The notes under the pieces: model-generated | Databases searched by the model: none | Seen by the model: the letters and a program-made list of their open reading frames with translations, nothing else | Told to the model about the DNA's origin: nothing | Assembly: GCA_008632985.1 (NCBI GenBank) | Contig: QPGO01000169.1 | Location: 1 to 64,000 of the forward strand | Direction of reading: 5' to 3' | Source of the DNA: Psammoneis japonica | Lineage: Eukaryota | Length of the DNA: 64,000 nt | Made by a program: the position numbers and the translations under genes | In this document: piece by piece, positions 1-64,000 of the stretch | How positions within the stretch are numbered: position 1 is the first letter of the stretch | Layout of the letters: every line of letters begins with the position of its first letter

Positions 1-861
1 AACTGGACACTTCCGAACTGCTGGGACCCGATGGCATCCACAAGTTCCAGTCTCTTGTTGGTTCACTCCAATGGGCAGTGTCCCTTGGTCGAATTGACAT
101 TGCCACAGCCGTCATGTCACTCTCTAGCTTCCGAGCTGCGCCCCGTCAAGGCCACTTGGATCGTGCCAAGCGCGTCTGTGGGTGCCTCCCCAAGATGCGA
201 CACGGTGCTCTCCGCGTTCACACAGAAGAGCCCGACTGTTCGGATCTCCCTGCTCCGGCCTATGAATGGATGCATTCCGTGTATGGTGAAGCAGAAGAGA
301 TGATCCCGGAGGACGCTCCACCGCCCCTTGGCAAGTTCGTCACTACCACCCACTACGTCGATGCAAACTTGCACCATTGCATGCTCACCGGACGCTCTGT
401 CATGGGAATGCTCCACTTCCTCAACAAATTCCCGGCTGATTGGTTCTCTAAGAAACAAGCCACCGTGGAGACTGCAACCTGCGGGTCTGAATTTGTTGCC
501 GCAAGGACTTGTGTTGAGCAGATTGTCGACCTGCGCATCACCCTGCGCTGCCTTGGCATCCCGATCCGTAACGTTAGTTACATGTTCGGTGACAACAAGT
601 CGGTTGTAGACAGTGCCACCATCCCGCACTCCAAGTTACACAAGCGACACACCGCACTATCGTTCCACCGTGTGCGTGAGGCAATTGCCTCTGGTTACCT
701 TGAGTTCCACTTCATCGAAGGCTCCCGCAACCCTGCTGACATTCTCAGCAAGCATTGGGGTTGCTCCCAAATCTGGGACCTTCTCCGCCCCCTCATGTTC
801 TGGAACTTCATTCCATCCGAAGTCGAATCTGTTTCTGTGGCTCCTCAAGCAAACTGGGGAG
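1..861 (+). mobile_element. Ty1/Copia retrotransposon pol 3' end (RT C-terminus + RNase H), partly mutated
   Basis: ORF 78..914 has Copia motifs HYVDANL, TGRSV, WFSKKQATVETAT(C)GSEFVAA, MFGDNKSVV, KRH..LSFHRVREAIA and NPADILSKHWG. A polypurine run GGGGAG sits at 856-861. Confidence 0.93.
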
Positions 862-1137
862 TGACAGGATTTGAACAGGATTTAGGTGCGCGCGAAGCAT
901 CGCGCGCTGTTTAGTTTACCGTGCACAGTTTTGTGTGCTTTGGTTCCGCGCGTTCACGCGCGATGCAGTTTGCTTTCGAGCCACAAGGCTCACAAGAACA
1001 ATGACAGTAGCCCGATCACACCGACTTACACGTCCTTCGGCTCCTGTAACGGTCTCTGAGCGGAGACTCATCTGCTGTTTAGACAGCAGCAAGGAGTCAT
1101 TGTTTGAATTCTTGCCATTTGCCTTCAATTTCTATCA
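862..1137 (+). repeat. Putative 3' LTR of the Copia element
   Basis: Starts TGACAGGATT directly after the polypurine tract and ends AATTTCTATCA, giving imperfect inverted TG...CA ends. Confidence 0.55.
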
Positions 1138-1527
1138 AGAAGAGTGGCTGGGACGCACTCTCAACGAACATGATGCTTGCCAGCTTGCGGGCACAAGTGC
1201 ACCAAAAAGCACATGGTGAAGACACTTTCCACTTTCCTCAGTCAGCTGGACAGTTCAATCATTGCGGACAACACATCCAATCGCTCACCAAACCCTCATC
1301 AACCATGGGATCACCACAAGGATGGTGCCCGCCGCAACGCGCGCAACGAACGCCGCACCGGAGTCACGTACGTACGTCGTCAGTTGTGATGCCGTTCGTG
1401 GTTTGTGCGTTGTAGTGCGTGAAAACGTCGAACTTCGTTCCTCGTCCTGTGATGTTTTTGACGCAATGATGGCACAGTGGTGTTGCGTCGGATACTGCAG
1501 TATTTATTCAACAAACAGAGAAGAAAT

Positions 1528-3071
1528 ATGTACAAACAGCATGGGTGGAATATGCGATTTACTCCAAGAAAGTATCGTGGGCGTCGACTCCACTTTGTTT
1601 TGTTGGTTGTCACGCTCACATCCTCTGCTGGATATTCCACAGGTTCCTGTCTTGGTTTCTCAGATATCAGAAAGAGAGGTACTCCTGTAACGAGAAACGC
1701 TAGATTTGTTGCATCAAGAGGTGGGCCATTGTACGCTGAAGAAAGTATTGAAAATTTAGAGGAAGCAAATCTTAAAACACAACGAGGAATGGCTGTCGCT
1801 CTATTCTCCACTACTTTGCCGTCATGGGAGCCAAGTGCGCACTCCCGTCCGTCCTGTCTCTGCTGCTGTCTCCTGAGTCAGGTCTTACCTTTCCTTCTAC
1901 AGGAAGTTCACCGCAACAACTCATGGCTAGTGTCTTGGCTATTTCTACGGTTGCTATAGCTGTAGGCAAGGCTGTTTCTGGCCCACTGATTGACAAGTAT
2001 GGCGGAATTCTTTCTCTCAAAGTCACGCTTTCGTTATTGATGATCTTGTTGGCATCGATTGCTTCAACACAACAGTTTACTCTATTTGCAATCGCTTGGG
2101 TACTGGTGGATTTTATTTTTGCTTCTTGCTGGGCCAGCTGCGTCAATGCAGTCCATCAAGTGTTTCCTCGCGAAAAGTGGGCGCAACAGATTGGTCAATT
2201 GGCGGCGGCGGCAAGAACCGGAAATGCTGCTGCCTTTACAACTTTTGCGGCTGCTCTACAATGGATGCAACTTCGAACAAAACAAAGCAAACAACCGTGG
2301 CGAGTCGTCTTTTGGGTATCGGCAGCCATGCAGGTGGTGCCCATTTCTCTTTTGACTTACTTTGGGAAGTACGTCGACACGAGTGGGGCAGAAACGACAC
2401 TGGGAAATATGCAAGAGAACAAGCCGTCTGCGCTTGCTGTCCTGAGGCAGGTGTCAAAAACACCAGAGTTTTGGCTCCACATGTGCTCTCGATCTGCACT
2501 CATGGTGTTTGGATCCTTTCTCTTGTTTGTACCGACGCTCATGTCTGGGTGTTATGGCGTGTCGTCATCCTCTGCTTCCAACGTGGGATCCTTGTTTGCA
2601 CTGGGCTGTTTACTCTCGGTTACCACGGGATCCAAGCGATACTCCAAGTTGTCTTGTCGGGGAAAGATTGCTTCTGTCATGACCATGATGGGCGCAGCAA
2701 CTCTAAGCTCCCTTGCGCAATGGGGTCACATGGCTGGCACCATTCACTTGTCAGCCACGGCGAGTGCTACACTCATGTTTTTGTGGGGATTATCCTTTGC
2801 CGTTCCCTTTTATATTCCTCCGTCACTGTACGCACTGTCACGCGGTGGGTCTGAATCGTCCGCAACCATTGTGGACGTGTTTGACTTTGGTGGGTTCAGT
2901 CTCCTTGCGGTATTCAACGGCTATGTAGCTTCTATTAACCACGGTACTCGATCTGCTTGGATACCAACCTTTCAAGTGCTGACGCTCTGCGCCCTCACCT
3001 CGCTGGTGACTCTTGCTCTCGCGGTTTTCTACGAAGACAAATCCGATTCGACAGATAAACGCATAAGTTAA
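1528..3071 (+). CDS. Major facilitator superfamily transporter; apparent 1-bp frameshift near 1810
   Basis: ORF 1824..3071 has many TM helices and motif A-like GPLIDKYGG. The upstream frame from ATG 1528 (…GMAVALFST) joins YFAVMGAK if one base is restored. Confidence 0.85.
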
Positions 3072-3099
3072 TGATGCAATTACCAATTATCCTTAACGA

Positions 3100-6000
3100 T
3101 TACACATCCTTCAGGCGTAGCCTTGGCAACACATTCATGGATTGTAACTCCTGAAAGAGAAGCTTACACGCGTAAGGCAACCGAATATCAGCAACCTTCT
3201 CACCCGAGCGACAATACTGGCACCAGTTTTGGTATTGCAGCAACCCACACGTCAAACACACATTGGCAGAGAAGGCGTCAGAAGAATGCATGAGACGCTC
3301 CATGATCAGGTTGCTCGCCCCGTATGCAATCAAACAATCGCGCTCCATTTCACCCAGCCGTAATCCACCATCTCGTGATCGACCCTCTGTCGGCTGCCTG
3401 GTCAGCACCGCCCGTGGACCACGAGCACGTGCATGCATCTTGTCCAGGACCATGTGCTTGAGTTTCTGGTAAAAGACGGGTCCAGAGAAAATGTACGCGT
3501 CAAGTGGTTCTCCACTGGTGCCGCTGTAGAGAACGTCCTTTCCCATGTAATTCAATCCGTTGCGAACCAAGGCCTCGGAAGCAGCAGCGGCCGTGTCGGC
3601 CGAACCATGTTCTTCACCAAAGGCCGAACCGTAAGCCTGTCGACCTTCGTAGACTCCAGCCTTACCAACTAACAATTCCAACAGTTTGCCCACAGTCATT
3701 CGAGAGGGGAAGCCATGAGGATTCATAATTAGGTCCGGAGGGTGACCAAACTCGTTGAAAGGCATGTCCGCTTGCGGCACAATCAGACCACAAACACCCT
3801 TTTGCCCGTGACGGGATGAGAACTTATCGCCAACTTCGGGTCGTCTTACCTGTCGAAGCATGACCTTAATCAAGAATTGCTCGTTTTCGTTGGAAGTGAT
3901 TATGACTTTATCGACATACGACGGAGCCGCGCTTCGGTAAGACATACTCGAAGGCTTGTACTGGATCTGCGACGGAGACATGCCTGAGCCTTGTAAACCA
4001 AATTCTGCTACTCCAATGCTGGTAGAAGTATCCGTGGGAGACTCCTTGTTTACCATCACAGCACCACTGTCTAGCATCTCGCCTACACGGCAAATACCAT
4101 CCTTGTCAATCGCCTTGAATTTGAGGAGTCTCTTATCCTCTTCACCATCCGGAGCCTCTGGTGGGCCACAAGTTCGGTCAATTGTTCCATTTCCGTACCG
4201 ACGAATGCTCGTTTGGTGCTTTCGAAGAACCATGCACCGCCCAAAGCCTCGATCAATAGACGCTTTGTTGAGGATGACGGCATCCTCAATGTCATAACCA
4301 CTATATGACATTACCGCGATGCACGCATTCTGTCCCCCGGGGATGTTATCAAAGTTGATCAGATCCAACGTCCTCGACTTGACCATCGGCTTCATGGGAT
4401 AGATGAGAGTGTAAATCAGCCCGTCCATTCTTGCGTACTGATTCATTGAAATCGTCCCCATGGCTTGTTTGCCCATCGCACACTGGTAGGTGTTTCGCGG
4501 AGATTGGTTGTGATGAGGAAAGGGAACCAGTCCAGCAACTACACCAAGGATAGTAAGAGGATCAATCTCCAAGTGCGTATAAGCCATTTTGCTCTTTCGT
4601 GTGTCCTTTTCGTAGGCCTTCAAGTCGCCCTCTGTCACAGCAATAAGGGTGTTGTTCTCCTCGTTGCAGTCCACGTACTCGACGATTCCCTGCCGTAGCA
4701 AGTCTTGAATGTGAAGCGTCCCGAGTGCCAGACCCTCCAGGTGCACTTGACGAAGCTTTGACTTCCCCGCCTCGTCCACAATAATCAGAGGTCGACAAAC
4801 ACGACCGCCATCGGTGGCAATGTGAACAGCGCGTTGTCCCTCGTGAAGGTACACTGATACGAATTCTCCTACCAGTCCCCTTCGTCGCATGATTCGAAGG
4901 TTCTTCACCAACGCTTGGGGCCGAGTGTGGACACCGAGAATATTACCGTTGAGAAAGACGAGGTAGGCACCAAGTGAATGAATTTCGTTCCCAGACAGAC
5001 GCCTCACATCTTCGACACCTAAATCCCGACAGAGCCTTTCAATAGGGACGGACTCTGGGTCATCCTTGGTGATGTGTGCCAAGAGCGCCAAGTTTTTGAC
5101 TAAACCACAAGCTTCTCCTTCAGGTGTATCGGCTGGACAAAGCATTCCCCATTGACTCGGCTGAAGGGACCGGGGTCCAGACACCTTACGGGTCTTCTCG
5201 AACTGACTGTTAACACGCGTCATCATCCCCAAGGCGGAGACATAGGAGAGACGAGACAAGACTTGAGTAACTCCGGCTCTATCCATACGAAAGCGCTTCA
5301 AAACCCAGTTACCAGTGCTAATTGCGGTAACCATACCGTTCGTAATGGTATCTGGCCGAATCGTCTTGACGACGTCGAACGCCTGAGCTCTGTTTGGTTT
5401 GGAGAGCACAACATCAGCTTGGCGTTTGAGGTCCTTGTTGAAAAGCTTGAATAAATCCTCAAACAACAAGGAGAGCAAGTTGCCAGCCAACTCGAGTCTC
5501 TTGTTTCCGTAGTAGTCTTTGTCGTCCAAACCACTTTTTCCCATTTGCACCATCATGACACGGCGAATAATATGGCCCACGTAGATGCATTTTGGCCAGA
5601 AATCAAAGCTCTTTACGGGAATGTGACTCAACACAACATTGGCCAACACGTCACGTGCTTCATCTTCTGGACTGGTAGTTTTCTGTCGGAACCACCCCGT
5701 TGTGGCGCGGCCTCGGACACGAGACCCAATGTACTTCAACGCTTGAAGCTGAGTTTGAATACCCAGTCTCGCGGGCTCTTCCAGAGATAATGCCATGGCA
5801 TTCACCAACTCGGGCTCTGAACCAACCAACTGTACCATTTCCAGGTCGGATTCAACACCCATCGCCTTTAGAATGATACAGATTGGTACATCTTCTCCCA
5901 ATGTGTTGTTCTTCATGTACACCTTGAGGTTCTTGACAAAAATGTACGCCTTGGACTTGCGTTCGTGTGTCGATGATGTAATGGACGCCATGATACATCC

Positions 6001-7065
6001 CTTAGAATCTTCTTCCAGAATGACACGATTTTTGGAGAGCTGTTCTTGAATCAAAATCACCTTTTCCACTCCCTTGATGATAAAGTATCCGCCCGGATCA
6101 TACGGGCACTCCTTGAGTGCCGCCAACTGCTTCTCCGTCTTGTCCGCCAAGAGACACTTGGTCGATCGCAGCATGATTGGCATGCGTCCCACCAGTACCT
6201 TCTTTTTGACCACAATTTGACGTCCACGTGTGTATCGCACATTGACGTAAATGGGTGCGGAATAGGTACAATCCCGGAGACGGCACTGAAAGGGCGTAGC
6301 TTGCGTAGACGCATACGAGTCTTCCTCGACACTGGGTTCACCCACCCAACAATCCGTGTATCGCAAATAAAACTTGGGATCATGCTCGCTGCGAATTTCA
6401 CACGCCGAGGGTGATTGAACAATTTCACGAATTTCCTGCGTGCAGAAATGGTTAAACGAATCAATGTGTTGTTTCATGAGTCCGCGGAGCTTCAGGAAAT
6501 GTGGTAATAAGCGCCACTTGTCCTTGAGAGACTTGACAGGAGCGTCTACAGGAGTCATGGTTTCGTCCTTGTATCCATACAACGATTGGAAGGCTGCTTC
6601 CGAAGCTCCAAAATCATCATTATTTTCATCCTCGCCAGAATCCACCTGATCAATCACTTTCTGCCCATACACATGATCAAATCCTTCGCGTGGAAACACG
6701 AGCGGTTCCAGATTTGAATCGCGCCATTGACGCCACGCCTTGACTTCGGCACGACTCTTTATTGTAATGCCTCCACCACTACAACCCGGTGGACTCGCCC
6801 GAACACGAGCCCAACCCTGCTCTTGTTGTTTGGAACGAGTTGCCACGGGCTTGACCGGCTCGGCCCATGCATTGGTGAGTGGGACCTTTTTCAAATCAAC
6901 CAGCTTGTCAAGAAGCTTGCCATCATCCAGTAAAAGATCCTCATGTTCTTGCTTTATGGCTACTACTGGCGCTGCAGCTTTTTCTTGCGGCTTTTTTCCA
7001 CCGCGTTTTTTGGCAGCCGTTTTTGGTCGAAACCGCGGCTTGCTGTTTCCACCGCGCCCCGGCAT
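3100..7065 (-). CDS. POLR3B: DNA-directed RNA polymerase III second-largest subunit
   Basis: 1321-aa ORF with [74 protein letters not shown] and [15 protein letters not shown]. Confidence 0.98.
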
Positions 7066-8279
7066 GGTTATTCAACAAGTAAGAACCTGACCAGAGGAGA
7101 AATGTTACAATGTCTCTTTATCTCTATGGAAGGATAATCCCATTTTCAGAAGCCATTGTCCGCTGTGCCGCTTTGAAAAAGCGGAAGGTCCGAGATTCAC
7201 ACCGTCTGTCGTCGCCCGTTGTCAGGGCCCAACTAGTGGTACAATCAACACACGAATGCATCATCTGTTGCACAGGACACAAAAAGAGAGAATAAACGCC
7301 AAAATGGAAGGCTTTTGGAGATTCTCCAGACAGCCAAAACACCAGCTGGGTGGAGTTCAAAAAAGAGAGGAGAGTTGCTGGAGCACCAAGAGCCCATCTT
7401 CACAGGACTTTGGAAATGACCCGCCACCGTGGGTGTCTGGCACGATTCACAGACAGCCAAACACACACAAAAATGGAAGGGCTTTCAGAGATTCTCTAGA
7501 TCCAATCATGTTGGCCAAAAACAAAACAGCTTTGCAGACCTCAGTGCAAACTCTGCACACAGACCCATCTGCCCAAAGGAGTGTGCGTTTGGCCATGTGG
7601 GTGGCGCCATTCGGAAAATTTTCGTCCACGACAAAGATCACCAAATTTTTTGTGTCTTGTGACACTCATCAAAATTAAATCACTGAAGTGTGTGTGTGTT
7701 CTGAAATGACGTCAAACATTTTGTCGCTGAGTTGAACAACGTTTTTGTCCCCCCCAGCTTGTCGCCGGCAACGAAGTTTTTGTCTCTCAGTTGCATCTTT
7801 TCCCAACAAATCAGCAATCCATTTAAGAAAATGTCACCAAGTGCAACAAAAAATGCCGTGTGCCCCTGAGGAGCATGAATGTTTGAAATCACTCCTTGTT
7901 GATGACAGCCCCCCATCTCCCAGACTGGCTGGTGCGAGCACAAAACGGTCGAATGCTGCACAACACAGCAATCCCCCAACAATCTCTAGATCCAAGCCTC
8001 CATTTCAAGCAAATGTCATGAATGTGAGATGCAAAGAAGCGCACCATTAATGAACCAGCCGAAAACACATCATCTTCATTCGCTCGATCGATGCTGGATA
8101 CATCTGTCCGTCGGCCGGCCGCTCTGCCAATCGGGTCCCATAAAGCACAAACGCCCAAGCTTCAAATTATCGCCCATCGCCCATTTTCGCGATTCGCGAT
8201 GCCAAATCCAAAACTGAAAACAGCGGCCGCTTATTGATTGCTTCTCGATTGAATTGACAGTGCCGAGCACGACAACACG

Positions 8280-8897
8280 ATGGAACTCAACCAAGTCAAC
8301 AACGACAATGCCGTAAATGATTTGAGCTTTACAATTCTCTGGTCGCCCCTGCCACCAATCACATGGATCTTACCCTTTATCGGGCACATGGGAATTGCGG
8401 ATTCTCGAGGTGTGGCATCCGACTTTCAAGGCCCGTATACCGTTGGGGATTCTGGTCGCATGGCGTTTGGCAAACCAACACGTGCTCTCAAAATGGATAT
8501 TGGGGGTTTGTCTGGTGAGTGTGATGTTTGACTTACAGTTTCTGATCATAAATCTACGTATGTACGGTACGAGAGATTTTCTGAGCTCACTTTTCGGATT
8601 GTTCCCCTCACTCCAGGAGGAGCAGAACGTTGGGATGAAGCGATTGAAGAAGCCAATGGAGTTTACAGAGGAAGAATGCACAATATATGTTGCGACAACT
8701 GTCATTCACACGTAGCGAATGCCTTGAATCGAATGCCCTTACGAGCCTATGGTGTTTCCCAGTGGGACATGGTGAAACTCTGCTTCTTGGTGCTTTTTAG
8801 GGCCAGGTTCTTGTCGCTCAGTGGTATCTTAGTGCAGTTTGGTCCATTCTGTATCCTCGTGCTTGTTGTTGTCTTGTCAACGACGTTGACGAAATAA
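8280..8897 (+). CDS. TMEM222: TMEM222 / RTE1-like (DUF778) membrane protein; intron 8515..8616
   Basis: Motifs ILWSPLPPITWILPFIGHMGI, DFQGPY, MAFGKP and, after removing the GTGAGT...CAG intron, HNICCDNCHSHVANALN. Confidence 0.92.
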
Positions 8898-9105
8898 TGA
8901 GAGACAAGGTACGTCGGATTGATATTGCTAGAAAAGAAAGGTTTCGTACTTCAAGAGGTTTCAATAACACGATTATGTATTCTGTCGTTCAATGTATAGC
9001 CATCCAGAATGGAGCAGGACGTCACCTCTCTGTCGCTTGCCAACCTGGCGGCCAATGTATATTGAAAGAAAGAATTGACGGATAGGCTGGTGAAGTAGGA
9101 TATAC

Positions 9106-10383
9106 TTAGCCCTTGCAAAGCGGAACGAACTTTTCGTCCAATTCGTTCATGATCTTCCACACTGCGGTATTGCTATTGATGACACTCTCCTTCCACTTCT
9201 TGGAAGCTCTCTCGGCCTTGGCAGTCGCAAGCTTTGGCTTGATGACGTCTTCAAGGAATGCCTTGTCGAAAATGTCCCTATTCTCGTATGCACCGACAAA
9301 GTTCTCCACCAATTCAATGGCGCACGCGCTTGCTTGTTTGCCAATGGCCTTGGAAAAGCTAGGGGCGGTATCACCAAGAATCTCAACCCATTTCAATGCA
9401 GACCTGAGACTTCGGAGGGACGCAGCCACTTTGCCCTTTTTCATTATGCTCTGAGTGTTGACGACCTTGAGCCGAGACGCATCGTATGCATCTTGTCCAT
9501 CACCAAATTTTGTGCGCATGCCGTAGGTGGATACCAGGTTGTCAAGGCACGACGTGTAAGCACACGTAACCTCCTGGAAGTTAACGGGAAACGGTCCGTC
9601 AGGTGCTTCGCTTTGAAACTGAAACACTATAACGCGTCCGCTATTAGGACTGCGAAGACCGCTATTAGCAGCATCGTAGAACGGTGCACCGATTGCAACA
9701 AGCCCTCCATCTCCCGCAATGGAGACTCGGCGAGCAAACGCGTCTAAACCGACGAAAATGATGTCACCTCCTGTTTGAATCCATAAGGAGCCATCAAAGT
9801 CGTAAACTCGGGCTTTTCCAAAAAATTCGTTGGTACCAAGCCTTCTAGAAAATCCAAGCACTAAACGCCGACCGTCGCTAGACACGGCTGCGTCAAAACC
9901 GTAAGTAGAAAAAATCTCGCTCGCACCAATCACAATCTCTCCGGATTGTTCCCAAGACTCACTGACCAAATGAAACGAGCGGACAAAAACCGATTCATTG
10001 GGAGAAGCGTTTGTGCCAGTTACAATGTGATCGCCTTTGGATGACATTGCCAAAAAGAGTCCGTCGAGCTCGAGTCCAACCTGACTCCAAGAAGACCCAG
10101 TTTCTTCGTAAATATGTACTTCTGATGACGAGTCAGGGAAGAATGTTCGTCTCGCCTCTTCTACTGACACAGCGATGCGTTTTCCATCTCGAGACAAATG
10201 TACATTTCGAGAAGAAACGTCGATTCTAGAAGTCAATTCCCAGGAACCTCCAGTCAAATCGTAAACGTCAACCTTAGCATAGCCATTGTCGTTCACAACG
10301 GTGATGAAACGTCTTCCATCATCAGAAATTTGCGCCGCGAGCCCCATTTGCTGGTTCGCAAAGGTACCGTTAATCGTTGCCAT
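9106..10383 (-). CDS. FG-GAP/beta-propeller repeat protein with unrelated helical C-terminus; 5' end uncertain
   Basis: Repeats of the form (G)..(V)SxDG.R...G....G...V(Y/F)....W.Q.G. The frame stays open upstream of the ATG to a TAG or splice acceptor near 10470. Confidence 0.7.
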   Translation of the reverse strand: MATINGTFANQQMGLAAQISDDGRRFITVVNDNGYAKVDVYDLTGGSWELTSRIDVSSRNVHLSRDGKRIAVSVEEARRTFFPDSSSEVHIYEETGSSWSQVGLELDGLFLAMSSKGDHIVTGTNASPNESVFVRSFHLVSESWEQSGEIVIGASEIFSTYGFDAAVSSDGRRLVLGFSRRLGTNEFFGKARVYDFDGSLWIQTGGDIIFVGLDAFARRVSIAGDGGLVAIGAPFYDAANSGLRSPNSGRVIVFQFQSEAPDGPFPVNFQEVTCAYTSCLDNLVSTYGMRTKFGDGQDAYDASRLKVVNTQSIMKKGKVAASLRSLRSALKWVEILGDTAPSFSKAIGKQASACAIELVENFVGAYENRDIFDKAFLEDVIKPKLATAKAERASKKWKESVINSNTAVWKIMNELDEKFVPLCKG

Positions 10384-10679
10384 GCGTTTATAGGTGGTTC
10401 CGTCCCAATCATAAATAGTCAGATAGCCAAAATCCTTATACTTCTTCTGGTATTCTTCGTATTCCTTTTCCCGTTCCTAGTGGTGGCATACCCGTGTGTA
10501 CGAGGAAGATCAGCAACCATCGACACGGGACTCAGTTCGCCGATCGAAAGATCAATGACCAGCGACATGGGACTGGACTGCGAAGAAATGCGGGTGACTC
10601 GATCTGAGATGATCGCAATCGAACGTTTTCCGAATCAAGAAAACAGACCTTCCAAGTTGGCAGTGAATCAAAAACTCTG

Positions 10680-13600
10680 GCATCATCTGTGTGACTGTGT
10701 CACCTGGTGGGTGCGTTGTCTGTGCTGTCTGCTGTGAGCTGGCTTTGGGCACGACACATGAGGAGCGCAGCTCTTGTTTTGCAAGCCAGCCAAGACTGGC
10801 TGGCATTGGCCTGTGTGCCAACCTCTGTTTTTGGCACCCCCTCATGACCAGGTGTGGCAGTCATTGGGGTGGCTCAGTTCTTCTTGTGGGGTGAGCGAGC
10901 AAAAAAAGAAAAGACACACAATGAGACACCCGCTCTGGCTCAAAAGCAGGCTGAGCTTGCAGCAAGCAAATGGCCAAGCATCAGCAACACCAGATTCCCA
11001 GAGCATTTGCTCTTGTGCTGCTTGTTCGCACAGCAAAGCTTGTCCAAAGTCAGCTTCATCGCCCTTGGGCAATGCCGCAAATCTCCAGCATCAGCTTTGG
11101 AGCCAGATCAAGAAGCAGGCCTGCCTTGCAACTTTTGTGGGCACAAGAGCTGCACCAAGTTGTTTGGAAAAATGCTGTCAATTGTCAGCCATTGTGGAGC
11201 AGGGCCAGCTTTTCACATGTTTTGTTCACAAAGCTCTCAGATGTGCTCCTGCTGCTGCTCTTGACAACACTCTCTCTCTCCACTTTCTGGATGCTCTCAG
11301 CCTCAGCTGTGGCAAGCTTTAGACTGACTCAGCTGTGCAAGTGCTGGCTTCCTTGCTGACCACTTTGGAAAGGCCAGGCATGGAAATGGCAAAAACTTTG
11401 ATCCATTCATTCCAGGTTCTTGCGGGACTTTGAAAAAGCTGTGGCAGGGGCACAGTCAGGGGGGGGCTGGGGGTTGGCTCAGCCTCGCCAGTCTCCACGA
11501 GAACTCACCAGCCCACGAGCTGCACGAGCTCTGAAAAACCTGGTGCATCACATCGCTCTATCTCTTGCCACATTGCTGAAAACTGTTTCCATGTAGAAAA
11601 CCCTGTGGTGAATCATGCGATGCCCATTGCTTCTCAGTCTTTCCAGAAAATTTTTATTCCGGCCGCAGCAGCGGTTCTTTGTCTGTGCTCAGTTGCTTCC
11701 GAGTTGCCGCAAGGATGTCAAACAAGCCCGAGAAGCATGACCTGACAAAGCATTTTTGTCGCATTGGTCGGGATGCCAATGAAAGGAATGTTTCAGGAAA
11801 GACAACTCGAGACAGTGGTGGAACCCCATCCAGAGACGAAGTGGTGCGCCAAAGAACTCTGCAGATGCCTCCACAAGCTCCTGAAACGAACTTCTTAAGT
11901 CCACTCACACGTGTGAATGCCATCAAGTCCCTGTCTGGAACTGAGCGTGAAAACAAGGCAAAAGAACTGTTGGTGCAAGGGTGCCCCAATCAAGTGCTGC
12001 CACGAAAAGAGGATGACACAGTGTGCAGGTTTGGGAAGCAAAACCGGCACTTCCAGAAGTTGTGGACAACCGATTGCAATTGGTTGGAAGTGGATGCAGA
12101 AGGAGAGGATCGAAATGTGTTTTGCCGCCATTGTCAGATTAGAGCAGGGGTCGGCACTCCGGGATCAACTGCGCAGGGTGGGTTGATTCACAACAACGAC
12201 TGCGTGAAAGGAGCAAACGTCAGCAAGACGTGGATCAAAGAAGCAAAGGACAGGTTTGGAAACTTCCTGTGCAGCTCACATTTAGCTTCCATTGTGGCCT
12301 CTCAGGCAAGCAGTGCGAATCGTGAAAACACGCAAAAAATGCATTCAAAGTGTTGTCTGGGTGGAAAAAGGGTGAGCTCGCTTCGCTTGCAGTCAGCCCC
12401 CCCAGTTGATTTGGTCTGGCTGCGCCACTGGCTGTGGGGCAATGTGATGTGGGGCATGCCATTGATGGCACACATCCAGACAATGACTGTGCAGCAAGGA
12501 CTGCAGCCCAACCACCACATGGCCCGCACTTTGCACCACACTTTTGCGCATGAAAATTGTTTGGAATGCAAGCACAAGCCATGATGTGCTGCAGAAAAAA
12601 CAACCACCATCTCTTTGGGGATCAAAACACTTTTTAGAAAGTTGGAGCTCTTCACTGCTTTTGTCCCTTGTTTGCTCCCTGAACATTTGTTGCTTCACAC
12701 ATCTGCTTTGCTTCTGATGGAGTCTGTTTGTCCAGCACTGTGATGATGATGTCACAGCCACTTGCCATTTGCTGCATTTGGCCCCCCCTCATCTTTCTTG
12801 ACATCTTGATGCTTGCCAAGTTTTTGGTGAACAAGGATCAGCTGGAGAACAAGCATGATGTGTGGAAGAAGTGCAAAAGATTGTCATCCACAGCAGCACC
12901 AGGAGCCAAACACCATGATTTGCTTTCATGTTTTTGTGACCAACAAAGCCACATGAATGAGCAACATGCCATGTTGTCCCCATCATTGGCTGTGCTTGAT
13001 CATCTTTTTGCCATGATTTGCTCATGAGCTGCTCTGCAAAGTTCTTTGTGGTCAGTTTGTCAGTTTCCACTTTTTTCTTGGAGAGTGCAGTGCCCTTTCT
13101 CTCTTCATTGCTCAAGGGTCACCTGTGCAGATGCAGCACAATTGCCAAGCAAATGCTTGCCACACTTGCACTGCCCTCATTGAAAACCAACTCTGACAAG
13201 CAATTTCAGTCTTCAGCTTTCACACACAAACAAGAGATTGGCCAGCACACACACACATGTTGGTGCTCATCACACAATCCTGAAACAGCTGAGGCCATGC
13301 CAGAGTTGATGCAGATTGCCGCTGTTTTGAACCAACAGCTTGGCCCTGCCAGTTGAAATGAGTTGGGACATGAGTCATTTGAGAGTTGAAAAGGTTGCAG
13401 CAAAGGAGCACAATGTGCCCCAGCAATCCAAGATCAGCACTCTTGAAAATGAATGTGCTTTGCTCTGCGGTGGCCATTGGGACACTGCTGGGAGCATTGG
13501 CATGGCCAAGAGAGTGTTTGGCTGAATCAACAAGTGGCAATGAACTCAGAGGTGGAGCTGCATGTTGCCTCTGCCTCGTCTGTCATCATTGACATTGGTG

Positions 13601-16600
13601 GTCAAAGTGACTTGTCATGCACAGCACAGGAGCAGCCAATGGAGAACTCAGAAAATGGAGGCAATGCCAAAATGTGCATTTTGGACATTCTGATGGAACT
13701 GTGTGGTCAAGGCCTCTTGAAAGGGGCCCAGTGGAAAGACACATCCATGCACCCATCAAATGCAAAGAGAAGAAGCTGCTCCAAAACATGCTTGAGTTGT
13801 GCGATGTTGCAATGAAAACAATGGTGAGCGCAAAGCACTGAAGGGCAATGGACTCAACAACTGGGGTTTGAAAACTCATGCAAAGCAAAACAAAAACAAA
13901 TGCATGAGGAAAATGTTGGAGTGTCAAGGTCTGGATCCAGATGTTGAGGAGCAGCTTGAAAAAAGAAGATCATGAGTCATCAGAAAGCAGTGTGTGTGGG
14001 CATTTGGGTGTGTGTGCATTTGCACAAAAGGACTGAAGAAAAGGGCAGGAAGTGCAAAGATCCCTGTGACCCACCTCCTGGCAATGAGTCAACAGTCACA
14101 GGAGTGCCTCCAGGCAACATGCCTCTTCTCTCTTTCTGGGGTGCCAAGGCCAGGTGTGGAGTGGCACAGCTTTGTGTTCAGTGTTGAGTTTCCATGTGTT
14201 CATTTTTGGCACTCTTTTGTCTGGACCAAACTTGATGCTTCCCCAAACTGCCCCAGAATCCCCCACAGTTTTCTTGGTGGGAAAAGTTGTTTCAAAGAAA
14301 AGAGAAATCCACAACTCTGTGGGACCAAGCTTGTGGGACACACTGCAAATTTCTTGTTGAACAAATGGCAAAAAGCAGGGAGAAAATTGGCAAAGGCACC
14401 GCTGAGAATCAAAACAGTGCTGACCTGTCCAGAATTGCACAATCAATTTCTTTGGCAAATTTTGGACAAAAGAGAAATCCTCAACTCATGTTGACACACA
14501 ACACGGGGCCTGGCTTTTTGGGTGCATTGTGAAATTGTTGAGAGCAAAACAAGAAATGGGAAAACAGGTGAAAGCACCATTGAGACATCACACCACGAAG
14601 TGGGACACTGTCAGCATGCATCAATGTGCTGCTGCAGTTTGTTGTGTGCAACTGGGATTTCCACATGTGACCAATGGCGGATGTTGGTCAATGCAAATGA
14701 CACGACCAGCCAGTCAGCCACAAACATTTTCAAATGCGATTGCTTGCATTCTGCTTGTGGGCCCATTGAATGTTGGTTGACAAAACCTGGGTGCTCTTCA
14801 TTGCACAGTGTTCAAGAATCTAGATCAGGGATGAGAATCATCACATTCACCACCATTTCTCTTTGCGTTTGAGTTTGGCTTTGTGTTGGCCTGATTGCAT
14901 TCGCATTGCCCCCCTGATTGTGCACGCCTGTCCTTGCCCTGTGTTGCTGTTTTGCATTGCAGCATTTTAGACTCTAGAGTCCCCCACTGCTCTAGAAAAG
15001 AGAGCACCATCAGCACATTGCAGCATTGCTGTCACACGTTGAACCCCTCTTGACTGCAAGCAGCACTTGCACAGCAGCCCCACCAGTTGTGCAAGGCAGA
15101 TTTCAGACACAGCACACACAGCTTCTTCATTGATGACAACAACAGAAACTGCTTCCCACTTGCATGCGCTGCTCTGGCAAGCTCACGATCATCGAAATGA
15201 AGAGTTTCTGTTCCAAAGCAGTTGTTGCAACAAGGAAGAAGGACCCGTTGTGCAGCTTTGCAAACACTTTGGCTTTGTTCATTGCAGCCCTGGGCTCAAG
15301 CACTGCAAGTTCATTCCAGGAAAGAAGGAGGGAGAATCAGACAAGATGATTGCAGTTGACCTCAAGAATCATTGTTGGAACTAAAATGCTGGCTCACTGT
15401 CAATGAAGGGAGAGATCATTGCTTGAGTCAGGCGATCAAGCCAGCTCCATTCCCAGGTGGCAACAGCTCTCTCATCATGAGAGACAAAATGAGGGGTTGG
15501 GATCAATTTGCCCCAAACATTTCTGAGGTGCTTGCAGTTCTTGATTTCGCATGTGAAACATTGAAAGCTGTGACAACTGCATTTTTTTTGCTGCAATCTC
15601 CTTTCCTTGCTGTTCCACCAAACAGCCAGACCCACACTTTGCAAACTTGCCAGCACAGGGGCAAATGAGGGTCTTGATCATGTTGACCTCCTCAACATCA
15701 ACAAAGGGAAGGCTTGAAAAGGAAATGCTGGAAAGCTCTTTGGGGTGCTTGCTGGAAGGTTTGGTCAAGTTGTCTTGCTCATTGGAGAAATTCAAATCAT
15801 CAGCCAGCAATGTCGACATGATCCTTCTTGACACAGCCGTTGGTTGTGGTGCCCTGAGAATGATCAAGCTCAGACAGTTCTTCTTTGGCAGTCTCGGACA
15901 GCTTGTCTTTGTGGGTTGATTCTTTGTTGACAGTGATGGTCAGATGAAACAGAAAAATTCTCACAGAGTTGCCATCAAATGATTCAGTCCCTTCGGATTG
16001 TGTCATGGCCATGACTGTCTTGTGCACTGCAATGGTTTGCGACAGAGTGTGGAAAGAAACCAAGCAATCCACCCCACCAAATTTACATTGTTGGTTGTGT
16101 TCACAATCCGTTCAACCTTGCACACCATGATCTTTCACAACAGAGCATGAAAAGAAACTCATTGCTTGTCATTTTCTTTTGAAATGATCCATCCAGCTAA
16201 ACTCGCACAATTGGCCACACTCACAATCAGTTCAAATCAATCATTCTCAACCTCTGCAAACATCATTGAGTTGACCAAAAGGCAGCAAGAGCTGCCACAA
16301 GAAAAAGGCAGGACAATGTTGTCACACATCACCCTTTTCATTCTTTGCCATGGCGAACAAGAGGATGAGATGGTCTGCCAGCGTCTTTTGGCCAAAGAGG
16401 AGAGAAAGCAGAAAACCTGACACCTGGGGTTCATCAAAGGGAACAACAGATGCAAATCATTGAAGAAACAGTCAAGTGTCAACTCTCTGGACCCTCTGCT
16501 TGCAGCCAAAGGCCACGCACAGTCTCAAACATCATGGTTGGCTCTCATTTCTGTGATCCATGGGGTCGCAAGGTTGTGGTTTTCTCCTCTCCACTGCATC

Positions 16601-17590
16601 GCGCAATTGGAACTGCCACAGTGGTTGGAGGGGCCGCTTTGAGCACCAATGCATTGTGACCATGACTAGACTCCTCAAACGGGTTGGGAAACAATGAAAT
16701 TCCAATCACTGTGTTGAATGGCTTGGGTGATTTTGCTTCTGAAGTGTGCCATCGTGGCGGCATTGAGGCTTGGATTCCTTTGCATTCTGTTCGATGCTCC
16801 AACATGCGGGAAAATGATGGCACGTTGCAGAGACCATTTGTTTGTGCTCCATCTCAGATGCCAAGCCATTGATTGCAGGTGCATGGGAAATGCTCTCCCA
16901 TTTGGTTCTGGGGAACATCCTTGGGGACCTTTGTCCCAATGTCACCGTTTCTTGCTGCGGATTCCAAAGCGTGTGACATGGGAGAAGGGGAAGCAGTCAA
17001 GCACCCAAAAAAGCCAAGCAGCAAAGCTTTTGTGGCACCAAGGAATCCAATTTGTGCCACTGAGGATGCTGTGTGGATGACTCTTGACAGAGGTTGCTCC
17101 TTTTGCTTGTGTGGTTGTGTGTCTCATCGAGAAGCGATTCGCGCGATGTGGCAGAGGGGTGTGGTGTGTTCTCTCATCTGAACGCTCCCTGCTGTTGCAC
17201 TGGTTGTTTTGGAGCCAACGTTGAAGGAGATTTCATCCGCTTTGCCTTGTTGGATGTCTGGCATGCAGGACACTCCGACTTTGTTCTGAGACTGCCGCGT
17301 CCACCGCTGACTGGAATCCACTTGCGACTGATGTTCAAGAATGCAGGTGATGGAATGATGTTTCATCTGTGCAATGTTGAGGTCCTGAACCTTCATGATG
17401 GCAGGCTGGGGTTGCAAATTTGGTTGTCCTTGTGGAAATCACACAAGACTTTTGCCATGCCAGCAACCCGAGGATGCAAAAACTCTTCATGCTCAAGTTC
17501 AAGAAGGCCATGATTCCTTGGAGAATGAAGGGAACTGTGCCACAATGACTCCAGAGCAGTGCTCTTTCTTGTCATCAACAGATGTCAATC
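10680..17590. repeat. Block of heavily mutated TpA/CpG-depleted repeat remnants, mostly unclassifiable
   Basis: Almost no TA dinucleotides, excess TG/CA, and only Cys/His-rich spurious ORFs. Confidence 0.75.
11715..13420 (+). pseudogene. Decayed hAT-like transposase gene (TTF-type zinc-finger region)
   Basis: RHFQKLWTTDCNWLEV...VFCRHCQ resembles the R.F...W...YxWLxY...VFCxxC TTF finger. The downstream part is frameshifted and TpA-depleted. Confidence 0.4.
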
Positions 17591-18099
17591 AACAGCTTTA
17601 AAGCTGCCGGCAGATTAGATCGATTGCTCGATCCGTCCATGGTGTCTTTTTTTGCAGCACAGCAAACTATCTCGAAAAGAAGACAAATGCAGAGGACAAA
17701 ACAACCGCCGGAAACGGAAAGAGGGGTTGAAAAAAGCAGGAGAATGCGATCTGCATCATCATCATCTAGAAGATTGAGCAGCAGCATTTACATCTTGGTG
17801 CTTCCCGATTTAACTGTCTGGTGGTGGTGGTCTAACAGCAGCAACTTCTTTCGCGGTTCCCTCCTGCACAGACGCCAGGGACATTGTAGTCTCTAGAGGG
17901 GCCCTGAGTGCATGACATTTCACATTGTGCATGGCATCGCACCGACGAAGGACAGAGCAAAGAACGATTCTTGTTGCATTCACCATCTGTCAAAGTTGAA
18001 CCCTATTACCTGTTTCCGATGGCAGGCAGAGAGACACCGGTGAAAGATTGCACATCCTTTTCATTCATATTGTATTACACAGTAAAACAGCAACCGACC

Positions 18100-18762
18100 A
18101 TGCTGGTTTCGTTCTGGTATATGTTGGTGTATCTAGTTGTCATGATTTGTGCTGTGTGCATGTATTGTGCCTGCAAATCCAGATTCAACGACGACGACAT
18201 GCTTCTGCCGCCAATACCCATTATCGAACCAATACACCGGAGTGCTGATGAAGAACGAAGACTCTCTCCGCAAGAGCTCCGACAATATATCGAACATAGT
18301 ATTGTCTCCAAGACAATCACAACAAATAAGAAGAGCAACGGAACTACTGATTCCAGTGAAAAGATACAAATCGGGCAGAAAAGCAAAGACGGAACGGAAG
18401 GTCAGTCTAGTGGAAGTCAAGACAAATCAGAAACTGAGAAGGACAAAACGAATGATTCTATACAAGACGTGGATTTGGAATCTGGTGTCGTTCAGAAAGA
18501 AGAGGAACTTGAGCGTACTACCGAAAAAGATACGATCATGCTTGAGGAATTGGTTTCGAATCTGTGCGAGATTTGCTTGAGCGAATACTGTGCGGGAGAT
18601 GTGGTTTCTTCCAGTTTGAATCCGACTTGCACTCACTCGTTTCACAAGGATTGCATTGTGGAATGGCTCACAAGAACTACCAACGGAGAAAAGCAACGGA
18701 ACGAAATGACTTGTCCTTGCTGTCGACGAGATTACATACCAGATTCTTCTTCCAGTTCTTGA
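18100..18762 (+). CDS. Transmembrane RING-H2 E3 ubiquitin ligase (ATL-like architecture)
   Basis: N-terminal hydrophobic helix plus CEICLSEY...CTHSFHKDCIVEW...CPCCR. Confidence 0.88.
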   Translation: MLVSFWYMLVYLVVMICAVCMYCACKSRFNDDDMLLPPIPIIEPIHRSADEERRLSPQELRQYIEHSIVSKTITTNKKSNGTTDSSEKIQIGQKSKDGTEGQSSGSQDKSETEKDKTNDSIQDVDLESGVVQKEEELERTTEKDTIMLEELVSNLCEICLSEYCAGDVVSSSLNPTCTHSFHKDCIVEWLTRTTNGEKQRNEMTCPCCRRDYIPDSSSSS

Positions 18763-18957
18763 GACGATTTCAAAATGGATGATGGAAAATTGTTCACCTT
18801 GTTGTCTGAGCCAGGTGGATCCCTGACAGCCCTGACAATTTTGACGTTTTCGTCCAGGATCAAAGCAGCAGGTTGCAGCGGTAAGACACGTTCTCGCATC
18901 AAATTTTGACTCTTCAGTGAAGGCAGCCCCGAACCTAGATTATGGCGTTCAACAAGT

Positions 18958-19404
18958 TGTCATGAGCTTGACTCTCATTGGTGGAGTGATGATATGAGGC
19001 CGACCAGTTTCCTGGACAGGAGGCAGCCAGTTGAGAGCATACCTGCCGCTTTGCCACGCCACTCAGTTGGGTGAGGTGTGGAGAAGCCTGTCTCTATGAT
19101 AATAATGGAGGCGGATGCTGTTGACTTCTAGCTAGAGGGCATCTACTAGGGGGGCTACGTGCACACCTCTTGTTCGGCGACGCGAGTGGCTTCACTCGTT
19201 TTTCACCTTCTTTATGTAGTCACCAGTACAGTACCTACGCCAAGAAAGTAGGAATACCTTGATGCAGGTTGGGAGCTGTCAGTGCAGTAACGTCCCGCGT
19301 GCTGGTCGGCTTGCGCATTGACGACCAAGACTACACGATACATATCGACAAAATCATCCTGCTATAGCTAGAGTCTCAGTGAATACTAGCTCATCATTAC
19401 ATCA
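18958..19404. mobile_element. Solo LTR (447 bp) with 5-bp target-site duplication
   Basis: Begins TG (TGTCATG) and ends CA (TACATCA). Flanked by CAAGT at 18953-18957 and 19405-19409. Confidence 0.7.
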
Positions 19405-19676
19405 CAAGTCAGGGCAAGCTACCACGCACAGATTACGGGGTCGCGCAGTTCGTAATAAGTTGATCCAGAATGTTGCAGACCCAAAAGGGCCACCGTCATT
19501 TGTGGCTCGAACAGCAGTCCTGTATTTCTGTGCTCGGTCCTGGAGCTCACGGATCCTTATGTGTGCAGGTGTTTTGGGACCATCTCCTCTCACGAGTGGT
19601 TGGAAAAGAGTACGAAAGGATCATGACTGTATTGTACCGCATTGTCGAGGTCAGTCTTCCAGAATGTGGGGTGCGG

Positions 19677-21429
19677 CTAGACCTCAGTTTTCTTCTCTTC
19701 ACCATCGATGCCTAATAGCTCTTCCTTCTCATTCGCGATTTCAATAGACCCGTAATGTGTCAGAGCCGGTTGGTATTCTTTTATGTCCACCATTCCTTCT
19801 CGTTCTCGTATACTCTTTTGTATTTGACCCCAATCGGCAAACGCAAACGCGGCCCACAAGACGACATTCATGGATATGTACGGTAGCGACATCCAAGACC
19901 AAGCAGCGTTGATTCCTCCTCCTCGTATGGACGAAACATAGTACAAGCACGGCAAACCAACCACCCAAAAGAAAAATGTAGTCACAATTCCTAGTGTCCA
20001 CTGCATGCCTAATCCCCACGCCGTTCCCATGTTTAGCCCATAGAGACCCAGGAAAAAACTAAACACAGCAACATCCGACCAAATCTCCTCACAACCCTGA
20101 GAGCATTCCAAATACACACAGGTGCGGAAGGTAGTCGACGGGGTAAGAGCACGAGAAAACTGCAATGGTAGACATGCCATGTTGTCTTTACCTTTAATAT
20201 ATCCGGTTCTGTGGTGAACCATCGAAATATAACATGTCTCTGGGCATACAAGACGTACGAAGCAACCAACAACACCGCGGCACCGACTATATTTGTCCAC
20301 AAGCACACGCGTTTGGCACGCTTCACCGAGTGCGGTAGAATTGTGCCAAGTCGCACGGCCATTGCGGTCCCCACACTGAGAGGAACCATCCAGGATACGG
20401 TGATCACTTGTGTTGGAATTGTATGGATTGCGAGCGGTACCTCACCAAAGGTTCCAATCATGAGCGCTACCACCTCCCAATACCACCACTCCTTTCACGC
20501 AAGTTCATGCGGAGAATTCACGAGAACACAACATTTTTCAAGTAAGCAGTAGACTCTACTTGAGGACCAAAACAGCAGGCATCATAACTTACCGACATTG
20601 ACAAGATTCCACCACCACCCAGCTTGAGGTAGATAGCTACGTCTTCCCATTCCAGTGCACGCTTCACTGTGTCTAGCGCTAATCCAACCCACGTCCGAGG
20701 ATGAAATGGCTTTTTCCATTTCAAAAGGAGCAAAAGGAACAATGCCAGGAACGCTTCGTATAGAACGATTGCCATGGCACTTCCACGAAACCCCCAGACG
20801 TATACGCAGACTTTTAATGCCAGTGGCAAACTCAACCCACAAGCCGCTACACAGGACACTACCAAGGGCCACATGACAGCTTGAGCCGATAGAAATTTCC
20901 AAGTAACAGAAAAAAGAGCCCAAAAGGGCATGGCCCAAATATAAATTCGAAACCACGTGGAAGCAAGTTCCGATGCTTCCACATTTTGATTCATATCAAT
21001 CAAGAACACGTGCATCCATCTCCACAGAATGACATTAATGGGTAAAATTAGAATCATTCCCACGATAAATCCTCGAACCGCCAACAATCCAACCTTTTCA
21101 AAGTTACCAGACGTGAACGCTTGCGGTGATAACGTGTCGGCTGCCGAGTACAACCCAAAAAGAAAGGATAGACTCAGGAGATTCCCGGTAAGTGTTGCGA
21201 GCGTGAACCCATCCAAATATTCGGAACCAAACAACCGTCCTACATACGATGCAGTCAAGGCGTTCGGTATGGTTGTTGACAATTCAATGACTGCTGTGGG
21301 AACCGCCAGTTCAGCCAACAACCGCGCTTCCACGAAAATAATCGACGAGAGTAGTTTGTCATTCTTTCGGCTTTGAGTCCTTATTGTAGAAGAATCGCCA
21401 CGATCAACAACCTTTTCGCACATTGTCAT
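19677..21429 (-). CDS. MATE family efflux transporter; introns 20492..20592 and 20097..20191
   Basis: Motifs LAELAVP, DTLSPQAF, KFLSAQ, spliced MS|EWWYWEV, and VPLSVGTAMAVRLG. Both GT-AG introns restore the frame. Confidence 0.93.
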
Positions 21430-22409
21430 GAGTCGTTCGGTCGGAATTGTGTGGAATCATCAACCGCTTGAATAGATGCGGACCAAAGGATGCTCAGGCA
21501 CAACAACACCACCACAACAACACCCGAAACGAACAGCTATGCATTTGCTTTTTAGCCTCTTTCATTCGGCTTCCGAGTGCCAGACTGACGCGAGCCCGCG
21601 CTTTTTCTCGCTGTTCCGCTGAGTGCGACACGTCTACCCACGCACCGCCGCGCACCTCTCTTGCCATCTGGTCTGTCCATCAACCGACACCGGCATGACC
21701 CACGTTGCCTGGCCTTCAGCTCTTTGTGCTGCCACTGCCCTTGCAGTGGCAGGCCTTTGGACAGGACTGGATGGCCTCACTTGGGTTTGCACTGAGACAA
21801 ATGTAACAACTGGTGAGAGCATTGTGCAATGCAAGTGTCACAGACAAAAAGCCATGGCTTTTCTTGTTCCTTCCACTTGCGTTTGTCCTGCTCATTCCGA
21901 CGCTGCCAACTTGCAAGTCATGCTGGTCATTTCTCATCTTTGCTTGCAATGATCTCTCATTTCCCCCCCTTTTCAAAGAAGGATGGATGCTGCATTGGCC
22001 ACTTGATTTTGATCCAGATGTTTGCCATGAGCACGCTTGGGGGCTTGTCATTGGCTCGAAAGTTTTTGCTGTTCATCGGCTGCAGCTGTCGAACCACAAA
22101 AGAGCCATCATTTTTTCTTTGTCAGAGGGGATGCAAGAACTGGCTCATGTGCATGACCTTGAAGAGGGAGCACAAAAACTCACTCATGTGTGTGGCATGT
22201 GACCTTGATCCATGAAGCCAAGAGGAGTGCTGCTGAAATCAAATTCTCACAAGTGTCATCTCAACGAGCATTCTGCTAAAATGCAATGACGAATTTTTCA
22301 TTTTTGCAGTTGGCTGAAAGGCAATGACAAAATTCAACAATCTGTGGTTGTGTGTTTGCACAGCTGCTTCATCTACAAAAAGGCAAAGCTTTGTCTCTGT
22401 GGCACCTCA

Positions 22410-22740
22410 GAGCCAATGGCACAGTCAATGAAATCACCCCCCCCCCACTTGAATCATGATTGTGTCATCCATGAAGCCAAACAGTGGCAGTGGCATGGTC
22501 CTGCAGTTGAAAATTGTCCACAGCCACCTCTCAGATGTGCTTTTGTTGTGGTCATTTGTGTTTGAGCAAGAAACTGTTGAAGAAGAATTTCTTGTAATTT
22601 GTCCATGATCATAATTCTCTGATGGGGAAGCAATGACTTGTCGGCTTGAGGGCATGGCACTGCAGCTCATTTGTTTGAAAATGACATTGGCTGTGCATTT
22701 TCATGCCAGTCAAAAGAATCTTCTTTTGGTTCAAGCAGGC
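22410..22740 (-). pseudogene. Decayed partial duplicate of the TMEM65-like gene (related to ~32135-32450)
   Basis: Translates GQITRNSSSTVSCSN...LWTIF...LFGFMDDTIMIQ versus RQITRNYSGTVSRSN...LWTVF...LGFGFMDNTIMIQ in the intact gene. Confidence 0.85.
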
Positions 22741-23050
22741 AGAGCAGGCCCACAGACCTCTCTGGAGCTGTCCCATAAATTTGACATGCAAAAAGCACAG
22801 TGTCTACTCTACTGGCGACTATGACTGGTTGGGCCTAAACTACCCATGCCAGTTCAAATTTGGCATTGGGCCCTACTCTGGAAACATATGGGAAGCGGAA
22901 TTTGTCTTATGTGAACTTTCACCGAAGATATCACTGGAACAACTTCTCCTAGCACGTTGTCATTATCATACATTGTGGCTGAACTGGTTTGCATAGTCCA
23001 GACGCTGACATTATGCACCATCATCAACCGACAACTACAAGCCGCGGATT

Positions 23051-24706
23051 CTATACATCTTCTTCGGAAACTGTCTCGGTAAGCTTCGCGATCGACTCCT
23101 CTATCCAGTCATCAGTCATAGTCTTCCATTCGCTGTTTGACTCTTTCTCACGTTTTCGCAGGTTCCCAAGATCACAGAGGTACACGTTTGGCGTCGTAGA
23201 TGAACCGTCGCGGAAGAGACCCAGGTGGCGCCACCTGATCTCCACGTGATGGAAGCCCTTGCCCGCAAACAGTTGAAGACACGAGCGAATAGAACCATCA
23301 TTCAGTGCCTTGTTTCTTGCGTTGTCTTTGGCATCGATTGGAACGAGGTATGGCATGCACAGGCAGGCGTCCTTGGTGTATGTGTCGTCGGTGGGAGGAA
23401 GTTCGACAACCCGTGACTTAGGCAGTTTCTCATAGATGGTGTTCCACAAGTCCCTCTCTTTTTGGGCACTCTGAACAGCTATTGCTCTCTCTGCATAAAA
23501 CTTGACCGCACAAAAGGATTTCCTCGTACTAGTTGTGGCCAAACAACAGTCCCCATTCACCCCCATACCCAAGTGTTTGCACAAGAAAATTTGTTGTACC
23601 TGTTTGTTGGCAAGAAGACAGCTCCATAAATTTGGCTCCTCGACAAACCTGACTGTTGAATGTGCAAACACGTCTAAGGTCTGCGCCAGCGTGATGACTC
23701 GAGCGGGAAGATTGGTATTCAACGGGACGTTGCGACAGAACAAGCGAGGATCGACTGTGTTGATAGAAAGCTGTAAAAAATGCGTCAGCAGCTTAAGAGT
23801 CGGCTCCCAGTTTTCGCTATTGTGAAAATCGGAGTAGTTCGAGCAGTACAGGTGGCGAGCACCACGACGCGTTACTACGCTTCCTGTCGTGACAAAGTTG
23901 ATAGAATTGTCCGGGGATGCGCTGCCGCCATTCATCGCAGTGGCACTCCGCTTTCTGGAGGGACGCTCGCTTTTGTTTGGAAGATCTTCTTTCTTGGAGA
24001 AAGTTTCAGTGCATGTTATCATGGAATGGTTACCGTCGGAAATTACACCAAAGACCTTCTTCAACCCAAATAACTGAATTTGCTCCAGCTGCATCAAGTT
24101 TTCGGCCTGAACCTTACCCTTCAATTCTTCTTCCACGGTACCGTCATCTTCGAATATCGCCCGCACGAACTTTTCATCGCCGTTCTTCTTGATTTCAACA
24201 GCCGCAAAAGGAATGCAATTCTTACCATACAGGAGCAGAATATCACATTCCACACCACAAATTCGTCGATTCTGCGCGAACTTCACTTGATCAGAGGTCG
24301 CCTTCGCAATAGACTCGAGGATACCAAGGATGAAACTCTGAACATCAGTCTCGGAATTGATAAAACCATTTTTGCGTTTCGTATATTCGGAATCATACGG
24401 CACATCGATTTCATCATTGAAGTCGTATTCTACCCGTTGGATTTTTTTTGGCGTGTGCTTTAGTTGCGCTACATGCGGCGCCGAATCAGTGCGGTTGACC
24501 AACGGCCGAGGGTCCCTTCTCAGTACTTCCAGGGACCTTTGGCGAATGGTAGACTCCATTGTCTCCACATGCTGCAGAATCTCTTGCAGAATTTTGTGCT
24601 GCGATTCCTCAGCGAGAAGTTGGTCATAAGCGCCAATCCACCGCCCCATATTCTTCACCCGCTGGACCAGTTCGCCCATTGTAGTAGTTCTTTCGCCGAC
24701 GTCCAT
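23051..24706 (-). CDS. Crinkler/RHS-like protein: PD-(D/E)xK nuclease-like domain + kinase-like (DUF5898-type) domain
   Basis: 551-aa intronless ORF. SETDV...ECDILL...AAVEIKK is followed by HLGMGVNG...CAVKF...KERDLW...MPYL...HHVEIRWRHLG...LCDLG. Confidence 0.72.
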   Translation of the reverse strand: MDVGERTTTMGELVQRVKNMGRWIGAYDQLLAEESQHKILQEILQHVETMESTIRQRSLEVLRRDPRPLVNRTDSAPHVAQLKHTPKKIQRVEYDFNDEIDVPYDSEYTKRKNGFINSETDVQSFILGILESIAKATSDQVKFAQNRRICGVECDILLLYGKNCIPFAAVEIKKNGDEKFVRAIFEDDGTVEEELKGKVQAENLMQLEQIQLFGLKKVFGVISDGNHSMITCTETFSKKEDLPNKSERPSRKRSATAMNGGSASPDNSINFVTTGSVVTRRGARHLYCSNYSDFHNSENWEPTLKLLTHFLQLSINTVDPRLFCRNVPLNTNLPARVITLAQTLDVFAHSTVRFVEEPNLWSCLLANKQVQQIFLCKHLGMGVNGDCCLATTSTRKSFCAVKFYAERAIAVQSAQKERDLWNTIYEKLPKSRVVELPPTDDTYTKDACLCMPYLVPIDAKDNARNKALNDGSIRSCLQLFAGKGFHHVEIRWRHLGLFRDGSSTTPNVYLCDLGNLRKREKESNSEWKTMTDDWIEESIAKLTETVSEEDV

Positions 24707-25288
24707 GACTGTGTTTCCTTGTATTAGGAGTACGAGTGCCTTGTTTAATGATCAGAAATCAGAAGCGCAAGGAGGAAGTATTAGCGGTAACTGGGTACTG
24801 TACAGTGTCCGGCATGATTCATCGTGAGACCCCACAAATACGGAGGGACCCTCCTGTAGAGCTCTATTATGCCTTGCGCGCAGGTGCCCCCGCGCGGACA
24901 CACAAGAATTTTTTCGACTCCCTCCGACACGCGCTCGCTAAAAAAAAACCGAAAAACGACTCCGGATGACATCTTGTCGTTGATTGTAAGTAATTGGACG
25001 ATTATCGTGATAGTTTGACCAGTCGGAAATGCTACACTAGTCCCTAAGATTATATCACTTGAAGGTCTTGTGAAGATTTGAAGAGACACTCGAGAAATCC
25101 ACCAGGATTTGTTGTGCTTGGATGTCACCGAAACACTGCACTTTTCCACGCAATTCATTCTTTGTCGCATCTCCATCTTCCTCCCTTGCAGTCGCACCCA
25201 TCTATTCTGGTGATTCAGCATTACACGGGACATTGCGTGGCTTGAACAGGCTGTAAGTAGACGAGACATTGTGTCGTGAAAAAACAAA

Positions 25289-26459
25289 ATGGCCAACAAC
25301 ATCGATTGCGCCACTGCAGCCCAGTGCGGACTTGCTGTCAATGACAATGGTGGAACGTATGAACGTGGGAGGGCACATGGCCTCGAGAAGAAGATCGAAG
25401 TTCAGAGGGTCTGTCAATCGCCACAAGACACATCAGAGAGCGGCAGGCCGAATCTAACAGAAGTCGCTGGGTTTGCAGGGTTGACCGCAAATTTGCAGTC
25501 AAAGTGGAACGAGAACTTGACTGTTACGGCCAAGTGCTTCACCCCAAAAGATTCACCAGAAACAAATGCATGGTCCAGGCGTCAACACAATTGACAGTCT
25601 AGATGCTTTTGTCCTTCTGATTCTGTGTCTGGACGAGCCAAGTCGCTCGCTGTCCAACTGTCGGGAGAATCTGTGCAACCTCACAGGAGCAGTGGTTTCG
25701 AACGCTGCCATCAGCAGATTCTGGAATTATGCATTTCCAATCAGCGGGAAACTTTGCAAGCCAAATCTCATTCCCCATGATAAATTCAAACCCGACAACA
25801 TCCTACGAGTGCGCGAGTTCATGATGGTTGTCGCCGAGGTTGATCCATGGAGGGTCAAATGCGGAGATGAGAAGCTGCTGAAAGGTTCAGAAGTGCATTG
25901 CCGAAGGACAAGACGAAATGCACTGACGGGGGAAGTCCCACCATCCTTCACATCCTCTGATTTTTGCAACACATGCCCCATCATCGGCTTTTGCGGTGTC
26001 GACACAAGGACCTGCCCAGTGCATTGCCGGATCCACAACGAGCCGAATGATGCGGAACAGTTTGCAATGGAGATTGAGCATGCAGTGTGTCGGGGCTTTC
26101 TCAGAGGCGGTGACATCCTTGTTCTAGACAATGCAGCCCACCACGTGCATGGTGAAAATGCGGTTCTTGAAGAATGACTGTGGATGGAGCATGGCACATT
26201 TGTTTTGTTTCTTCCAACGAGGACCCCTGAATGGAACCCTGCAGAACTTGTGTGGCGTCAACTTGTGACACAGCTCAAGCACTGTCTGATTCACAGGCTC
26301 TGCTCGCACACCAAGCATTCCATCGCCTGTGCTGCCCATGACGTGTCATCCCAAATTACGCATGACCAAGTCTTCCGCATGTACAGAGCATGTGGACATG
26401 TGTCCCAAGCTTGTTCTACAACAGAATGCTCTGCTGTAGAACACCCTACAACAGACTGA
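25289..26459 (+). pseudogene. IS630/Tc1-family DDE transposase, disrupted
   Basis: Motifs KCGDEK...ILVLDNAAHH...LFLPTRTPEWNPAELVW. Frameshift near 25480-25570 and TGA at 26175. Confidence 0.88.
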
Positions 26460-26949
26460 GATGCAATTGAAACTTCTAGGCCCTGGGTGCATGACACACA
26501 GAGTCGTTCTATGCTGGGAAACACACACGTTTTCCCGCAAAAAATGTCTCTAAAAATTGACACTACTTTGCCGTTACGAGATTGGATCCATTCGATTCAA
26601 ATTGTTGATCCGAAAAATACAGCAGTTAGACTTTCACCCCGGCGAGAGCCACAAAATACGCAAGACATGAGCATTGTCGGTTTCCTGTCCTTTAAAACAA
26701 TGTCTTGCGAGAATAGAGCAAGCATGCATTGTTCATGGTGCCGGGCATTTGAACATGAAACTAACTTTTCGCGGAGCACTGTCATACGAGAAAGCACAAG
26801 GGACGATGCGATTTTTAGTGATGGATCTGCAACCAACTGAGTTGGGTCTAGATTGAGACACCTGAACAGTGCAATGGTGACAAGATGCAAACACAGTCAC
26901 CAGCACAGAGAGTCTTGATTGGTTTCAAATGCATCAAGTGGGTTCACGT

Positions 26950-28825
26950 GGGAGTTCTGCAGAAACTCGTCTTCAAACATCCATGCCTTCACATCCAACA
27001 GAAGCATTGTTCAAAGCAACATCCTCGCAGACTTGCAAACTTTCAGACTCGTTGGACAATGAGAAGGATGGTGCAGTCAATGCAGGACGATTCTTTGGAG
27101 GACTGGGGAAGGAACATGGCCCCATGCCATTTTGAAAGGAATTCTCCTCGCCGTCAGGATGGCAGTTCTCCTTCTCCTGCATGCCATTTTCATCAGAATG
27201 CATGGGCTCTTCCTCATGTCCTCCATCATGCCCTCCATCATGTCCATGGGAGCTGCGACGATCATGGGAGGAGGAGCTGGGAGGTTGGTTTTGGTTGCAG
27301 TGGCGATCATCTTTGCAGCCACTAGAAGCAGCGACATGGTGCCTCTCTTCTTGATCACCCGTGCTTCGGCCAGACCGACTTTGATTGCGGCGAGAGATGC
27401 TGTCAGAGTGACTGCACTCCCTGTCACTGGTGCGAGTGCTCTCACCACGGCGAGAGATGCTGTCAGAGCGACTGTGCTCCCCATCACTGGTGCAAGTGCT
27501 CTCACCGCGGCGAGAGATGCTGTCAGAGCGACTGTGCTCCCTGTCACTGGTGCGAGCACTCTCACCGCGGCGAGAGATGCTGCGACGGCAGTGAGAGCGA
27601 GAGCGACTGCGACGGCGTTGAGAGCGAAACGATTGTGGCAGCGATGGGAATCACTGCAGTCACTCTCACTGTCGCTGGAGCTTGGACTGTGGCAAGAGCG
27701 GCTGCGGCCTCTGCTCCTGTGTCCTCTTGAATGACCACGATGACTGCTGCTGTGGCGTCAATTGCGGGAACGACCACGACGCCTTGTTTGTTCTTGGCAA
27801 CAGGAATCATCAGACTGCCTCTGACCATGTGGCATTGGATGCCCGGAGCCAAGCTTTTTGAGGAAAAAGAGAAAAGGCCAGTGAGTGGAGTCAAAGAAAT
27901 CAAAAAGAAATGAAAGATGTGAAAGATGCATGAATGCAGCAAAGCAATGATGTGATGCTCACAACGAACTGCCCATTGGAAGCATTCAGTGATTGTGTGC
28001 ATTCCTTCTTTGCATCTAGAGCATTCTTCTTCTCCTGCTTTTTCAAATCAACTTTGATTTGCTCTTTCACCCTGAATTCTTTGACACATGACAGGCTCGC
28101 TTGTTTCTTCTTTTCACACACGTCGTCCTGCGAGGCATTGTTGCTGGAGCTCTTGTTCTTCCTGTTGGACTCTTTGGCTGCTGCAAGCTGCTGTTTCAAT
28201 GACTCGATTTGTTTGTTCTTTCTCTTCAAATCCTTTTCCATGCTCTCCAGCTCCTTCTTGTCTCGTCGCGACTGCTCAACCGCGGCATTCTTTGCGCTCT
28301 GAATTTCGTAGAACTTGTTTTGAAGCGTTGCCTTTGACTGGGCCATCTTGACAAGACTGCCATGCATGGACTTCACATTGTCATGCATGGAATCGATGGA
28401 TGTGGCTGCTGCTGCCTCCAAGTGTCCATGGCTGTTGTGCTTTTCTGCCAAAGTCTTCTCCAATTTTTCAATGCACTCATTCGCCAGCACGACTGCATTT
28501 GTGCAGGGGGCAACCTTCTTTCCCCCCTTGGCTTTGTGACAGCACCCGGCAAGTCCTTCTTGTAAAGCTCATTCTGTTTTGGAGGCAGCAGTGGCTTCTG
28601 AGGTGGTGCAGGAATGTGATCGGGTGCAGGGATTGACGGTGGTGTTGGCTCGGTTTCGGTGCGCGTCGGAACTTCGGTCCTTTCTCTTGGTGGGTCCCAC
28701 TCTGGAGACACTGTTGATGAATCTTGTGACATGATGTCATCATGGCAACTTGGAGCCATTGCCCAAGGGGCGTGGGAGTACAACGAGCTGCCGCCGGCTC
28801 TCATTCGACTGAGTTTGTTTGTCAT
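26950..28825 (-). pseudogene. Second, convergent ORF inside the Tc1 element (coiled-coil + Arg/Ser-rich repeats), disrupted
   Basis: Pro-rich N-terminus, coiled-coil segment 27900..28490, RS-rich frame across ~27390-27780. Confidence 0.5.
27387..27582. repeat. 60-bp tandem repeat, ~3.3 copies
   Basis: Unit CGGCGAGAGATGCTGTCAGAGYGACTG..CTCCC..TCACTGGTGCRAG..CTCTCACCR repeated. Confidence 0.92.
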
Positions 28826-31318
28826 GGCGTCGTTTTTGTGCTTTTTTTGTGCATTGCGGTGAGCGGAGCGACTGCAGAAAAAAATCGACGTTCGCGCGGG
28901 GGCACCTGCGCGCAAGGCACAACACGCAAATTTTTGCATGTGGCACTGAAACATGCAGCCTACATGTGCAAAACTGGTGCAGTTTCTACGACAAAAATCC
29001 AAAAAAAACGCCCAGTTCGTGAGAAAGCTCTGGTGCAAAACCCACGTGAACAGTCCCCACACATTCACGCAGAACTCTGCACATTTCCGGGTTGCGGGTC
29101 CCTCCGCATTTGTGGGGTCCCACAATGATGATGCTGCTGGATGTTCGTTGTTCATGTTCTGGGGGGCATCTTTGGAAGTGAGATCGTCGAAGGCGGTCTG
29201 ATCACCAGTGCGTTTGGGGGTTTTCCCAGTGCAATTTGTGCGCACAAGAAAACACGTAGGATCTGTCCAGAGGTCCCAAATGCCCAATTGCACTGATTGA
29301 CAGACTGTTTTGGTGCAAATTCTATGTAACTTTCTTTGACAGTCTCACTTCCGAAGACGTCCCCCAGTTCGATTGGGTGGCGGGGACATGCATGCATGTC
29401 GTGCCACAGTGCTAGAGTGGAAAGTCTGTCAATCAGTGCGATTGGGGCATTTGGAACACGCTGGACAGGCACGTGCGTGACTCTTCGACTGATCCGACTG
29501 ATCCGACTGATCCAACTGGAGAAGGAGGGTGCCTCCGAGCCAAGATGACTGGTTTTGGTCTTTTGGATTGTGCCCAGTCAAACATCAGTTTTTTGCTTCT
29601 CACTTTTCCAGCTCTGTTGGAACAGGAACATTGACCACTGTGACTGGATCACATTGCAGCTTGGAAAAGGTTTTCCAGCCTGTTCCAGCCCGAGGGGTGA
29701 TGAGCAATCCACCACGACTCGGAAAAGGTTCTTTGCTCTTCTCTCTCCCATCATGTCTGACTTCTTTGCCTCCACCAGCATTGGCAAAGATGCGCTCATT
29801 CATTTGGCTCATCAACTCAAAACGGGTGTGGTCTTGGTTGCTCCTCCAATCTCCAGCAGCAAAAACCCCATTCGCCCAGTTGCCCAGTGCGGTCTTGGGT
29901 GCCGACATGAGAGGGTTGAGGATTGCCACTCCAAAGATGACCACTGGCCACTTGAGGGGAGACAATTTCCCCCAGCTCCTGCCTGTTCAACATCTGGTTG
30001 AAAATGACCCACTCACTTGAAAGACCTCCTCCAACACTTGAGCCCCCAAAGAAGCCAGTGCTTGGGCCCCCATGACCCCCCTGCTGTGGCAGAGGAGAAA
30101 GGCGTGTCTCTCCTTTGTCATCACATGCTGCACCTTGTTGCTGCATCACCTGGTTGGAAGAGACCACTGACTTGTGTCTCATTGCTTTGGCACCAACAAG
30201 GGAAGCGGGGCCGTGCTGTTCTGTTTCAAGAAAGCAGGTGAGTGCAATGCACAAAGCACAAAGGTGACAATTTGTCAACCCCATTGGATGGTTTGGTGGC
30301 AGTCCTTAAAACTCTAGACACCAGGTTCAGCCAACCCATTTTGGATGGGGGCCTGATGTCAGCTGATGTTCTGGTCAAGTGGAAGTCTGTGAAAGACGAC
30401 ACTTTGGCTGATTGGCAAAAGAAATTCCTTGTCCTGCACAACATTGATGACTGTCCCACAGAGGATGAGGTTGGGGCTTCTCCCTGAGAGACTGTCAAAA
30501 AGCTGCTGAGTTTAAGACTGTTTGGCATTGCCTGGGGCTTCAACAGGTTTGGACTTTGTCTCAGAAGGCTGTCGCCACAACACTGGCTCAGTTCTTGGCT
30601 GCGAACAAGAGTCCATCAGCTTTGGCACATGCACAGGGCAATCAGTGGAGGATGGTTTGCACCAGGTGGGAGAAGTTGTGTTTGAACTGAAAGACAAGGT
30701 GCGTGCAAAAGGGAAGTCCATGGATGGAATGATCCAGCTCTTGAGCCAAAAGCTGGACGAACTGGAGGCAGCTTGGTGAACATCACGGCCGGGTTGCAAG
30801 GCCTCAAGATTGGCTTGTCGCCTGCTGGTGATTTTAAGTCTTGGCTTCAGCAACTTTAGAAGGACTGGACAAATGACTCAAATTTTCCACAACTGCTGCC
30901 CCTCTTTTCTGTCATCAACAGATTCCCACAACCTGCCAGTCAACATCCCATTGTCTCATGACACCAGCCACCCCACTCCACTGCCCCCCTCATCCACTCC
31001 ATTCCATCACACCTTCTTCAGCCTCCCCCGTCATGCCCACCCACCACCTTCCCTCCTTCCCTGGCCGCATCGGATCCCGTGCACAGCTTGACAGTTGCTG
31101 TCCAAAGTCTGATTGCCAGACTGTTTCAGTGCAGAATAATTATACAGAAGATTCTTTGTACAGCAGCTGTCCAGAGACGCCTCCCATGCTAGCCATCCTA
31201 GATCAGTGCTTCAACGAAAAATGATTTGGCATGTTGAACATAGTCCCAACTACTGCTTCACACTTCCACGTCTTAGCATTGCTTCATCTCTATAACATTA
31301 TACTCAGTTCAACCAGCT

Positions 31319-32542
31319 CTACGTTGCTACTGAAACATCACCGGATTGGTTCTGATCAGATTCGTCACTCACATAGTCGGACGGTATAATTTCGATTTGA
31401 TTTTGTTCCACAGCATTTTCCAACACCCAAATGCGAGCCATAAGCTTTGAATTGACCTCTTGCAACGAGCTAACTTGTTGTTTCAGTGAATGCGCTGACA
31501 ATGGATCCTTACACGCTGCCAAAACTATCTTTCCTAGGTTCTCCAAGTCAACATCGTTGACTTGTTGCTGCTGCTTTGCACCACCTTCTCCCTTTCGTGG
31601 TCGAATCACAAATACATCCTCCATAATGGGATCTTCGAGTCCCATGATACTGTTTCCGACGCCGCTACTACTATGGGTGTCGTCTGATCTCGGATGAGCG
31701 TGCAGCTCTACAAGGGAATACCCATGAGAAGTGAGTGTGGCTGTAAGCGACGCGAGGATTCCATCCACATCTGGCCCTTTTACACGAACGGTAGTTGCGT
31801 CCTTTCGTTCATTGTTGGAAACCTGCACCTCAAATGCAAACTCCTGCTTGGTCGACAACGCCTCCAACTTGAGTTGTGTCGATTGTTTTGTATCAATCCA
31901 ATACAGATTGATCAATCCCAGGGTTGCTCCAAAAACAACACCCACGAGCGATCCGGCCAAACTGACACGCTGAACGATGGGTCCCGCTTTCTTTAAAGAT
32001 GGCATGTGTTTGGCACTGGGCAGAATCCCCACCGCCTTGGCTGCCCGTTCAAGGGCATTGCCAAACATGACAGACGCACCGGCAGATACAATCTGTCCGC
32101 AAGCCGCTGCAGCCAAGGTAGACAAACCAAACCATACACCAATGGTACAATCAATGAAATTACCCGCTTGGATCATGATTGTGTTATCCATAAAGCCAAA
32201 TCCTAACATTGGAACGGCGCTGTACTTGAATACAGTCCATAGCTGCCTCGCGGATGTGTTGCTTTTGTTGTCATGGTTTGAGCGAGAAACTGTTCCAGAA
32301 TAATTTCTAGTGATTTGTCGATGATGATTCCTTGACGGTGAAGCAATGACTACTTGTCGGCATGAGGGAGGGACACTGCAGCTTTCTTGTCTGAAAACGG
32401 TATTGTGCATTTTCATCATGCCAGTCGAAAGAATCTTTTTTCGGTTCGAGTTATAGCCAACGTGCATTACTCTTGTCGATACTTTCGTCCTTGTCAATGA
32501 CAGCATGCATCGACTGGTAGTCATATGTGATAAGGAGAACAT
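31319..32542 (-). CDS. TMEM65: TMEM65-like mitochondrial membrane protein with C-terminal ACT-like domain and coiled coil
   Basis: AVPMLGFGFMDNTIMIQAGNFIDCTIG...LSTLAAAACGQIVS is the TMEM65 motif. TTVRVKGPDVDGILASLTATL...SLVELHA is ACT-like. The N-terminus is basic and Ser/Thr-rich. Confidence 0.8.
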   Translation of the reverse strand: MFSLSHMTTSRCMLSLTRTKVSTRVMHVGYNSNRKKILSTGMMKMHNTVFRQESCSVPPSCRQVVIASPSRNHHRQITRNYSGTVSRSNHDNKSNTSARQLWTVFKYSAVPMLGFGFMDNTIMIQAGNFIDCTIGVWFGLSTLAAAACGQIVSAGASVMFGNALERAAKAVGILPSAKHMPSLKKAGPIVQRVSLAGSLVGVVFGATLGLINLYWIDTKQSTQLKLEALSTKQEFAFEVQVSNNERKDATTVRVKGPDVDGILASLTATLTSHGYSLVELHAHPRSDDTHSSSGVGNSIMGLEDPIMEDVFVIRPRKGEGGAKQQQQVNDVDLENLGKIVLAACKDPLSAHSLKQQVSSLQEVNSKLMARIWVLENAVEQNQIEIIPSDYVSDESDQNQSGDVSVAT

Positions 32543-33004
32543 GATGTTTGATTAGACTCTATGAAAAGAGAATAGTATTCGCACTACAACGTCTCCAACA
32601 AGCCCTTTGTTGCAATTTCGTGAGCATTTTTTTTTCTGGGTGATTGCTTCACGTCGCATTTTTTAGATTTTTGTGATTTGCCCAAGTGGGCACAAAGCTC
32701 TTTCAAGTCGCGCGAATGCTCGCGCGAGGCAGGTGTCGCATCTTTTTGACACAAAAACCAAAAAACAAAGAAGCCAACAACGCGACGAAGCACGACGGCA
32801 ACCTGCTGCTTTGTCTGGAATACAGTCTAACGTGAGAGTAAGAGGGAATACCGTAATGAAAGCGTGTGATTCTTGTGCTTCGAAAAAATGAGAAATTGCT
32901 CATGCGGTCCATGATATCGTGCTCAAGATCTTTTTTGTTGTACTTTTTGTCGCTACGCGCAGGCCAGAAGCCATAGTACAGTATATATTTCTAGAGATAT
33001 CATA

Positions 33005-33259
33005 ATGTCATCATCATCTTCTTCAGACACGTCCGATCAAGTGATTTCAAAAGTCATGCAGAGTGGTGCTCAAAACATGGCATTGTATACGACAGTCGGT
33101 CTATTGGTCGGCGGAGCTGCCGGCATGGTGCTATCTCGAGGTGGTGGTGCCGGACGCAAGGTTTTGACGGGGCTTGGAGGCGGATTAGGATTTGGTTCGG
33201 CATGGGCAAAGTGCTCCATGGAACTCGATGCTGCATGGGATGATGAGAAAAAGGACTAA
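33005..33259 (+). CDS. MIC10: MICOS complex subunit Mic10-like
   Basis: 84 aa with two Gly-rich TM segments (GLLVGGAAGMVL; GLGGGLGFGSAW) separated by a short basic loop. Confidence 0.75.
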   Translation: MSSSSSSDTSDQVISKVMQSGAQNMALYTTVGLLVGGAAGMVLSRGGGAGRKVLTGLGGGLGFGSAWAKCSMELDAAWDDEKKD

Positions 33260-33472
33260 AAATGTATGGTGAAAGCGTTCTGAATACAACCTTACAGAAT
33301 AGTGGAAGAGTGATCTCGTTTTGCTCACAAGCCGAGAGGCTCGAATACGAAGTAAGCGTATTGTTTAAGGATTAACTGCTGAATTAGCTCCTTAAGTCAT
33401 TATCTTTCCCTGTTTCCTTAGTGAACCCCCTTGCAGATGTTTATGTCTAACACCTGATTTCCCAACCTCTTC

Positions 33473-34723
33473 TTACGCTGTGGAGTTTGACGTCATTATC
33501 CCAACAAACGCAATCCACAGAATAGGAACTACCCACAAGGCCAAGAGCATCAACACACTCGACCATTTGAAAAAGACTCTTGACGTTTTTGTTTTCTTGT
33601 CGTACTGCTTGAAAAAGACTCCATAATAGCACAACAACCCAAACGCCGCCGACCCAATCCCGCCCCATACGGAATTGAATGGACAAACAACGTCATATAC
33701 CAGCAGCAGCACCGACATGCAAAGAGCAATAAAGCGTCGTCGTGGTGATTCAATCACTTGAGCGCTCAACACGCCGCCCGTTCCCAAGGAGGCGCCGCCC
33801 GTGGCGTTGTTGCCGTTTCCAAATGCCATGGCCATCAGTAGACCCGATAGGGTTGAACCAAGATATAAAAACACAATGCGCGCTGTGCGATTGGTCGGAC
33901 GTCGTTGATCTTTTTGTAGCGATGTCTCGGCATTCAGAGATGCCTCTTGCTGTGGCCTTATGCGTCCATCTTGCAGTGACAGTGCATAGTACCACGAGGC
34001 AAAGATCAAGATCCATTCCATCCAACTTGTACTCATAGCACAACAAGTTAGAAATCTCCAGCATTGATTGTAGTGAATGGCATTGTAAGGAACAAAGGCA
34101 CCAAATCGAACCAGAGTGGATGTACTTGGTGCTCCCCATGGCCATGTTATTCCTGACGACGACGACGACCGTCCCGAGCGAAACAAAACGTACCACATAA
34201 AGGCATCGTGCAAGCTCATGGCAGACAAGTGCAAGAGGGATAAAATTACAACCCAGTTATAGCCTCCAGGTTGACAACACCAACAAGAATTCTTTTCTTT
34301 GGATAAATCTTCGTCATCGTCACCCCAGAGTGGGTGAATAGGTGTACTGCTACCGCCTCCTCGTGTTTTTCGCCGCCGCCGCTGATTGCTACTCCCCAGC
34401 AAGGAGGATCGTTCATTGACAAAGGAATTATCATTAAAGGATTGCTGTTGTTCAATGGAGTTATTCAGAGCAATATGATAAGGCAGTGTTGCCGAATTGG
34501 CTTCTTCGTCATCCTCGTCGTGATACATGGCTGCTGCGGTGCTGCTGCTAGCATAACGATCCTGTGGTGGAGGACCAATTTTCTTTTTCTCAGTTTTTTG
34601 CTTTGCTGCATTATTTTGATTCCGCAATGAAGCAAAGGGTGAAAGGAAATCGTCATCCTCGTCTTCACTGCTCTCATCATGAAGAGTGGCAGAAACGAGA
34701 CTTTGAACGCTCGTGTCCATCAT
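33473..34723 (-). CDS. Rhomboid-like membrane protein, probably catalytically inactive
   Basis: GAPSTSTLVRFGA...WRFLT...LYLGS...GGASLG with several TM helices after an acidic disordered N-terminus. Confidence 0.65.
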   Translation of the reverse strand: MMDTSVQSLVSATLHDESSEDEDDDFLSPFASLRNQNNAAKQKTEKKKIGPPPQDRYASSSTAAAMYHDEDDEEANSATLPYHIALNNSIEQQQSFNDNSFVNERSSLLGSSNQRRRRKTRGGGSSTPIHPLWGDDDEDLSKEKNSCWCCQPGGYNWVVILSLLHLSAMSLHDAFMWYVLFRSGRSSSSSGITWPWGAPSTSTLVRFGAFVPYNAIHYNQCWRFLTCCAMSTSWMEWILIFASWYYALSLQDGRIRPQQEASLNAETSLQKDQRRPTNRTARIVFLYLGSTLSGLLMAMAFGNGNNATGGASLGTGGVLSAQVIESPRRRFIALCMSVLLLVYDVVCPFNSVWGGIGSAAFGLLCYYGVFFKQYDKKTKTSRVFFKWSSVLMLLALWVVPILWIAFVGIMTSNSTA

Positions 34724-37700
34724 CGTGTTGTTGATAATTGTCCTTACAGAGTCGTTTCGCTCGTGCTTGGCAATGCAGAAAGGAGTCCACGTAGACTTGT
34801 AAACAGGAGAACAGCACGAAAACTCTACAGAAACATGATGGTTTCCAGTTTCCAGTTTGTTGTTTGTTGCGAGTATCTCTAGGGCCCTAACAGTGTGCCG
34901 TGCGGAACCCAAAAGGATGCTGAATGCTGAGAGATGACGCGCGGGGGACAGTGCAGACAGAAGCGAGCAAATAGTCTACGTGCGGAAGTTCAACGGAACA
35001 CACGAAACCCAACAGTGATGACGCTGGCATCTACCTTGTTCCATTTATCATCGATCGCTTGGGAGCTCCCGGCTGCTTTGCTCACCGTCTCCTTTTTGGA
35101 GCTCACCAGGAACACCCCGTCCCCCTGCTCCACCTGCCCCTCCTTGGACCACTGCCTGAATCCTCCTTTCAACACCCAGCTGCCCTTGCCACGTGCGCCT
35201 GCGCCCAACCATCACCATCTGCTGTCCTCCCAGCTGCCACCACCACTTGGAAAAACACCTCTACTGCATGCTTTGGCTTGACCCACCACATGTCTGCTCC
35301 ACCACAATGGGGCCTTGAAAGCCCCTCAGCTTTGCAATTGCCAAGTCGCTTGCTGACCAACTCACTCGCTGCTCCACCAAACTGCAGCCCCAACTCACCA
35401 CCCCACCCCCAGACCCATTCCCGTCCCCACCTGCATGACCCAGCACACAGCTCCACCCTTGCTCTGTGTCTGAACCCCCCCCCCCCCCCGGTGCTGCCAG
35501 GTGACGTTCTTGCACGCAAGCTTTTCTCCCCACGTGCGTGCACTGCTGGGTGGTTTCCCTGACCAACAAACATGCACGAGGACAGAAAAATTGTCCCGCT
35601 GTCACTGGCAATTTCCAGAAGCTCAGTCAGATCTACAGACAGCTCAGCTGTTGTCCCGCCCCACCCACTCCTTTGCTCAGAGCTCTGGTGGGCTTGGGCC
35701 CCAACATCAGGAGCTCTCAAAGCCTGCCAGCTTCAAACTCCCAGCACAATGCAGCCCCCACTTCCATTGTGCACAGCCAGCCATGTGCAACAATTTCACA
35801 CAAAATTGCTGAAAACCATGCGCTTCTGTTGTGCAATGCCGTTTTTTTCTTTTTGCCGTGTTTGAGGAGACTCTTGCCCATTCCGAAAGTGGACTTGCCA
35901 TGGTGTGGCAAGTCCAGTGCACCCATGATGGGAGCCATTCCCTTTGGCATGTCTGCCATTCCACCGTCCATGCTCACTTGGGGATTTGAGGCTGAAGCAC
36001 AGTGTGTCGCGGCCAAGAGAAGGAGGCATGCCAAGAGCAAACAAAGTGGCTCTGCCCTTGGCATCAGCAGCAGCTGTGATGCATCATCATCGGGTGCTGA
36101 CAGTGATGGGTTGTTGTGTGCCAGTGACTGAGAGCAGGCCTGCCTTGCCATCATTGGGCGGAGTGCAGTCGGAGGAGAGTCTGAGTCCACTCCCAACTGG
36201 GAGGTCTGCAAGTGGTGCAGAAGAGAGAAGGAGAAGACCTCCCACGGATCACAACGTACCAGGCTAACTGGCGCAGCTTAAAAAAATTGCACCGTGTGAT
36301 TTTTTTGGTTCATGGCACAAAAACGAGAAATTCTGCGCAGAATTTGCGCAGCCACCATGGCGAATTTGTGTCGCCTCCCCATGTTGTTGTCACCGTTTTT
36401 CACAAGGTGAGTCACTCAGGACATTGTCGACATTTGTCTGTGGCACCACTGTGTGTTGGCTCAATTTTGACAAGTGCCACTCCGCGCAAGAATGTCGATT
36501 TCGATTCCTTCGGTGTGTGAGTCTGCTGCTGTTGTCATCATTCCGGTGTGTTTCATCAAGTTTGTTGTTGTTTCCTTCCTCTCATCCCTTGACCTATGCA
36601 CCATTCATTTCACAATAAACACAGACAAGAGGTGATGGTGTGTGGGACTCCTTTGGGGTGTTTGAGGTGAGCTCTGGATGTCGCGGTTCGTGGTTGGTGT
36701 GTTTCCAACAGACAACAGTGGTCCGGCACTTGTTCTGTTTGTTTCTTGGTCTGCACGCAGATTCTTCCAAACAAAAGGGCCTCATGCTTTACTTTGTGGA
36801 ATGTTTTGATGATGCAAGCAGTGGTGTTCATGGATCATTTGTTGACATGGCATGTGAGTTCTCTGGCAAACTAGGTGGCCTTCCAAGAAATTCCTTGAAG
36901 ACCTCTCTGCATCCGACAACATTGTGGACACCCTGATCCATTTGACAACCCAGAAAACATGGTGTCATCAGGAGCTCAAATGATGTCAATCTCTTGGAGG
37001 ACATCTTTGCAGGTTGCAACAACGTCATTTGTGGTGGATCAGTTGGTTTCAAGCAGCATTTGCGCAGGTGGGAAAAGGACGTGTACGTGGTTGCGCTGGC
37101 AATGTTTGATTCGGAGAAGATTTGTGACAGAAACATCACTCCTGTGGGAACCATTCAGATGCTGTTGGGAGGGCTTTGTGGCATTCTTGTCGGAGGTGCA
37201 AAGCATCGTGCGATTGGCCTGGGTTTTGTTGTGCACTCAGCTCACTCCATGCAATGAGCAGCATCGATTTTTTGCATCGAGTGACCTTTGCCTCAGAATT
37301 GAGCTGGGCATCTTTTCACAGTTTTGTTGCAACTCTCTTAGCTCCTTCTTTGTTTTATTTTCTTGCGGACCTCCTTTTGACTTCAATCCAGCCGTGTCGA
37401 CGACGACTCAACCCGAGTTTCCCGATTCGTCACACTTCACATTGTGCTTGTGTTCCTCTTCTGTCAATCAACTTTTCAGTTGAAAGAGATGCACTCGTGT
37501 TGTTTTGGACTGGTGGTGAGCAGACGGGGTGCTGAATGAAGTTCAAAAGCATGAAGAATTGAACCTCTTGGTGCCGGCCGGTGCAACAAATCTGAAACTG
37601 CCGCCATTGGGGTGGAGGGCAGACGTTTTGTGCCATTGCCGCTGCGTTGAACGTGATTCATGTGAGGTGCGTAGAAATCACGTAGAAATCTGTCTGTGCG

Positions 37701-38829
37701 CCAGTTAAGGCGGACCGTCGGCTCATTTTTTTCGCACGTCTTTTCCGGGTTTTTCAGCATTTTTGACGGGTCGCGACAGAAAACAACACGACAAAAGCAC
37801 GAGTGACAATGATGATGTTCGCGACGAGCGGTGAGTTGCAAAGCATCACCTCACGAGGGACACTCATTGGTTTTATTGTCGTGATGTGGTGCAGATTGAT
37901 TTGTGTGCTTTCGTCCCTCGTGCCGCTGGGCCAATTTTGAGAGATAGCGTGATGGCCGTCATCGTCGTGCTTCGATCGCGGTGCCTGGCTGTTCTCGTTT
38001 TCGAGGGCGATCGAACAATTCTTGCATTTAAAGTTGATAAATGCAAGTGAACGCACTCAAACACAATGCCAATTTTTGGGACAAACGCTGAAAAAACAGG
38101 TCGGGGAGTTGCAGGAAAAAACAATTGTTGCACTGCTGCTTGATGGCACGGATGATGTGACACGCGGCAGCTTTTTTTGTGGCATTGTTTGTCTGCCGCA
38201 TTGCCCCGCAAACAACATCATCATCTTGTCTGCCAGTTGTCATGCTGGGTGTGTCTGTCATGGAAACGAACAGAGGGCTGTTTTGTGCTTTTGATTTTTG
38301 TTGCTGAGAATCTTGAAATTTGCCATGCGAGAGGAAAAAGTGAGTGCTTTTGGTTGAAGAGAAATGGAGTCAACCAACCACAAGCTTCAACGGGTGTGAG
38401 ACAAGAGTGTGGTTTTGAAGCTCGGCATCGGCATCTCTGTCGCACGGCATGACATCCCCATCATCTGCGCGCGGAATCATCAGAAATAAAAAATGCATGT
38501 GCTGATGCACTGCCGGCGTCTGTCTGCACCCCGCAAGGCTTGCCACGAAAAAGCGCGTGAAGCACACGTCACAATTGCATCATCGGTGGGTGCATTTTCA
38601 TCCCCGGGCGCGCTGCCGCCACCCGCCCGTGCGTCACGGAGATGCAGTCCGGCGCGTGCTGTGGGCCCTGTGACAGTGCTGTGGGGCCCTGCTGCAGGTC
38701 TGCCTGTGGTGGGGAGGAGGGGTTCGCTTTTGCTCGCGATCGAACTCGCGAGGCGTTGCATCGACAATGAGATTAAGGAACGTTCATGGCAACATCATCT
38801 TGGCGACAACATGCTTTCTACTGTCAATT

Positions 38830-39765
38830 TTAGTTGTCAAAACAACCCACATCAAATGGTGAGCAACCCATCATGAGGGCCAACTGTGTGATGTTGGCCA
38901 TGGCATGAAACACATGGCAATGTGTTTCCTTCGCATGGCGGTGTCTTTTGTTGAGTGTTCCGAAATGCTTGAACCATCCATTGACAGCCTCATGCCTTGC
39001 CCTTGCTGTTGTTTTCATGGCCTCGTCTGCATTTCTTAGGCCGGATGGAGTCGAGCTGCACTGGCTCCCGTTGCTGCAGCCACCGTCGGCTGGACACATC
39101 TCGCCGTCTTCAAGCTCTTCAATGATCCATTCACGAGCAATGTTCAGATCCGGCAACCCAGCTGGGTGCGGCCCATTGACCCAAACAATCCACCCTGTCT
39201 GAATGCATGTTCCAATTTCACACCGCAGACCAGCACCGTGGAATTTGTGGGAGAACCACATTGGATCGAATGGTGATGGCTCGTAGATTCTGAAATCAGT
39301 GCCGTCGAGTGTCACCAAACATCTGCTGCCGTTGTCATCAATGAAGCGGTCTTCCCAGTGAATCTAAGAACAAGGTGTCAGTCTGTTTGTTTCATGCATG
39401 CAAGTCCCATCTGGAATGGCACACACCAAATTTAACTGTCCAACAAGTTGAATTCCGACCCAAACCCATTTTCTCAGCATGTCTTCATGGATTTTATTAC
39501 AGATGCCAGCAACGACTGTCTCAGATTCATGCAATTTGAGAAAGCAAAGGGTGCAGAGCATGTGAATGGGCAAAAAACCTCGTGGTGTTTTCCCATCGTC
39601 AAGGAGAAGCCCCCACAACTCAGATGCTGCTTCTTCTGGGGTACAGAAGTGTGATGCGAACCGACGTTTCCACACTGCAGTTGACCCTTTTGGCTTCTGA
39701 ATGATCGTCTGTGCAAGCACTCTACGGCCTCTTTGGGCAGTCTCATGACAAGTGATTGGCAACAT
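38830..39765 (-). pseudogene. PIF/Harbinger (DDE_Tnp_4-like) transposase; intron 39364..39426
   Basis: IHWEDRF...VTLDGTDFRI...FSHKFHGAGLR(C)EIG...ADGG(C)...ARARHEAVNGWFKHF, with Cys/His at normally Tyr positions. Confidence 0.9.
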
Positions 39766-40684
39766 GCCACAGTGTGTTGCTTTAGTCTTTTCTCTGTTGC
39801 ACCGTTTGTGCTAGTCTCTACTGCCAGCAGCTAGTCTCTGGTCTCTAGCTGGCCACTCTAGAGCAGCAGTTGTTTTATATTTGACAATTATGTTTTGTCG
39901 TCTTCACGCAGTTGGGGTTCTCATTAGAAGAGGCCTTTGGTGAGATTCCGTCGTGTTTGAAGAAAATACGAAAAAAATACGATTCGGGTGTGGTTTCCGA
40001 ATGGTGACTTCGGGACGTTCGCAATGGGCAACTTTGGGCGTCGTTTTGTCAACCGGAACACGGTAGAATGACCATTCCAAAGCGTGCTCTCAGCTCAACT
40101 AACACAGCAGTTTACATGCAACATGTGATGCAGAATTTTACAACCACAATCCATTGTTGGTGGGGCATTAAAAAAGCATTCTTATTCTACAAATCGAAAT
40201 GAAATCGCCTTTTCACAGACGAAAAGCGCACGGAAACATGCTAATGAAAAGCCAAAATAAACATCAGGAGCTAGTTTACCATCAGTGCTGTCGCAAATGC
40301 ACGCCGAAGCTTAGGATTCAGCCACTCATTCTTCAGTTGAGTGGGTCCAAAGTCATCGTTCTGGAGCTGAAAATCGTTTGGGTGTGATTTGGGAACGATT
40401 TTTGCATGGTCTCGGAACGTTTTTCGTGTGGTCTTGAGGGAATCTTCGTTGTCAAGAGGCCCTTTCTCAATGTTGGCGGTTGGTGTTTTCTCAAATCTCA
40501 TTTTGGCGGTTGGAATTTATTCAAATTTGAAAAGAGCATCCCGCGGACAGTGGTGAGGTAAGTTGGTCGTGACCCATTCAAAAATGGGGTTCTCATTGCT
40601 GCCCGTCAACGCGAACGCTGATCTTGACGACTCTCGACTGTGCACCATCAATCCTCTCATAAAAAAGAGAAAACCAAAGAAACC

Positions 40685-41803
40685 ATGCCCAAACTCAACC
40701 AACGAACCAAATCGGTTCTTGACACTGAGGCCGCCGGCCCCCTTCGAGCAGTGTGGCGCAAGGGGTCCGCCGACTGCAAGCTCTTGAAGGAGATGCTGAT
40801 GGATGGGAGGGCAAGCGCTGGAGCGATGCCAAAAGAGATCCAGCAGATGCGCGCAGAGTTCATGCGCCATCCACTGGACAAGTTCCGCACTGGCTTGCAC
40901 AGGCTCAAAGACGAAACCGGGTTCAATCTTCGTCAAACGATGAACGACAGCAATGAGAACCCTGACGGTGAGTTTTGATTTTCACCGCATTCGCACATGT
41001 GTTCGAAATAAATGTGAGTGACGTCACTGTGTTGCTGACGCGTGCATTTTCATTTGACCGCGTCGCGCGGTGTTCTTTTTTTTCATCTGGCCACAGACAC
41101 CGACGACGGTGACGAAGAGCTGTTCTCGGGTGGCCTTGACAGCACTCGTCAGACGGTGTCGGCTCCAGCTCCTGCAAACAACAACGATGCAGCTGCTGTC
41201 ATGAATGGAGCTGGTGTTGCTTCTGTGATGGAGGCACATGGTGGTGGGCAAGGAGGTTCTTGGAAAAGCTTCAAGCCCATGGTTTTGCAAGCCACTTGCA
41301 AGGACTCTGTCACCAAGACCAATCATGTCGTGTTGGTTGTTGTGGCTCCATCTGGTGTTTGCACCACGGACCTTTCTGGCATCCAGCTGTCTGTTGTGAG
41401 CAATGGGTGGATGCTCAGCTGCGTTTCCCAGTGGCCACAGCACTCCATGGACATGGACGCTCTCCACGCAGTTCTCCTTGATGAAGCCACTGCCCAAGGG
41501 GGAAACCACGGTGGCGATGATGAACTCCGTGACATCTGCAAGCGCCTTGAAGCTCTTTCAGATGAGCTGTCTTCAATGAGGCAGTCTGACTCTGAGGTCC
41601 TGTCTTCCACATCCCTTGTGCCCTTGCCAATCCAGGTCTCCAGGAAAATCAACAAGGTTCATTTGTTGGGTGGTCGCGATGGGTCCAGGATCATTTGTGT
41701 GGACCTCAAGTCGGAAGATTCGACATGCTGCGCTATGGAGAATCCAAAAGTCAAGTTGATTGATGCCACAGGCGACGGTGTTGGACTCATTGGCTGCAAT
41801 TAG
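40685..41803 (+). pseudogene. Accessory ORF of the Harbinger element; intron 40968..41096
   Basis: MPKLNQ...ENPD joins DTDDGDEE in frame across a GTGAGT...CACAG intron. Divergent from the transposase and Tyr-free. Confidence 0.55.
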
Positions 41804-42560
41804 GAGCTGGACGCCAGCGGACAGGATGCACATGCATTTGACACAATGCACAGATTGGGATTTGGGGTCATTGGCAACTGGTTGGTGCAACAAAATGTTC
41901 TTTCAATGACAGTCTTAGCACAGCTGCTGCTGCAGCAGCAGCAGGGCCTGCTCCAGCCAGCAGAGCAGACTGCAGTTTGACTCGGTGATGAACTCGGCAG
42001 TGCGAGTGCAGCAGTGCTCACGCCTTTGGCTTTTCGCTGTTGCACGTGCGACGTGCGTGCGGCATGCTGGCAGTCATCGCAATCGTCTGCTCTCTTTCTC
42101 TGGCAGGTGCAGTGCAGTGCGGCTGCCCGGCACATGCAGTGGGTTCGTTTCTGCAGGGCCCTGCTCTCTCCACTCTAGCTGCCACTGGTAGTGGGACTAG
42201 TAGCCAGCTATCTGCGGCGCGGGCTGGTGGCGCCTTTTTAGGGAAAAAACGCGTGGAACCATGCGCAGACGTTTTTTCCTGCAACTCCCGGCGGTCCCCC
42301 TTAAAATGACATCACATGTTACGATCCGCGGGAGTGGTCCGAGTCATTCAGTCGTTACATTTGTGATCTCTGACGCGCGCTGGTGCTTCCGGTTTTATTC
42401 CGATCCGGGTCTTCCCAAGAATCTGCAGTGAACGCGGATGCAAAAGATATGTTGAAAGAACATCACACATCACGTTCACAATTTCTATTGTTGCCAGTTA
42501 TCAAGTATCCAGGTGAGTTCTCGTCACTCTAGTTTTTCTTTGTCGTTTCGTAAGAGACTT

Positions 42561-42701
42561 GAAAGTAGCGGCAGCACGTGCAGCAAGAGATTGGACATTG
42601 TATTCATATTCGTTGTTTTGCGATCGGGGTTGTGGAAAGTAGCGGTAGCACGTGTAGCAAGAGATTGTATTCAAATTCGTTGTTTTGCGATCGGGTTTGT
42701 G
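42561..42701. repeat. Tandem duplication (74 + 67 bp)
   Basis: GAAAGTAGCGGYAGCACGTGYAGCAAGAGATTG...TTCGTTGTTTTGCGATCGGGKTTGTG occurs twice. Confidence 0.9.
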
Positions 42702-42855
42702 GCGAGAGTTGTTGTTGGCGACATGTACGGATTTTTGCCTCCTTTTCGATCTCGTCACACGATACCAATCTCTCAACAGTGCCAGTATAACTTACGAATC
42801 TTCTTTTTGTCTCGGCGTTGTCTCCTGCGTGCTATTTATAGACCACAGAACAAGA

Positions 42856-44853
42856 ATGCAGCACCAACATTCCGCCAACCTCAAGGATGAGCCCGAGATA
42901 TCACCATCGATCAGTAGTACCGAGACAAAAGCGGAGATCAAGATGCGAGTAGAACAAGAGAAGCTTGGCCGTTTTAGTTCAGAGAAGCAAGAATGTGTGG
43001 ATGCGAATCGAACGACTCGAGCTCCTTCCCGTCGCGCTACGCCAGACCTGGATGATGATGTGATGCCCCCGACGTTGCCAAGCAGGACTCACCAGCACTC
43101 GTCGCTTTTTGCCAAGAAGCCTGAATACAACAAAGAGGATGGCGTAGAGAAGCAGGACATGTCCAAGGCTTCCCTTTCTGGGGCTATCCAGAGGCCAGGC
43201 AGCACGGACAGCATGCCGCCGCAGCAGTCGCAAAGCCAGAATAACCCTTCTTCCTGGTTATCTGGGAAGTCTCCTGAAGCAAACTGGAAAGACAGTCGCA
43301 ATAATGAGACAGTGCCCATAACGTCTCTTGCTGAGGTCTCGGATACACCTGTGCCAGGAGCTGTGCCTGTGTCTGGGATCAATCAGGCAGGTTCTGTAGC
43401 AGCAGCAGCAGCAGCTCGTCGAGCTTCACCTACACGTTCACTGGGTGAAAATGAGCGTTCTGGAGTCGTTGTTGCTGCAATAGTGACGCAGGAAGAGTTG
43501 GCGGATGAAGTCCGAGATCAAGTGCGGTCCGAAATCCACCAAGAACTTCGAGCTCAAATGCCAACAGCAAAAGCGGTCCCCGCGGACAAACATTGTTGGT
43601 CTTCATGGAGCAGGAAACAGAAACTGATTGCGGTTTGTCTACTTTTGCTTGCAATCATTGCTATTGTTGTCGGTGTCGTGCTCGGCACAGGCAATGATAG
43701 CGGTGGCTCCACAGAAGAAAATGTCTTTTCTATTGCACGACTACACAGTTCTCGTGTCGACGACATGTTTGGTAAATATGTTGTTTTTTCAAGAGATGGC
43801 TCAACCATGGCAGTCGGGGGACCAGGCAAAAGCTATGTCAGAACGTTTCAGAACATCAACAATAGCTGGAATGTTATCGGCGAGATACAAGGCAGTGGAG
43901 GGTTCGGCAGTAGGCTTGAATTGTCCAAGAACGGTACTGTAATGGTTGTCGGGGCTCCCGGTACAAGCGACGTGGCGGAGAATGCTGGCCAGGCTAGAGC
44001 TTTTCTATTTGATGGCTCCAATCGCTGGAACCAAATCGGCCAAAACCTGAACGGCTACAATGAAAGCGATTTCTATGGCTGGGACGTGGCCACCTCTGAT
44101 GACGGGCACATTGTAGCCGTTAGCGCACGTAAAGGTGATCCAAGTTCAGAGAAGGTCAATGCAGGGTATACCCGTGTCTTTGGTCTAAACTCTAGCTTGC
44201 TGTGGGAGCAAATAGGCTCTGACTTGAATGGTGAGAATCGCAGTGATCAATTCGGACGATCACTGGATATGAATGGAGACGGCCGCAGAGCAGCAGTTGG
44301 TGCTGTTCGAGGTAATGGTGGCACTGGCCGGATCACCGCGTTTGATTTTGTTCAAGGCGAGTGGAATAGAACAGGTCAGCCTCTCGATGGTGATAACGTG
44401 GAGGACTGGCAAGGCACTTCTCTTTCTTTGACAGGAGATGGGTCAGTCCTTGCGATTGCCGCCGATGGGACAGACACGAACGGAAACAATGCTGGCATGG
44501 TTCGAGTCTACCAACTTGTTGGATGTTGTGACTGGGTCCAACGTGGCCAGAATATTTTGGGAGAGAGTCAAAACGACCAGTTTGGAGCTGGCCATATCTC
44601 GCTGTCAGATGATGGTCAGTTGCTAGCCGTCGGCGCGCTTCACAACAGCAACAATACGGGGAAGGCGTACTTGTTTGAATATAACGACAACGATGAGTGG
44701 GAGCTTCTAGCTGAGGTATTTGGCGAGAACAAAGGCGACAAATTTGGCTTTTCTGTCAACTTGTCGGGAGATGGCTCGCTCTTTGCTGTCGGAGCCCCGA
44801 CCGCAGCAATCGGCTACGTGCGTGTGTACTCGGTGAAGCGCAAGTACTCGTAG
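42856..44853 (+). CDS. Type II membrane protein with extracellular FG-GAP/integrin-alpha-like beta-propeller repeats
   Basis: Disordered N-terminus with PGAVPV, TM helix LIAVCLLLLAIIAIVVGVVLG, then ~7 repeats of FG..V..S.DG...AVGAP. Confidence 0.88.
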   Translation: MQHQHSANLKDEPEISPSISSTETKAEIKMRVEQEKLGRFSSEKQECVDANRTTRAPSRRATPDLDDDVMPPTLPSRTHQHSSLFAKKPEYNKEDGVEKQDMSKASLSGAIQRPGSTDSMPPQQSQSQNNPSSWLSGKSPEANWKDSRNNETVPITSLAEVSDTPVPGAVPVSGINQAGSVAAAAAARRASPTRSLGENERSGVVVAAIVTQEELADEVRDQVRSEIHQELRAQMPTAKAVPADKHCWSSWSRKQKLIAVCLLLLAIIAIVVGVVLGTGNDSGGSTEENVFSIARLHSSRVDDMFGKYVVFSRDGSTMAVGGPGKSYVRTFQNINNSWNVIGEIQGSGGFGSRLELSKNGTVMVVGAPGTSDVAENAGQARAFLFDGSNRWNQIGQNLNGYNESDFYGWDVATSDDGHIVAVSARKGDPSSEKVNAGYTRVFGLNSSLLWEQIGSDLNGENRSDQFGRSLDMNGDGRRAAVGAVRGNGGTGRITAFDFVQGEWNRTGQPLDGDNVEDWQGTSLSLTGDGSVLAIAADGTDTNGNNAGMVRVYQLVGCCDWVQRGQNILGESQNDQFGAGHISLSDDGQLLAVGALHNSNNTGKAYLFEYNDNDEWELLAEVFGENKGDKFGFSVNLSGDGSLFAVGAPTAAIGYVRVYSVKRKYS

Positions 44854-45579
44854 CTTTGTGCCTAAGTCACTCTCTATCTAGTGCATAATTTGTATGTTGA
44901 AAACAAGAATTAGGGCTTTCTGTCTTGCACGGCATTTTACGTGCCGCAGACTCCCTTAGACTAACTTGTGTGCTGTGCCGACACAGCTCTAGAAGGCAGA
45001 TTGACGCACAGACTCAAGAGACATGCCCAGGGACACATTCGTCAATCGCTGGAGTAAGTCGTGCTCAAAGACATTGCTTTGCATTACCAGTGGAGGGAAA
45101 GGGTCCAACCAACTCTTGTTTGTGCAAAGAACATCTGTCTGATGCACACTGCAGAGGATTTTTGATGCCGTCCTTTTTTCTGTTCTTTTCACAAGCTGTC
45201 CATTGTCAAAGAAGAAGAACAGGCAATCACAAGCTGCATGACCAACAGCATGAAAGAGCAATCAGCACATTCTCACTGCTGTGACAAATCCTTTTCAGTG
45301 CTTTCCTTTGAAAGTTGGAGTGTCAAGCATGTCTCACATGCATGCCCGTTGCATCTGCCTGCTCTCAAGGTGTCTCTCCATTATTTTGTTGCAGCAGCAG
45401 CAGCAGCAGCCAAAGGTGGGTTGCAGCAGATGGTGAGTGTGCCCTGCAATCCATGGCAACTGAGCTTTTTGCATTTTTCTCTGCAGCTGAGAGCTGACAA
45501 CAGAAAAAATGTTGTGCAAAGCCACATGTTTGGTTTTTTGAAAAGCTCGGTGGTGCAGGTGACATTTGGGCAGCGTCAA

Positions 45580-45599
45580 TGTGTGTGTGTGTGTGTGTG

Positions 45600-45633
<34 letters not shown>

Positions 45634-45668
45634 GTGAGTGAGTGAGTGAGTGAGTGAGTGAGTGAGTG
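45580..45668. repeat. Compound microsatellite (TG)n(GA)n(GTGA)n
   Basis: Directly visible in the sequence. Confidence 0.97.
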
Positions 45669-47183
45669 GGCTGAGAGTGTGCCAAGAAGATGAGCACCTT
45701 GTTTGCTTCTGTGTTTGTGGTGACAGATGGCACCAGCTGGCTGGCGGTGCACGTCCAATGTCAGGATGTCAAGAAACAGCAGAAATTGCATGTCACAAAA
45801 AGCAACAGCTGGGGCAGCAACACAAAAGTGCTCAAAAAGAAGGTGACACAATTGTTGAAGATGGCCAATTGTTTGATGCACGCCAAAATTTGTTTGCTCA
45901 CTCTGGTGCCACAAGACTCAGCAGCCACTTTTGAGCACAAACATGATGTCCAGCACTCAGACACTCATCAGATTAAACAGCATTGTTGTGGACATCTCAA
46001 GAAGCACAAAGCACAAATTTGCATTTGAGGCATCATCAGTGGCTGACAGAGGGGGGAGCAGATGGCATGGCATTGGGGGAGAGCACAGTCTCTTTTTGCT
46101 CACACATTTTTTGAGCATGTGCTTTGTTTTGCTTTGGGATGAGTTGACCACACTCATGCCTTTGCTGCTGCTCAGTTAAATTTGTGGTGATGCACATTTG
46201 ATCTGCAGGGGCTCCACAGATCTGAAGGGAAGTTGGCTGCATTTTTAAGCTGAGCGAAAGCCTGGGGTGGGGGTTTCTGTCTTTTGCACATCATTTTTGA
46301 GCATCACAGATTCCCTCAAACTGACTCATGTGCTGCGCCTGCACAACTTTAGAAGGCACATTGAAGCACAGACCAGACATGCCCAAGGACACACTCCTCC
46401 TTAAGTGCCACACCGGGTTGTGATCAAAAACATGGCTTTGCATCACCAGTGGAGGGGAGAGGGTCATCCAACCAACTCTTGTTTTTGCAAAGAGTGTGTC
46501 AGCTGTCCATTGCCAAAGAAGAAGAAGAAGAAGAGACCATTGCACTTGCCACCATGGTCCTTCTCAGTGCCCCACTTTGAAAATTGGAGGTTCATTGCTT
46601 GTTTTCCCACTTTCAAGAAGATGTGCTTCATTTGACTGTGAGCACTGTCCATGGGTTGGCAGCAAACAAGAGAAGATCAAAATGGTGAACCAGAGTGTCA
46701 ACGTGTTGGAACAGCCTGGATTACTTACAAGGGAATGTCAAGGTCAGACTGTTGAGGTTTTCGAAAGCAGTGCCAGCTGGAAGGAACATGTGGACAGCAA
46801 AGTCATTGCTCAATTTTGTGGCATGAAAGGCTGGGAGAAGAAGGAGTGGGGAAACTTGAGGGTTTCTTTGATGTGGAAGCTGGTGGTGGCAACATTCTGC
46901 AGCTTGGAAGGAGCGCAAATAAACCCTGCCGATTCCAACACTTGTGACAGCCACGCAGATGCTTCCAACAGCAAGGGCAATGATTGCGCCATCCTCCAGC
47001 TAAATGCAGAGGTGTTGTTGTGCCTTCTTATACGAGTGAGTCCACCTTGGCGTCCTGGATCCACTTTGTTGCTCAGGTAAAACAAAAAGTACAATGTAAA
47101 CAAAAAAAGTAGAACGCAAACAACTATTATCACTACGCCGTCTACTAGCTACTCGTAGCTAGCTGCTTGAGTTGAAAGTGGCA

Positions 47184-48900
47184 CTATGTGGTATCAGGAG
47201 CTCGTGCCTTCTTGGCTGATGGCGCACCCGTAACTTGCTGCTCCTCTATGTACTTTTCGGCAACACACACTTCAGTGAATTCTGTCGATGGATCTTGAGG
47301 GAGCGCTTCGGAAATTGAAACACCGAGCAATTCCGTTTGGTTACTTTCTCCCAACAAAAGCCAACCCCGTGTTTTCTTAATGTCAACGTGACCGCCATCG
47401 GCGCCAACACGATACTTTCGGCATTTTCCTTCCAACCAGACAGATAGACCTATTCCTTCGTCGGCGTCTTCGTTGGGGCATTTGCTGCCTTGTTTGCACT
47501 GATAGCCAGCCACTGCCTTCCATTCGCCAGAGATTCTGTGCAAGACAAAAAAATCATAAACAGGAAAAGAAGCAAGGAGGGGTACCGCCACCACCTGTTT
47601 GACGTTCCGCCGACGAGCGAACTGGCGATCAATGGAGGCAACGATTTGTTGTACGGTGGTTGCCTCCACCCCAACATAGAAGAGCTCGGTTGCTTCGAAT
47701 GCTTCGACACCGGCCTCTGCAATGACCTTGCTATTACGAGGAACAAGATCGTGTTCCAATCCAGTCATCAACCGTATAAGGATCGCCAGCTGGGTAAGCG
47801 CTTCAAAGGCCTTCGCTTCATCAATACTAGGGTGCTGCAAAGTGGCCGTAAGCTGCCTGTAGTCTTTCCCCAGGACTCTTTCTTGGGCAATCATGAAGGC
47901 AGGCCATGCATATTTAGGTGTTTGGTTGCTTTGAGTGAATCTTTCGCTCATGTATGAATACGCTCGGAATAGATTGCGGGCGTTGTTGGCGAGGGAGGAA
48001 ATGTCACCAGAAATAGTAGCCTTGAGACATTTGATGCGCTCGTCTTTGCCATCATCGTCCAGAAATATATCGTCCGTGTATTCAGCAATCGTTCCAGAAT
48101 CTTGCAAGACCAATGCAGGAAGTCGCCCACGTAGGACGGCAGTCCAAAAAGAAGCCTCTTCCGTCGGATCCTTGTAAAGGCCACGAAGACAATTTTCATT
48201 CACGATCCGTGGAATTTGTTTCCAAATGTGTCGGCGCCGCGACAAGGTGAGATCACAATCGTTTGCGACACGTCCTCTCAGCAAATCAGCTGTACTACGC
48301 TTGTGAGTTGAGTATAGCAAAGCGCATCCAACTCGCTGGACGATATTGGCGACAAGTGCGCTCATATCATCGTACCGGGGTGCGGTGTGAGGAATGATGT
48401 TAAGCTCGTCCACGATGAGAATAACTTTCTTGTCCGTCAGCCAGTCATCAACAGCACCAAAGTCGCTGTGTTTTTGTCTGAAACTTATGAAGGACTTCAC
48501 AGTTCGATCGGTGAGCTCCCACGCAATTCTAGAAAGGATGGCATCGTAGGCTGACTCTTCGGCCCGAGCGTATGGTGTCACGCTATTGAGGGATATGAAG
48601 ATGATCATCGTATCTAATGGGAGCCTATTGCCTTTGCGGCGCTCCAGCATACTGGCGACAGCATGAAGCATAAACGTCTTCCCTCCTCGACGACAACGCT
48701 GAATAGCCACAGGAGCAGATCGCTTGGTGCATTCAGATTCATCTAGAGATGCCTCCTCGATCAGAGCTGAAACTGTGCCCTCGAACTCGCCATGGTTAAC
48801 AGGGTTAACCGGTTTGCATAGTTTACGGAATTCAGCTCCAAAATCTCTTGTGGGGTTTGCGCCATCAGGTACTATAAAACTAGTAGTGTCTGACACCATG
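47184..48900 (-). CDS. Crinkler/RHS-like protein: divergent P-loop NTPase + C-terminal restriction-endonuclease-fold domain
   Basis: Walker A-like RCRRGGKT, Walker B ILIVDE, then AFEAL...FPVYDFFV...GYQCK. Likely start MVSDTT at 48900. Confidence 0.72.
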
Positions 48901-48999
48901 GTGTTGCTTGTTCGTGATGAGAATGACCGACTGGTGTCTCTCCAACGTGAGGGGAGCTGCCTGGCGGCTGGAGGTGTTTGGCCGTGTCGCCTGGCGAGA

Positions 49000-49252
49000 T
49001 TCATCGTGGAACCCCGCAAATACGCGGGGACCCTCCTGTAGAGGTCTACGCGCATTTTTGTATGTGGTACAAAAACATGTAGCCTACATACGCAAAACTG
49101 GTACAGTTTCTACGACAAAATTTCGAAAAAACGCCTAGTTCGCGAGATAGCTCTGGTACAAAACCTACGTAAAAAGTCCCCATACATGCACGTACAACTC
49201 TACACATTTCCGGGTTGCGGGTCCCCGCGTATTTGTGGGGTTCCACGATGAA
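49000..49252. mobile_element. Intact palindromic MITE-like element, ~34-bp TIRs
   Basis: TTCATCGTGGAACCCCGCAAATACGCGGGGACCC ... GGGTCCCCGCGTATTTGTGGGGTTCCACGATGAA, with GA on both flanks. Confidence 0.88.
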
Positions 49253-51576
49253 GATGACGGTGAGAATCATCATGTGCCATGTGCATCCCGTCACGATTGA
49301 ACATGTACCCCGGTATCGTTTAGTCTTGGCGCCAAAACCCAGGGCGCCACACCCGGTTTTTTATTTAATTTTTTCAATACGGAAATTATGCATTCGACCA
49401 AGAAATTCCTTTTTTCATACGGAGCACTAACATTTTCGGCTGCTTGTTCGGCATTACCAACACTCTTTCGATGTGTCATAACGCCACCCTCTTATACTCT
49501 GTACAGTTCTGAAGAGTTCTCAATAGAAAACCAATGGCAAAGTGTGTACTCTACAAGAGACACAGCTGTCACCAGAAATGGGGCATGGCGCCCGGGTTTT
49601 TCATTTTTGTGTGTGTCAACCTGATTTTGATCTTCGACTTAGTGTTTCCCGACTCAAAATTGGGCGCAAACAAAATTTGGCAAATCGGTTTTTTCTAAAT
49701 TTGTGCGAAGGTGTCCATGACAGGTGGGCCACAACAGATGGTGCATTCGCCCACTGTCTTGGACAGCTGAGCATTTGGTGCTCATCTCCACAGCCAAGAA
49801 CTTGCAGCAGAAAAAGACAGGCTTTGCAAACACATGTGGTGTTTGGTGTTTTGAAAAGCTCAGCAGCACAAGAGCCAAGTTGTGCACTGCTCAGTTTGAT
49901 TCCACCCATTTGGGGATTCCCAAAATGGCCAGGGTGCCGCAAGGGGGAGTCAGTCTAACTTGCCCTTGTGGGGGAAGGGGGGATCCCGGGAAATGAGGGT
50001 AATTTTACGGGAAGGAACGCCTGAAAGGGCTCAGGGGAGGGGAACAAAAACGAATGGAATGTGGGCAATGAATGGCAATTGTGGTCAGGTGGGTGTGCTT
50101 TCATCCTCATGACTGCTGCGTGTGCGTGCGCAATGCAGGCACTGTGCAATGCATCGACACATCGACACAAAGCGGCCCCTTTTGGCAGAGCAAGGAAAGA
50201 AGAAACTCACCATTGCATCAGCCACATTAACATTGCTGATGTGAGGTTCTATTTTTGCCTTGTCCTTTGCTCCAGAGCCCTTGTGGTTTGCATTTGTGAC
50301 CACGCGACACAAGCAGGAGAACACATGATGCACTGCACTCTGCACACAAGTTGGGTCAAAGGAAAGAACAATCATGACCACTCAATCCGCCACATTTTTG
50401 TCAGCCTTTTGAGGCTCTGCTTTTGCCTTGGCCTTTGTTCTAGATGCCTTGTGGTTTGCATTTGTGGCTGCACGACAGCAAAGTGATTCTCCAAACGACT
50501 CGCGCTTCATTTCTGCACATGAAATGTGTCAATTGGAAGAATGAGCATGATTGTTCAATCCTCTACATTGTGACCGCATGACAAAAGAACAAGTGCAATG
50601 ATCAATGCACTGGTTTTCGGGGAATTGCCGGTGCACAATTTTTCATTTGTGTGTTCAGCGCACACACACAACAAAGGGCAATTTGTGGCAATTCCCCGGG
50701 AACTCACCCTTTCCATAGAAAAACAGGGTAAAAGGTGGTGATCCCGGGGAATTTTGTTCAAAAACATGGTAAAACCAAACTGAGGTGCACCATGACAGAG
50801 CAGTGTTTGGGCAGCATCGCTCAGCAGAGCAGACAGAGTTTTCAAATTGCAGAACCAACTGGTCAGATGCCTGAGGGCTGTGTGTTGCCACAGAAGTTGA
50901 GGAGAGGCTCTTGGCCAAGAGCTGGTGAAGAGCCCTGGCCAGCACCCAGCACTTGCATGGCAACAAGAAATGTGGCATGTGAGGGGGTGAGCACTGGTGG
51001 CTCGCACCTTTGCAGCATGAAAGGAGCTGTGGTTGGGAATTTCTGGCATTCCAGTCAAGAGTTTGTTTGACCTCTGGGCTGCCCAACACAAGCAGAGTTG
51101 CCACTCACCTCAATGACACATTGCACTCTCTGCCCTCTTGACTGAGTTTCTTGGTTTGCACAGCTCTTGAGAGAAACTCAACTTCAATTTGAACACCAGA
51201 AGCTCCACAGGTTGTCAGAGCAACAGTGAACATTTTCCCAAAGCACCAAACATGTTCCCAGTCACCTCAGATGTGCTTTGGCAGAGCTGTGTGCACACGT
51301 CAAATTGGCGTGGATGTGGCAGGGCCAACTGGTGTTCATTTGTGTTTGTGATGAAAGCACAGCTTCTTTCCAATGTGCATTCTTGGTTTCATGCTGATTG
51401 TCATGCAAGCAAGTGTGCCAAGGGTGCAAGCCTTGACAGCTGGCATTGACAGCATGAGAAACAAAAAATCGGGGGAAAGTCCAGTCAGATTTGCTTGCAC
51501 AAAAAGCACGGCAATGGAAAAGGGACAGACAAAACGTCTCAACTCCGCATGCGCATTTCTCACTCGGGATGAAAAC

Positions 51577-52228
51577 ACATCAGGCCAGGCTCTTGATGGT
51601 GACAATGTGGAGGGCTGGCAAGGCACTTTTTTTTTTGCACAAAGTGGTTCAGTCCTTGCAATTGCCACCAATGGAGCAGACATGAACAGAAACAATGCTG
51701 TGGCATGGCTCAAGTGGGCCACCAACTCGAATTGGACATTGCAGCTGGGCTCAGTGTGCAGCCACACAGAACATTCTGGAAGAGAGTCAAAATGACCAGT
51801 TTGGAGCTGGCCACATCTTGCTGTCAGACAATGGTCAGCTGCTGGCCATGGGGCACTTCACAATGGCAATGATGCTGGGAAGGCAAGCTTGTTTGGGCCC
51901 AACATCAACAACAAGTTGGGCTTCTGGCTGAGGTGTTTGGTGAGAATGGAGGAGGCAAATTTGGCTTTTCCATCAACTTGTCAGGATGTGACTCACTCTT
52001 GCTTCACTGTCAGAGCCCCAGCTGTGGCAATTGGCTGCATGTGCATGCACTCAGTGAACAAAGCACCAGTGTGCTCACAGCTTTGTGCCTGCTTTCTGTC
52101 TTGGAGTGTGGCTTGCATGATGTTGAAAACTGCAGAAGTTGGGGTTTTCTGCCATCTTGCATGGCATTTTGCATGTTGCACATTTCTGTGGACTGACACA
52201 TGTGGTGTGTTGATAAAAATCTAGAAGG
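51577..52228 (+). pseudogene. Hypermutated duplicate of the 3' part and 3' flank of the FG-GAP gene (~44371-44997)
   Basis: GQALDGDNVEGWQGT and QNILEESQNDQFGAGHILLSDNGQLLA match the gene. DNA similarity continues past the stop to TCTAGAAGGC. Confidence 0.93.
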
Positions 52229-52639
52229 CCAGCTTGGGTGGAGAGAGCACAATGTTGTTTTTCCACAGCAGACGTCAGAGTCTTCTGACATTGGCCAAGT
52301 TGGGTGACATGGAGCTGGTCATTGTTGACATTGATGTGACAACATTGACCAAATTGGGTGATGGCACGGAAGCAATTGTTGTTGACACTGACACCAAGTT
52401 TGGTGTGTCATTGAGAGCTCAGCGCTGGCAGAAGTTGCTGTGCCATGTGTCTGTCTTTTCAAACAAAGGGTCAAGCCAGTCTGCTGCATCAAGCATTTGA
52501 GCTGAACACAGAATGAAGTCTTTGCGCTGAGTGCAAAGGCCCTCTGAGTTGTTGAGTGGCGTGCAAGTGCACCATTTGCAGAGCACCCCAATTTTAAGAG
52601 CCACACAGGAGGAGTTGCGACTGAGGGGGGGGGGGCAAT

Positions 52640-53020
52640 GGAGCCGTGCAGGCTGCACGACCAGAAGCTCAACACCCAGAGCAGCACAGAGGCTGAACTT
52701 GTGAGAGTCAATGATGCAACAGCCATGACTCTGTCAACAAAGTTGTTCATGGAGCACCACAGGGGCATTCAATTGACAAGAGCATCCTTTGCCATGGTGA
52801 TGAGAGCACCATGCTGTTGAAAATGAATGAGCGCAGGAAGGAGCACCAGAAAGTGATCCAGAGCACTTGACATTTGGCGCTTCTTTGTTGCCAACCAGAT
52901 CAAGAAGAGCAATCTCAGAGCTCAGTGTTGTCTGACCAATGGCATGATGCTTGGAGGCTTCATGACTGAGCCACTGCAGGGCAAGAAATTTCAAAAGTTA
53001 AACAAGCCATTGTGGGCTGT
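52640..53020 (+). mobile_element. Decayed Ty1/Copia RNase H fragment (second family)
   Basis: QKLNTQSSTEAELV.VND...TKLFME and, downstream, GGFMTEPLQGKKFQK. Confidence 0.8.
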
Positions 53021-53442
53021 TAACTTCAAGCATGACAGGAGCATTTCCCTTTTGCATGTCAGATGAGAACTCTGATCTGAGTGGGTGAAAGACCCCTGCA
53101 GCCCAGAAGACATCATGAGCCACAGGGTTCAACCAGCCACAACTTGTTCCAACAGAACTGCTCTGTTCTTCTTCAGAACAACTGCTCTCCATGAGTGAGG
53201 CTGACAAGAATGAGCACAATCTGCTGCACAACATGACAGTGCAGAAGTGGCCATGGAGCTGCTGGGACAAGTTTTTGAGACTGTCAAGCATTGTGATCAA
53301 AAGAAAACAAGAAATCTGAAATGGGAAATTCCTTCTTGCAAGACACAAGATGAGCCAAGTCAATTCCTCAAGAGTGGAAAGAGGCAGTTCTTGACTGCAA
53401 ACCCACACCTCTTCTGTTGCAATGTTGTGGACATGGTGCATC

Positions 53443-53851
53443 NNNNNNNNNNNNNNNNNNNNNNNNNNNNNNNNNNNNNNNNNNNNNNNNNNNNNNNNNN
53501 NNNNNNNNNNNNNNNNNNNNNNNNNNNNNNNNNNNNNNNNNNNNNNNNNNNNNNNNNNNNNNNNNNNNNNNNNNNNNNNNNNNNNNNNNNNNNNNNNNNN
53601 NNNNNNNNNNNNNNNNNNNNNNNNNNNNNNNNNNNNNNNNNNNNNNNNNNNNNNNNNNNNNNNNNNNNNNNNNNNNNNNNNNNNNNNNNNNNNNNNNNNN
53701 NNNNNNNNNNNNNNNNNNNNNNNNNNNNNNNNNNNNNNNNNNNNNNNNNNNNNNNNNNNNNNNNNNNNNNNNNNNNNNNNNNNNNNNNNNNNNNNNNNNN
53801 NNNNNNNNNNNNNNNNNNNNNNNNNNNNNNNNNNNNNNNNNNNNNNNNNNN
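53443..53851. other. Assembly gap (N run)
   Basis: Run of N. Confidence 1.
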
Positions 53852-56800
53852 CCAGACAGAAACAGCGTCAATGAGTCACACAAATTGTTGGCTGTTGGTT
53901 GTCCCATGAACCTGTGGCATGGGCACATTTTGGGTTTGTGGTCCCCTTGTGGTGCATTGCAACACCAGCCACCTTCCTGGTCCACCATGAGACAGCGACA
54001 AAATGAGTTCCACATTTGGCAAACTTGCCCCAGAATGGAGTTCTTCAAAATTTGATTTCTGAGATGATCAATGGTTGGATCATGAATTTGATTGCCAGCC
54101 CACACAGAAAAATTGCACAAGAGAAAGCTTGTTGTGCTCATGTGGAACATTTTGTGGGAGTGTGTGTGAGGCACAACACACTTGTTCGATGACATGGTTG
54201 GCCCATGACTGCTTTCCAAAACCTTGGCCATGACTGACATTCCATCAACAATGAGGTCTGAGGCTGGCACAGTCACATCACCCACCACACAACTCAAGCT
54301 GGCTGGAAGAAATGCACAGTTTTTGTTGTTGCCAAGACGAGTTGATGAGTCTTGAAAGAGCCCGGAGTTGGGCACAACAGAAGGCACTCTCTTGAGCTCA
54401 GGGCCATCTTCCCATGCTCAGTCAATCCAAAACAAGTGAGCACTGCAGCCCTCACTTGTTGCCTTGCAACTTGTGAACTTCACTCTGCTGCTTGCTTGGT
54501 GCTGGCTGAAAATTGAGGAATTTGTGGGGGGTGGATTGGAGCTGCCAGTGGCCAATGACCATGACTTCAGCTTTGCAGTCTGCACTGGTGGGTTTGACCT
54601 CCACAAAATGGCTGCCAGATGTCTGGGCCGGTGCACTCCTTGAAGGCAAGCCCCATTGCCAGCTGCCACCATGCTGGATGATGCGCTTGCTTTGTCCTTG
54701 CAATGGAGCGTGCGTGGTCGAGCCGGAACACAGCAGGAATCATTGCGGCTCTCAGAGTCATTGCGCAGAAATTGTGCAGAAGAGCACAAGAAATGGTTGT
54801 CATCAGTCTGTCCACCCGTTCACATTTGAATGTCAACTCCCTCTCGGGAACTCAATTGAAATGTCATCTGATCAAGGGCACTGCTCTTCACCATCTAAAA
54901 ATCAAAATGCCCTTGATCAGATGACATTTCAATTGAGTTCCCGAAAAGTCAGCAGCCCTGATCACCCTCTCTCGCATGACATTGTGCACATTTCTGCGCA
55001 ATTTGGCATTTTTCCTTGTGCAAAATGCCAATTGTGACTCTTGCGACATTTTCGAATGATTCCTGCCGGCATTGTCTCAAAATCATGAAATCATGTGCTT
55101 GAGGTTCGTCAATCAAATGGTGTGGGATGCCGCACATGATGACAACGCTGACGTGGAAGGTCATCCGTCAAGCAAATGCTCCTTGTGTGCGGCACAAATT
55201 TAATGCCGCACACAAGGCGGAGGACAAAACAAGGTTGTGCCGCACATGGGGGCGATTTGTTGCTTGCTCAACGGGGTAAATTTTAAAGTCATCACACATT
55301 GCCCTTTTGTCATTTTAATCAAGTTAGTCAAACACAGCTTTAAACCGCCGTTGTGCGGCACGTGCACGGAATTGAGAGATCTTGTGCAAATGTCACCAGT
55401 CTAACTCAAGCAACCAGGACAGTGAACATAGAAAATGTGAAGGCATTCTAAGTAGAAAGAATTGCCATTGTCAGCTGTTGCTTGTTTCACTGTCTCTCCA
55501 TTGTCACATTTCTTCTTTTTTGAAGTTGCTCCTGCCTCCTCGTCTGTCGCAACACAAGCGCTTGTCTCATCCACTTCCTTCCTGCCACCATGCTGTGCAC
55601 ATTGCTCAAAGCATTTTGCTTTTCAACTCTGCAACAAAGTGCTCTGAGTTGGCAACACCAGAAGCTGAGCTCTTGCAGCCATGAGCTCACCAGCAGCACA
55701 GCTGAGCGCCGCCGCATGGCGCCAAGGCTGCACAAAGTCAGCTTGCTTCTCTCTGCATGGCTTCTTGACTTTGCTCATGCCACCCTTGCAAAAGCAGGCC
55801 TTTGTTTTCTTGCCCCGCTTTTGCTGCTGCCCACCTTGGGCTTTGGCACGTGCTGGAGATCATTTCTGGCCACCTCAGATGCTGCGCACCTGCAAGCCTC
55901 TGCACTTTTTGTCTTTTCTTTTTGTTGTTGCTCTGGCTTCTTGCTGCTCCAACACACAGCACTGCTTTCTGCTGCTGCTGCTGCTGCTGCTGCTTTTGTT
56001 CATGATCTTGGTGCTTCTGCAAAGCATTGTGCTGGGGAGCTCCTTCCTTGTGAAAGCTGTGCAAAGAGGTGATTTTTTCCAGATCTGCAAAGAGGTCATG
56101 GAGTGCACACTTGTGCTCTCATTTGACAGAAGCAGTGCACAGCAGCAGACAGACATCTTCAGCAAGCTCCAGGAGTGCTTTTGTGTGCTGCTTGGAGATT
56201 CAGCGACAAGTGCTAAAGCAGCTTTTTGTGAGGCAGCTCTCAACAACAACTGGGCGAAACCCCAAAGTGGTGCTGAGAATGCTTTGCAGTTTGCAGGGTG
56301 CTGCTCAAGTGATGGACAACATGCAGAATTTCTCAGCTGGCTTGCTGTGGTGGCAATGAGCTCTTGCTGGGCTGGGCTGTGCAGAGCATCTCAGCTGCTT
56401 GCTTTTGGCACCCAAAGCAGTCTGACAATTTTCCTCTTTTGGAATTTTGTTCATCCCTTCCACCTGTTTCTTCAAGATGCAGCATGCAGCATGGCTCTCT
56501 GTGAGAGCTGACATGTGGTGCCATCCTGACTTCTTTTGCTTTGCCAAAATTGCAGCCATCAGAGCTGTGGCTGGACACACACTGCTTCTGCACAAACTCC
56601 TTGTCTGCATGCCACACTTTGTTTCACACCAAATTGTGAGGCAAATCTCAGCTGGTGCAACTGGCACACACCCCAAAATGGCATTGAAAACACTTTGTGG
56701 GGTGCTGCTTGGCTGTGGACAACCTTCGGCCTTCTTGGCTGGGGCCAGCTGGGGGGCAGCAGTGAGCTCTCTTGCTGGGTCACACAACACGCTTCAGAGC

Positions 56801-57953
56801 CTCTCTCAACTGCTTGCTTTTGGTGCCCAAATCAGTCTCACAATTTTCCCTTTTTGGAATTTTGTTCACCCCCCCACCCAGTTCTTCAGTGCACAGCACA
56901 CACCACTCTCCTCTCTGCACCCTGGTTCTTGCACCCCTCCTTCTCTGGCGCTTCTTTTTTGCTTCTTGACGGGCTCCAATCCTGGGTGGGACTCCATGTG
57001 ACATTGGGCCCGTAGACTTCTACGTGCGAGCTCTGCATTAAAATTGTCAATCAATTTAAATGCACATGATCGCCAACAGAAAAAGAGGCAATTTTACGAA
57101 CGCATCTCCTCCTTCACACTTGCAGCACATGAACAACAGTTTGCATGGGCATGTTCTGCAGACATTGAAGAGTGTGCCCGCACATTTTCATTGTCACAAA
57201 TGTTGAAAATGGAAAGCCTTTGGCTTCGCAAAATGGGAAGCATGAAACAATTTCGTAGAATGTCACACGTAGCCATCTACGTGAGCGACATGCGGCGCGA
57301 TCCAAAAAACTGTTGATGTCACAGTTCAGTGCTGCGAGGTCCCACCCAGAGCTGGAGCGCATCTCTTGCTTTGCCTTTTGTTGCAGCCACTGGTGCTGTG
57401 GCCAGACACTCTGTTTCTGCACAAGCTCCTTGTCTGGTGCATGTTGCACTTTGCTTCAAATGTTGTTCCTTGTCCTTGAGAGGAGATGCCCTTGGTGATG
57501 AGTGCTTGTGCAGTTGTTCAGTTCTCCCCACTTTAACATCCGGGTTACTTTTGCGAGCTGACTCCTCTGCTTCGCTCAAGTCGAGTTAATCAAAACCTGT
57601 TGCCCACACCAGGTAAAAAAATGCCTGAGGTGGCAGGTCGTCAAATGGTGTGGGATGCTGCACATGACGACAACGCTGACGTGGAAGGTCACCCGTTAAG
57701 CAAATGCTCCTCATGTGCGGCAGTCTACAAATTTTGTGCCGCACACAAGGCGGAGGACAAAACAAAACCTGTTGCCCACACCAGGTAAAAAAATGCCCTT
57801 GAGGCACCCCGGTGGAGGGGAGAACATGGTGATGTCATGGTTGCGTGGCAGATTCATGCCTTGTCCATTGCATTTTTATGTGAATGTCCTCACATTTATT
57901 TGTGCATTTGCACACAAATGCCAACAGCAACAGGAAAAATCCTGAACCATGTT

Positions 57954-60242
57954 CTCCCCTAAAACTCTGACCTCCAAACTCCGAGGGTGCGGAAATGCAC
58001 TTTTGGCAGCTCTTTTCTTCGCACAAAAAAACACGCGTTTTGACAACTCGACCATGATGATGCCTCGCAGTGCTTCCCCATTGCCTTCCCAGGACGCCGG
58101 TCCTGCTGACACCGTTGCCAATGATGCTGATGCAACAGGCAATGTCATTGTTCCGGTTCTCGTGGGTGTGATGCATGCAAAACAACAAGATGCTACAAAC
58201 TCACACTGTTGTTTGCACGCTGCACTGCCTCCCACAGATGCTGTCACGAATTCCAACGCCGTGCTTGCATTTCGGGCCCCTGGCATGCCCGATGCTGTTG
58301 CTCCTGTCTTGTTGCCGCAGGTGCTGTTGACACTGTCATTGTCTTTTACCAACAACATCCACAATCAAATGCTGGTGTCTCACACTTTTTTTTTCTCGCG
58401 GTGCCGCATCCCAAAGACACTCAATGGGAATCTTTCAAAAATGACCCGTGACGTAAAACCAACAAATTGCTTGTGGACGTGCGCAGAATCTACACGTTTT
58501 TGCACCAAAACTGTTGTCATCTCAAAACTTTTGCAAAAAAGGAAATTGCTGCCAACTGATCAGGCGTGTTTCTCCAAATGTGTTGTTCTAAAATGTGCCT
58601 GATCAGTTTGCAGCAAAGTCCATTTTTCGCAGAATTAAAATTCACTGAGGGTAGACAGACAGACAATTTCACATTTTTGCTGGTGCCAGTCTACATGATT
58701 TCTACGTGTTTGTGGAACGATGACTCCACAGCACGAAAGATTGCCATTGGCAACGAATGCAAACTCCGCACCTGCATTTTGGTCCACTGGCATGCCCGAG
58801 ACTGTCACTCCCACCATCGCTGCCACAGGTGCTGTTGACGCTGTTGTTGTCTTTTGCCAATGACGTCCACAATGAAGTGCCAATGACTCACACTTTTTTC
58901 ATTCTTGCCACACCACCTCCCAAAGATGCTGTCACCAATGAAAACGCCGCACCTGCGTTTTGGTCCACCAGCATGCCCGAGACTGTTGCTTTCACCCTTG
59001 ATGACACAGGTGCTGTTGACACTGTCATTGTTTTTGCTTTGGAAGGAGGACAATGGATGACGGCGACCAGGAAACCCTCACCACGGCCTGCTGATGGACG
59101 AGTGTTGGTGTCATGGCTCTTGTGCTTTCTGTGTTTGTTCATGGTTTTCCTCTTTGTCAGCTCTCAATTGCAGTCCAATCTTTAGAATGTACAGACATGT
59201 GATGTGGCTCTCTGTGAATTAGAAACCTGATGACTTCTGATGGCAGGCATGCTTTCACAGTTTTTTAGTTGGACAGGTTGGCGAACCAGTCTTTGTTTGC
59301 AGGCAACTTGGCAAGGTTTCAAGTGAGTGGTGCATGTGACTTGGACACTGCTCTGTTTGTCAGGACCAGGTCATCATCTACAATTTCATGAGACGCCACT
59401 CTCGCCGTTTGAAATCTACGTGCAATGTGCAATGTGCTGTTTTTATTGCAAGTTGCTAAAAAAGAGGCCGGCAGCAACTTGCTTTTGGCAAACACTCACT
59501 GTGTTTGTCGCCATCAGACCTTCTGAACTGGTGCCACATTGATGGCCATGCTGCCACTTTGCATGCCGGTGCCTTCTCTGCCCGCACTCCAATGGCTGCG
59601 TCCACCTTCATGTTGCTGCGGCTCATCTTGACACCTGTTGTTGGCTCCGATTGGTTCCGCTGGGCCATGGGTGAGCCTCAATCACCTCCAGATAGAGGAG
59701 CTTTTTCTTGGGAATCATCCTGAGAAACGCTGTTGCCAAGCCTCCTAGATGCTCCTCTGCCATGCCCACACCCACACAAGGAGTGTCGACCAGTCCATTG
59801 GTGCTCGTTGATCCCATGCCTTTGTTGTCCCAACCAGAATCGCCTCTGCCGCCTCCAGGCCCACTTGCATCCACAGCAGTCGGAGCACGAGCAGGATTGT
59901 TTCTTGTTGTTGTTTCATTGTGCTGGGTTGCAGTGCTCAATGACAAATGGTGGCAATGTCGTCCACCGTCAATTTTGGATCCGGTGAAAATGGGCCCAAA
60001 CTTCAGGATCGCAAATCTGCTGTGTTTGGGTTATGACAGCAGGTGCAACGGCACCGGCCAACACAGGAGGGACTGTCACATCAGATGTGGAAGGCATGGA
60101 CATGTCAGGTGGTGCAAGGGACGTAGAACGGGAGGTCGTCATGGTCAAGTCATCAAAACGCGTGATGTTTTGGTGTGTGCGCAGTCTTCCAAAAAGTGCG
60201 TTTCCGCACCCTCGGAGTTTGGAGGTCAGAGTTTTAGGGGAG
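57954..60242. mobile_element. Non-autonomous foldback-like element with long inverted repeats and internal repeated units
   Basis: Perfect 42-bp inverted repeat at 57954-57995 / 60201-60242 with imperfect extension. CAGGTGCTGTTGAC units at ~58318, ~58827 and ~59007. Confidence 0.7.
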
Positions 60243-60413
60243 CTGTGGAACAAGGATTTTCACTTGTGGAACACACACATTCATGTGGATGTCAACATTG
60301 AAACTCAACGGATGGCAAAGCCGTGCGTGCAGCAACCACGAACACACGCACAGCTCCCCTGCCACAGGGGTGCCCTTGAGGTTGGGGGCGGGTTGCGTGC
60401 CGGAAATGCTGTC

Positions 60414-61199
60414 AGACCCTGTCCAAACTGGACCATGCCCATGTACATGGCTGACATCATAGAGCCGAAAATGAGCCTCTTCAAAAAAATTAGTGGTTGC
60501 CAGCCCCATGCATGACGCAATTTTAGGCCATGCCAACTTTTGTGAGGAACACTGTTCTGGGGTGAACAGTGTTCCTCGAAAACAGCACACCCAAACACCA
60601 CACCCCCGAGTCGACACATGATGCGACCCAGAAGCAGCGTTTTTGATGCAACAAAAGTGCGCATGGCTGGCTGTGCCTTTTCCAAGAGCAACCCACAACC
60701 TTGTCACATGTGAGGCACTTGCTTTGTTTGGGTCGCTTTACGTGCCGTTCTTGTCTCATCATGATGCAGCAGTTTTCCTGAACATTCTCTCAATCAATCT
60801 GCTGCAGACACTCATGCTGTGAAGTTGATTGCAGTGTGCATGAGTCATGCACAAGTTCAGTGGTGTGATCAATTTGCATCCTTCACTTGGCTCATTGCCG
60901 CCTTGTGGCTGCGTTCTCGTCGTCATGGTGTCGTCGCTCTCGTCGTGTGTTTTTGTTCTGTTTCATTCCAACTTCATCGATGTAGTTAGTTCAACACCCT
61001 GGTGAAATGATCAACCTTCATCAATTAGAAACATGTAAAATCAGAGATGCAACATGTTCGTGCATGGATGAAGTGGGGGCATGCATGAAAGTGTGATGCA
61101 GTTTGGAAAGCACTGCATGGGCATGACCCTGTGACGTCTGCAAAAAGGCTTTGTGATGTCAGGTGTGCACACAGGTGTGGTCCAGTTTGGACAGGGTCT
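60414..61199. mobile_element. MITE-like element with ~50-bp imperfect inverted repeats
   Basis: AGACCCTGTCCAAACTGGACCA...CTGACATCA at 60414 is inverted at ~61147-61199. Confidence 0.6.
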
Positions 61200-61277
61200 C
61201 AATGTGCGGTCAAAGGGCGATGTGCATGACAAGGCAGGCTCTACCAGCATTGCCGGCAGCCGGTGCCGGCACAGTTA

Positions 61278-62034
61278 GACCCGTCGCACTCGTGGGGGAG
61301 GGGTGTAATTCGGGGTGCAATTTTATTACAGCAAACAAACAGGCCGCCAGAGGCAGGTGTTTTTTTCCTGTAAAAAATTTCCGGGCCTGTAATTTTTCGT
61401 ACGAAAACAGACTCATCATCGTCCATGATGGCAGAAAACATCCGAATGTCGAACAACAATGACAACCAACAATCAACAAGGAACTTCAGTCAACAAGAGA
61501 TGTGAAAAATCATTGCTGTGGAGATGTTGTGATGTGTTCATGAAAGAAAGAATGGCGAAAAACGATGAGATTGGAGTCAACGGACAACAAAATGATGGCA
61601 ACTTCATGCCTTTTCTGAAGAAAAAACATGTCACATGGTTGCTGAAACCTCAGCTGTGGATGCAACAATAACACATGATGTCAACCACGTCATTGCAAAT
61701 CAACTGGACTTGTCAGAACAGTGATTTGATGTGCGTGAGGTCGCAGCAGAGCTGCCGAGCGCAATGGTGTTTTGTTACAGTCATTTGAATGTTCGACATC
61801 GTGCACAGATAAGTTGATGAAAATGGAGATGTCAAGTCATTCATGCTTGTACATCATTCATCTTTCAGGAGCACACATTCAATGAATGTGTCAATCCTTG
61901 CAGAGTTGCAGTTGTCAAATTTCAGACTCTCATGCTCGTGCGAAAATCGGGTGTAATTTTGGGGTGTAAAATTGTGCTCACACCCCCAAATTACACCCCG
62001 AATTACACCCCAATTTCCACAAGTACGACGGGTC
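61278..62034. mobile_element. Tourist/Harbinger-type MITE with TTA target-site duplication
   Basis: TTA|GACCCGTCGCACTCGTGG ... CCACAAGTACGACGGGTC|TTA, with inverted subterminal GGGTGTAATTCGGGGTG repeats. Confidence 0.85.
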
Positions 62035-62175
62035 TTAGTGGGGCTCTCAGTTGTGATCACAAAGCATTGGGCATCCACCACTGGAGAGAAATACGAAAAG
62101 ACAGGAAAGCGCTTTCTCCTTTGATGTGTGCCCTCTCATTTTGTCACAACTTATTTCTTTACGACGCAAAATGAC

Positions 62176-62583
62176 ATGGAAGAGATGGCATGCAGCAGCA
62201 AAGACGATGAAGATTCCAGTTCGCCCAGAAAGGAGCTTCCCAAGTTTCTGGGAGACATTCGGTTCTTGACTCTCAATGAAAAGAAAAGGCTGCACTTGAG
62301 TGGTCCTGATGGAATCTTTGCCGGTGACAAGACGCACTGCCAGTGGCTCAAGAATGAACAAGTGCACCATGCTCAATGCGCTTGTTGCGGTGATGGTTCC
62401 AAGGACGTGAAACTCTTTCACTGCAGCCATTGTGAGATCACAGCATGCTGTGGAAAGGACTGTCAGAAGAAGCACTGGAAAGTTCACAAAAAGGTGTGCA
62501 AAGAGCCCAACAATGAACGTTTCAAAATTGCCGTGCAGCATCGGGGCAATGAGCAGCGTGGCTGTGCGCAGGTGGATGTGTGA
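62176..62583 (+). pseudogene. MYND zinc-finger gene remnant
   Basis: CACCG...LFHCSHCEITACCGKDCQKKHWKVHKKVC, where the canonical YC reads CC. Confidence 0.75.
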
Positions 62584-63001
62584 TTTATTTGGCTTGGCAA
62601 TCTGGGATTGTTCAACACAAAGCTTCTTCGCGATGCTTTGTGCCAGCTTCGGTGTTTGGTGACTCAAGTTGTGGCACCTCAAATGACCATTCTTTCCACT
62701 GACTGTTTAGATTGACATGTTTGAGATGACATCCTTGCGTTCAAGGAATGTGCTAGACCAACTCTCTCATCCGTTGCATTGCACAGTTGTCTGCAAGACA
62801 CGTTTCAGCTAGAGAGAAACTAAGTCCAACGCACTCGCACTGTTTAGTCCGGAGCTTCAAACCACCCAGCTTTTACGACGAAATGAATCAGCTCGCCGTT
62901 CATTGCATGCACAAATTTTCCCGCTTCGTCCTGACGGCAAACCAAGCACAGTCGCTTTTTTCATGAGGCTGCACACACAATTGTTTGGGTGGAGCACCTG
63001 A

Positions 63002-63712
63002 TCAACTAACAGTGGTTTCAGGAGATGACCGTTCTGGTGGATCTTCTTTCCACCAGGTGGATTTCTTTTGCTTCTTGCGAGCAGTCTTCTTTTCTTGCAA
63101 TGGCAAAGTCCCACCGTGATCTTCTATCCACTTTTCCAAAAGCTCCTTCCCACTCTTACTTTGGACCTTGGAGATGCACTGCTGGAACAGCTTGCGGTCT
63201 CGGAGCTCCAAGGGTTCCTGCTCTTTCCGTTCTTTTGCCTCGAGTGCCGCGCGAGCCTCATTCTCCTTGCGTTCCTGTTCTCTCTTGATCTTGCAAAAGC
63301 ACTCGGGACACTCCCCCTTGGGGACATCTTCACTCACGCAGAATGCATCACAGAACAACAAATTGCACTCAACGCACGTCAAGCTCCTGTGCTCGTCCTC
63401 CACAGCAATGCCGTGTTCATTCCAGCAGTTCATAAAACAACCGGGACACACTTCGCTAGAATCACATGCCTGGAGAGGGCAGTCCTCACACTTGCAATCT
63501 AAGTAGATGTCGTAATCTTCAATCTCACCCTTCATGCCTGGGCACTGGGAGCAGCGATTAGAGCCACTGTCGTCACACTGGGCAAATTCCTGTTCTTCTT
63601 CGCCGCAATCAGAACAGAGATTTGCTTCGCGACCGCAAGTGTCGCAGCACCATCCAATGTCACAGCAATCCATGCTCCTTGCGGAACAACGATCGCAGTG
63701 GTGCCAACCCAT
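63002..63712 (-). CDS. Hypothetical CxxC-rich protein with coiled-coil tail; possibly a pseudogene
   Basis: 236-aa ORF with repeated CxxC and an acidic/charged composition. It lies in TpA-poor sequence. Confidence 0.45.
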   Translation of the reverse strand: MGWHHCDRCSARSMDCCDIGWCCDTCGREANLCSDCGEEEQEFAQCDDSGSNRCSQCPGMKGEIEDYDIYLDCKCEDCPLQACDSSEVCPGCFMNCWNEHGIAVEDEHRSLTCVECNLLFCDAFCVSEDVPKGECPECFCKIKREQERKENEARAALEAKERKEQEPLELRDRKLFQQCISKVQSKSGKELLEKWIEDHGGTLPLQEKKTARKKQKKSTWWKEDPPERSSPETTVS

Positions 63713-64000
63713 TTCAGTTTCTTTTTTGCGTTCACAATGAAACTTTGTCTGTCATTGGTGTGAATGGTGATGGCTGGCGCGGCTCGCCTTCAACCAGCGA
63801 CGCCAAAGATACTATGAATATCTATTGGTCAACATGACCGAAGATTTAAGATTGTTCGGAACTAGCAGTACCAATCAATCGAACAGTTCAATGACACTAC
63901 AAGCTAATTGATTGAGTGGTATTCTCTCTCTACGAGAGTAGAGTAGATGCAGGATACACGACGTCCACGAGGAAGGTGTTAACAACCAACCAACAAGAGA

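Follow-up and report, generated by a model that had tools for sequence, protein, structure and literature searches.

Near-complete TpA loss in intergenic blocks of a diatom contig and a candidate TpA>TpG/CpA hypermutation process in silent DNA

Background

RIP of ascomycete fungi, a premeiotic process, resembles the pattern described here in that mobile or duplicated DNA is disabled by mutation, through transitions only, to saturation and with a dinucleotide signature. Its direction is opposite, with CpA becoming TpA where here TpA is lost and CpA/TpG are gained. RIP is also set off by homology and strikes both copies, whereas here a gene copy and a MITE copy are intact. Polynucleotide adenosine deaminases (TadA/ADAT2-3 on tRNA, ADAR on dsRNA, TadA-derived DNA base editors) share the A>G chemistry, and TadA prefers a 5′ U/T neighbour; the natural enzymes differ in acting on RNA loops or dsRNA. 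The Pol-eta signature of somatic hypermutation (WA>WG) also places A>G at an A after T. In diatom transposons, where CpG methylation is DNMT5a-dependent, the decay of methylated CpG accounts for the CG>TG/CA half of the changes in the same blocks (PMC9998398) but has no power to remove TA.

The closest described system is found in the chlorarachniophyte Bigelowiella natans, in which integrated viruses are reported to undergo de novo hypermutation from TpA to TpG/CpA (Mettrop et al., 2026, bioRxiv 10.64898/2026.01.13.699255); an earlier note on the present DNA, which knew of no published description, is corrected on this point. According to that preprint, mutation-accumulation lines gained 231 mutations in two integrated viral regions, 230 of them A>G/T>C and every one of the 230 at TpA; hypermutation in some lines only suggests a regulated process. 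Our literature search for TpA hypermutation in diatoms returned this one description, from an unrelated alga: the process is already in print, and its occurrence in a diatom has no earlier report that the search found.

Both systems show TpA>TpG and TpA>CpA confined to foreign or mobile DNA in an ordinary genome, long-term clusters of TpA-poor, CpA+TpG-rich windows, and DDE-endonuclease domains among the affected sequences (10.64898/2026.01.13.699255). They differ in lineage (Rhizaria versus a diatom of the Stramenopiles), in targets (giant-virus and virophage inserts versus DNA transposons and copied gene pieces) and in kind of evidence, new mutations having been observed in B. natans while here the process is known from its fossil signature alone. 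Depletion is much deeper here: across 37 kb of the 64-kb window, TpA observed/expected (obs/exp) is 0.03-0.16, versus a Rho of 0.45 in the B. natans NCLDV region. CpG decay coincides with TpA loss here and goes unmentioned in the main text of the preprint, which likewise gives no trinucleotide context to set against the 3′-pyrimidine preference found here.

Extent and composition of the TpA-depleted blocks

The window is the whole 64,000-nt stretch of contig QPGO01000169.1, that is, 64 kb of one genome. A two-state HMM on P(A after T), built by us and with parameters of our choosing, assigned 37,186 of 63,865 bases to ten blocks with TpA obs/exp of 0.03-0.16, whereas genes and their non-coding flanks stand at 0.5-0.7:

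7305..7985, no strand: TpA-depleted block, 3 TA, TpA obs/exp 0.06, CpG 0.48
10510..17598, no strand: largest TpA-depleted block, 7,089 bp, 16 TA, TpA 0.03, CpG 0.29
21558..22771, no strand: TpA-depleted block, TpA 0.07, CpG 0.38
25055..26356, no strand: TpA-depleted block, TpA 0.15, CpG 0.70
26853..31130, no strand: TpA-depleted block, TpA 0.06, CpG 0.50
35048..39782, no strand: TpA-depleted block, TpA 0.11, CpG 0.62
40317..42174, no strand: TpA-depleted block with near-normal CpG (0.71), TpA 0.07
45091..46905, no strand: TpA-depleted block, TpA 0.06, CpG 0.12
49567..55200, no strand: TpA-depleted block, TpA 0.05, CpG 0.26
55462..63790, no strand: TpA-depleted block, depletion less complete, 87 TA, TpA 0.16, CpG 0.52

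Other features within the blocks are a (GAGT)n array (45602-45681) and a decayed copy (46264-46497) in 45091..46905, a decayed gene copy (51558-52234) and an N run marking an assembly gap (53443-53851) in 49567..55200, and an open frame matching zf-MYND (62125-62580) in 55462..63790.

These segments agree to about 200 bp with the TA-poor, TG/CA-rich blocks listed in the earlier note, and the observation is confirmed as real. In 1-kb windows, TpA obs/exp is 0.00-0.2, CpG 0.07-0.7 and TG/CA 1.5-2.1 inside the blocks as named there, versus TpA of 0.5-0.8 and CpG of 0.8-1.2 between them, with GC near 0.48 in both. Per kb, the blocks have lost 32.8 TA and 27.2 CG and gained 54.7 TG+CA. There are 66 TA-free gaps of at least 200 bp, the longest being 2,186 bp (12635-14821), inside the largest block, which has single-copy depth in contigs from reads of run X1. 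Such a gap has a log10 probability of -37.2 (P ~1e-37) at the TA frequency of normal regions, and the longest in 200 mononucleotide shuffles was 270 bp. The TpA contrast is not a coding effect: normal-state DNA outside long ORFs (22 pieces, 8,775 bp) has TpA of 0.63 and CpG of 0.92, and that within ORFs 0.54 and 0.95. The X1 contigs recover the TA-free block 10207-18198 with 9 letters differing; X1 is possibly the source sample of the window assembly, so what they rule out is an assembler artefact alone.

Transposon relics and copied gene pieces

The blocks contain relics of three DNA-transposon superfamilies (hAT, Tc1/IS630-like and Harbinger), together with copied gene pieces. The transposon-derived features of the window are:

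11580..12581, + strand: hAT-type transposase relic, N-terminal part, in an open frame, similar to P0132
24819..29128, + strand: multicopy DNA transposon (TE1), inverted ends of ~32 bp (24819-24851 / 29096-29128)
28923..29133, + strand: mutated TE1 right end, paired with the unmutated MITE at 49047-49256
38700..39900, - strand: Harbinger/PIF (DDE_Tnp_4) transposase relic, interrupted by 6 stops
49000..49252, + strand: MITE-like TE1 deletion derivative, 253 bp, retaining both inverted ends, located at a gene's 5′ end

Over 115 residues, the hAT relic shares 42% identity with P0132 (800 aa, containing DUF4371 plus a hAT dimerisation domain) and carries His or Cys where P0132 has Tyr (RYF>RHF, KYEW>DCNW). 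In the Harbinger relic all six Tyr-dominated homologue columns are changed, five to Cys and one to His. Relatives of the Harbinger element do contain TA, with TpA obs/exp of 0.30-0.92 at 75 loci.

TE1, with a weak DDE_3 match at 26178-26456, has a contig depth of 333-785 versus ~59-67 in single-copy DNA, and its first ~235 bp, adjoining a gene start, retain their TAs. Comparison of the window TE1 with other genomic copies gave 27 TA/CG<->TG/CA changes among the 30 listed differences, including five dinucleotides at which copies differ as TG versus CA; mutation therefore followed insertion, independently in each copy. The MITE is unmutated, with TpA obs/exp of 1.0 over the aligned stretch (49048-49256), and 9 of its 19 TAs lie in RTAY, the most sensitive context (see below).

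Direction and context of change in intact/decayed pairs

The change from TA to CA or TG reported in the earlier note holds across four intact/decayed pairs, in which 46 of 61 aligned TA became TG or CA and 4 were kept. In the same alignments, 49 of 71 CG became TG/CA and 10 were kept. The gene-derived members are:

22412..22736, + strand: decayed partial TMEM65 gene copy, intact source at 32138-32451
44346..45134, + strand: intact source, FG-GAP gene 3′ end with flank, with two decayed copies inside blocks
51558..52234, + strand: decayed FG-GAP gene copy (3′ end)

The TMEM65 copy changed 8 of 12 TA to TG/CA, keeping none, and 9 of 13 CG. In the FG-GAP copy 51558..52234 the counts are 20/25 TA (1 kept) and 32/36 CG (0 kept); its identity to the source is 72.6% in the four-letter code and 90.1% in purine/pyrimidine code. 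The TE1 right end changed 14 of 17 TA to TG/CA and kept 9 of 14 CG.

Rates of A>G are unequal across dinucleotide contexts, equality being the pattern that the earlier note would have read as generic. Per site, A>G occurred at 50/121 TpA (0.41) versus 75/590 other NpA (odds ratio 4.8, P = 5e-12), with 0.13 at ApA, 0.12 at CpA and 0.14 at GpA. This tells against the Pol-eta-type WA>WG repair that had been proposed, since the ApA half of WA is not raised (27/212). Transitions are common in the pair background too (144 of 213 background substitutions), so a claim of change only at TpA is beyond these pairs; the direction and dinucleotide context are shown. Both strands are struck equally. Runs tests on the 4 pairs gave no strand-coordinated clustering of events (P 0.16-1.0); a processive single-strand deaminase might leave such traces, and saturation could have wiped them out.

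Beyond the dinucleotide, TA survivors compared with a gene-region DNA baseline indicate a 3′-pyrimidine preference. Survival relative to normal DNA, derived from counts, is 0.025 for RTAY, 0.16 for YTAY, 0.13 for RTAR and 0.37 for YTAR, and by tetranucleotide ATAT survives 0 times against 61 on the expected scale, ATAC 2 against 168 and TTAA 25 against 33. Tetranucleotide survival is approximately multiplicative per strand, and the surviving TAs point to 5′-TAY as the motif, with sensitivity TAT > TAC > TAG > TAA. Within the pairs the preference is a trend only, the struck strand reading TAY at 11 and TAR at 6 discordant sites.

CpG decay accompanies TpA loss but is uncoupled from it: CpG ranges over 0.12-0.71 across blocks with TpA of 0.03-0.16, and some stretches combine TpA of 0.07-0.13 with CpG of 0.7-1.0. 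TpA loss is the faster of the two. The youngest pair (TE1 right end/MITE) has lost 15 of 17 TA versus 5 of 14 CG, or ~13x versus ~3x background per site.

Block edges follow genes

TA density drops stepwise at block edges, from 4.4-4.9 to 0.15-0.8 per 100 bp in one bin (mean of 13 edges), while CpG declines gradually. Of the gene-facing edges, 12 of 13 lie 127-512 bp from an ORF end, and edges track the distance to genes, not transposon ends. Restriction of the process to domains is thereby shown. Homology is likewise shown to be insufficient: intact gene copies and the MITE of multicopy TE1 are untouched, the largest block is single-copy and edges track genes, so homology alone is not the trigger. 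The earlier idea of a repeat-targeted "reverse RIP" is not supported on these grounds; its core, a second, context-specific A:T>G:C process at 5′-TA in silent non-genic DNA, separate from 5mCpG decay, is supported. We infer that the target is a silent chromatin domain.

Discussion

The explanation that we favour, as a whole somewhat better than an even bet, is that DNA transposon relics and gene pieces would arrive in intergenic stretches and then be mutated in place, the T:A pair of a 5′-TA-3′ step becoming C:G on either strand, preferably before a pyrimidine. The process would run to near saturation and end, within ~100 bp, some 130-500 bp short of the neighbouring genes, with methylated CpG decay proceeding separately in the same DNA. 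An in-place, domain-restricted TpA process is in itself highly probable. Since no reverse-transcription stage exists for any of its targets, three class II transposons and copies of gene pieces, it acts on DNA and not RNA; the agent would be an enzyme working on DNA in silent chromatin. A TadA/ADAT2-kind adenine deaminase, converting A to inosine that is read as G, is the leading candidate, with close to an even chance of being the agent; among natural enzymes, claims of chromosomal DNA editing are limited to a few ADAT2 proteins cited in the B. natans preprint (10.64898/2026.01.13.699255). Removal of Tyr codons and scrambling of coding sequence would inactivate mobile DNA.

Thymine rather than adenine might be attacked. 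A TET/JBP-type dioxygenase or other modifier could mark T at TpA in silent chromatin, the product (5-hydroxymethyl- or 5-formyl-uracil, e.g.) mispairing with G or being misrepaired to give T>C. TA is its own reverse complement, and all counts therefore fit T>C at 5′-RTA as well as A>G at 5′-TAY. In kinetoplastids and dinoflagellates, hydroxylated thymine is a mark of silent or repeat DNA; base J is found at the TA step of telomere repeats, and 5-formyluracil is able to pair with G. We nonetheless regard this reading as unlikely; adenine deamination is what the sole study of this phenomenon proposes, arguing from homology alone (10.64898/2026.01.13.699255). Quite improbable is a process with no dedicated enzyme, in which a spontaneous or light-induced TpA lesion (e.g. 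a TA photoproduct) would be poorly repaired in compact silent chromatin and fixed as a transition. Restriction to non-genic DNA could reflect repair access, and outside CpG the pairs show somewhat more C>T at TpC (28/124 versus 6/100 to 18/142). Yet CpC is not raised, untranscribed gene flanks are spared on both strands, the TpA rate exceeds methyl-CpG decay in the same DNA with loss near complete, and in B. natans the process is on in some lines only (10.64898/2026.01.13.699255).

A route in which transposon transcripts undergo ADAR- or ADAT-like A-to-I editing and the edited copies are reverse-transcribed and re-inserted would draw on the 5′ U preference typical of ADARs (10.64898/2026.01.13.699255). 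It is already disfavoured, and very improbable: no retroelement is among the identified targets, which are DNA transposons and copied gene pieces that include non-coding flanks, strands are equally struck, copies show independent TG/CA outcomes at one site, and edges track the genomic neighbourhood. ADARs also favour a 3′ G, while TAG is among the least affected contexts here. That the blocks never had TA, being foreign or odd-composition DNA, under selection against TA (e.g. target sites) or a sequencing or assembly artefact, has the composition itself in its favour and nothing further, and we give it almost no weight. The pairs and outgroup proteins already contradict it: genes of the organism itself have decayed copies inside blocks, conserved transposase Tyr became Cys/His, Harbinger relatives retain TA, an unmutated MITE copy is present and read-derived X1 contigs match the window. 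Nor is the signature confined to this assembly. It recurs in two environmental contigs of other projects, L004 and L067, as sharp TA-free, TG/CA-rich stretches, and the L004 transposase reads LRCE and DGGH at its relatives' Tyr positions.

Dinucleotide composition of the window

While G+C stays at about 0.48 across the whole window, its 1-kb windows fall into blocks with TpA obs/exp of 0.00-0.2, CpG of 0.07-0.7 and TG and CA of 1.5-2.1, separated by DNA with TpA of 0.5-0.8 and CpG of 0.8-1.2. A two-state segmentation scored on the chance of A after T assigned ten segments (37,186 bp; TpA 0.03-0.16, TG/CA 1.45-2.02) to the depleted state and 26,679 bp (TpA 0.5-0.7) to the normal state, and its edges agree to about 200 bp with the blocks delimited in an earlier note on this DNA. 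Sixty-six TA-free gaps reach at least 200 bp; the longest (12635-14821, 2,186 bp) has log10 P = -37.2 given the TA frequency of the normal part, and the longest gap in 200 mononucleotide shuffles of the window was 270 bp. Expressed per kb, blocks differ from normal DNA by -32.8 TA, -27.2 CG and +54.7 TG+CA, losses and gains nearly balancing. A coding versus non-coding contrast was rejected as the cause, given that normal-state DNA has similar TpA whether it lies within long open frames (TpA 0.54, CpG 0.95) or not (22 pieces, 8,775 bp in all; TpA 0.63, CpG 0.92).

Two of the three stop codons are about 4-5 times rarer in depleted than in normal segments (TAA 1.9 vs 7.7 and TAG 1.7 vs 8.9 per kb) and TGA is commoner (22.7 vs 17.7 per kb). 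The scarcity of TAA and TAG leaves many long, spurious non-gene open frames in the blocks, a matter of concern for annotation, in which TA-free DNA yields such frames and conceals transposons from profile searches.

Some local features were also noted. An assembly gap of 409 N (53443-53851) lies inside a depleted block with TA-free sequence on both sides, and the low G+C of the surrounding 1-kb windows is an artefact of the N run. A (GAGT)n microsatellite (45602-45681) lies within block 45091-46905. Three islands of near-normal TA interrupt the blocks: 26357-26849, 39783-40312 and 55201-55453. The TA density of the last is accounted for by 7 of its 9 TAs being in the resistant YTAR context described below; the first two also carry sensitive RTAY sites (4 and 3, respectively) and could be later insertions or locally protected DNA.

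Direction of change in duplicated stretches

Self-comparison of the window returned four duplicated stretches with one copy in normal DNA and the other within a block:

Pair 1: 44346-45002 (3' end of the FG-GAP gene) and 51558-52234
Pair 2: 44906-45134 (flank of the FG-GAP gene) and 46264-46497
Pair 3: 32138-32451 (part of the TMEM65 gene) and 22412-22736
Pair 4: 49047-49256 and 28923-29133

Identity in pair 1 rises from 72.6% to 90.1% after purine/pyrimidine recoding, which indicates that the differences are mostly transitions. Over the four pairs, 46 of 61 TAs in the intact copies correspond to TG/CA in the decayed copies (4 kept), as do 49 of 71 CGs (10 kept), and the remaining 1,118 sites hold 213 differences, 144 of them transitions. 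Per site, A>G amounts to 50/121 (0.41) at TpA, compared with 27/212 after A, 25/209 after C and 23/169 after G; TpA against all other NpA (75/590) gives an odds ratio of 4.8 (P = 5e-12). A>G/T>C is thus concentrated on TpA, as the earlier note had proposed, and the equal rates in all contexts expected of a generic process are not seen, although these are old copies for which exclusivity to TpA cannot be claimed. C>T reaches 51/143 (0.36) before G and 0.11-0.17 otherwise. Outside CpG, C>T is raised after T (28/124 = 0.23; 0.13, 0.06 and 0.11 after A, C and G, respectively), either noise or a possible third context effect of lesser strength. Strand-coordinated runs of events were not found in the pairs, the events of the two strands being interleaved.

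Extended sequence context

Survival of TA in the blocks varies widely with the flanking bases.

TA survival in blocks relative to normal DNA, by tetranucleotide
TTAA: 0.55
CTAA: 0.41
CTAG: 0.25
GTAA: 0.22
CTAC: 0.16
ATAA: 0.14
GTAC: 0.08
ATAG: 0.07
ATAC: 0.009 (2 against 168)
ATAT: 0 (0 against 61)

Sorting the TAs by the base that follows the A on either strand gives 11 against 315 for RTAY, 60 against 266 and 48 against 274 for the mixed classes, and 86 against 168 for YTAR. The effect is roughly multiplicative per strand and points to a 5'-TAY motif, or equally 5'-RTA if the T is what is targeted. Consistent with TAY, GCA/TGC is the most enriched trinucleotide (1.64-fold) and AT is reduced. 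CpG contexts differ only about two-fold. At discordant sites within the pairs the hit strand reads TAY in 11 cases and TAR in 6, only a trend towards the same preference.

TpA loss and CpG decay are uncoupled

Transposons of diatoms are CpG-methylated according to the accessible text of PMC9998398, and CpG loss in the blocks is therefore expected. Among blocks with TpA of 0.03-0.16, however, CpG obs/exp ranges from 0.12 to 0.71, and windows at 37-38.5 kb combine CpG near 1.0 with TpA of 0.12-0.13; loss of TpA and loss of CpG are uncoupled. With a background of 0.077 differences/site, the youngest pair has lost 15/17 TA and 5/14 CG, which per site is about 13 times background for TA and about 3 times for CG. 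Methyl-CpG deamination, whose CG>TG/CA product is present (49/71 CG in the pairs; block CpG 0.12-0.71), explains the CpG half only. Among environmental relatives of a Harbinger relic considered below, four loci (L073, L010, L005 and L058) have CpG of 0.13-0.39 with ordinary TpA (0.58-0.85), indicating that CpG decay occurs without TpA loss in some organisms.

Transposon relics and a multicopy element in the blocks

A Pfam profile search of 150 stop-to-stop frames of at least 100 aa from the blocks returned only DDE_Tnp_4 (Harbinger/PIF) and zf-MYND as credible matches. The elements discussed here are:

24819-29128: TE1, a 4.3-kb DNA transposon whose inverted ends measure about 32 bp; its DDE_3 match is weak (E 1.5e-5, below the Pfam cut-off)
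38833-39363, minus strand: Harbinger/PIF transposase domain (profile match)
49000-49252: the MITE, a MITE-like derivative that arose from TE1 by deletion, keeps both inverted ends, measures 253 bp and lies at a gene's 5' end

Ten homologues of the Harbinger relic, translated through its six stops (written as X), pass E <= 1e-5; two carry a species name, that of the diatom Seminavis robusta. Tyr makes up 0.4% of the relic's core against a mean of 3.5%, and in 6/6 columns where Tyr is present in half or more of the homologues, the relic has Cys (5) or His (1). These losses, polarised by the outgroups, read as TAY>TGY/CAY. Twelve read-through translations of 10510-17598 (six frames by two halves) matched 0 Pfam families; a 334-residue frame in the same stretch matches the N-terminal part of a protein of 800 residues that carries DUF4371 and a hAT dimerisation domain (42% identity over 115 residues; E 1.8e-10 in a search of 1.84 billion proteins), once more with His or Cys at Tyr positions of that protein. 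The targets thus comprise three DNA-transposon superfamilies plus copied pieces of host genes, much block sequence being unassigned.

In read-derived contigs TE1 has a depth of 333-785, against about 59-67 for adjoining single-copy DNA, and contigs with differing flanks (five and four) stop at 24818/24819, which indicates that it is dispersed in the genome. Within TE1, 27387-27627 carries a tandem repeat with a 60-bp unit (3.3 copies) as well as a 27-bp repeat. Variant contigs differ from the window copy by 292 transitions and 67 transversions, and at 27 of the 30 variant positions listed one copy has TA or CG where another has TG or CA. At five dinucleotides the window and another copy differ as TG against CA, in one order or the other, the outcome expected if an ancestral TA or CG was struck on different strands. 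The mutations thus arose in place and separately in each copy. Contigs of sequencing run X1 reproduce 10207-18198, a TA-free block, in two pieces with 9 differing letters (five of them CpG versus TpG/CpA); X1 is possibly from the same sample as the assembly, and this agreement excludes an assembler artefact only.

Probable role of position, not homology, in separating mutated from spared DNA

The earlier note had proposed a process aimed at repeats, a "reverse RIP". That targeting did not survive comparison of the copies: the gene-resident copies are intact with normal TA, and the aligned stretch of the MITE has TpA obs/exp of 1.0, 9/19 of the MITE's TAs being in the most sensitive context (RTAY), while 14/17 of the matching TAs at the end of full-length TE1 became TG/CA. 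The first ~235 bp of TE1 itself, 113-350 bp from the start of the next gene, keep their TAs. Given these intact gene copies, MITE and TE1 start, homology is not the deciding factor.

Averaged over 13 edges, a single 100-bp bin takes TA density from 4.4-4.9 down to 0.15-0.8 per 100 bp. This step at zero is partly by construction because the edges were defined from TA; the same does not apply to the flat shoulders, the normal side having no TA gradient. CpG declines gradually at the edges. Of the 13 edges that face a gene, 12 are 127-512 bp away from where a long open frame ends. It is probably position in a silent domain, and not repeat status or transposon identity, that marks DNA for mutation.

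The signature beyond this genome

Scanning metagenome contigs with the Harbinger alignment gave 75 loci (179,115 bp) with whole-locus TpA obs/exp of 0.30-0.92; the Harbinger family is therefore not TA-poor by nature. TA-free gaps of at least 700 bp occur in 3/75 loci. In L004, about 850 bp have TpA of 0.02, TG of 1.55 and CA of 1.89 between flanks with TpA of 0.84; the depleted stretch overlaps the transposase, which reads LRCE and DGGH for the LRYE and DGGY of its relatives, and the closest intact relative (L003) keeps the Tyr residues. L067 has 2 TAs in its first 1,569 bases, with TG of 1.56 and CA of 1.83. The third, L017, is ambiguous and was set aside as a carrier, its 700-bp gap having no TG/CA excess (TG 1.10, CA 1.34). 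The signature, saturated in a diatom and present in two environmental contigs, suggests that this is not a one-species curiosity.

Known systems and candidate mechanisms

The earlier note knew of no published description, yet a TpA>TpG/CpA process is in print for a rhizarian alga, Bigelowiella natans. According to that bioRxiv preprint (10.64898/2026.01.13.699255), two integrated viral regions received 231/302 of the new nuclear single-nucleotide mutations in mutation-accumulation lines, mutating roughly 1000 times faster than the genome; 230/231 were A>G or T>C, all of those on TpA, and TpA mutations arose in 11/15 lines only. The same source describes 124 clusters of windows poor in TpA and rich in CpA+TpG, in which DDE-endonuclease and reverse-transcriptase domains are enriched, and proposes an ADAT2-like DNA adenine deaminase; its main text mentions neither CpG nor trinucleotide context. 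Features that our window shares are A>G/T>C concentrated on TpA, TpA-poor and TG/CA-rich segments, and targets of mobile or foreign origin (Harbinger, hAT, and TE1 by its weak DDE_3 match, inverted ends and multicopy depth). Compared with B. natans, the window adds another lineage, deeper depletion, targeting of DNA transposons, a process independent of both homology and CpG decay, edges that are step-like and a preference for TAY. In a search of full-text literature outside subscription journals, neither TpA depletion nor A>G hypermutation turned up for diatom transposons, and the accessible text of a P. tricornutum mutation-accumulation paper (PMC6604790) and of PMC4504042 holds nothing on TpA hypermutation.

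What the window records is a DNA-level, in-place, domain-restricted transition process at TpA. Fungal RIP differs from it in direction, its C>T at CpA creating TpA where here TpA is lost and CpA/TpG gained (C>T at CpA in the pairs, 0.12, is at background level), and also in trigger, RIP being set off by homology and mutating all copies whereas here homologous copies are spared; opposite direction and spared gene-resident and MITE copies led us to reject it. Error-prone patch repair of the Pol-eta type (WA>WG), raised in the earlier note, is contradicted by ApA at the background level of 0.13 against 0.41 at TpA, and a lesion combined with poor repair is among the less likely readings. So is RNA editing with retrotransposition: the targets are class II transposons and gene-flank copies, and ADAR favours a 3' G, while TAG and TAA survive best in the blocks. 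Intrinsic composition, in the form of TA-poor foreign DNA, is likewise less likely, the Harbinger relatives not being TA-poor by nature.

That the targets are DNA transposons places the process on DNA, and its agent, one that rewrites TpA, would be enzymatic, judging from a change that outruns methyl-CpG decay, a three-base motif with ~50-fold context differences and a sharp stop. An adenine deaminase is the most likely candidate; a thymine-directed modifier is the main rival and fits the counts equally well. It is possible, though we think it unlikely, that diatoms and chlorarachniophytes share an old chromatin-guided defence, a natural set of enzymes that converts T:A->C:G at 5'-TAY within silenced dsDNA, alongside but independent of cytosine methylation, and so permanently erases transposons and integrated viruses. 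Were that true, the defence would occur widely across the SAR supergroup, and laboratory adenine base editors would have a counterpart in nature.

Adenine-side (A:T>G:C) genomic hypermutation against mobile DNA has a single description, the 2026 preprint on one rhizarian alga. The constraints added here on its mechanism are DNA targets, disregard of copies in gene neighbourhoods, a step-like edge, TAY and a pace faster than methyl-CpG decay. Diatoms dominate ecologically, and with transformation and editing available in some of them a hunt for the enzyme is practical.

Genes between the blocks and host lineage

The genes between the blocks encode an RNA polymerase second-largest subunit, MFS and MatE transporters, TMEM65 and three further proteins (RING, DUF5898 and FG-GAP). 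Neither a tRNA scan nor an Rfam scan of the window gave a match. The polymerase query returned 2,454 proteins at E <= 1e-50, and among the 120 of these listed all the best named matches come from diatoms, with 83% identity for Fragilaria crotonensis (78% of the query covered), 78% for Phaeodactylum tricornutum, 76% for Seminavis robusta and 75% for Nitzschia inconspicua. The best listed matches without a species label reach 82%. These values place the window in a diatom without a close relative in the searched protein collection, and not in B. natans.

Contigs of sequencing run X2 cover gene parts of 9000-28999 and leave out 10334-17670, 21673-22339 and 25008-28999, uncovered stretches that are no evidence on block silence. 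Within the MatE gene (minus strand) they skip 95 bp at 20095-20191 and 105 bp at 20488-20594, stretches with CT..AC ends on the plus strand, equivalent to GT..AG on the gene strand. Both look like short introns, which would make X2 (labelled 'DNA?') RNA-like and the frames at 19677-20306 and 20518-21429 exons of one gene.

What the first reader, a model, noticed from the sequence alone, without database searches (positions are those of the whole stretch)
28923..29128. Internal control: two copies of one MITE show 13 of 16 TpA converted while most CpG survive
Manual alignment of 49049-49252 (intact) with 28925-29128 gives 16 TA sites. Eight read CA, five TG, one AA, and two are retained (both CTAC). 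Only about a third of the CpGs changed, and AA/AT/TT runs are mostly unchanged. The Tc1 target duplication reads TA on the left (24865) and CA on the right (28923), and the right TIR reads GGCACAA where the left predicts GGCATAA. TSDs are identical at insertion and Tc1/mariner elements target TA, so the direction is TA->CA and the change post-dates insertion.
Basis: seen in the sequence. Interest (0 to 1): 0.86.

Follow-up and report, generated by a model that had tools for sequence, protein, structure and literature searches.

The report
TpA-erasing mutation in diatom silent DNA
In this diatom, a small mobile element pushed away from a gene by a transposon lost almost all its TA dinucleotides to CA or TG, as all non-gene DNA here has, which points to a targeted DNA-editing process reported so far only in one unrelated alga.

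Summary
Of the 16 TA sites in MITE copy B (49 kb), copy A (29 kb) reads 8 CA, 5 TG, 1 AA and 2 TA. Nine of 14 CpG survive, and none of B's 27 CA/TG sites is TA in A.

The direction TA->CA/TG is now supported by independent evidence:
- The TA/CA target duplication and an empty site in copy B.
- Two host-gene fragments in TA-free zones that lost 10 of 11 and 22 of 23 of the parent genes' TA sites, with Tyr codons turned into His/Cys.
- The Tc1-like transposase, which has lost its conserved Tyr to Cys/His.
- 72 related loci with ordinary TA content.

The window is diatom DNA and is a mosaic. Genes and their promoters are normal. About half of the window has TA o/e 0-0.1, and its older parts have also lost CpG. 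Loss follows a strand motif, 5'-TAY.

The RIP-like reading, in which copy B is the derived copy, is rejected.

The closest precedent is a 2026 preprint on TpA hypermutation in Bigelowiella natans. Eight full-text searches found nothing for diatoms. The enzyme and the rate are untested, and no genome was available.

The parts
24816..24866 (+). MITE copy A, left part. It lies in a TA-normal zone next to the 5' end of the DUF5898 gene and keeps 3 of 3 TA.
24865..24866 (.). Left target-site duplication, TA.
   Evidence: empty site TCTA|CGC in copy B
24867..28922 (+). Tc1/IS630-type (DDE_3) transposon inserted into MITE copy A. TA count per 500 bases falls from 22 (24501-25000) to 0-2 (27001-28500).
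24867..24971 (+). Left terminal inverted repeat of the transposon (TTATGCC...).
28820..28922 (-). Right terminal inverted repeat (reverse complement TTGTGCC...). Both TA of the left repeat are TG or CA here.
25521..26456 (+). Transposase remnant: two ORFs separated by a TGA where homologues have Trp. Conserved Tyr is replaced by Cys/His.
28923..28924 (.). Right target-site duplication, now CA.
28924..29133 (+). MITE copy A, right part (the finding). 13 of 16 TA are converted to CA/TG and 9 of 14 CG are kept.
49000..49252 (+). MITE copy B, uninterrupted. Its 34-base TIRs (49000-49033 and 49219-49252) have 1 mismatch. It lies in a TA-normal zone upstream of ORF 47184-49109(-).
22413..22735 (+). 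Fragment copied from the TMEM65 gene (parent 32139-32450), lying in a TA-free zone. The parent's 11 TA read 6 CA, 2 TG, 3 other and 0 kept.
51581..52229 (+). Fragment copied from the 3' end of the FG-GAP gene (parent 44372-44997). The parent's 23 TA read 12 TG, 7 CA, 3 other and 1 kept; its 35 CG read 19 CA, 13 TG and 0 kept. Six Tyr codons are lost (4 to His/Cys) and the stop TAG is now CAG.
10501..17500 (.). TA-free, CpG-poor domain (16 TA in 7000 bases; TA o/e 0.03, CG 0.30, CA/TG 1.7).
27001..31000 (.). TA-free domain that holds the finding. CpG is largely kept up to about 29250 and lost beyond.
35001..42000 (.). Mostly TA-free domain with CpG partly kept, made of multi-copy repeats. It includes a PIF/Harbinger transposase relic at 38833-39363(-).
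45001..47000 (.). TA-free, CpG-poor domain between two genes.
49751..57000 (.). TA-free, CpG-poor domain (27 TA in 7250 bases), with a gap of N at 53443-53851.

Best explanation
Shown. The stretch is the right-hand 210 bases of a 253-base MITE that a Tc1/IS630-type transposon split at a TA. After that insertion three things lost nearly all TpA by transitions to CpA or TpG, while CpG decayed more slowly: this half of the MITE, the distal part of the transposon, and the DNA beyond them. The half that stayed next to the gene's 5' end kept its TpA.

This is one case of a domain-wide process in this diatom. ORF-bearing genes and up to about 1 kb upstream of them keep ordinary diatom composition. 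All other DNA is stripped of TpA and, later, of CpG. That includes transposons, fragments of host genes, and stretches that single long contigs cover at the same summed depth as the genes. Loss is fastest at RTAY, half as fast at RTAR/YTAY and slowest at YTAR. This fits one strand-specific event: A->G in 5'-TAY, which is the same as T->C in 5'-RTA.

Inferred. The process is an enzyme-driven editing of silent chromatin, most likely deamination of adenine to hypoxanthine in DNA by a polynucleotide adenosine deaminase, as proposed for Bigelowiella natans. The slower CpG loss is ordinary deamination of 5-methylcytosine in the same methylated domains. Its effect is to inactivate mobile and duplicated DNA: Tyr codons become His/Cys, and TA target sites and TATA-like signals disappear.
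For: Direction and timing:
- TSD TA/CA plus the empty site in copy B.
- TIR pairs differ only toward CA/TG on the distal side.
- 13:0 asymmetry between the MITE copies.
- The transposase has C/H at 6 of 9 Tyr columns, with Tyr 0.6% against 1.7-4.7% in 7 homologues.
- Gene fragments: TA changed at 11 of 11 sites (8 to CA/TG) and at 22 of 23 sites (19 to CA/TG). Six of 6 Tyr codons are lost, 4 of them to His/Cys, and TAG became CAG.

Domain property:
- 54 of 128 500-base bins have TA o/e <0.15, against 0 of 1439 bins in 72 loci around RPC2 orthologues.
- Long ORFs with Pfam families (RPC2, MFS, MatE, TMEM65, RING, FG-GAP, DUF5898) all lie in TA-normal zones.
- One transposon of a single age shows a gradient with distance from the gene.
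- Genes show no leak: the RTAY share of TA is 0.316, against 0.305 in the 27 closest loci.

Specificity:
- Survival of RTAY / mixed / YTAR is 0.18/0.47/1.07 in partly depleted zones and 0/0.08/0.39 in old zones (chi-square p 1e-10 and 9e-21).
- ATAC/GTAT sites: 0 in depleted zones against 162 in normal zones. TTAA sites: 20 against 28.
- The predicted products RCAR+YTGY rise from 44 to 67 per kb, while RTGR+YCAY rise from 37 to 46.

Sequence support:
- An X1 contig of 5588 bases matches 29425-35012 with 2 differences.

Precedent:
- In B. natans mutation-accumulation lines, 230 of 231 mutations in two viral inserts were A->G/T->C, all at TpA. The authors propose an ADAT2-like deaminase (preprint 10.64898/2026.01.13.699255; abstract, Results and Discussion read).
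Against: - No mutation rate was measured. All evidence is substitution patterns in one 64-kb window.
- No genome is held, so no deaminase or other enzyme could be sought, and the family consensus of this MITE was not obtained (table truncated).
- A->G in TAY cannot be told from T->C in RTA, so the chemistry is open.
- CpG decays in the same domains, so one general transition bias of silent chromatin remains possible.
- The width of the protected zone is not uniform: about 1 kb upstream of 24751 but under 100 bases upstream of 34975.
- Reverse changes exist: 2 TG->TA and 1 CA->TA in the gene fragments, and 3 of the 40 shown variant rows.
- Outcome by site class in the three polarised pairs is only weakly as predicted (RTAR: 5 CA against 2 TG; YTAY: 4 TG against 3 CA).
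- All runs come from one sample and one study, and may be the source of the assembly, so the reads are not independent support.
Confidence: 0.7

Rival explanations
1. The domain-targeted process is the same, but the chemistry lies on thymine. A modified thymine (for example 5-hydroxymethyluracil or a J-like base made by a TET/JBP-type dioxygenase) at 5'-RTA in silent chromatin mispairs with G and gives T->C.
For: The signature T->C in RTA is the exact complement of A->G in TAY and fits equally well. That modified thymines in some protists favour TpA is recalled knowledge and comes from no call.
Against: No call supports a thymine modification in diatoms. The only experimental precedent for this signature argues for adenine deamination, and that too is untested.
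Confidence: 0.12
2. There is no targeted process. A genome-wide mutation bias against TpA and CpG acts everywhere, and purifying selection keeps TA and CG in genes and promoters, while old neutral DNA drifts to CA/TG.
For: TA-normal zones coincide with ORFs that have family matches. The oldest-looking zones, with no protein relics among 184 of 190 ORFs scanned, are the most depleted.
Against: The left 0.6-0.9 kb of the transposon and the left MITE half have the same age as their right parts and are unlikely to be under selection, yet they keep their TA. Genes show the same RTAY share as relatives, so synonymous and boundary TA are not eroding. In the MITE, TA sites changed in 14 of 16 cases against 12 of 149 other positions.
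Confidence: 0.1
3. RIP-like reading: copy B at 49 kb is the derived copy, mutated CA/TG->TA, and copy A is closer to the ancestor.
For: TA against CA/TG differences between repeat copies are what fungal RIP produces. Copy B's bin has the highest TA o/e of the window (0.88).
Against: - The TSD and the empty site fix one site as TA->CA.
- Copy A's left half and left TIR carry the same TA as copy B.
- Copy B still has 27 CA/TG sites in 209 bases.
- Functional genes would have to be the mutated partners of their own fragments, with His/Cys turned into conserved Tyr.
- TA-free DNA is absent from 72 related loci.
- RIP does not make CG from CA/TG, yet 13 of the 40 shown rows have CG in other copies where the window has CA/TG.
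Confidence: 0.02
4. Artefact: modified bases in silent chromatin are misread by the sequencing chemistry, or the assembly is faulty, so the CA/TG calls are not the true sequence.
For: Domain-sharp, near-complete 'conversion' resembles an epigenetic domain. All runs come from one sample.
Against: Logan contigs of run X1 reproduce a depleted-plus-genic stretch with 2 differences in 5588 bases. The changes include ordinary accompanying divergence, indels and broken reading frames in the fragments. A 409-N gap points to a scaffolded assembly, though the chemistry is not on record. That common short-read chemistry reads known modified bases as their parent base is recalled knowledge, not tested here.
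Confidence: 0.03

Closest known systems
TpA-specific hypermutation of integrated viral DNA in the chlorarachniophyte Bigelowiella natans (Mettrop et al., bioRxiv 10.64898/2026.01.13.699255, 2026; abstract, Results and Discussion read; supplements closed)
   Same: Changes are almost only A->G/T->C at TpA and give TpG/CpA. They are confined to particular regions of silent or foreign DNA. The long-term footprint is TpA depletion with CpA+TpG enrichment, and DDE and reverse-transcriptase domains are enriched among TpA-poor sequences.
   Different: - Here the host is a diatom (stramenopile), not a rhizarian.
- Depletion is saturating (TA o/e 0-0.1 over 54 of 128 bins), whereas the NCLDV insert has Rho 0.45.
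- It covers all non-genic DNA, including host-gene fragments.
- It is accompanied by CpG loss, and a flanking motif (TAY) is resolved. The words CpG, context, flanking and diatom do not occur in the preprint's main text.
- Here the rate is inferred from substitutions, not measured in mutation-accumulation lines.
Repeat-induced point mutation (RIP) of ascomycete fungi
   Same: Near-saturating transition mutation inactivates transposons and duplicated gene fragments, is context-dependent at the dinucleotide level, and leaves compositional domains in the genome.
   Different: The polarity is opposite: RIP makes TpA from CpA/TpG, and here TpA is destroyed. GC content is not lowered (about 48-51% in both zone types). 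Stretches covered by single long contigs at the same summed depth as the genes are affected too (depth is no copy number). The fungal mechanism (a RID/DNMT4-type enzyme, premeiotic) is untested here. Some diatoms carry DNMT4 related to RID, of unknown function (PMC9998398, passages read).
CpG decay by deamination of 5-methylcytosine in methylated transposons (diatom TE methylation by DNMT5a, PMC9998398, passages read)
   Same: CG->TG/CA in non-genic and transposon DNA, with CG o/e about 1 in genes.
   Different: It explains only the slower CpG component, not the faster TpA loss. Methylation itself was not measured here.

Membership tests
TpA->CpA/TpG regional hypermutation (Bigelowiella type) | Changes are almost exclusively A->G/T->C and fall on TpA. 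| tested here: met
   In the three polarised pairs, 13 of 16, 8 of 11 and 19 of 23 TA sites became CA/TG. CpG transitions occur as well, which the Bigelowiella report does not describe.
TpA->CpA/TpG regional hypermutation (Bigelowiella type) | [quoted passage not shown] | tested here: met
   The window is a mosaic with sharp borders. Genes are spared and show no shift in TA context. Here the regions include host-derived fragments, not only foreign DNA.
TpA->CpA/TpG regional hypermutation (Bigelowiella type) | A de novo rate orders of magnitude above background, active in only some lines. | not testable with these tools
   This needs mutation-accumulation or pedigree resequencing. Only a relative excess is seen (14 of 16 TA sites against 12 of 149 other positions).
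Fungal RIP | C->T/G->A transitions that create TpA from CpA/TpG. | tested here: not met
   The direction is the opposite.
Fungal RIP | Triggered by sequence duplication. | tested here: inconclusive
   Depleted stretches 29967-31300 and 45308-46641 carry the same summed contig depth as neighbouring genes. Depth is no copy number, and ancient repeats could have diverged beyond recognition.
MITE | Short, non-coding, with terminal inverted repeats and multiple copies. | tested here: met
   The element is 253 bases long with 34-base TIRs that have 1 mismatch. There are two copies in the window. Summed contig depth in the bin holding copy B is about 20 times that of neighbouring bins (a rough indicator only). 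The target-site duplication of the MITE itself was not resolved.
Tc1/mariner/IS630 superfamily | DDE_3 transposase, terminal inverted repeats, TA target-site duplication. | tested here: met
   - Pfam DDE_3 scores 25.3 bits, below the 28.6 cut-off, on the 93-aa ORF.
- Seven homologues carrying PF13358 align at 40-48% identity, with E down to 6e-55.
- TIRs of about 105 bases at 74% identity.
- TA on the left, CA on the right, and the empty site in copy B.

The most novel reading that the evidence does not exclude
Diatoms of this lineage possess a chromatin-directed DNA editing system, an adenine deaminase acting at 5'-TAY. It erases TpA from every stretch of DNA that is not an active gene or promoter. 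It would be a genome defence of opposite polarity to fungal RIP, related to the system inferred in Bigelowiella, and therefore possibly old within the SAR supergroup. TA-free heterochromatin, spurious long ORFs and the loss of TA insertion targets would be its by-products.
Probability: 0.35. Interest if true: 0.92.

Novelty: new variant of a known kind. Interest (0 to 1): 0.85.

Why it matters
Until now a TpA-specific, region-restricted AT->GC hypermutation rested on one 2026 preprint in one rhizarian alga. Finding its saturated footprint in a diatom, a major group of primary producers, would have four consequences.

- It would show that the process is neither a laboratory oddity nor limited to viral inserts.
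- It would give the process a flanking motif (TAY) that any candidate enzyme must reproduce.
- It would tie the process to gene-proximal protection, which points to chromatin control.
- It would offer a natural experiment: one MITE split by a transposon, with only the displaced half edited.

There are also practical consequences. TA-free DNA carries no TAA or TAG stops, so it produces long false ORFs. It would also distort estimates of repeat age and composition-based screens for foreign DNA.

Tried and rejected
- Whole genome: none is held for this window. Genomic copies could therefore not be collected and no enzyme gene could be sought.
- Metagenome scan for a conserved 23-base MITE pattern: 0 matches.
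X3 laid nothing.
- No RNA holder is listed. X2 is on record as 'DNA?'. Its contigs lie on the ORF-bearing stretches and one skips 125 bases with GT..AG ends. I take this only as a hint that it behaves like cDNA. Parts without X2 cover are not used as evidence of silence.
- A contig joins 48998 to 49278 with 17 other letters in between, that is, without copy B. Whether it is the other allele or a paralogue could not be told.
- Pfam scans covered 184 of the 190 ORFs of 90 aa or more in depleted and partly depleted blocks (181; 6 in the transposon zone were not sent). Only DDE_3 (below cut-off), DDE_Tnp_4 and zf-MYND (both above cut-off) and a few weak sub-threshold hits were found. No protein relics were available in the old zones.
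- Outcome (CA against TG) by site class in the three polarised pairs: too few sites to be significant. The composition test was used instead.
- Earlier findings of the scan: none by place, words or sequence.
- Literature: eight full-text searches found no report of TpA erosion in diatoms or other stramenopiles. Subscription journals are not covered.
- Readings rejected: RIP-like mutation of copy B, sequencing artefact, and pure mutation bias with selection (see the rival explanations).
Full report
WHAT THE WINDOW IS

The longest ORF (3100-7071, minus strand) is the second-largest subunit of RNA polymerase III. Its best named relatives are diatoms: Fragilaria 83% over part of its length, Phaeodactylum 78%, Seminavis 76% and Nitzschia 75%. 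Other long ORFs carry ordinary cellular families: MFS, MatE, TMEM65, RING, FG-GAP and DUF5898. No whole genome is held for the window.

THE OBSERVATION

- Copy B's 16 TA sites read 8 CA, 5 TG, 1 AA and 2 TA in copy A.
- Copy B's 14 CG read 9 CG, 2 CA, 2 TG and 1 TC.
- None of B's 27 CA/TG sites is TA in A.

The 13:0 asymmetry has a binomial p of 2.4e-4. TA sites changed in 14 of 16 cases, against 12 of 149 other positions (p 1.4e-11) and 5 of 14 CG (p 0.007).

The element is a MITE of 253 bases with 34-base inverted ends (49000-49033 and 49219-49252, 1 mismatch).

Copy A is split. Its left 51 bases lie at 24816-24866 and keep 3 of 3 TA. Between the halves sits a 4056-base element (24867-28922) with inverted ends of about 105 bases and a DDE_3-type transposase remnant. 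The Pfam score for that remnant is below the cut-off, but seven PF13358 homologues align at 40-48% identity with E down to 6e-55.

The element is flanked by TA on the left and CA on the right. Copy B shows the uninterrupted site TCTA|CGC.

DIRECTION

Five independent lines agree on TA->CA/TG.

1. The target duplication must have been TA on both sides at insertion.
2. In copy A the left TIR reads AAATACGG and the right TIR (reverse complement) reads AAATGCGG. Both TIRs of copy B read TA. Both TA of the transposon's left TIR are TG or CA in its right TIR.
3. Nine alignment columns have Tyr in at least 3 of 7 transposase homologues. At these the window copy has Cys 4, His 2, Leu 1, Phe 1 and Tyr 1. 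Its Tyr content is 0.6% against 1.7-4.7% in the homologues, His 6.1% against 2.3-3.4%, and Cys 5.8% against 0.7-2.7%.
4. A self-comparison of the window found two fragments copied from host genes and now lying in TA-free DNA.
   - The TMEM65 fragment (22413-22735) changed all 11 parental TA sites (6 CA, 2 TG, 3 other) and 11 of 12 CG.
   - The FG-GAP fragment (51581-52229) changed 22 of 23 TA (12 TG, 7 CA, 3 other) and all 35 CG (19 CA, 13 TG, 3 other).
   - In the FG-GAP fragment all six Tyr codons of the parent are gone (TAC->CAC twice, TAC->TGC twice, two others) and the stop TAG reads CAG.
   - Reverse changes are rare: 2 TG->TA and 1 CA->TA.
5. The TA-containing state is the ordinary one. 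72 metagenome loci around RPC2 orthologues (736 kb) have whole-locus TA o/e of 0.48-0.94. None of their 1439 500-base bins falls below 0.15, against 54 of 128 bins in the window.

A further hint comes from the 40 best-supported variant rows shown when contigs of run X1 were laid on 29300-49299. This is a selected subset; 1349 rows were not shown.

- In 26 rows the window copy of a multi-copy repeat reads CA/TG while other copies, up to 14 contigs and often most of the depth, read TA (13 rows) or CG (13 rows).
- Three rows go the other way and 11 are other changes.

THE WIDER PATTERN

The window is a mosaic.

- Zones holding the family-bearing ORFs have TA o/e 0.5-0.65 and CG about 0.9-1.1.
- The rest (10.5-17.5, 21.75-22.75, 27-31, 35-42, 45-47 and 49.75-57 kb) has TA o/e 0.03-0.11 and CA/TG 1.5-2.0. 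Stretches of 1500 bases contain no TA at all.
- GC content is similar in both zone types.
- Among the TA-free zones, some still hold most of their CpG (27-29.25, 35-39.25 and 40.75-42 kb). These contain the recognisable transposons. Others have CG o/e 0.18-0.30 and no protein relics.

The transposon itself shows the position effect. TA per 500 bases falls from 22 at 24501-25000 to 13, 5, 7, 13, and then 1, 0, 2 and 4, although the whole element arrived at once. Its TA-rich end adjoins the 5' end of the DUF5898 ORF (23051-24751, minus strand).

Before the insertion the right half of the MITE lay within a few hundred bases of that gene. The insertion moved it 4 kb away, and only that half was eroded (14 of 16 against 0 of 3, p 0.01).

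Copy B lies just upstream of ORF 47184-49109 (minus strand), inside a TA-normal zone.

Genes show no sign of the process. The share of RTAY among their TA sites is 0.316, against 0.305 in the 27 closest loci.

SPECIFICITY

Surviving TA in depleted zones are strongly biased by their neighbours.

| Context | Depleted zones (26.75 kb) | Normal zones (26 kb) |
|---|---|---|
| ATAC/GTAT | 0 | 162 |
| ATAT | 0 | 60 |
| GTAC | 3 | 82 |
| CTAG | 11 | 49 |
| CTAA/TTAG | 22 | 66 |
| TTAA | 20 | 28 |

Survival relative to normal zones, by site class:

| Zone type | RTAY | Mixed | YTAR | Chi-square p |
|---|---|---|---|---|
| Partly depleted | 0.18 | 0.47 | 1.07 | 1e-10 |
| TA-free, CpG kept | 0.03 | 0.14 | 0.31 | 4e-4 |
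| TA-free, CpG lost | 0 | 0.08 | 0.39 | 9e-21 |

The loss exponent of mixed sites is about half that of RTAY. That is what one strand-specific event predicts: A->G in 5'-TAY, equivalently T->C in 5'-RTA.

The same model predicts that mixed sites end as RCAR/YTGY. That class rises from 44 to 67 per kb, while the alternative class RTGR/YCAY rises from 37 to 46.

A per-strand fit ranks TA[T] > TA[C] >> TA[G] > TA[A]. The three polarised pairs are too saturated and too few to confirm the orientation on their own.

MECHANISM

Shown:
- The direction of the change.
- That it post-dates the insertion.
- That it is confined to domains.
- Its motif.
- That TpA loss precedes CpG loss.

Inferred:
- An enzyme acts on silent chromatin. 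The sequence motif and the near-complete conversion argue for an enzyme rather than diffuse chemistry.
- The domain borders argue for chromatin control.
- The co-located CpG decay fits cytosine methylation of transposon-rich DNA, which is known in diatoms (PMC9998398, passages read).
- Adenine deamination is the leading candidate only by analogy with the Bigelowiella proposal.
- A mispairing modified thymine would give the same footprint.

COMPARISON WITH WHAT IS KNOWN

The closest case is a 2026 preprint. In mutation-accumulation lines of Bigelowiella natans, two integrated viral regions mutated about 1000 times faster than the rest of the genome. 230 of the 231 mutations were A->G/T->C, all at TpA. 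The genome also holds clusters of TpA-poor, CpA+TpG-rich windows.

The diatom pattern shares the signature and the regional restriction. It differs in five ways:
- a different host lineage;
- saturation;
- coverage of all non-genic DNA, including host-gene fragments;
- the accompanying CpG loss;
- a resolved flanking motif.

Fungal RIP is a functional analogue of opposite polarity and fails its defining test here.

Eight full-text searches found no report for diatoms or other stramenopiles. The earlier notes of this scan hold nothing.

LIMITS

- The evidence comes from one window and one sample, with no genome, no measured rate and no enzyme.
- The X1 contigs that reproduce the sequence (for example 5588 bases with 2 differences) may come from the data behind the assembly.
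- Summed contig depth is not a copy number.

VERDICT

It is the local face of a striking, domain-wide erasure of TpA, which I rate as a new variant of a very recently described kind.

Noticed in passing
window 38833-39363 (-): A PIF/Harbinger-type transposase relic (Pfam DDE_Tnp_4, 25.8 bits, cut-off 24.8) lies in a TA-free zone that still keeps much of its CpG. It is a second DNA transposon caught at the same stage as the Tc1-like element.
   Followed up: partly
window 48998-49278: One X1 contig joins 48998 to 49278 with 17 other letters in between, that is, without MITE copy B. It may be the other allele (a recent, polymorphic insertion) or a paralogous site.
   Followed up: no
window 26973-27757: Three overlapping ORFs of 223-226 aa lie on both strands over a tandem repeat (27387-27462 and 27507-27582, 92% identity), with no Pfam match. 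TA-free DNA has no TAA or TAG stops, so long spurious ORFs are common: 190 ORFs of 90 aa or more in the depleted blocks.
   Followed up: partly
window 32837-32963: An X2 contig skips 125 bases with GT..AG ends between the TMEM65 ORF and the next ORF. This looks like a spliced intron. X2 contigs otherwise sit on the ORF-bearing stretches, although the run is on record as 'DNA?'.
   Followed up: no
window 29794 and 29891: In a stretch covered by one long X1 contig, the window reads CG and the contig reads CA at both places. These are two CpG transitions within the sample or between the assembly and the reads, inside a depleted zone.
   Followed up: partly
window 28 pairs: 44372-44997 vs 51581-52229: Twelve aligned sites read CA in one copy and TG in the other (4 + 8). 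This is the double difference expected where an ancestral TA or CG resolved differently in the two copies, or where CA/TG interconvert through short-lived TA/CG.
   Followed up: partly
window 53443-53851: A run of 409 N (scaffold gap) lies inside the long TA-free domain.
   Followed up: no
window 54844-54944: A 101-base perfect-register palindrome-like self match (83% identity to its own reverse complement) lies in the TA-free domain.
   Followed up: no
window 62125-62580 (+): An ORF with a MYND zinc finger (26.8 bits, cut-off 22.7) lies in a partly depleted zone (TA o/e about 0.2). Whether it is a live gene or a decaying copy is unknown.
   Followed up: no
window 29300-29966 and 35970-41972: Summed contig depth is 15-35 times that of neighbouring bins at 80% likeness, so these are multi-copy repeat families without recognisable coding capacity apart from the Harbinger relic. 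Transitions outnumber transversions among their variants (994 to 352 places in X1).
   Followed up: partly

What the first reader, a model, noticed from the sequence alone, without database searches (positions are those of the whole stretch)
51577..52228. A duplicated host-gene fragment is hypermutated while the source gene is spared
Against ~44371-44997, nearly every TA and CG has changed: GATAACG->GACAATG, GAATATT->GAACATT, CCATATCTCG->CCACATCTTG, GCTAGCCG->GCTGGCCA, GGTATT->GGTGTT, GGCTACG->GGCTGCA, GTACTCGTAG->GTGCTCACAG. The intact ORF polarises the changes. So the process is not TE-sequence-specific, and unlike RIP the intact copy appears untouched. That suggests chromatin-domain targeting, or selection preserving the gene.
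Basis: seen in the sequence. Interest (0 to 1): 0.72.

Follow-up and report, generated by a model that had tools for sequence, protein, structure and literature searches.

The report
Gene fragment erased of TA and CG
A dead partial copy of a diatom membrane-protein gene has lost almost every TA and CG because it lies in silent DNA, while the live gene 7 kb away lies in a protected block and is spared.

Summary
Window 51552-52237 is a frame-broken duplicate of the last ~507 nt of coding sequence plus ~150 nt of 3' flank of an FG-GAP membrane-protein gene (44337-45004). The genome is a diatom's. In the strict alignment 0 of 35 CG and 1 of 24 TA survive in the copy. Of those 59 sites, 52 became TG or CA by one transition. 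Other dinucleotides survive at 368 of 548.

The pattern is not special to this pair. About 44% of the window is TA/CG-depleted DNA (TA observed/expected 0.04, CG 0.21). It alternates sharply with normal blocks that hold genes and their flanks (TA 0.56, CG 0.95). A second host-gene fragment and a small inverted-repeat element show the same polarity.

The source gene is not depleted in its duplicated part. Non-coding DNA inside the normal blocks is spared as well. This favours targeting by domain over selection on the gene.

TA loss is faster than CG loss and prefers purine-TA-pyrimidine contexts. It shows no strand runs and appears continuous.

The TA-to-TG/CA signature matches de novo hypermutation measured in the alga Bigelowiella natans (2026 preprint). 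I found no report for diatoms. The enzyme is unknown; adenine deamination is my inference.

The parts
42856..44853 (+). Live source gene: single-exon ORF for a membrane protein with one TM helix (43624-43686) and FG-GAP repeats. Possible starts are at 42856 or 42943; the stop codon ends at 44853.
   Evidence: Stop-to-stop ORF 42658-44853. Pfam FG-GAP_2 E = 1.8e-16. Homologs at 33-54% identity, the named ones from diatoms. Start and TM positions.
44337..45004 (+). Source segment that was duplicated: the last ~507 nt of CDS plus ~150 nt of 3' flank. It has normal TA and CG content.
   Evidence: Alignments. TA O/E is 0.53 and CG 1.04 in the duplicated CDS.
51552..52237 (+). Hypermutated, frame-broken copy of 44337-45004. 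This is the finding.
   Evidence: Confirmed by a 926-nt contig at single-copy depth with 0 differences.
41983..45060 (.). Normal ('spared') block holding the source gene, about 900 nt upstream of it and about 200 nt downstream.
   Evidence: Two-state segmentation: 104 TA and 183 CG, and 38% of pyrimidine-purine steps are TA or CG. The upstream non-coding part 41983-42942 has TA 0.59 and CG 1.09.
50055..55143 (.). Depleted block that contains the copy. It is interrupted by an N gap at 53443-53851.
   Evidence: 13 TA and 63 CG in 5.1 kb; 7% of pyrimidine-purine steps are TA or CG. TA O/E is 0.00-0.06 per kb.
45062..46905 (.). Depleted block directly downstream of the source gene. The two depth bins inside it, 45407-46740, are at single-copy depth.
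   Evidence: 9 TA and 12 CG in 1.8 kb. X1 depth is 59-72 in bins 45407-46740, against 60-66 on the genes.
46241..46519 (+). Second depleted partial copy of the gene's 3' flank (source 44888-45158).
   Evidence: Purine/pyrimidine-coded self-comparison, pair table, three-way alignment.
22412..22736 (+). Independent replicate: a depleted copy of part of the TMEM65-family gene (source 32138-32451, inside ORF 31322-32551 on the minus strand).
   Evidence: Of 11 TA in the gene copy, 8 became CA or TG and 0 are kept. Of 12 CG, 9 became CA or TG and 1 is kept. TMEM65 Pfam hit.
28893..29157 (+). TA-depleted, CG-retaining copy of a small element with inverted ends. Its normal copy is at 49021-49282, upstream of gene 47187-49109(-).
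   Evidence: 2 of 19 TA kept, 11 of 17 CG kept. Inverted ends 49000-49033 and 49219-49252.

Best explanation
The stretch is a dead partial duplicate of the 3' end of a host FG-GAP membrane-protein gene. It lies in non-genic, probably silent DNA of a diatom nuclear genome.

In such DNA two context-specific transition processes run continuously. (a) TpA is converted to TpG or CpA (A:T to G:C). This is very fast and fastest in purine-TA-pyrimidine contexts. (b) CpG is converted to TpG or CpA. This is about 4-5 times slower.

Both act site by site on either strand. They act by where the DNA lies, not by what it is or whether it is repeated. The live gene lies in a sharply bounded spared block that covers the coding sequence and its non-coding flanks (about 900 nt upstream and 200 nt downstream).

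Shown: the dinucleotide fate, the polarity, the domain structure, the sparing of non-coding DNA in gene blocks, the context preference, the absence of strand runs, and the fit to a continuous process.

Inferred: (a) is enzymatic adenine deamination on DNA, of the kind proposed for Bigelowiella natans (an ADAT2-like enzyme). (b) is deamination of 5-methylcytosine in methylated silent DNA. The address is a chromatin or transcription state.
For: Fate of TA and CG in the focal pair: 0 of 35 CG and 1 of 24 TA kept, and 52 of 59 went to TG or CA.

Three further pairs show the same polarity.

Window-wide structure: pooled depleted DNA (18.9 kb) has TA 0.04, CG 0.21, TG 1.74, CA 1.80. Pooled normal DNA (25.7 kb) has TA 0.56 and CG 0.95. 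The segmentation gives 27.8 kb depleted and 35.8 kb normal, and every ORF with a gene-type Pfam match lies in a normal block.

Non-ORF DNA of the normal blocks is spared: TA 0.60 and CG 0.93 over 7,584 nt in 18 pieces. Codon-boundary dinucleotides of 10 ORFs show TA 0.60 and CG 0.88.

The source is not depleted in its duplicated part.

TA loss is faster than CG loss. The element copy at 28.9 kb lost 17 of 19 TA but only 6 of 17 CG. Of 126 windows of 500 bp, 23 are TA-depleted only. Equilibrium ratios in depleted DNA are (TG+CA)/TA = 80 and (TG+CA)/CG = 18.

Context: purine-TA-pyrimidine makes up 32% of TA in normal DNA, 10% in intermediate and 2% in depleted DNA. Pyrimidine-TA-purine makes up 15%, 36% and 58% (chi-square p about 1e-15).

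No strand runs: 27 TG against 28 CA outcomes, runs z = -0.13.

Continuity: transitions outside pyrimidine-purine steps are 45 of 332. This predicts 13.0 TG-CA double flips, and 14 are seen. Only 3 of the 96 TG/CA steps became TA or CG.

Two depleted copies of the 3' flank resolved the same ancestral TA/CG differently, so each was mutated in place after duplication.

Counterpart in print: in Bigelowiella natans 230 of 231 de novo mutations in two hypermutable integrated viral regions were A-to-G or T-to-C, and all of these fell on TpA. The larger of the two regions is transcriptionally silent (preprint 10.64898/2026.01.13.699255; abstract, Results and Discussion read).
Against: No whole genome is held. 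The domain rule therefore rests on one 64-kb window.

No methylation, chromatin or expression data exist for this organism here, so 'silent domain' is inferred.

The Bigelowiella process is reported as TpA-only and aimed at foreign DNA. Here CpG is lost as well and host-derived DNA is hit.

The TG-CA flips in the coding part lie mostly at codon boundaries (10 of 12, against 54% expected from where TG/CA lie; binomial p about 0.04 computed by hand and 32 counts). At one 3'-flank site both depleted copies share CA where the gene has TG. A few changes on the gene's own lineage therefore cannot be excluded.

The context preference is read from the make-up of surviving TA, not from polarised events. 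Only 5 of 61 polarised TA were kept, too few to test.

No deaminase gene could be looked for.
Confidence: 0.72

Rival explanations
1. There is no targeting. A genome-wide mutation pressure against TA and CG acts everywhere, and purifying selection keeps TA and CG in the live gene.
For: TA O/E in the normal blocks (0.56) is at the low end of what relatives' gene-dense contigs show: mean 0.68, range 0.57-0.80 over 28 loci. TG-CA flips are enriched at codon boundaries, 10 of 12.
Against: Non-ORF DNA in the normal blocks (7,584 nt) has TA 0.60 and CG 0.93, like the ORFs. The non-coding stretch upstream of the gene has TA 0.59 and CG 1.09. Codon-boundary TA and CG are 0.60 and 0.88. Block borders are sharp. 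Some 'non-ORF' pieces may hold exons I did not annotate.
Confidence: 0.1
2. A RIP-like process triggered by duplication mutated the copy because it is a repeat. Diatoms carry DNMT4, a relative of the fungal RID protein.
For: The mutated DNA is a duplicate. Depleted repeats differ from each other by independent resolution of the same sites. DNMT4 related to RID occurs in 31 of 60 diatoms surveyed, with unknown function (PMC9998398, passages read).
Against: RIP makes C:G-to-T:A changes, mostly at CpA, in both copies (PMC2621366, start of abstract in the listing). Here TA is destroyed, not made. The source copy is untouched. A depleted stretch at single-copy depth exists at 45407-46740. There are no strand runs. 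The element copy next to a gene is normal although other X1 and X2 contigs match it, so it seems to be repeated.
Confidence: 0.05
3. The copy was made from another, diverged paralog that already lacked these TA and CG sites, so the comparison with the gene at 44337-45004 misleads.
For: No genome is held, so paralogs cannot be listed. The depth bin 51410-52076 sums to 1281, so some part of it is repeated elsewhere. The pair is only 76-78% identical.
Against: Differences outside TA/CG show no third-position excess, and the frame is broken. The whole 5-kb block around the copy is equally depleted. The unbroken 926-nt contig at depth 67 argues against close paralogs of the copy. The contig break at 51493-51497 and a loose end at 51457 suggest, without showing it, that the repeated part lies left of the copy. 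Two other gene-to-depleted pairs show the same polarity.
Confidence: 0.05
4. The copy is a 5'-truncated retrocopy of the mRNA, and the changes are RNA editing (ADAR-like A-to-I at UA) fixed by reverse transcription.
For: The copy holds the 3' end of the CDS plus 3' flank, the usual shape of a truncated retrocopy. ADARs favour U before the edited A (preprint Discussion).
Against: Outcomes fall on both strands equally, 27 TG against 28 CA. Editing of one RNA strand would give TG only. No poly(A) follows 52237. CG is lost too. An element with inverted ends and all the surrounding non-genic DNA are depleted alike.
Confidence: 0.03
5. It is a sequencing or assembly artefact, for example modified bases in silent DNA being misread.
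For: Methylated motifs cause systematic base-calling errors on some platforms (recalled, not tested here).
Against: A k-mer contig from a run at about 60x covers the copy with 0 differences and no branching. Each site is fixed as TG or as CA, whereas misreading of a base modified on both strands would give a mixture. The pair also differs by 22-24 transversions and 48-50 gap columns. The run is probably the assembly's own sample.
Confidence: 0.03

Closest known systems
TpA-targeted hypermutation of integrated viral DNA in the chlorarachniophyte Bigelowiella natans (Mettrop et al., bioRxiv 10.64898/2026.01.13.699255; abstract, Results and Discussion read; supplements closed)
   Same: TpA goes to TpG or CpA by A-to-G or T-to-C changes on either strand. 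The effect is regional and sharply elevated. The larger hypermutable region is transcriptionally silent and single-copy. [quoted passage not shown] The authors propose an ADAT2-like DNA adenine deaminase.
   Different: Here the organism is a diatom, a different supergroup branch. Depletion is far deeper: TA O/E 0.04, against a Rho of 0.45 for their NCLDV region. CpG is lost as well. Host-gene fragments are substrates, which argues against recognition of 'foreign' sequence. A purine-TA-pyrimidine preference is seen here; their supplements, which may list flanking bases, could not be read. No de novo rates are available here.
Decay of methylated CpG to TpG/CpA in silenced repeats (diatom TEs are CpG-methylated: PMC9998398 passages; PMC5124317 one passage)
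   Same: CG goes to TG or CA. CG O/E is 0.21 in non-genic blocks and 0.95 in gene blocks. The rate excess is about 18 times the per-site transition rate per dinucleotide, if at equilibrium.
   Different: This explains only the CG half. TA loss is 4-5 times faster, has its own context rule, and occurs in blocks that keep their CG (for example 27256-27780, with 1 TA and 40 CG).
Repeat-induced point mutation (RIP) of fungi
   Same: Transition hypermutation ruins duplicated and transposon DNA and leaves a dinucleotide footprint.
   Different: RIP turns CpA into TpA and so enriches TA. It hits both copies and needs repetition. Here TA is erased, the source copy is spared and single-copy DNA is hit.
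5-hydroxymethyluracil in dinoflagellate DNA, made by a TET/JBP-type enzyme and linked to TE silencing (PMC11572971, listing and start of abstract only). Its preference for T before A is recalled from older literature and was not checked.
   Same: A modification of the T:A pair in silent or repeat DNA of a related protist group. It could in principle give T-to-C changes at TpA.
   Different: No evidence for this base in diatoms was found: 32 papers hold both words, 15 were listed, and none reports it (listing only). No mutational footprint of this kind is reported in what I read.

Membership tests
Bigelowiella-type TpA hypermutation | Substitutions fall on TpA and give TpG or CpA | tested here: met
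   20 of 24 TA in the source are TG or CA in the copy; 21 of 24 with the tolerant alignment. Replicates: 8 of 11 and 14 of 19.
Bigelowiella-type TpA hypermutation | [quoted passage not shown] | tested here: met
   98 of 251 overlapping 500-bp windows have a TA share below 0.04. The blocks are contiguous. TG and CA O/E are 1.74 and 1.80.
Bigelowiella-type TpA hypermutation | Spectrum almost exclusively A:T to G:C | tested here: not met
   CG-to-TG/CA changes (G:C to A:T) are as complete as TA loss in the focal copy: 32 of 35.
Bigelowiella-type TpA hypermutation | Targets are of viral or other foreign origin | tested here: not met
   The focal copy and the copy at 22412-22736 derive from host genes. 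No viral domain was found in 120 ORFs of 90-149 aa lying outside the main gene blocks (depleted and part-depleted regions) or in the 72 ORFs of 150 aa or more across the window.
Bigelowiella-type TpA hypermutation | De novo mutation rate raised by orders of magnitude in the region | not testable with these tools
   This needs mutation-accumulation or pedigree sequencing. Only an equilibrium estimate could be made: TA removal is about 80 times the per-site transition rate.
Bigelowiella-type TpA hypermutation | Target region transcriptionally silent | tested here: inconclusive
   No RNA run is on record. Run X2 covers only the gene blocks, but its library type is unknown.
RIP (fungal) | C-to-T at CpA, creating TpA | tested here: not met
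   TA is destroyed. CA-to-TA was seen once in 36-39 CA.
RIP (fungal) | Both copies of a duplication are mutated | tested here: not met
   TA O/E is 0.53 in the duplicated and 0.53 in the unduplicated CDS of the source; CG is 1.04 against 0.80.
RIP (fungal) | RID/DNMT4-type enzyme present | not testable with these tools
   No genome is held.
Methylated-CpG decay | CG goes to TG/CA, with low CG O/E and TG/CA excess | tested here: met
Methylated-CpG decay | Cytosine methylation of the depleted blocks | not testable with these tools
   No methylome is available.
Processed pseudogene (retrocopy) | Poly(A) tail and target-site duplication at the copy's ends | tested here: not met
   No A-run follows 52237. 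Decay could have erased one.

The most novel reading that the evidence does not exclude
Diatoms have a DNA-editing system addressed by chromatin state. It deaminates adenine at TpA, best in purine-TA-pyrimidine contexts, in any DNA that lies in silent domains, host-derived DNA included. Together with methyl-CpG decay it erases such DNA. It is the same system as the one caught in action in Bigelowiella, which would make it old and widespread in the stramenopile-alveolate-rhizarian group. Its address would be silence, not foreignness.
Probability: 0.3. Interest if true: 0.85.

Novelty: new variant of a known kind. Interest (0 to 1): 0.72.

Why it matters
A mutation process that removes TpA has so far been described, as far as my searches reach, only in one 2026 preprint on a chlorarachniophyte. 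There it is read as a defence that recognises viral DNA.

This window shows the same signature in a diatom, carried to near completion over about 44% of the sequence. The duplicated host-gene fragment is a natural experiment on targeting: the same sequence is erased in one place and intact 7 kb away. That points to position or chromatin state as the address. Neither sequence origin nor repetition fits as the address.

It also matters in practice. Such DNA loses TAA and TAG stop codons and shows long false ORFs (for example 51339-51857 on the minus strand, 173 aa). It escapes similarity searches, so transition-blind (purine/pyrimidine) comparison is needed to find its origins.

Tried and rejected
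Whole genome: none is held. Paralog listing, genome-wide segmentation and a search for deaminase or DNMT genes were therefore impossible.

Expression: no RNA holder is listed. Run X2 covers only the gene blocks at uneven depth, but its library type is not on record, so I do not use it as evidence.

Earlier scan notes: nothing on this genome, sequence or theme.

Rfam: 0 matches in the window.

Tandem repeats: none in or next to the copy.

Pfam on 120 ORFs of 90-149 aa from the depleted and part-depleted regions outside the main gene blocks: only sub-threshold hits. Pfam on 72 ORFs of 150 aa or more across the window: gene families lie in the normal blocks; one Harbinger-type DDE fragment lies at 38833-39363.

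Relatives: 72 metagenome loci around RPC2 homologs have 0 depleted-type 500-bp windows. These contigs are gene-dense and from other species, so this is only a weak control.

Polarised test of the context rule: underpowered, since only 5 of 61 TA were kept.

Strand-run tests: negative in the focal pair. Across 11 depleted segments z ranged from -1.88 to +2.68.

Literature: 9 full-text searches were run. The five that paired 'diatom' with TpA, dinucleotide, RIP or hypermutation terms (14, 15, 29, 34, 61) gave no diatom report of TpA depletion. One search matched 806 papers at 4 of 5 terms, and only the top 15 were seen.

Slips: a length slip and a search-term slip were corrected.

Full report
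WHAT THE WINDOW IS

The window is diatom nuclear DNA. An RNA polymerase III second-largest-subunit gene (3103-7071, minus strand; seven Rpb2 Pfam domains) is 78-84% identical over residues 600-1323 to the named diatom proteins listed, and up to 89% to unnamed ones. No whole genome is held for it. Everything below rests on these 64 kb, on public-run contigs laid on 20 kb of it, and on 72 metagenome loci of relatives.

THE OBSERVATION

The source is a single-exon gene. Its stop-to-stop ORF is 42658-44853, with possible starts at 42856 or 42943. It encodes a protein with one TM helix and FG-GAP repeats (Pfam FG-GAP_2, E = 1.8e-16). Homologs are 33-54% identical, and the named ones are from diatoms.

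A strict local alignment pairs 44365-45003 with 51574-52236. It has 627 columns, 77.8% identity, 115 transitions, 24 transversions and 48 gap columns.
- None of 35 CG survives in the copy: 19 became CA, 13 TG, 3 other.
- One of 24 TA survives: 12 became TG, 8 CA, 3 other.
- The other fourteen dinucleotide types survive at 368 of 548. Fisher p = 9e-25.

A transition-tolerant alignment extends the pair to 44337-45004 and 51552-52237, with the same outcome.

A 926-nt contig from public run X1, at depth 67, covers 51497-52422 with no difference. Gene contigs in the same run have depth 60-66. The copy is therefore real and present once. X1 is probably the assembly's own sample.

POLARITY, AND THE PARALOG OBJECTION

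The copy is a pseudogene fragment. Its reading frame shifts among all three frames and holds stops. Substitutions outside TA/CG contexts are spread evenly over codon positions: transitions 8/17/8 and transversions 6/4/4 for positions 1/2/3. A copy that had spent time as a constrained paralog, or a fast-changing source gene, would show a third-position excess.

The copy ends about 150 nt past the stop codon. A second depleted copy of the 3' flank lies at 46241-46519 (source 44888-45158). In the three-way alignment the two depleted copies resolved the same ancestral sites differently: an ACGG became ATGG in one and ACAT in the other, and a TTAG became TG in one and CA in the other. A CTAG is kept in all three. 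Each copy was therefore duplicated while it still had its TA and CG, and was mutated where it now lies.

I cannot list paralogs without the genome. One depth bin over the copy (51410-52076) sums to 1281. The unbroken single-copy contig, the contig break at 51493-51497 and a loose end at 51457 suggest that the repeated part lies left of the copy. The output does not show this directly.

THE SOURCE IS SPARED

The unduplicated part also gives 0.53 (43 seen, 81.9 expected). CG is 1.04 against 0.80. There is no sign of reciprocal damage.

THE PATTERN IS A PROPERTY OF DOMAINS

Per-kb profiles alternate between two states.
- Normal: TA 0.5-0.6, CG 0.8-1.1.
- Depleted: TA 0.00-0.1, CG 0.1-0.4, TG and CA 1.5-2.0.

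A two-state segmentation on pyrimidine-purine steps gives 35.8 kb normal and 27.8 kb depleted. The long normal blocks are 1330-7253, 8040-10631, 17599-21703, 22805-26053, 31137-35118, 41983-45060 and 46914-49706. They hold all ORFs with gene-type Pfam matches.

Pooled values:

| DNA | Length | TA O/E (count) | CG O/E (count) | TG O/E | CA O/E |
|---|---|---|---|---|---|
| Depleted | 18.9 kb | 0.04 (52) | 0.21 (236) | 1.74 | 1.80 |
| Normal | 25.7 kb | 0.56 | 0.95 | not quoted | not quoted |

The key point against 'selection keeps the gene' concerns non-coding DNA. The 7,584 nt of normal blocks lying outside the long ORFs (18 pieces) have TA 0.60 and CG 0.93. The ORFs have 0.55 and 0.96. The 960 nt upstream of the FG-GAP gene have TA 0.59 and CG 1.09. 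Dinucleotides across codon boundaries in ten ORFs have TA 0.60 and CG 0.88. Some of the 'non-ORF' pieces may contain unannotated exons.

Gene-dense contigs of relatives have TA 0.68 (range 0.57-0.80) and CG 0.89 over 28 loci. The genes here are therefore ordinary, at the low end for TA.

NOT REPEAT-TRIGGERED, NOT SEQUENCE-SPECIFIC

A purine/pyrimidine-coded self-comparison ignores transitions. It recovers further pairs.
- A fragment of the TMEM65-family gene (32138-32451) has a depleted copy at 22412-22736. Of 11 TA, 8 became CA or TG and none is kept. Of 12 CG, 9 became CA or TG and 1 is kept.
- A roughly 250-nt element with inverted ends is normal at 49021-49282, next to a gene's 5' end. At 28893-29157 it is TA-depleted: 2 of 19 TA kept, but 11 of 17 CG kept. 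An X1 contig joins 48998 to 49278 without the element, so the normal copy may simply be young.
- Bins 45407-46740 of the depleted block 45062-46905 are at single-copy depth (59-72). By contrast 36-42 kb sums to 300-2000. Depletion therefore does not need repetition.

TWO PROCESSES

TA loss and CG loss are separable. Of 126 windows of 500 bp, 27 are depleted in both, 23 in TA only, and 76 in neither by my thresholds. Blocks such as 27256-27780 (1 TA, 40 CG) and 37575-38052 (7 TA, 42 CG) keep their CG. The second of these lies in the high-copy 36-42 kb region, which may be younger.

If depleted DNA is near equilibrium, (TG+CA)/TA = 80 and (TG+CA)/CG = 18. TA is then removed about 4.5 times faster than CG, and about 80 times faster per dinucleotide than the per-site transition rate.

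Surviving TA show a context rule (chi-square p about 1e-15 for each comparison with normal DNA):

| Context | Normal (305/141 of 956) | Intermediate (21/74 of 208) | Depleted (1/30 of 52) |
|---|---|---|---|
| purine-TA-pyrimidine | 32% | 10% | 2% |
| pyrimidine-TA-purine | 15% | 36% | 58% |

CG shows no such rule: the purine-CG-pyrimidine share is 24%, 24% and 31%. The rule is inferred from survivors. Polarised events are too few to test it, since only 5 of 61 TA were kept.

MODE OF ACTION

Outcomes fall on both strands equally and without runs. In the focal pair there are 27 TG and 28 CA, with 28 runs against 28.5 expected. Eleven depleted segments give z from -1.88 to +2.68. This is unlike strand-coordinated hyper-editing.

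The pair also shows 14 TG-CA double flips among 96 TG/CA of the source, but only 3 single steps back to TA or CG. The transition rate outside pyrimidine-purine steps is 45 of 332, or 13.6%. Suppose any TA or CG newly made from TG or CA is quickly resolved at random. Then 13.0 flips are expected, and 14 are seen. The process has therefore kept running since the duplication. It was not a single early burst.

In pairs where both members are depleted, flips make up 17-24% of TG/CA (12 of 51, 9 of 40, 6 of 36). This is what independent resolution of shared ancestral TA/CG predicts.

A caveat: in the coding part, 10 of 12 flips straddle codon boundaries. TG/CA placement predicts 54% there (binomial p about 0.04, by hand). 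A few synonymous changes on the gene's own lineage cannot be excluded.

COMPARISON WITH WHAT IS KNOWN

RIP turns CpA into TpA in both copies of a repeat (PMC2621366, start of abstract). Every tested feature differs here. Diatoms do carry DNMT4, a relative of RID with unknown function (PMC9998398, passages).

CpG decay in methylated silent DNA explains the CG half. Diatom TEs are CpG-methylated (PMC9998398; PMC5124317, one passage).

The TA half has one counterpart that I could find. In Bigelowiella natans mutation-accumulation lines, 231 of 302 nuclear mutations fell in two integrated viral regions. Of these, 230 were A-to-G or T-to-C, and all of those fell on TpA. The rates there were about 1000 times the background. 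[quoted passage not shown] They read it as a defence against foreign DNA.

The present window differs in five ways:
- it comes from a diatom;
- the depletion is far deeper;
- CpG is lost as well;
- a context rule is visible;
- host-gene fragments are substrates.

My searches that paired 'diatom' with TpA, dinucleotide, RIP or hypermutation terms found no diatom report. None of the 72 relatives' loci shows a depleted-type window, but these are gene-dense contigs of other species.

VERDICT

The finding is one clean local case of a domain-wide TA and CG erasure in a diatom. The gene-fragment pair is its most informative part, because it separates 'where' from 'what'. The enzyme and the chromatin address are inferred, not shown.

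Noticed in passing
window 27256-27780, 28771-29536, 37575-38831, 39642-41160: Blocks that have lost nearly all TA but keep normal CG (for example 1 TA and 40 CG in 27256-27780). TA loss and CG loss are therefore separate processes, and these blocks would show which chromatin mark goes with TA loss.
   Followed up: partly
window 49000-49282 (also 28893-29157, 24780-24901): A roughly 250-nt element with inverted ends (49000-49033 and 49219-49252), looking like a miniature transposon. An X1 contig joins 48998 to 49278 without it, so the insertion next to the gene's 5' end may be polymorphic or recent.
   Followed up: partly
window 36069-42071 and 48742-50742: Summed contig depth is 300-2000 against about 60 for single-copy DNA, so these are high-copy repeat families. 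A Harbinger-type DDE fragment lies at 38833-39363. Copies elsewhere differ from the window by adjacent TG-CA flips (for example 36452/36453 and 38825/38826).
   Followed up: partly
window 33401-34892, 42638-44903, 47180-48905: Run X2 covers only gene blocks, at uneven depth (21, 121, 86), and none of the fully depleted bins. This is what a transcript library would give, but its library type is not on record.
   Followed up: no
window 3-911: An ORF that looks like part of a Copia-type polyprotein (my recollection of the motif; no Pfam hit). It has intermediate TA depletion (O/E 0.31) and CG 0.80, so it may be a young element in the course of decay.
   Followed up: no
window 51339-51857 (-), 55669-56508 (+) and many others in depleted blocks: Long stop-free ORFs with no family match. 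They are expected by-products of erasing TA, which removes TAA and TAG stop codons, and are a trap for gene prediction.
   Followed up: partly
window 27387-27582: Three tandem 60-nt repeats at 89-92% identity, in a CG-rich, TA-free block that is open in several frames.
   Followed up: no
window 62125-62580: An ORF with a zf-MYND match (E = 5.6e-6) lying in part-depleted DNA (TA O/E 0.07). It may be a decaying gene or TE-borne domain.
   Followed up: no
window 53443-53851: A run of 409 N (an assembly gap) inside the depleted block that holds the copy.
   Followed up: no
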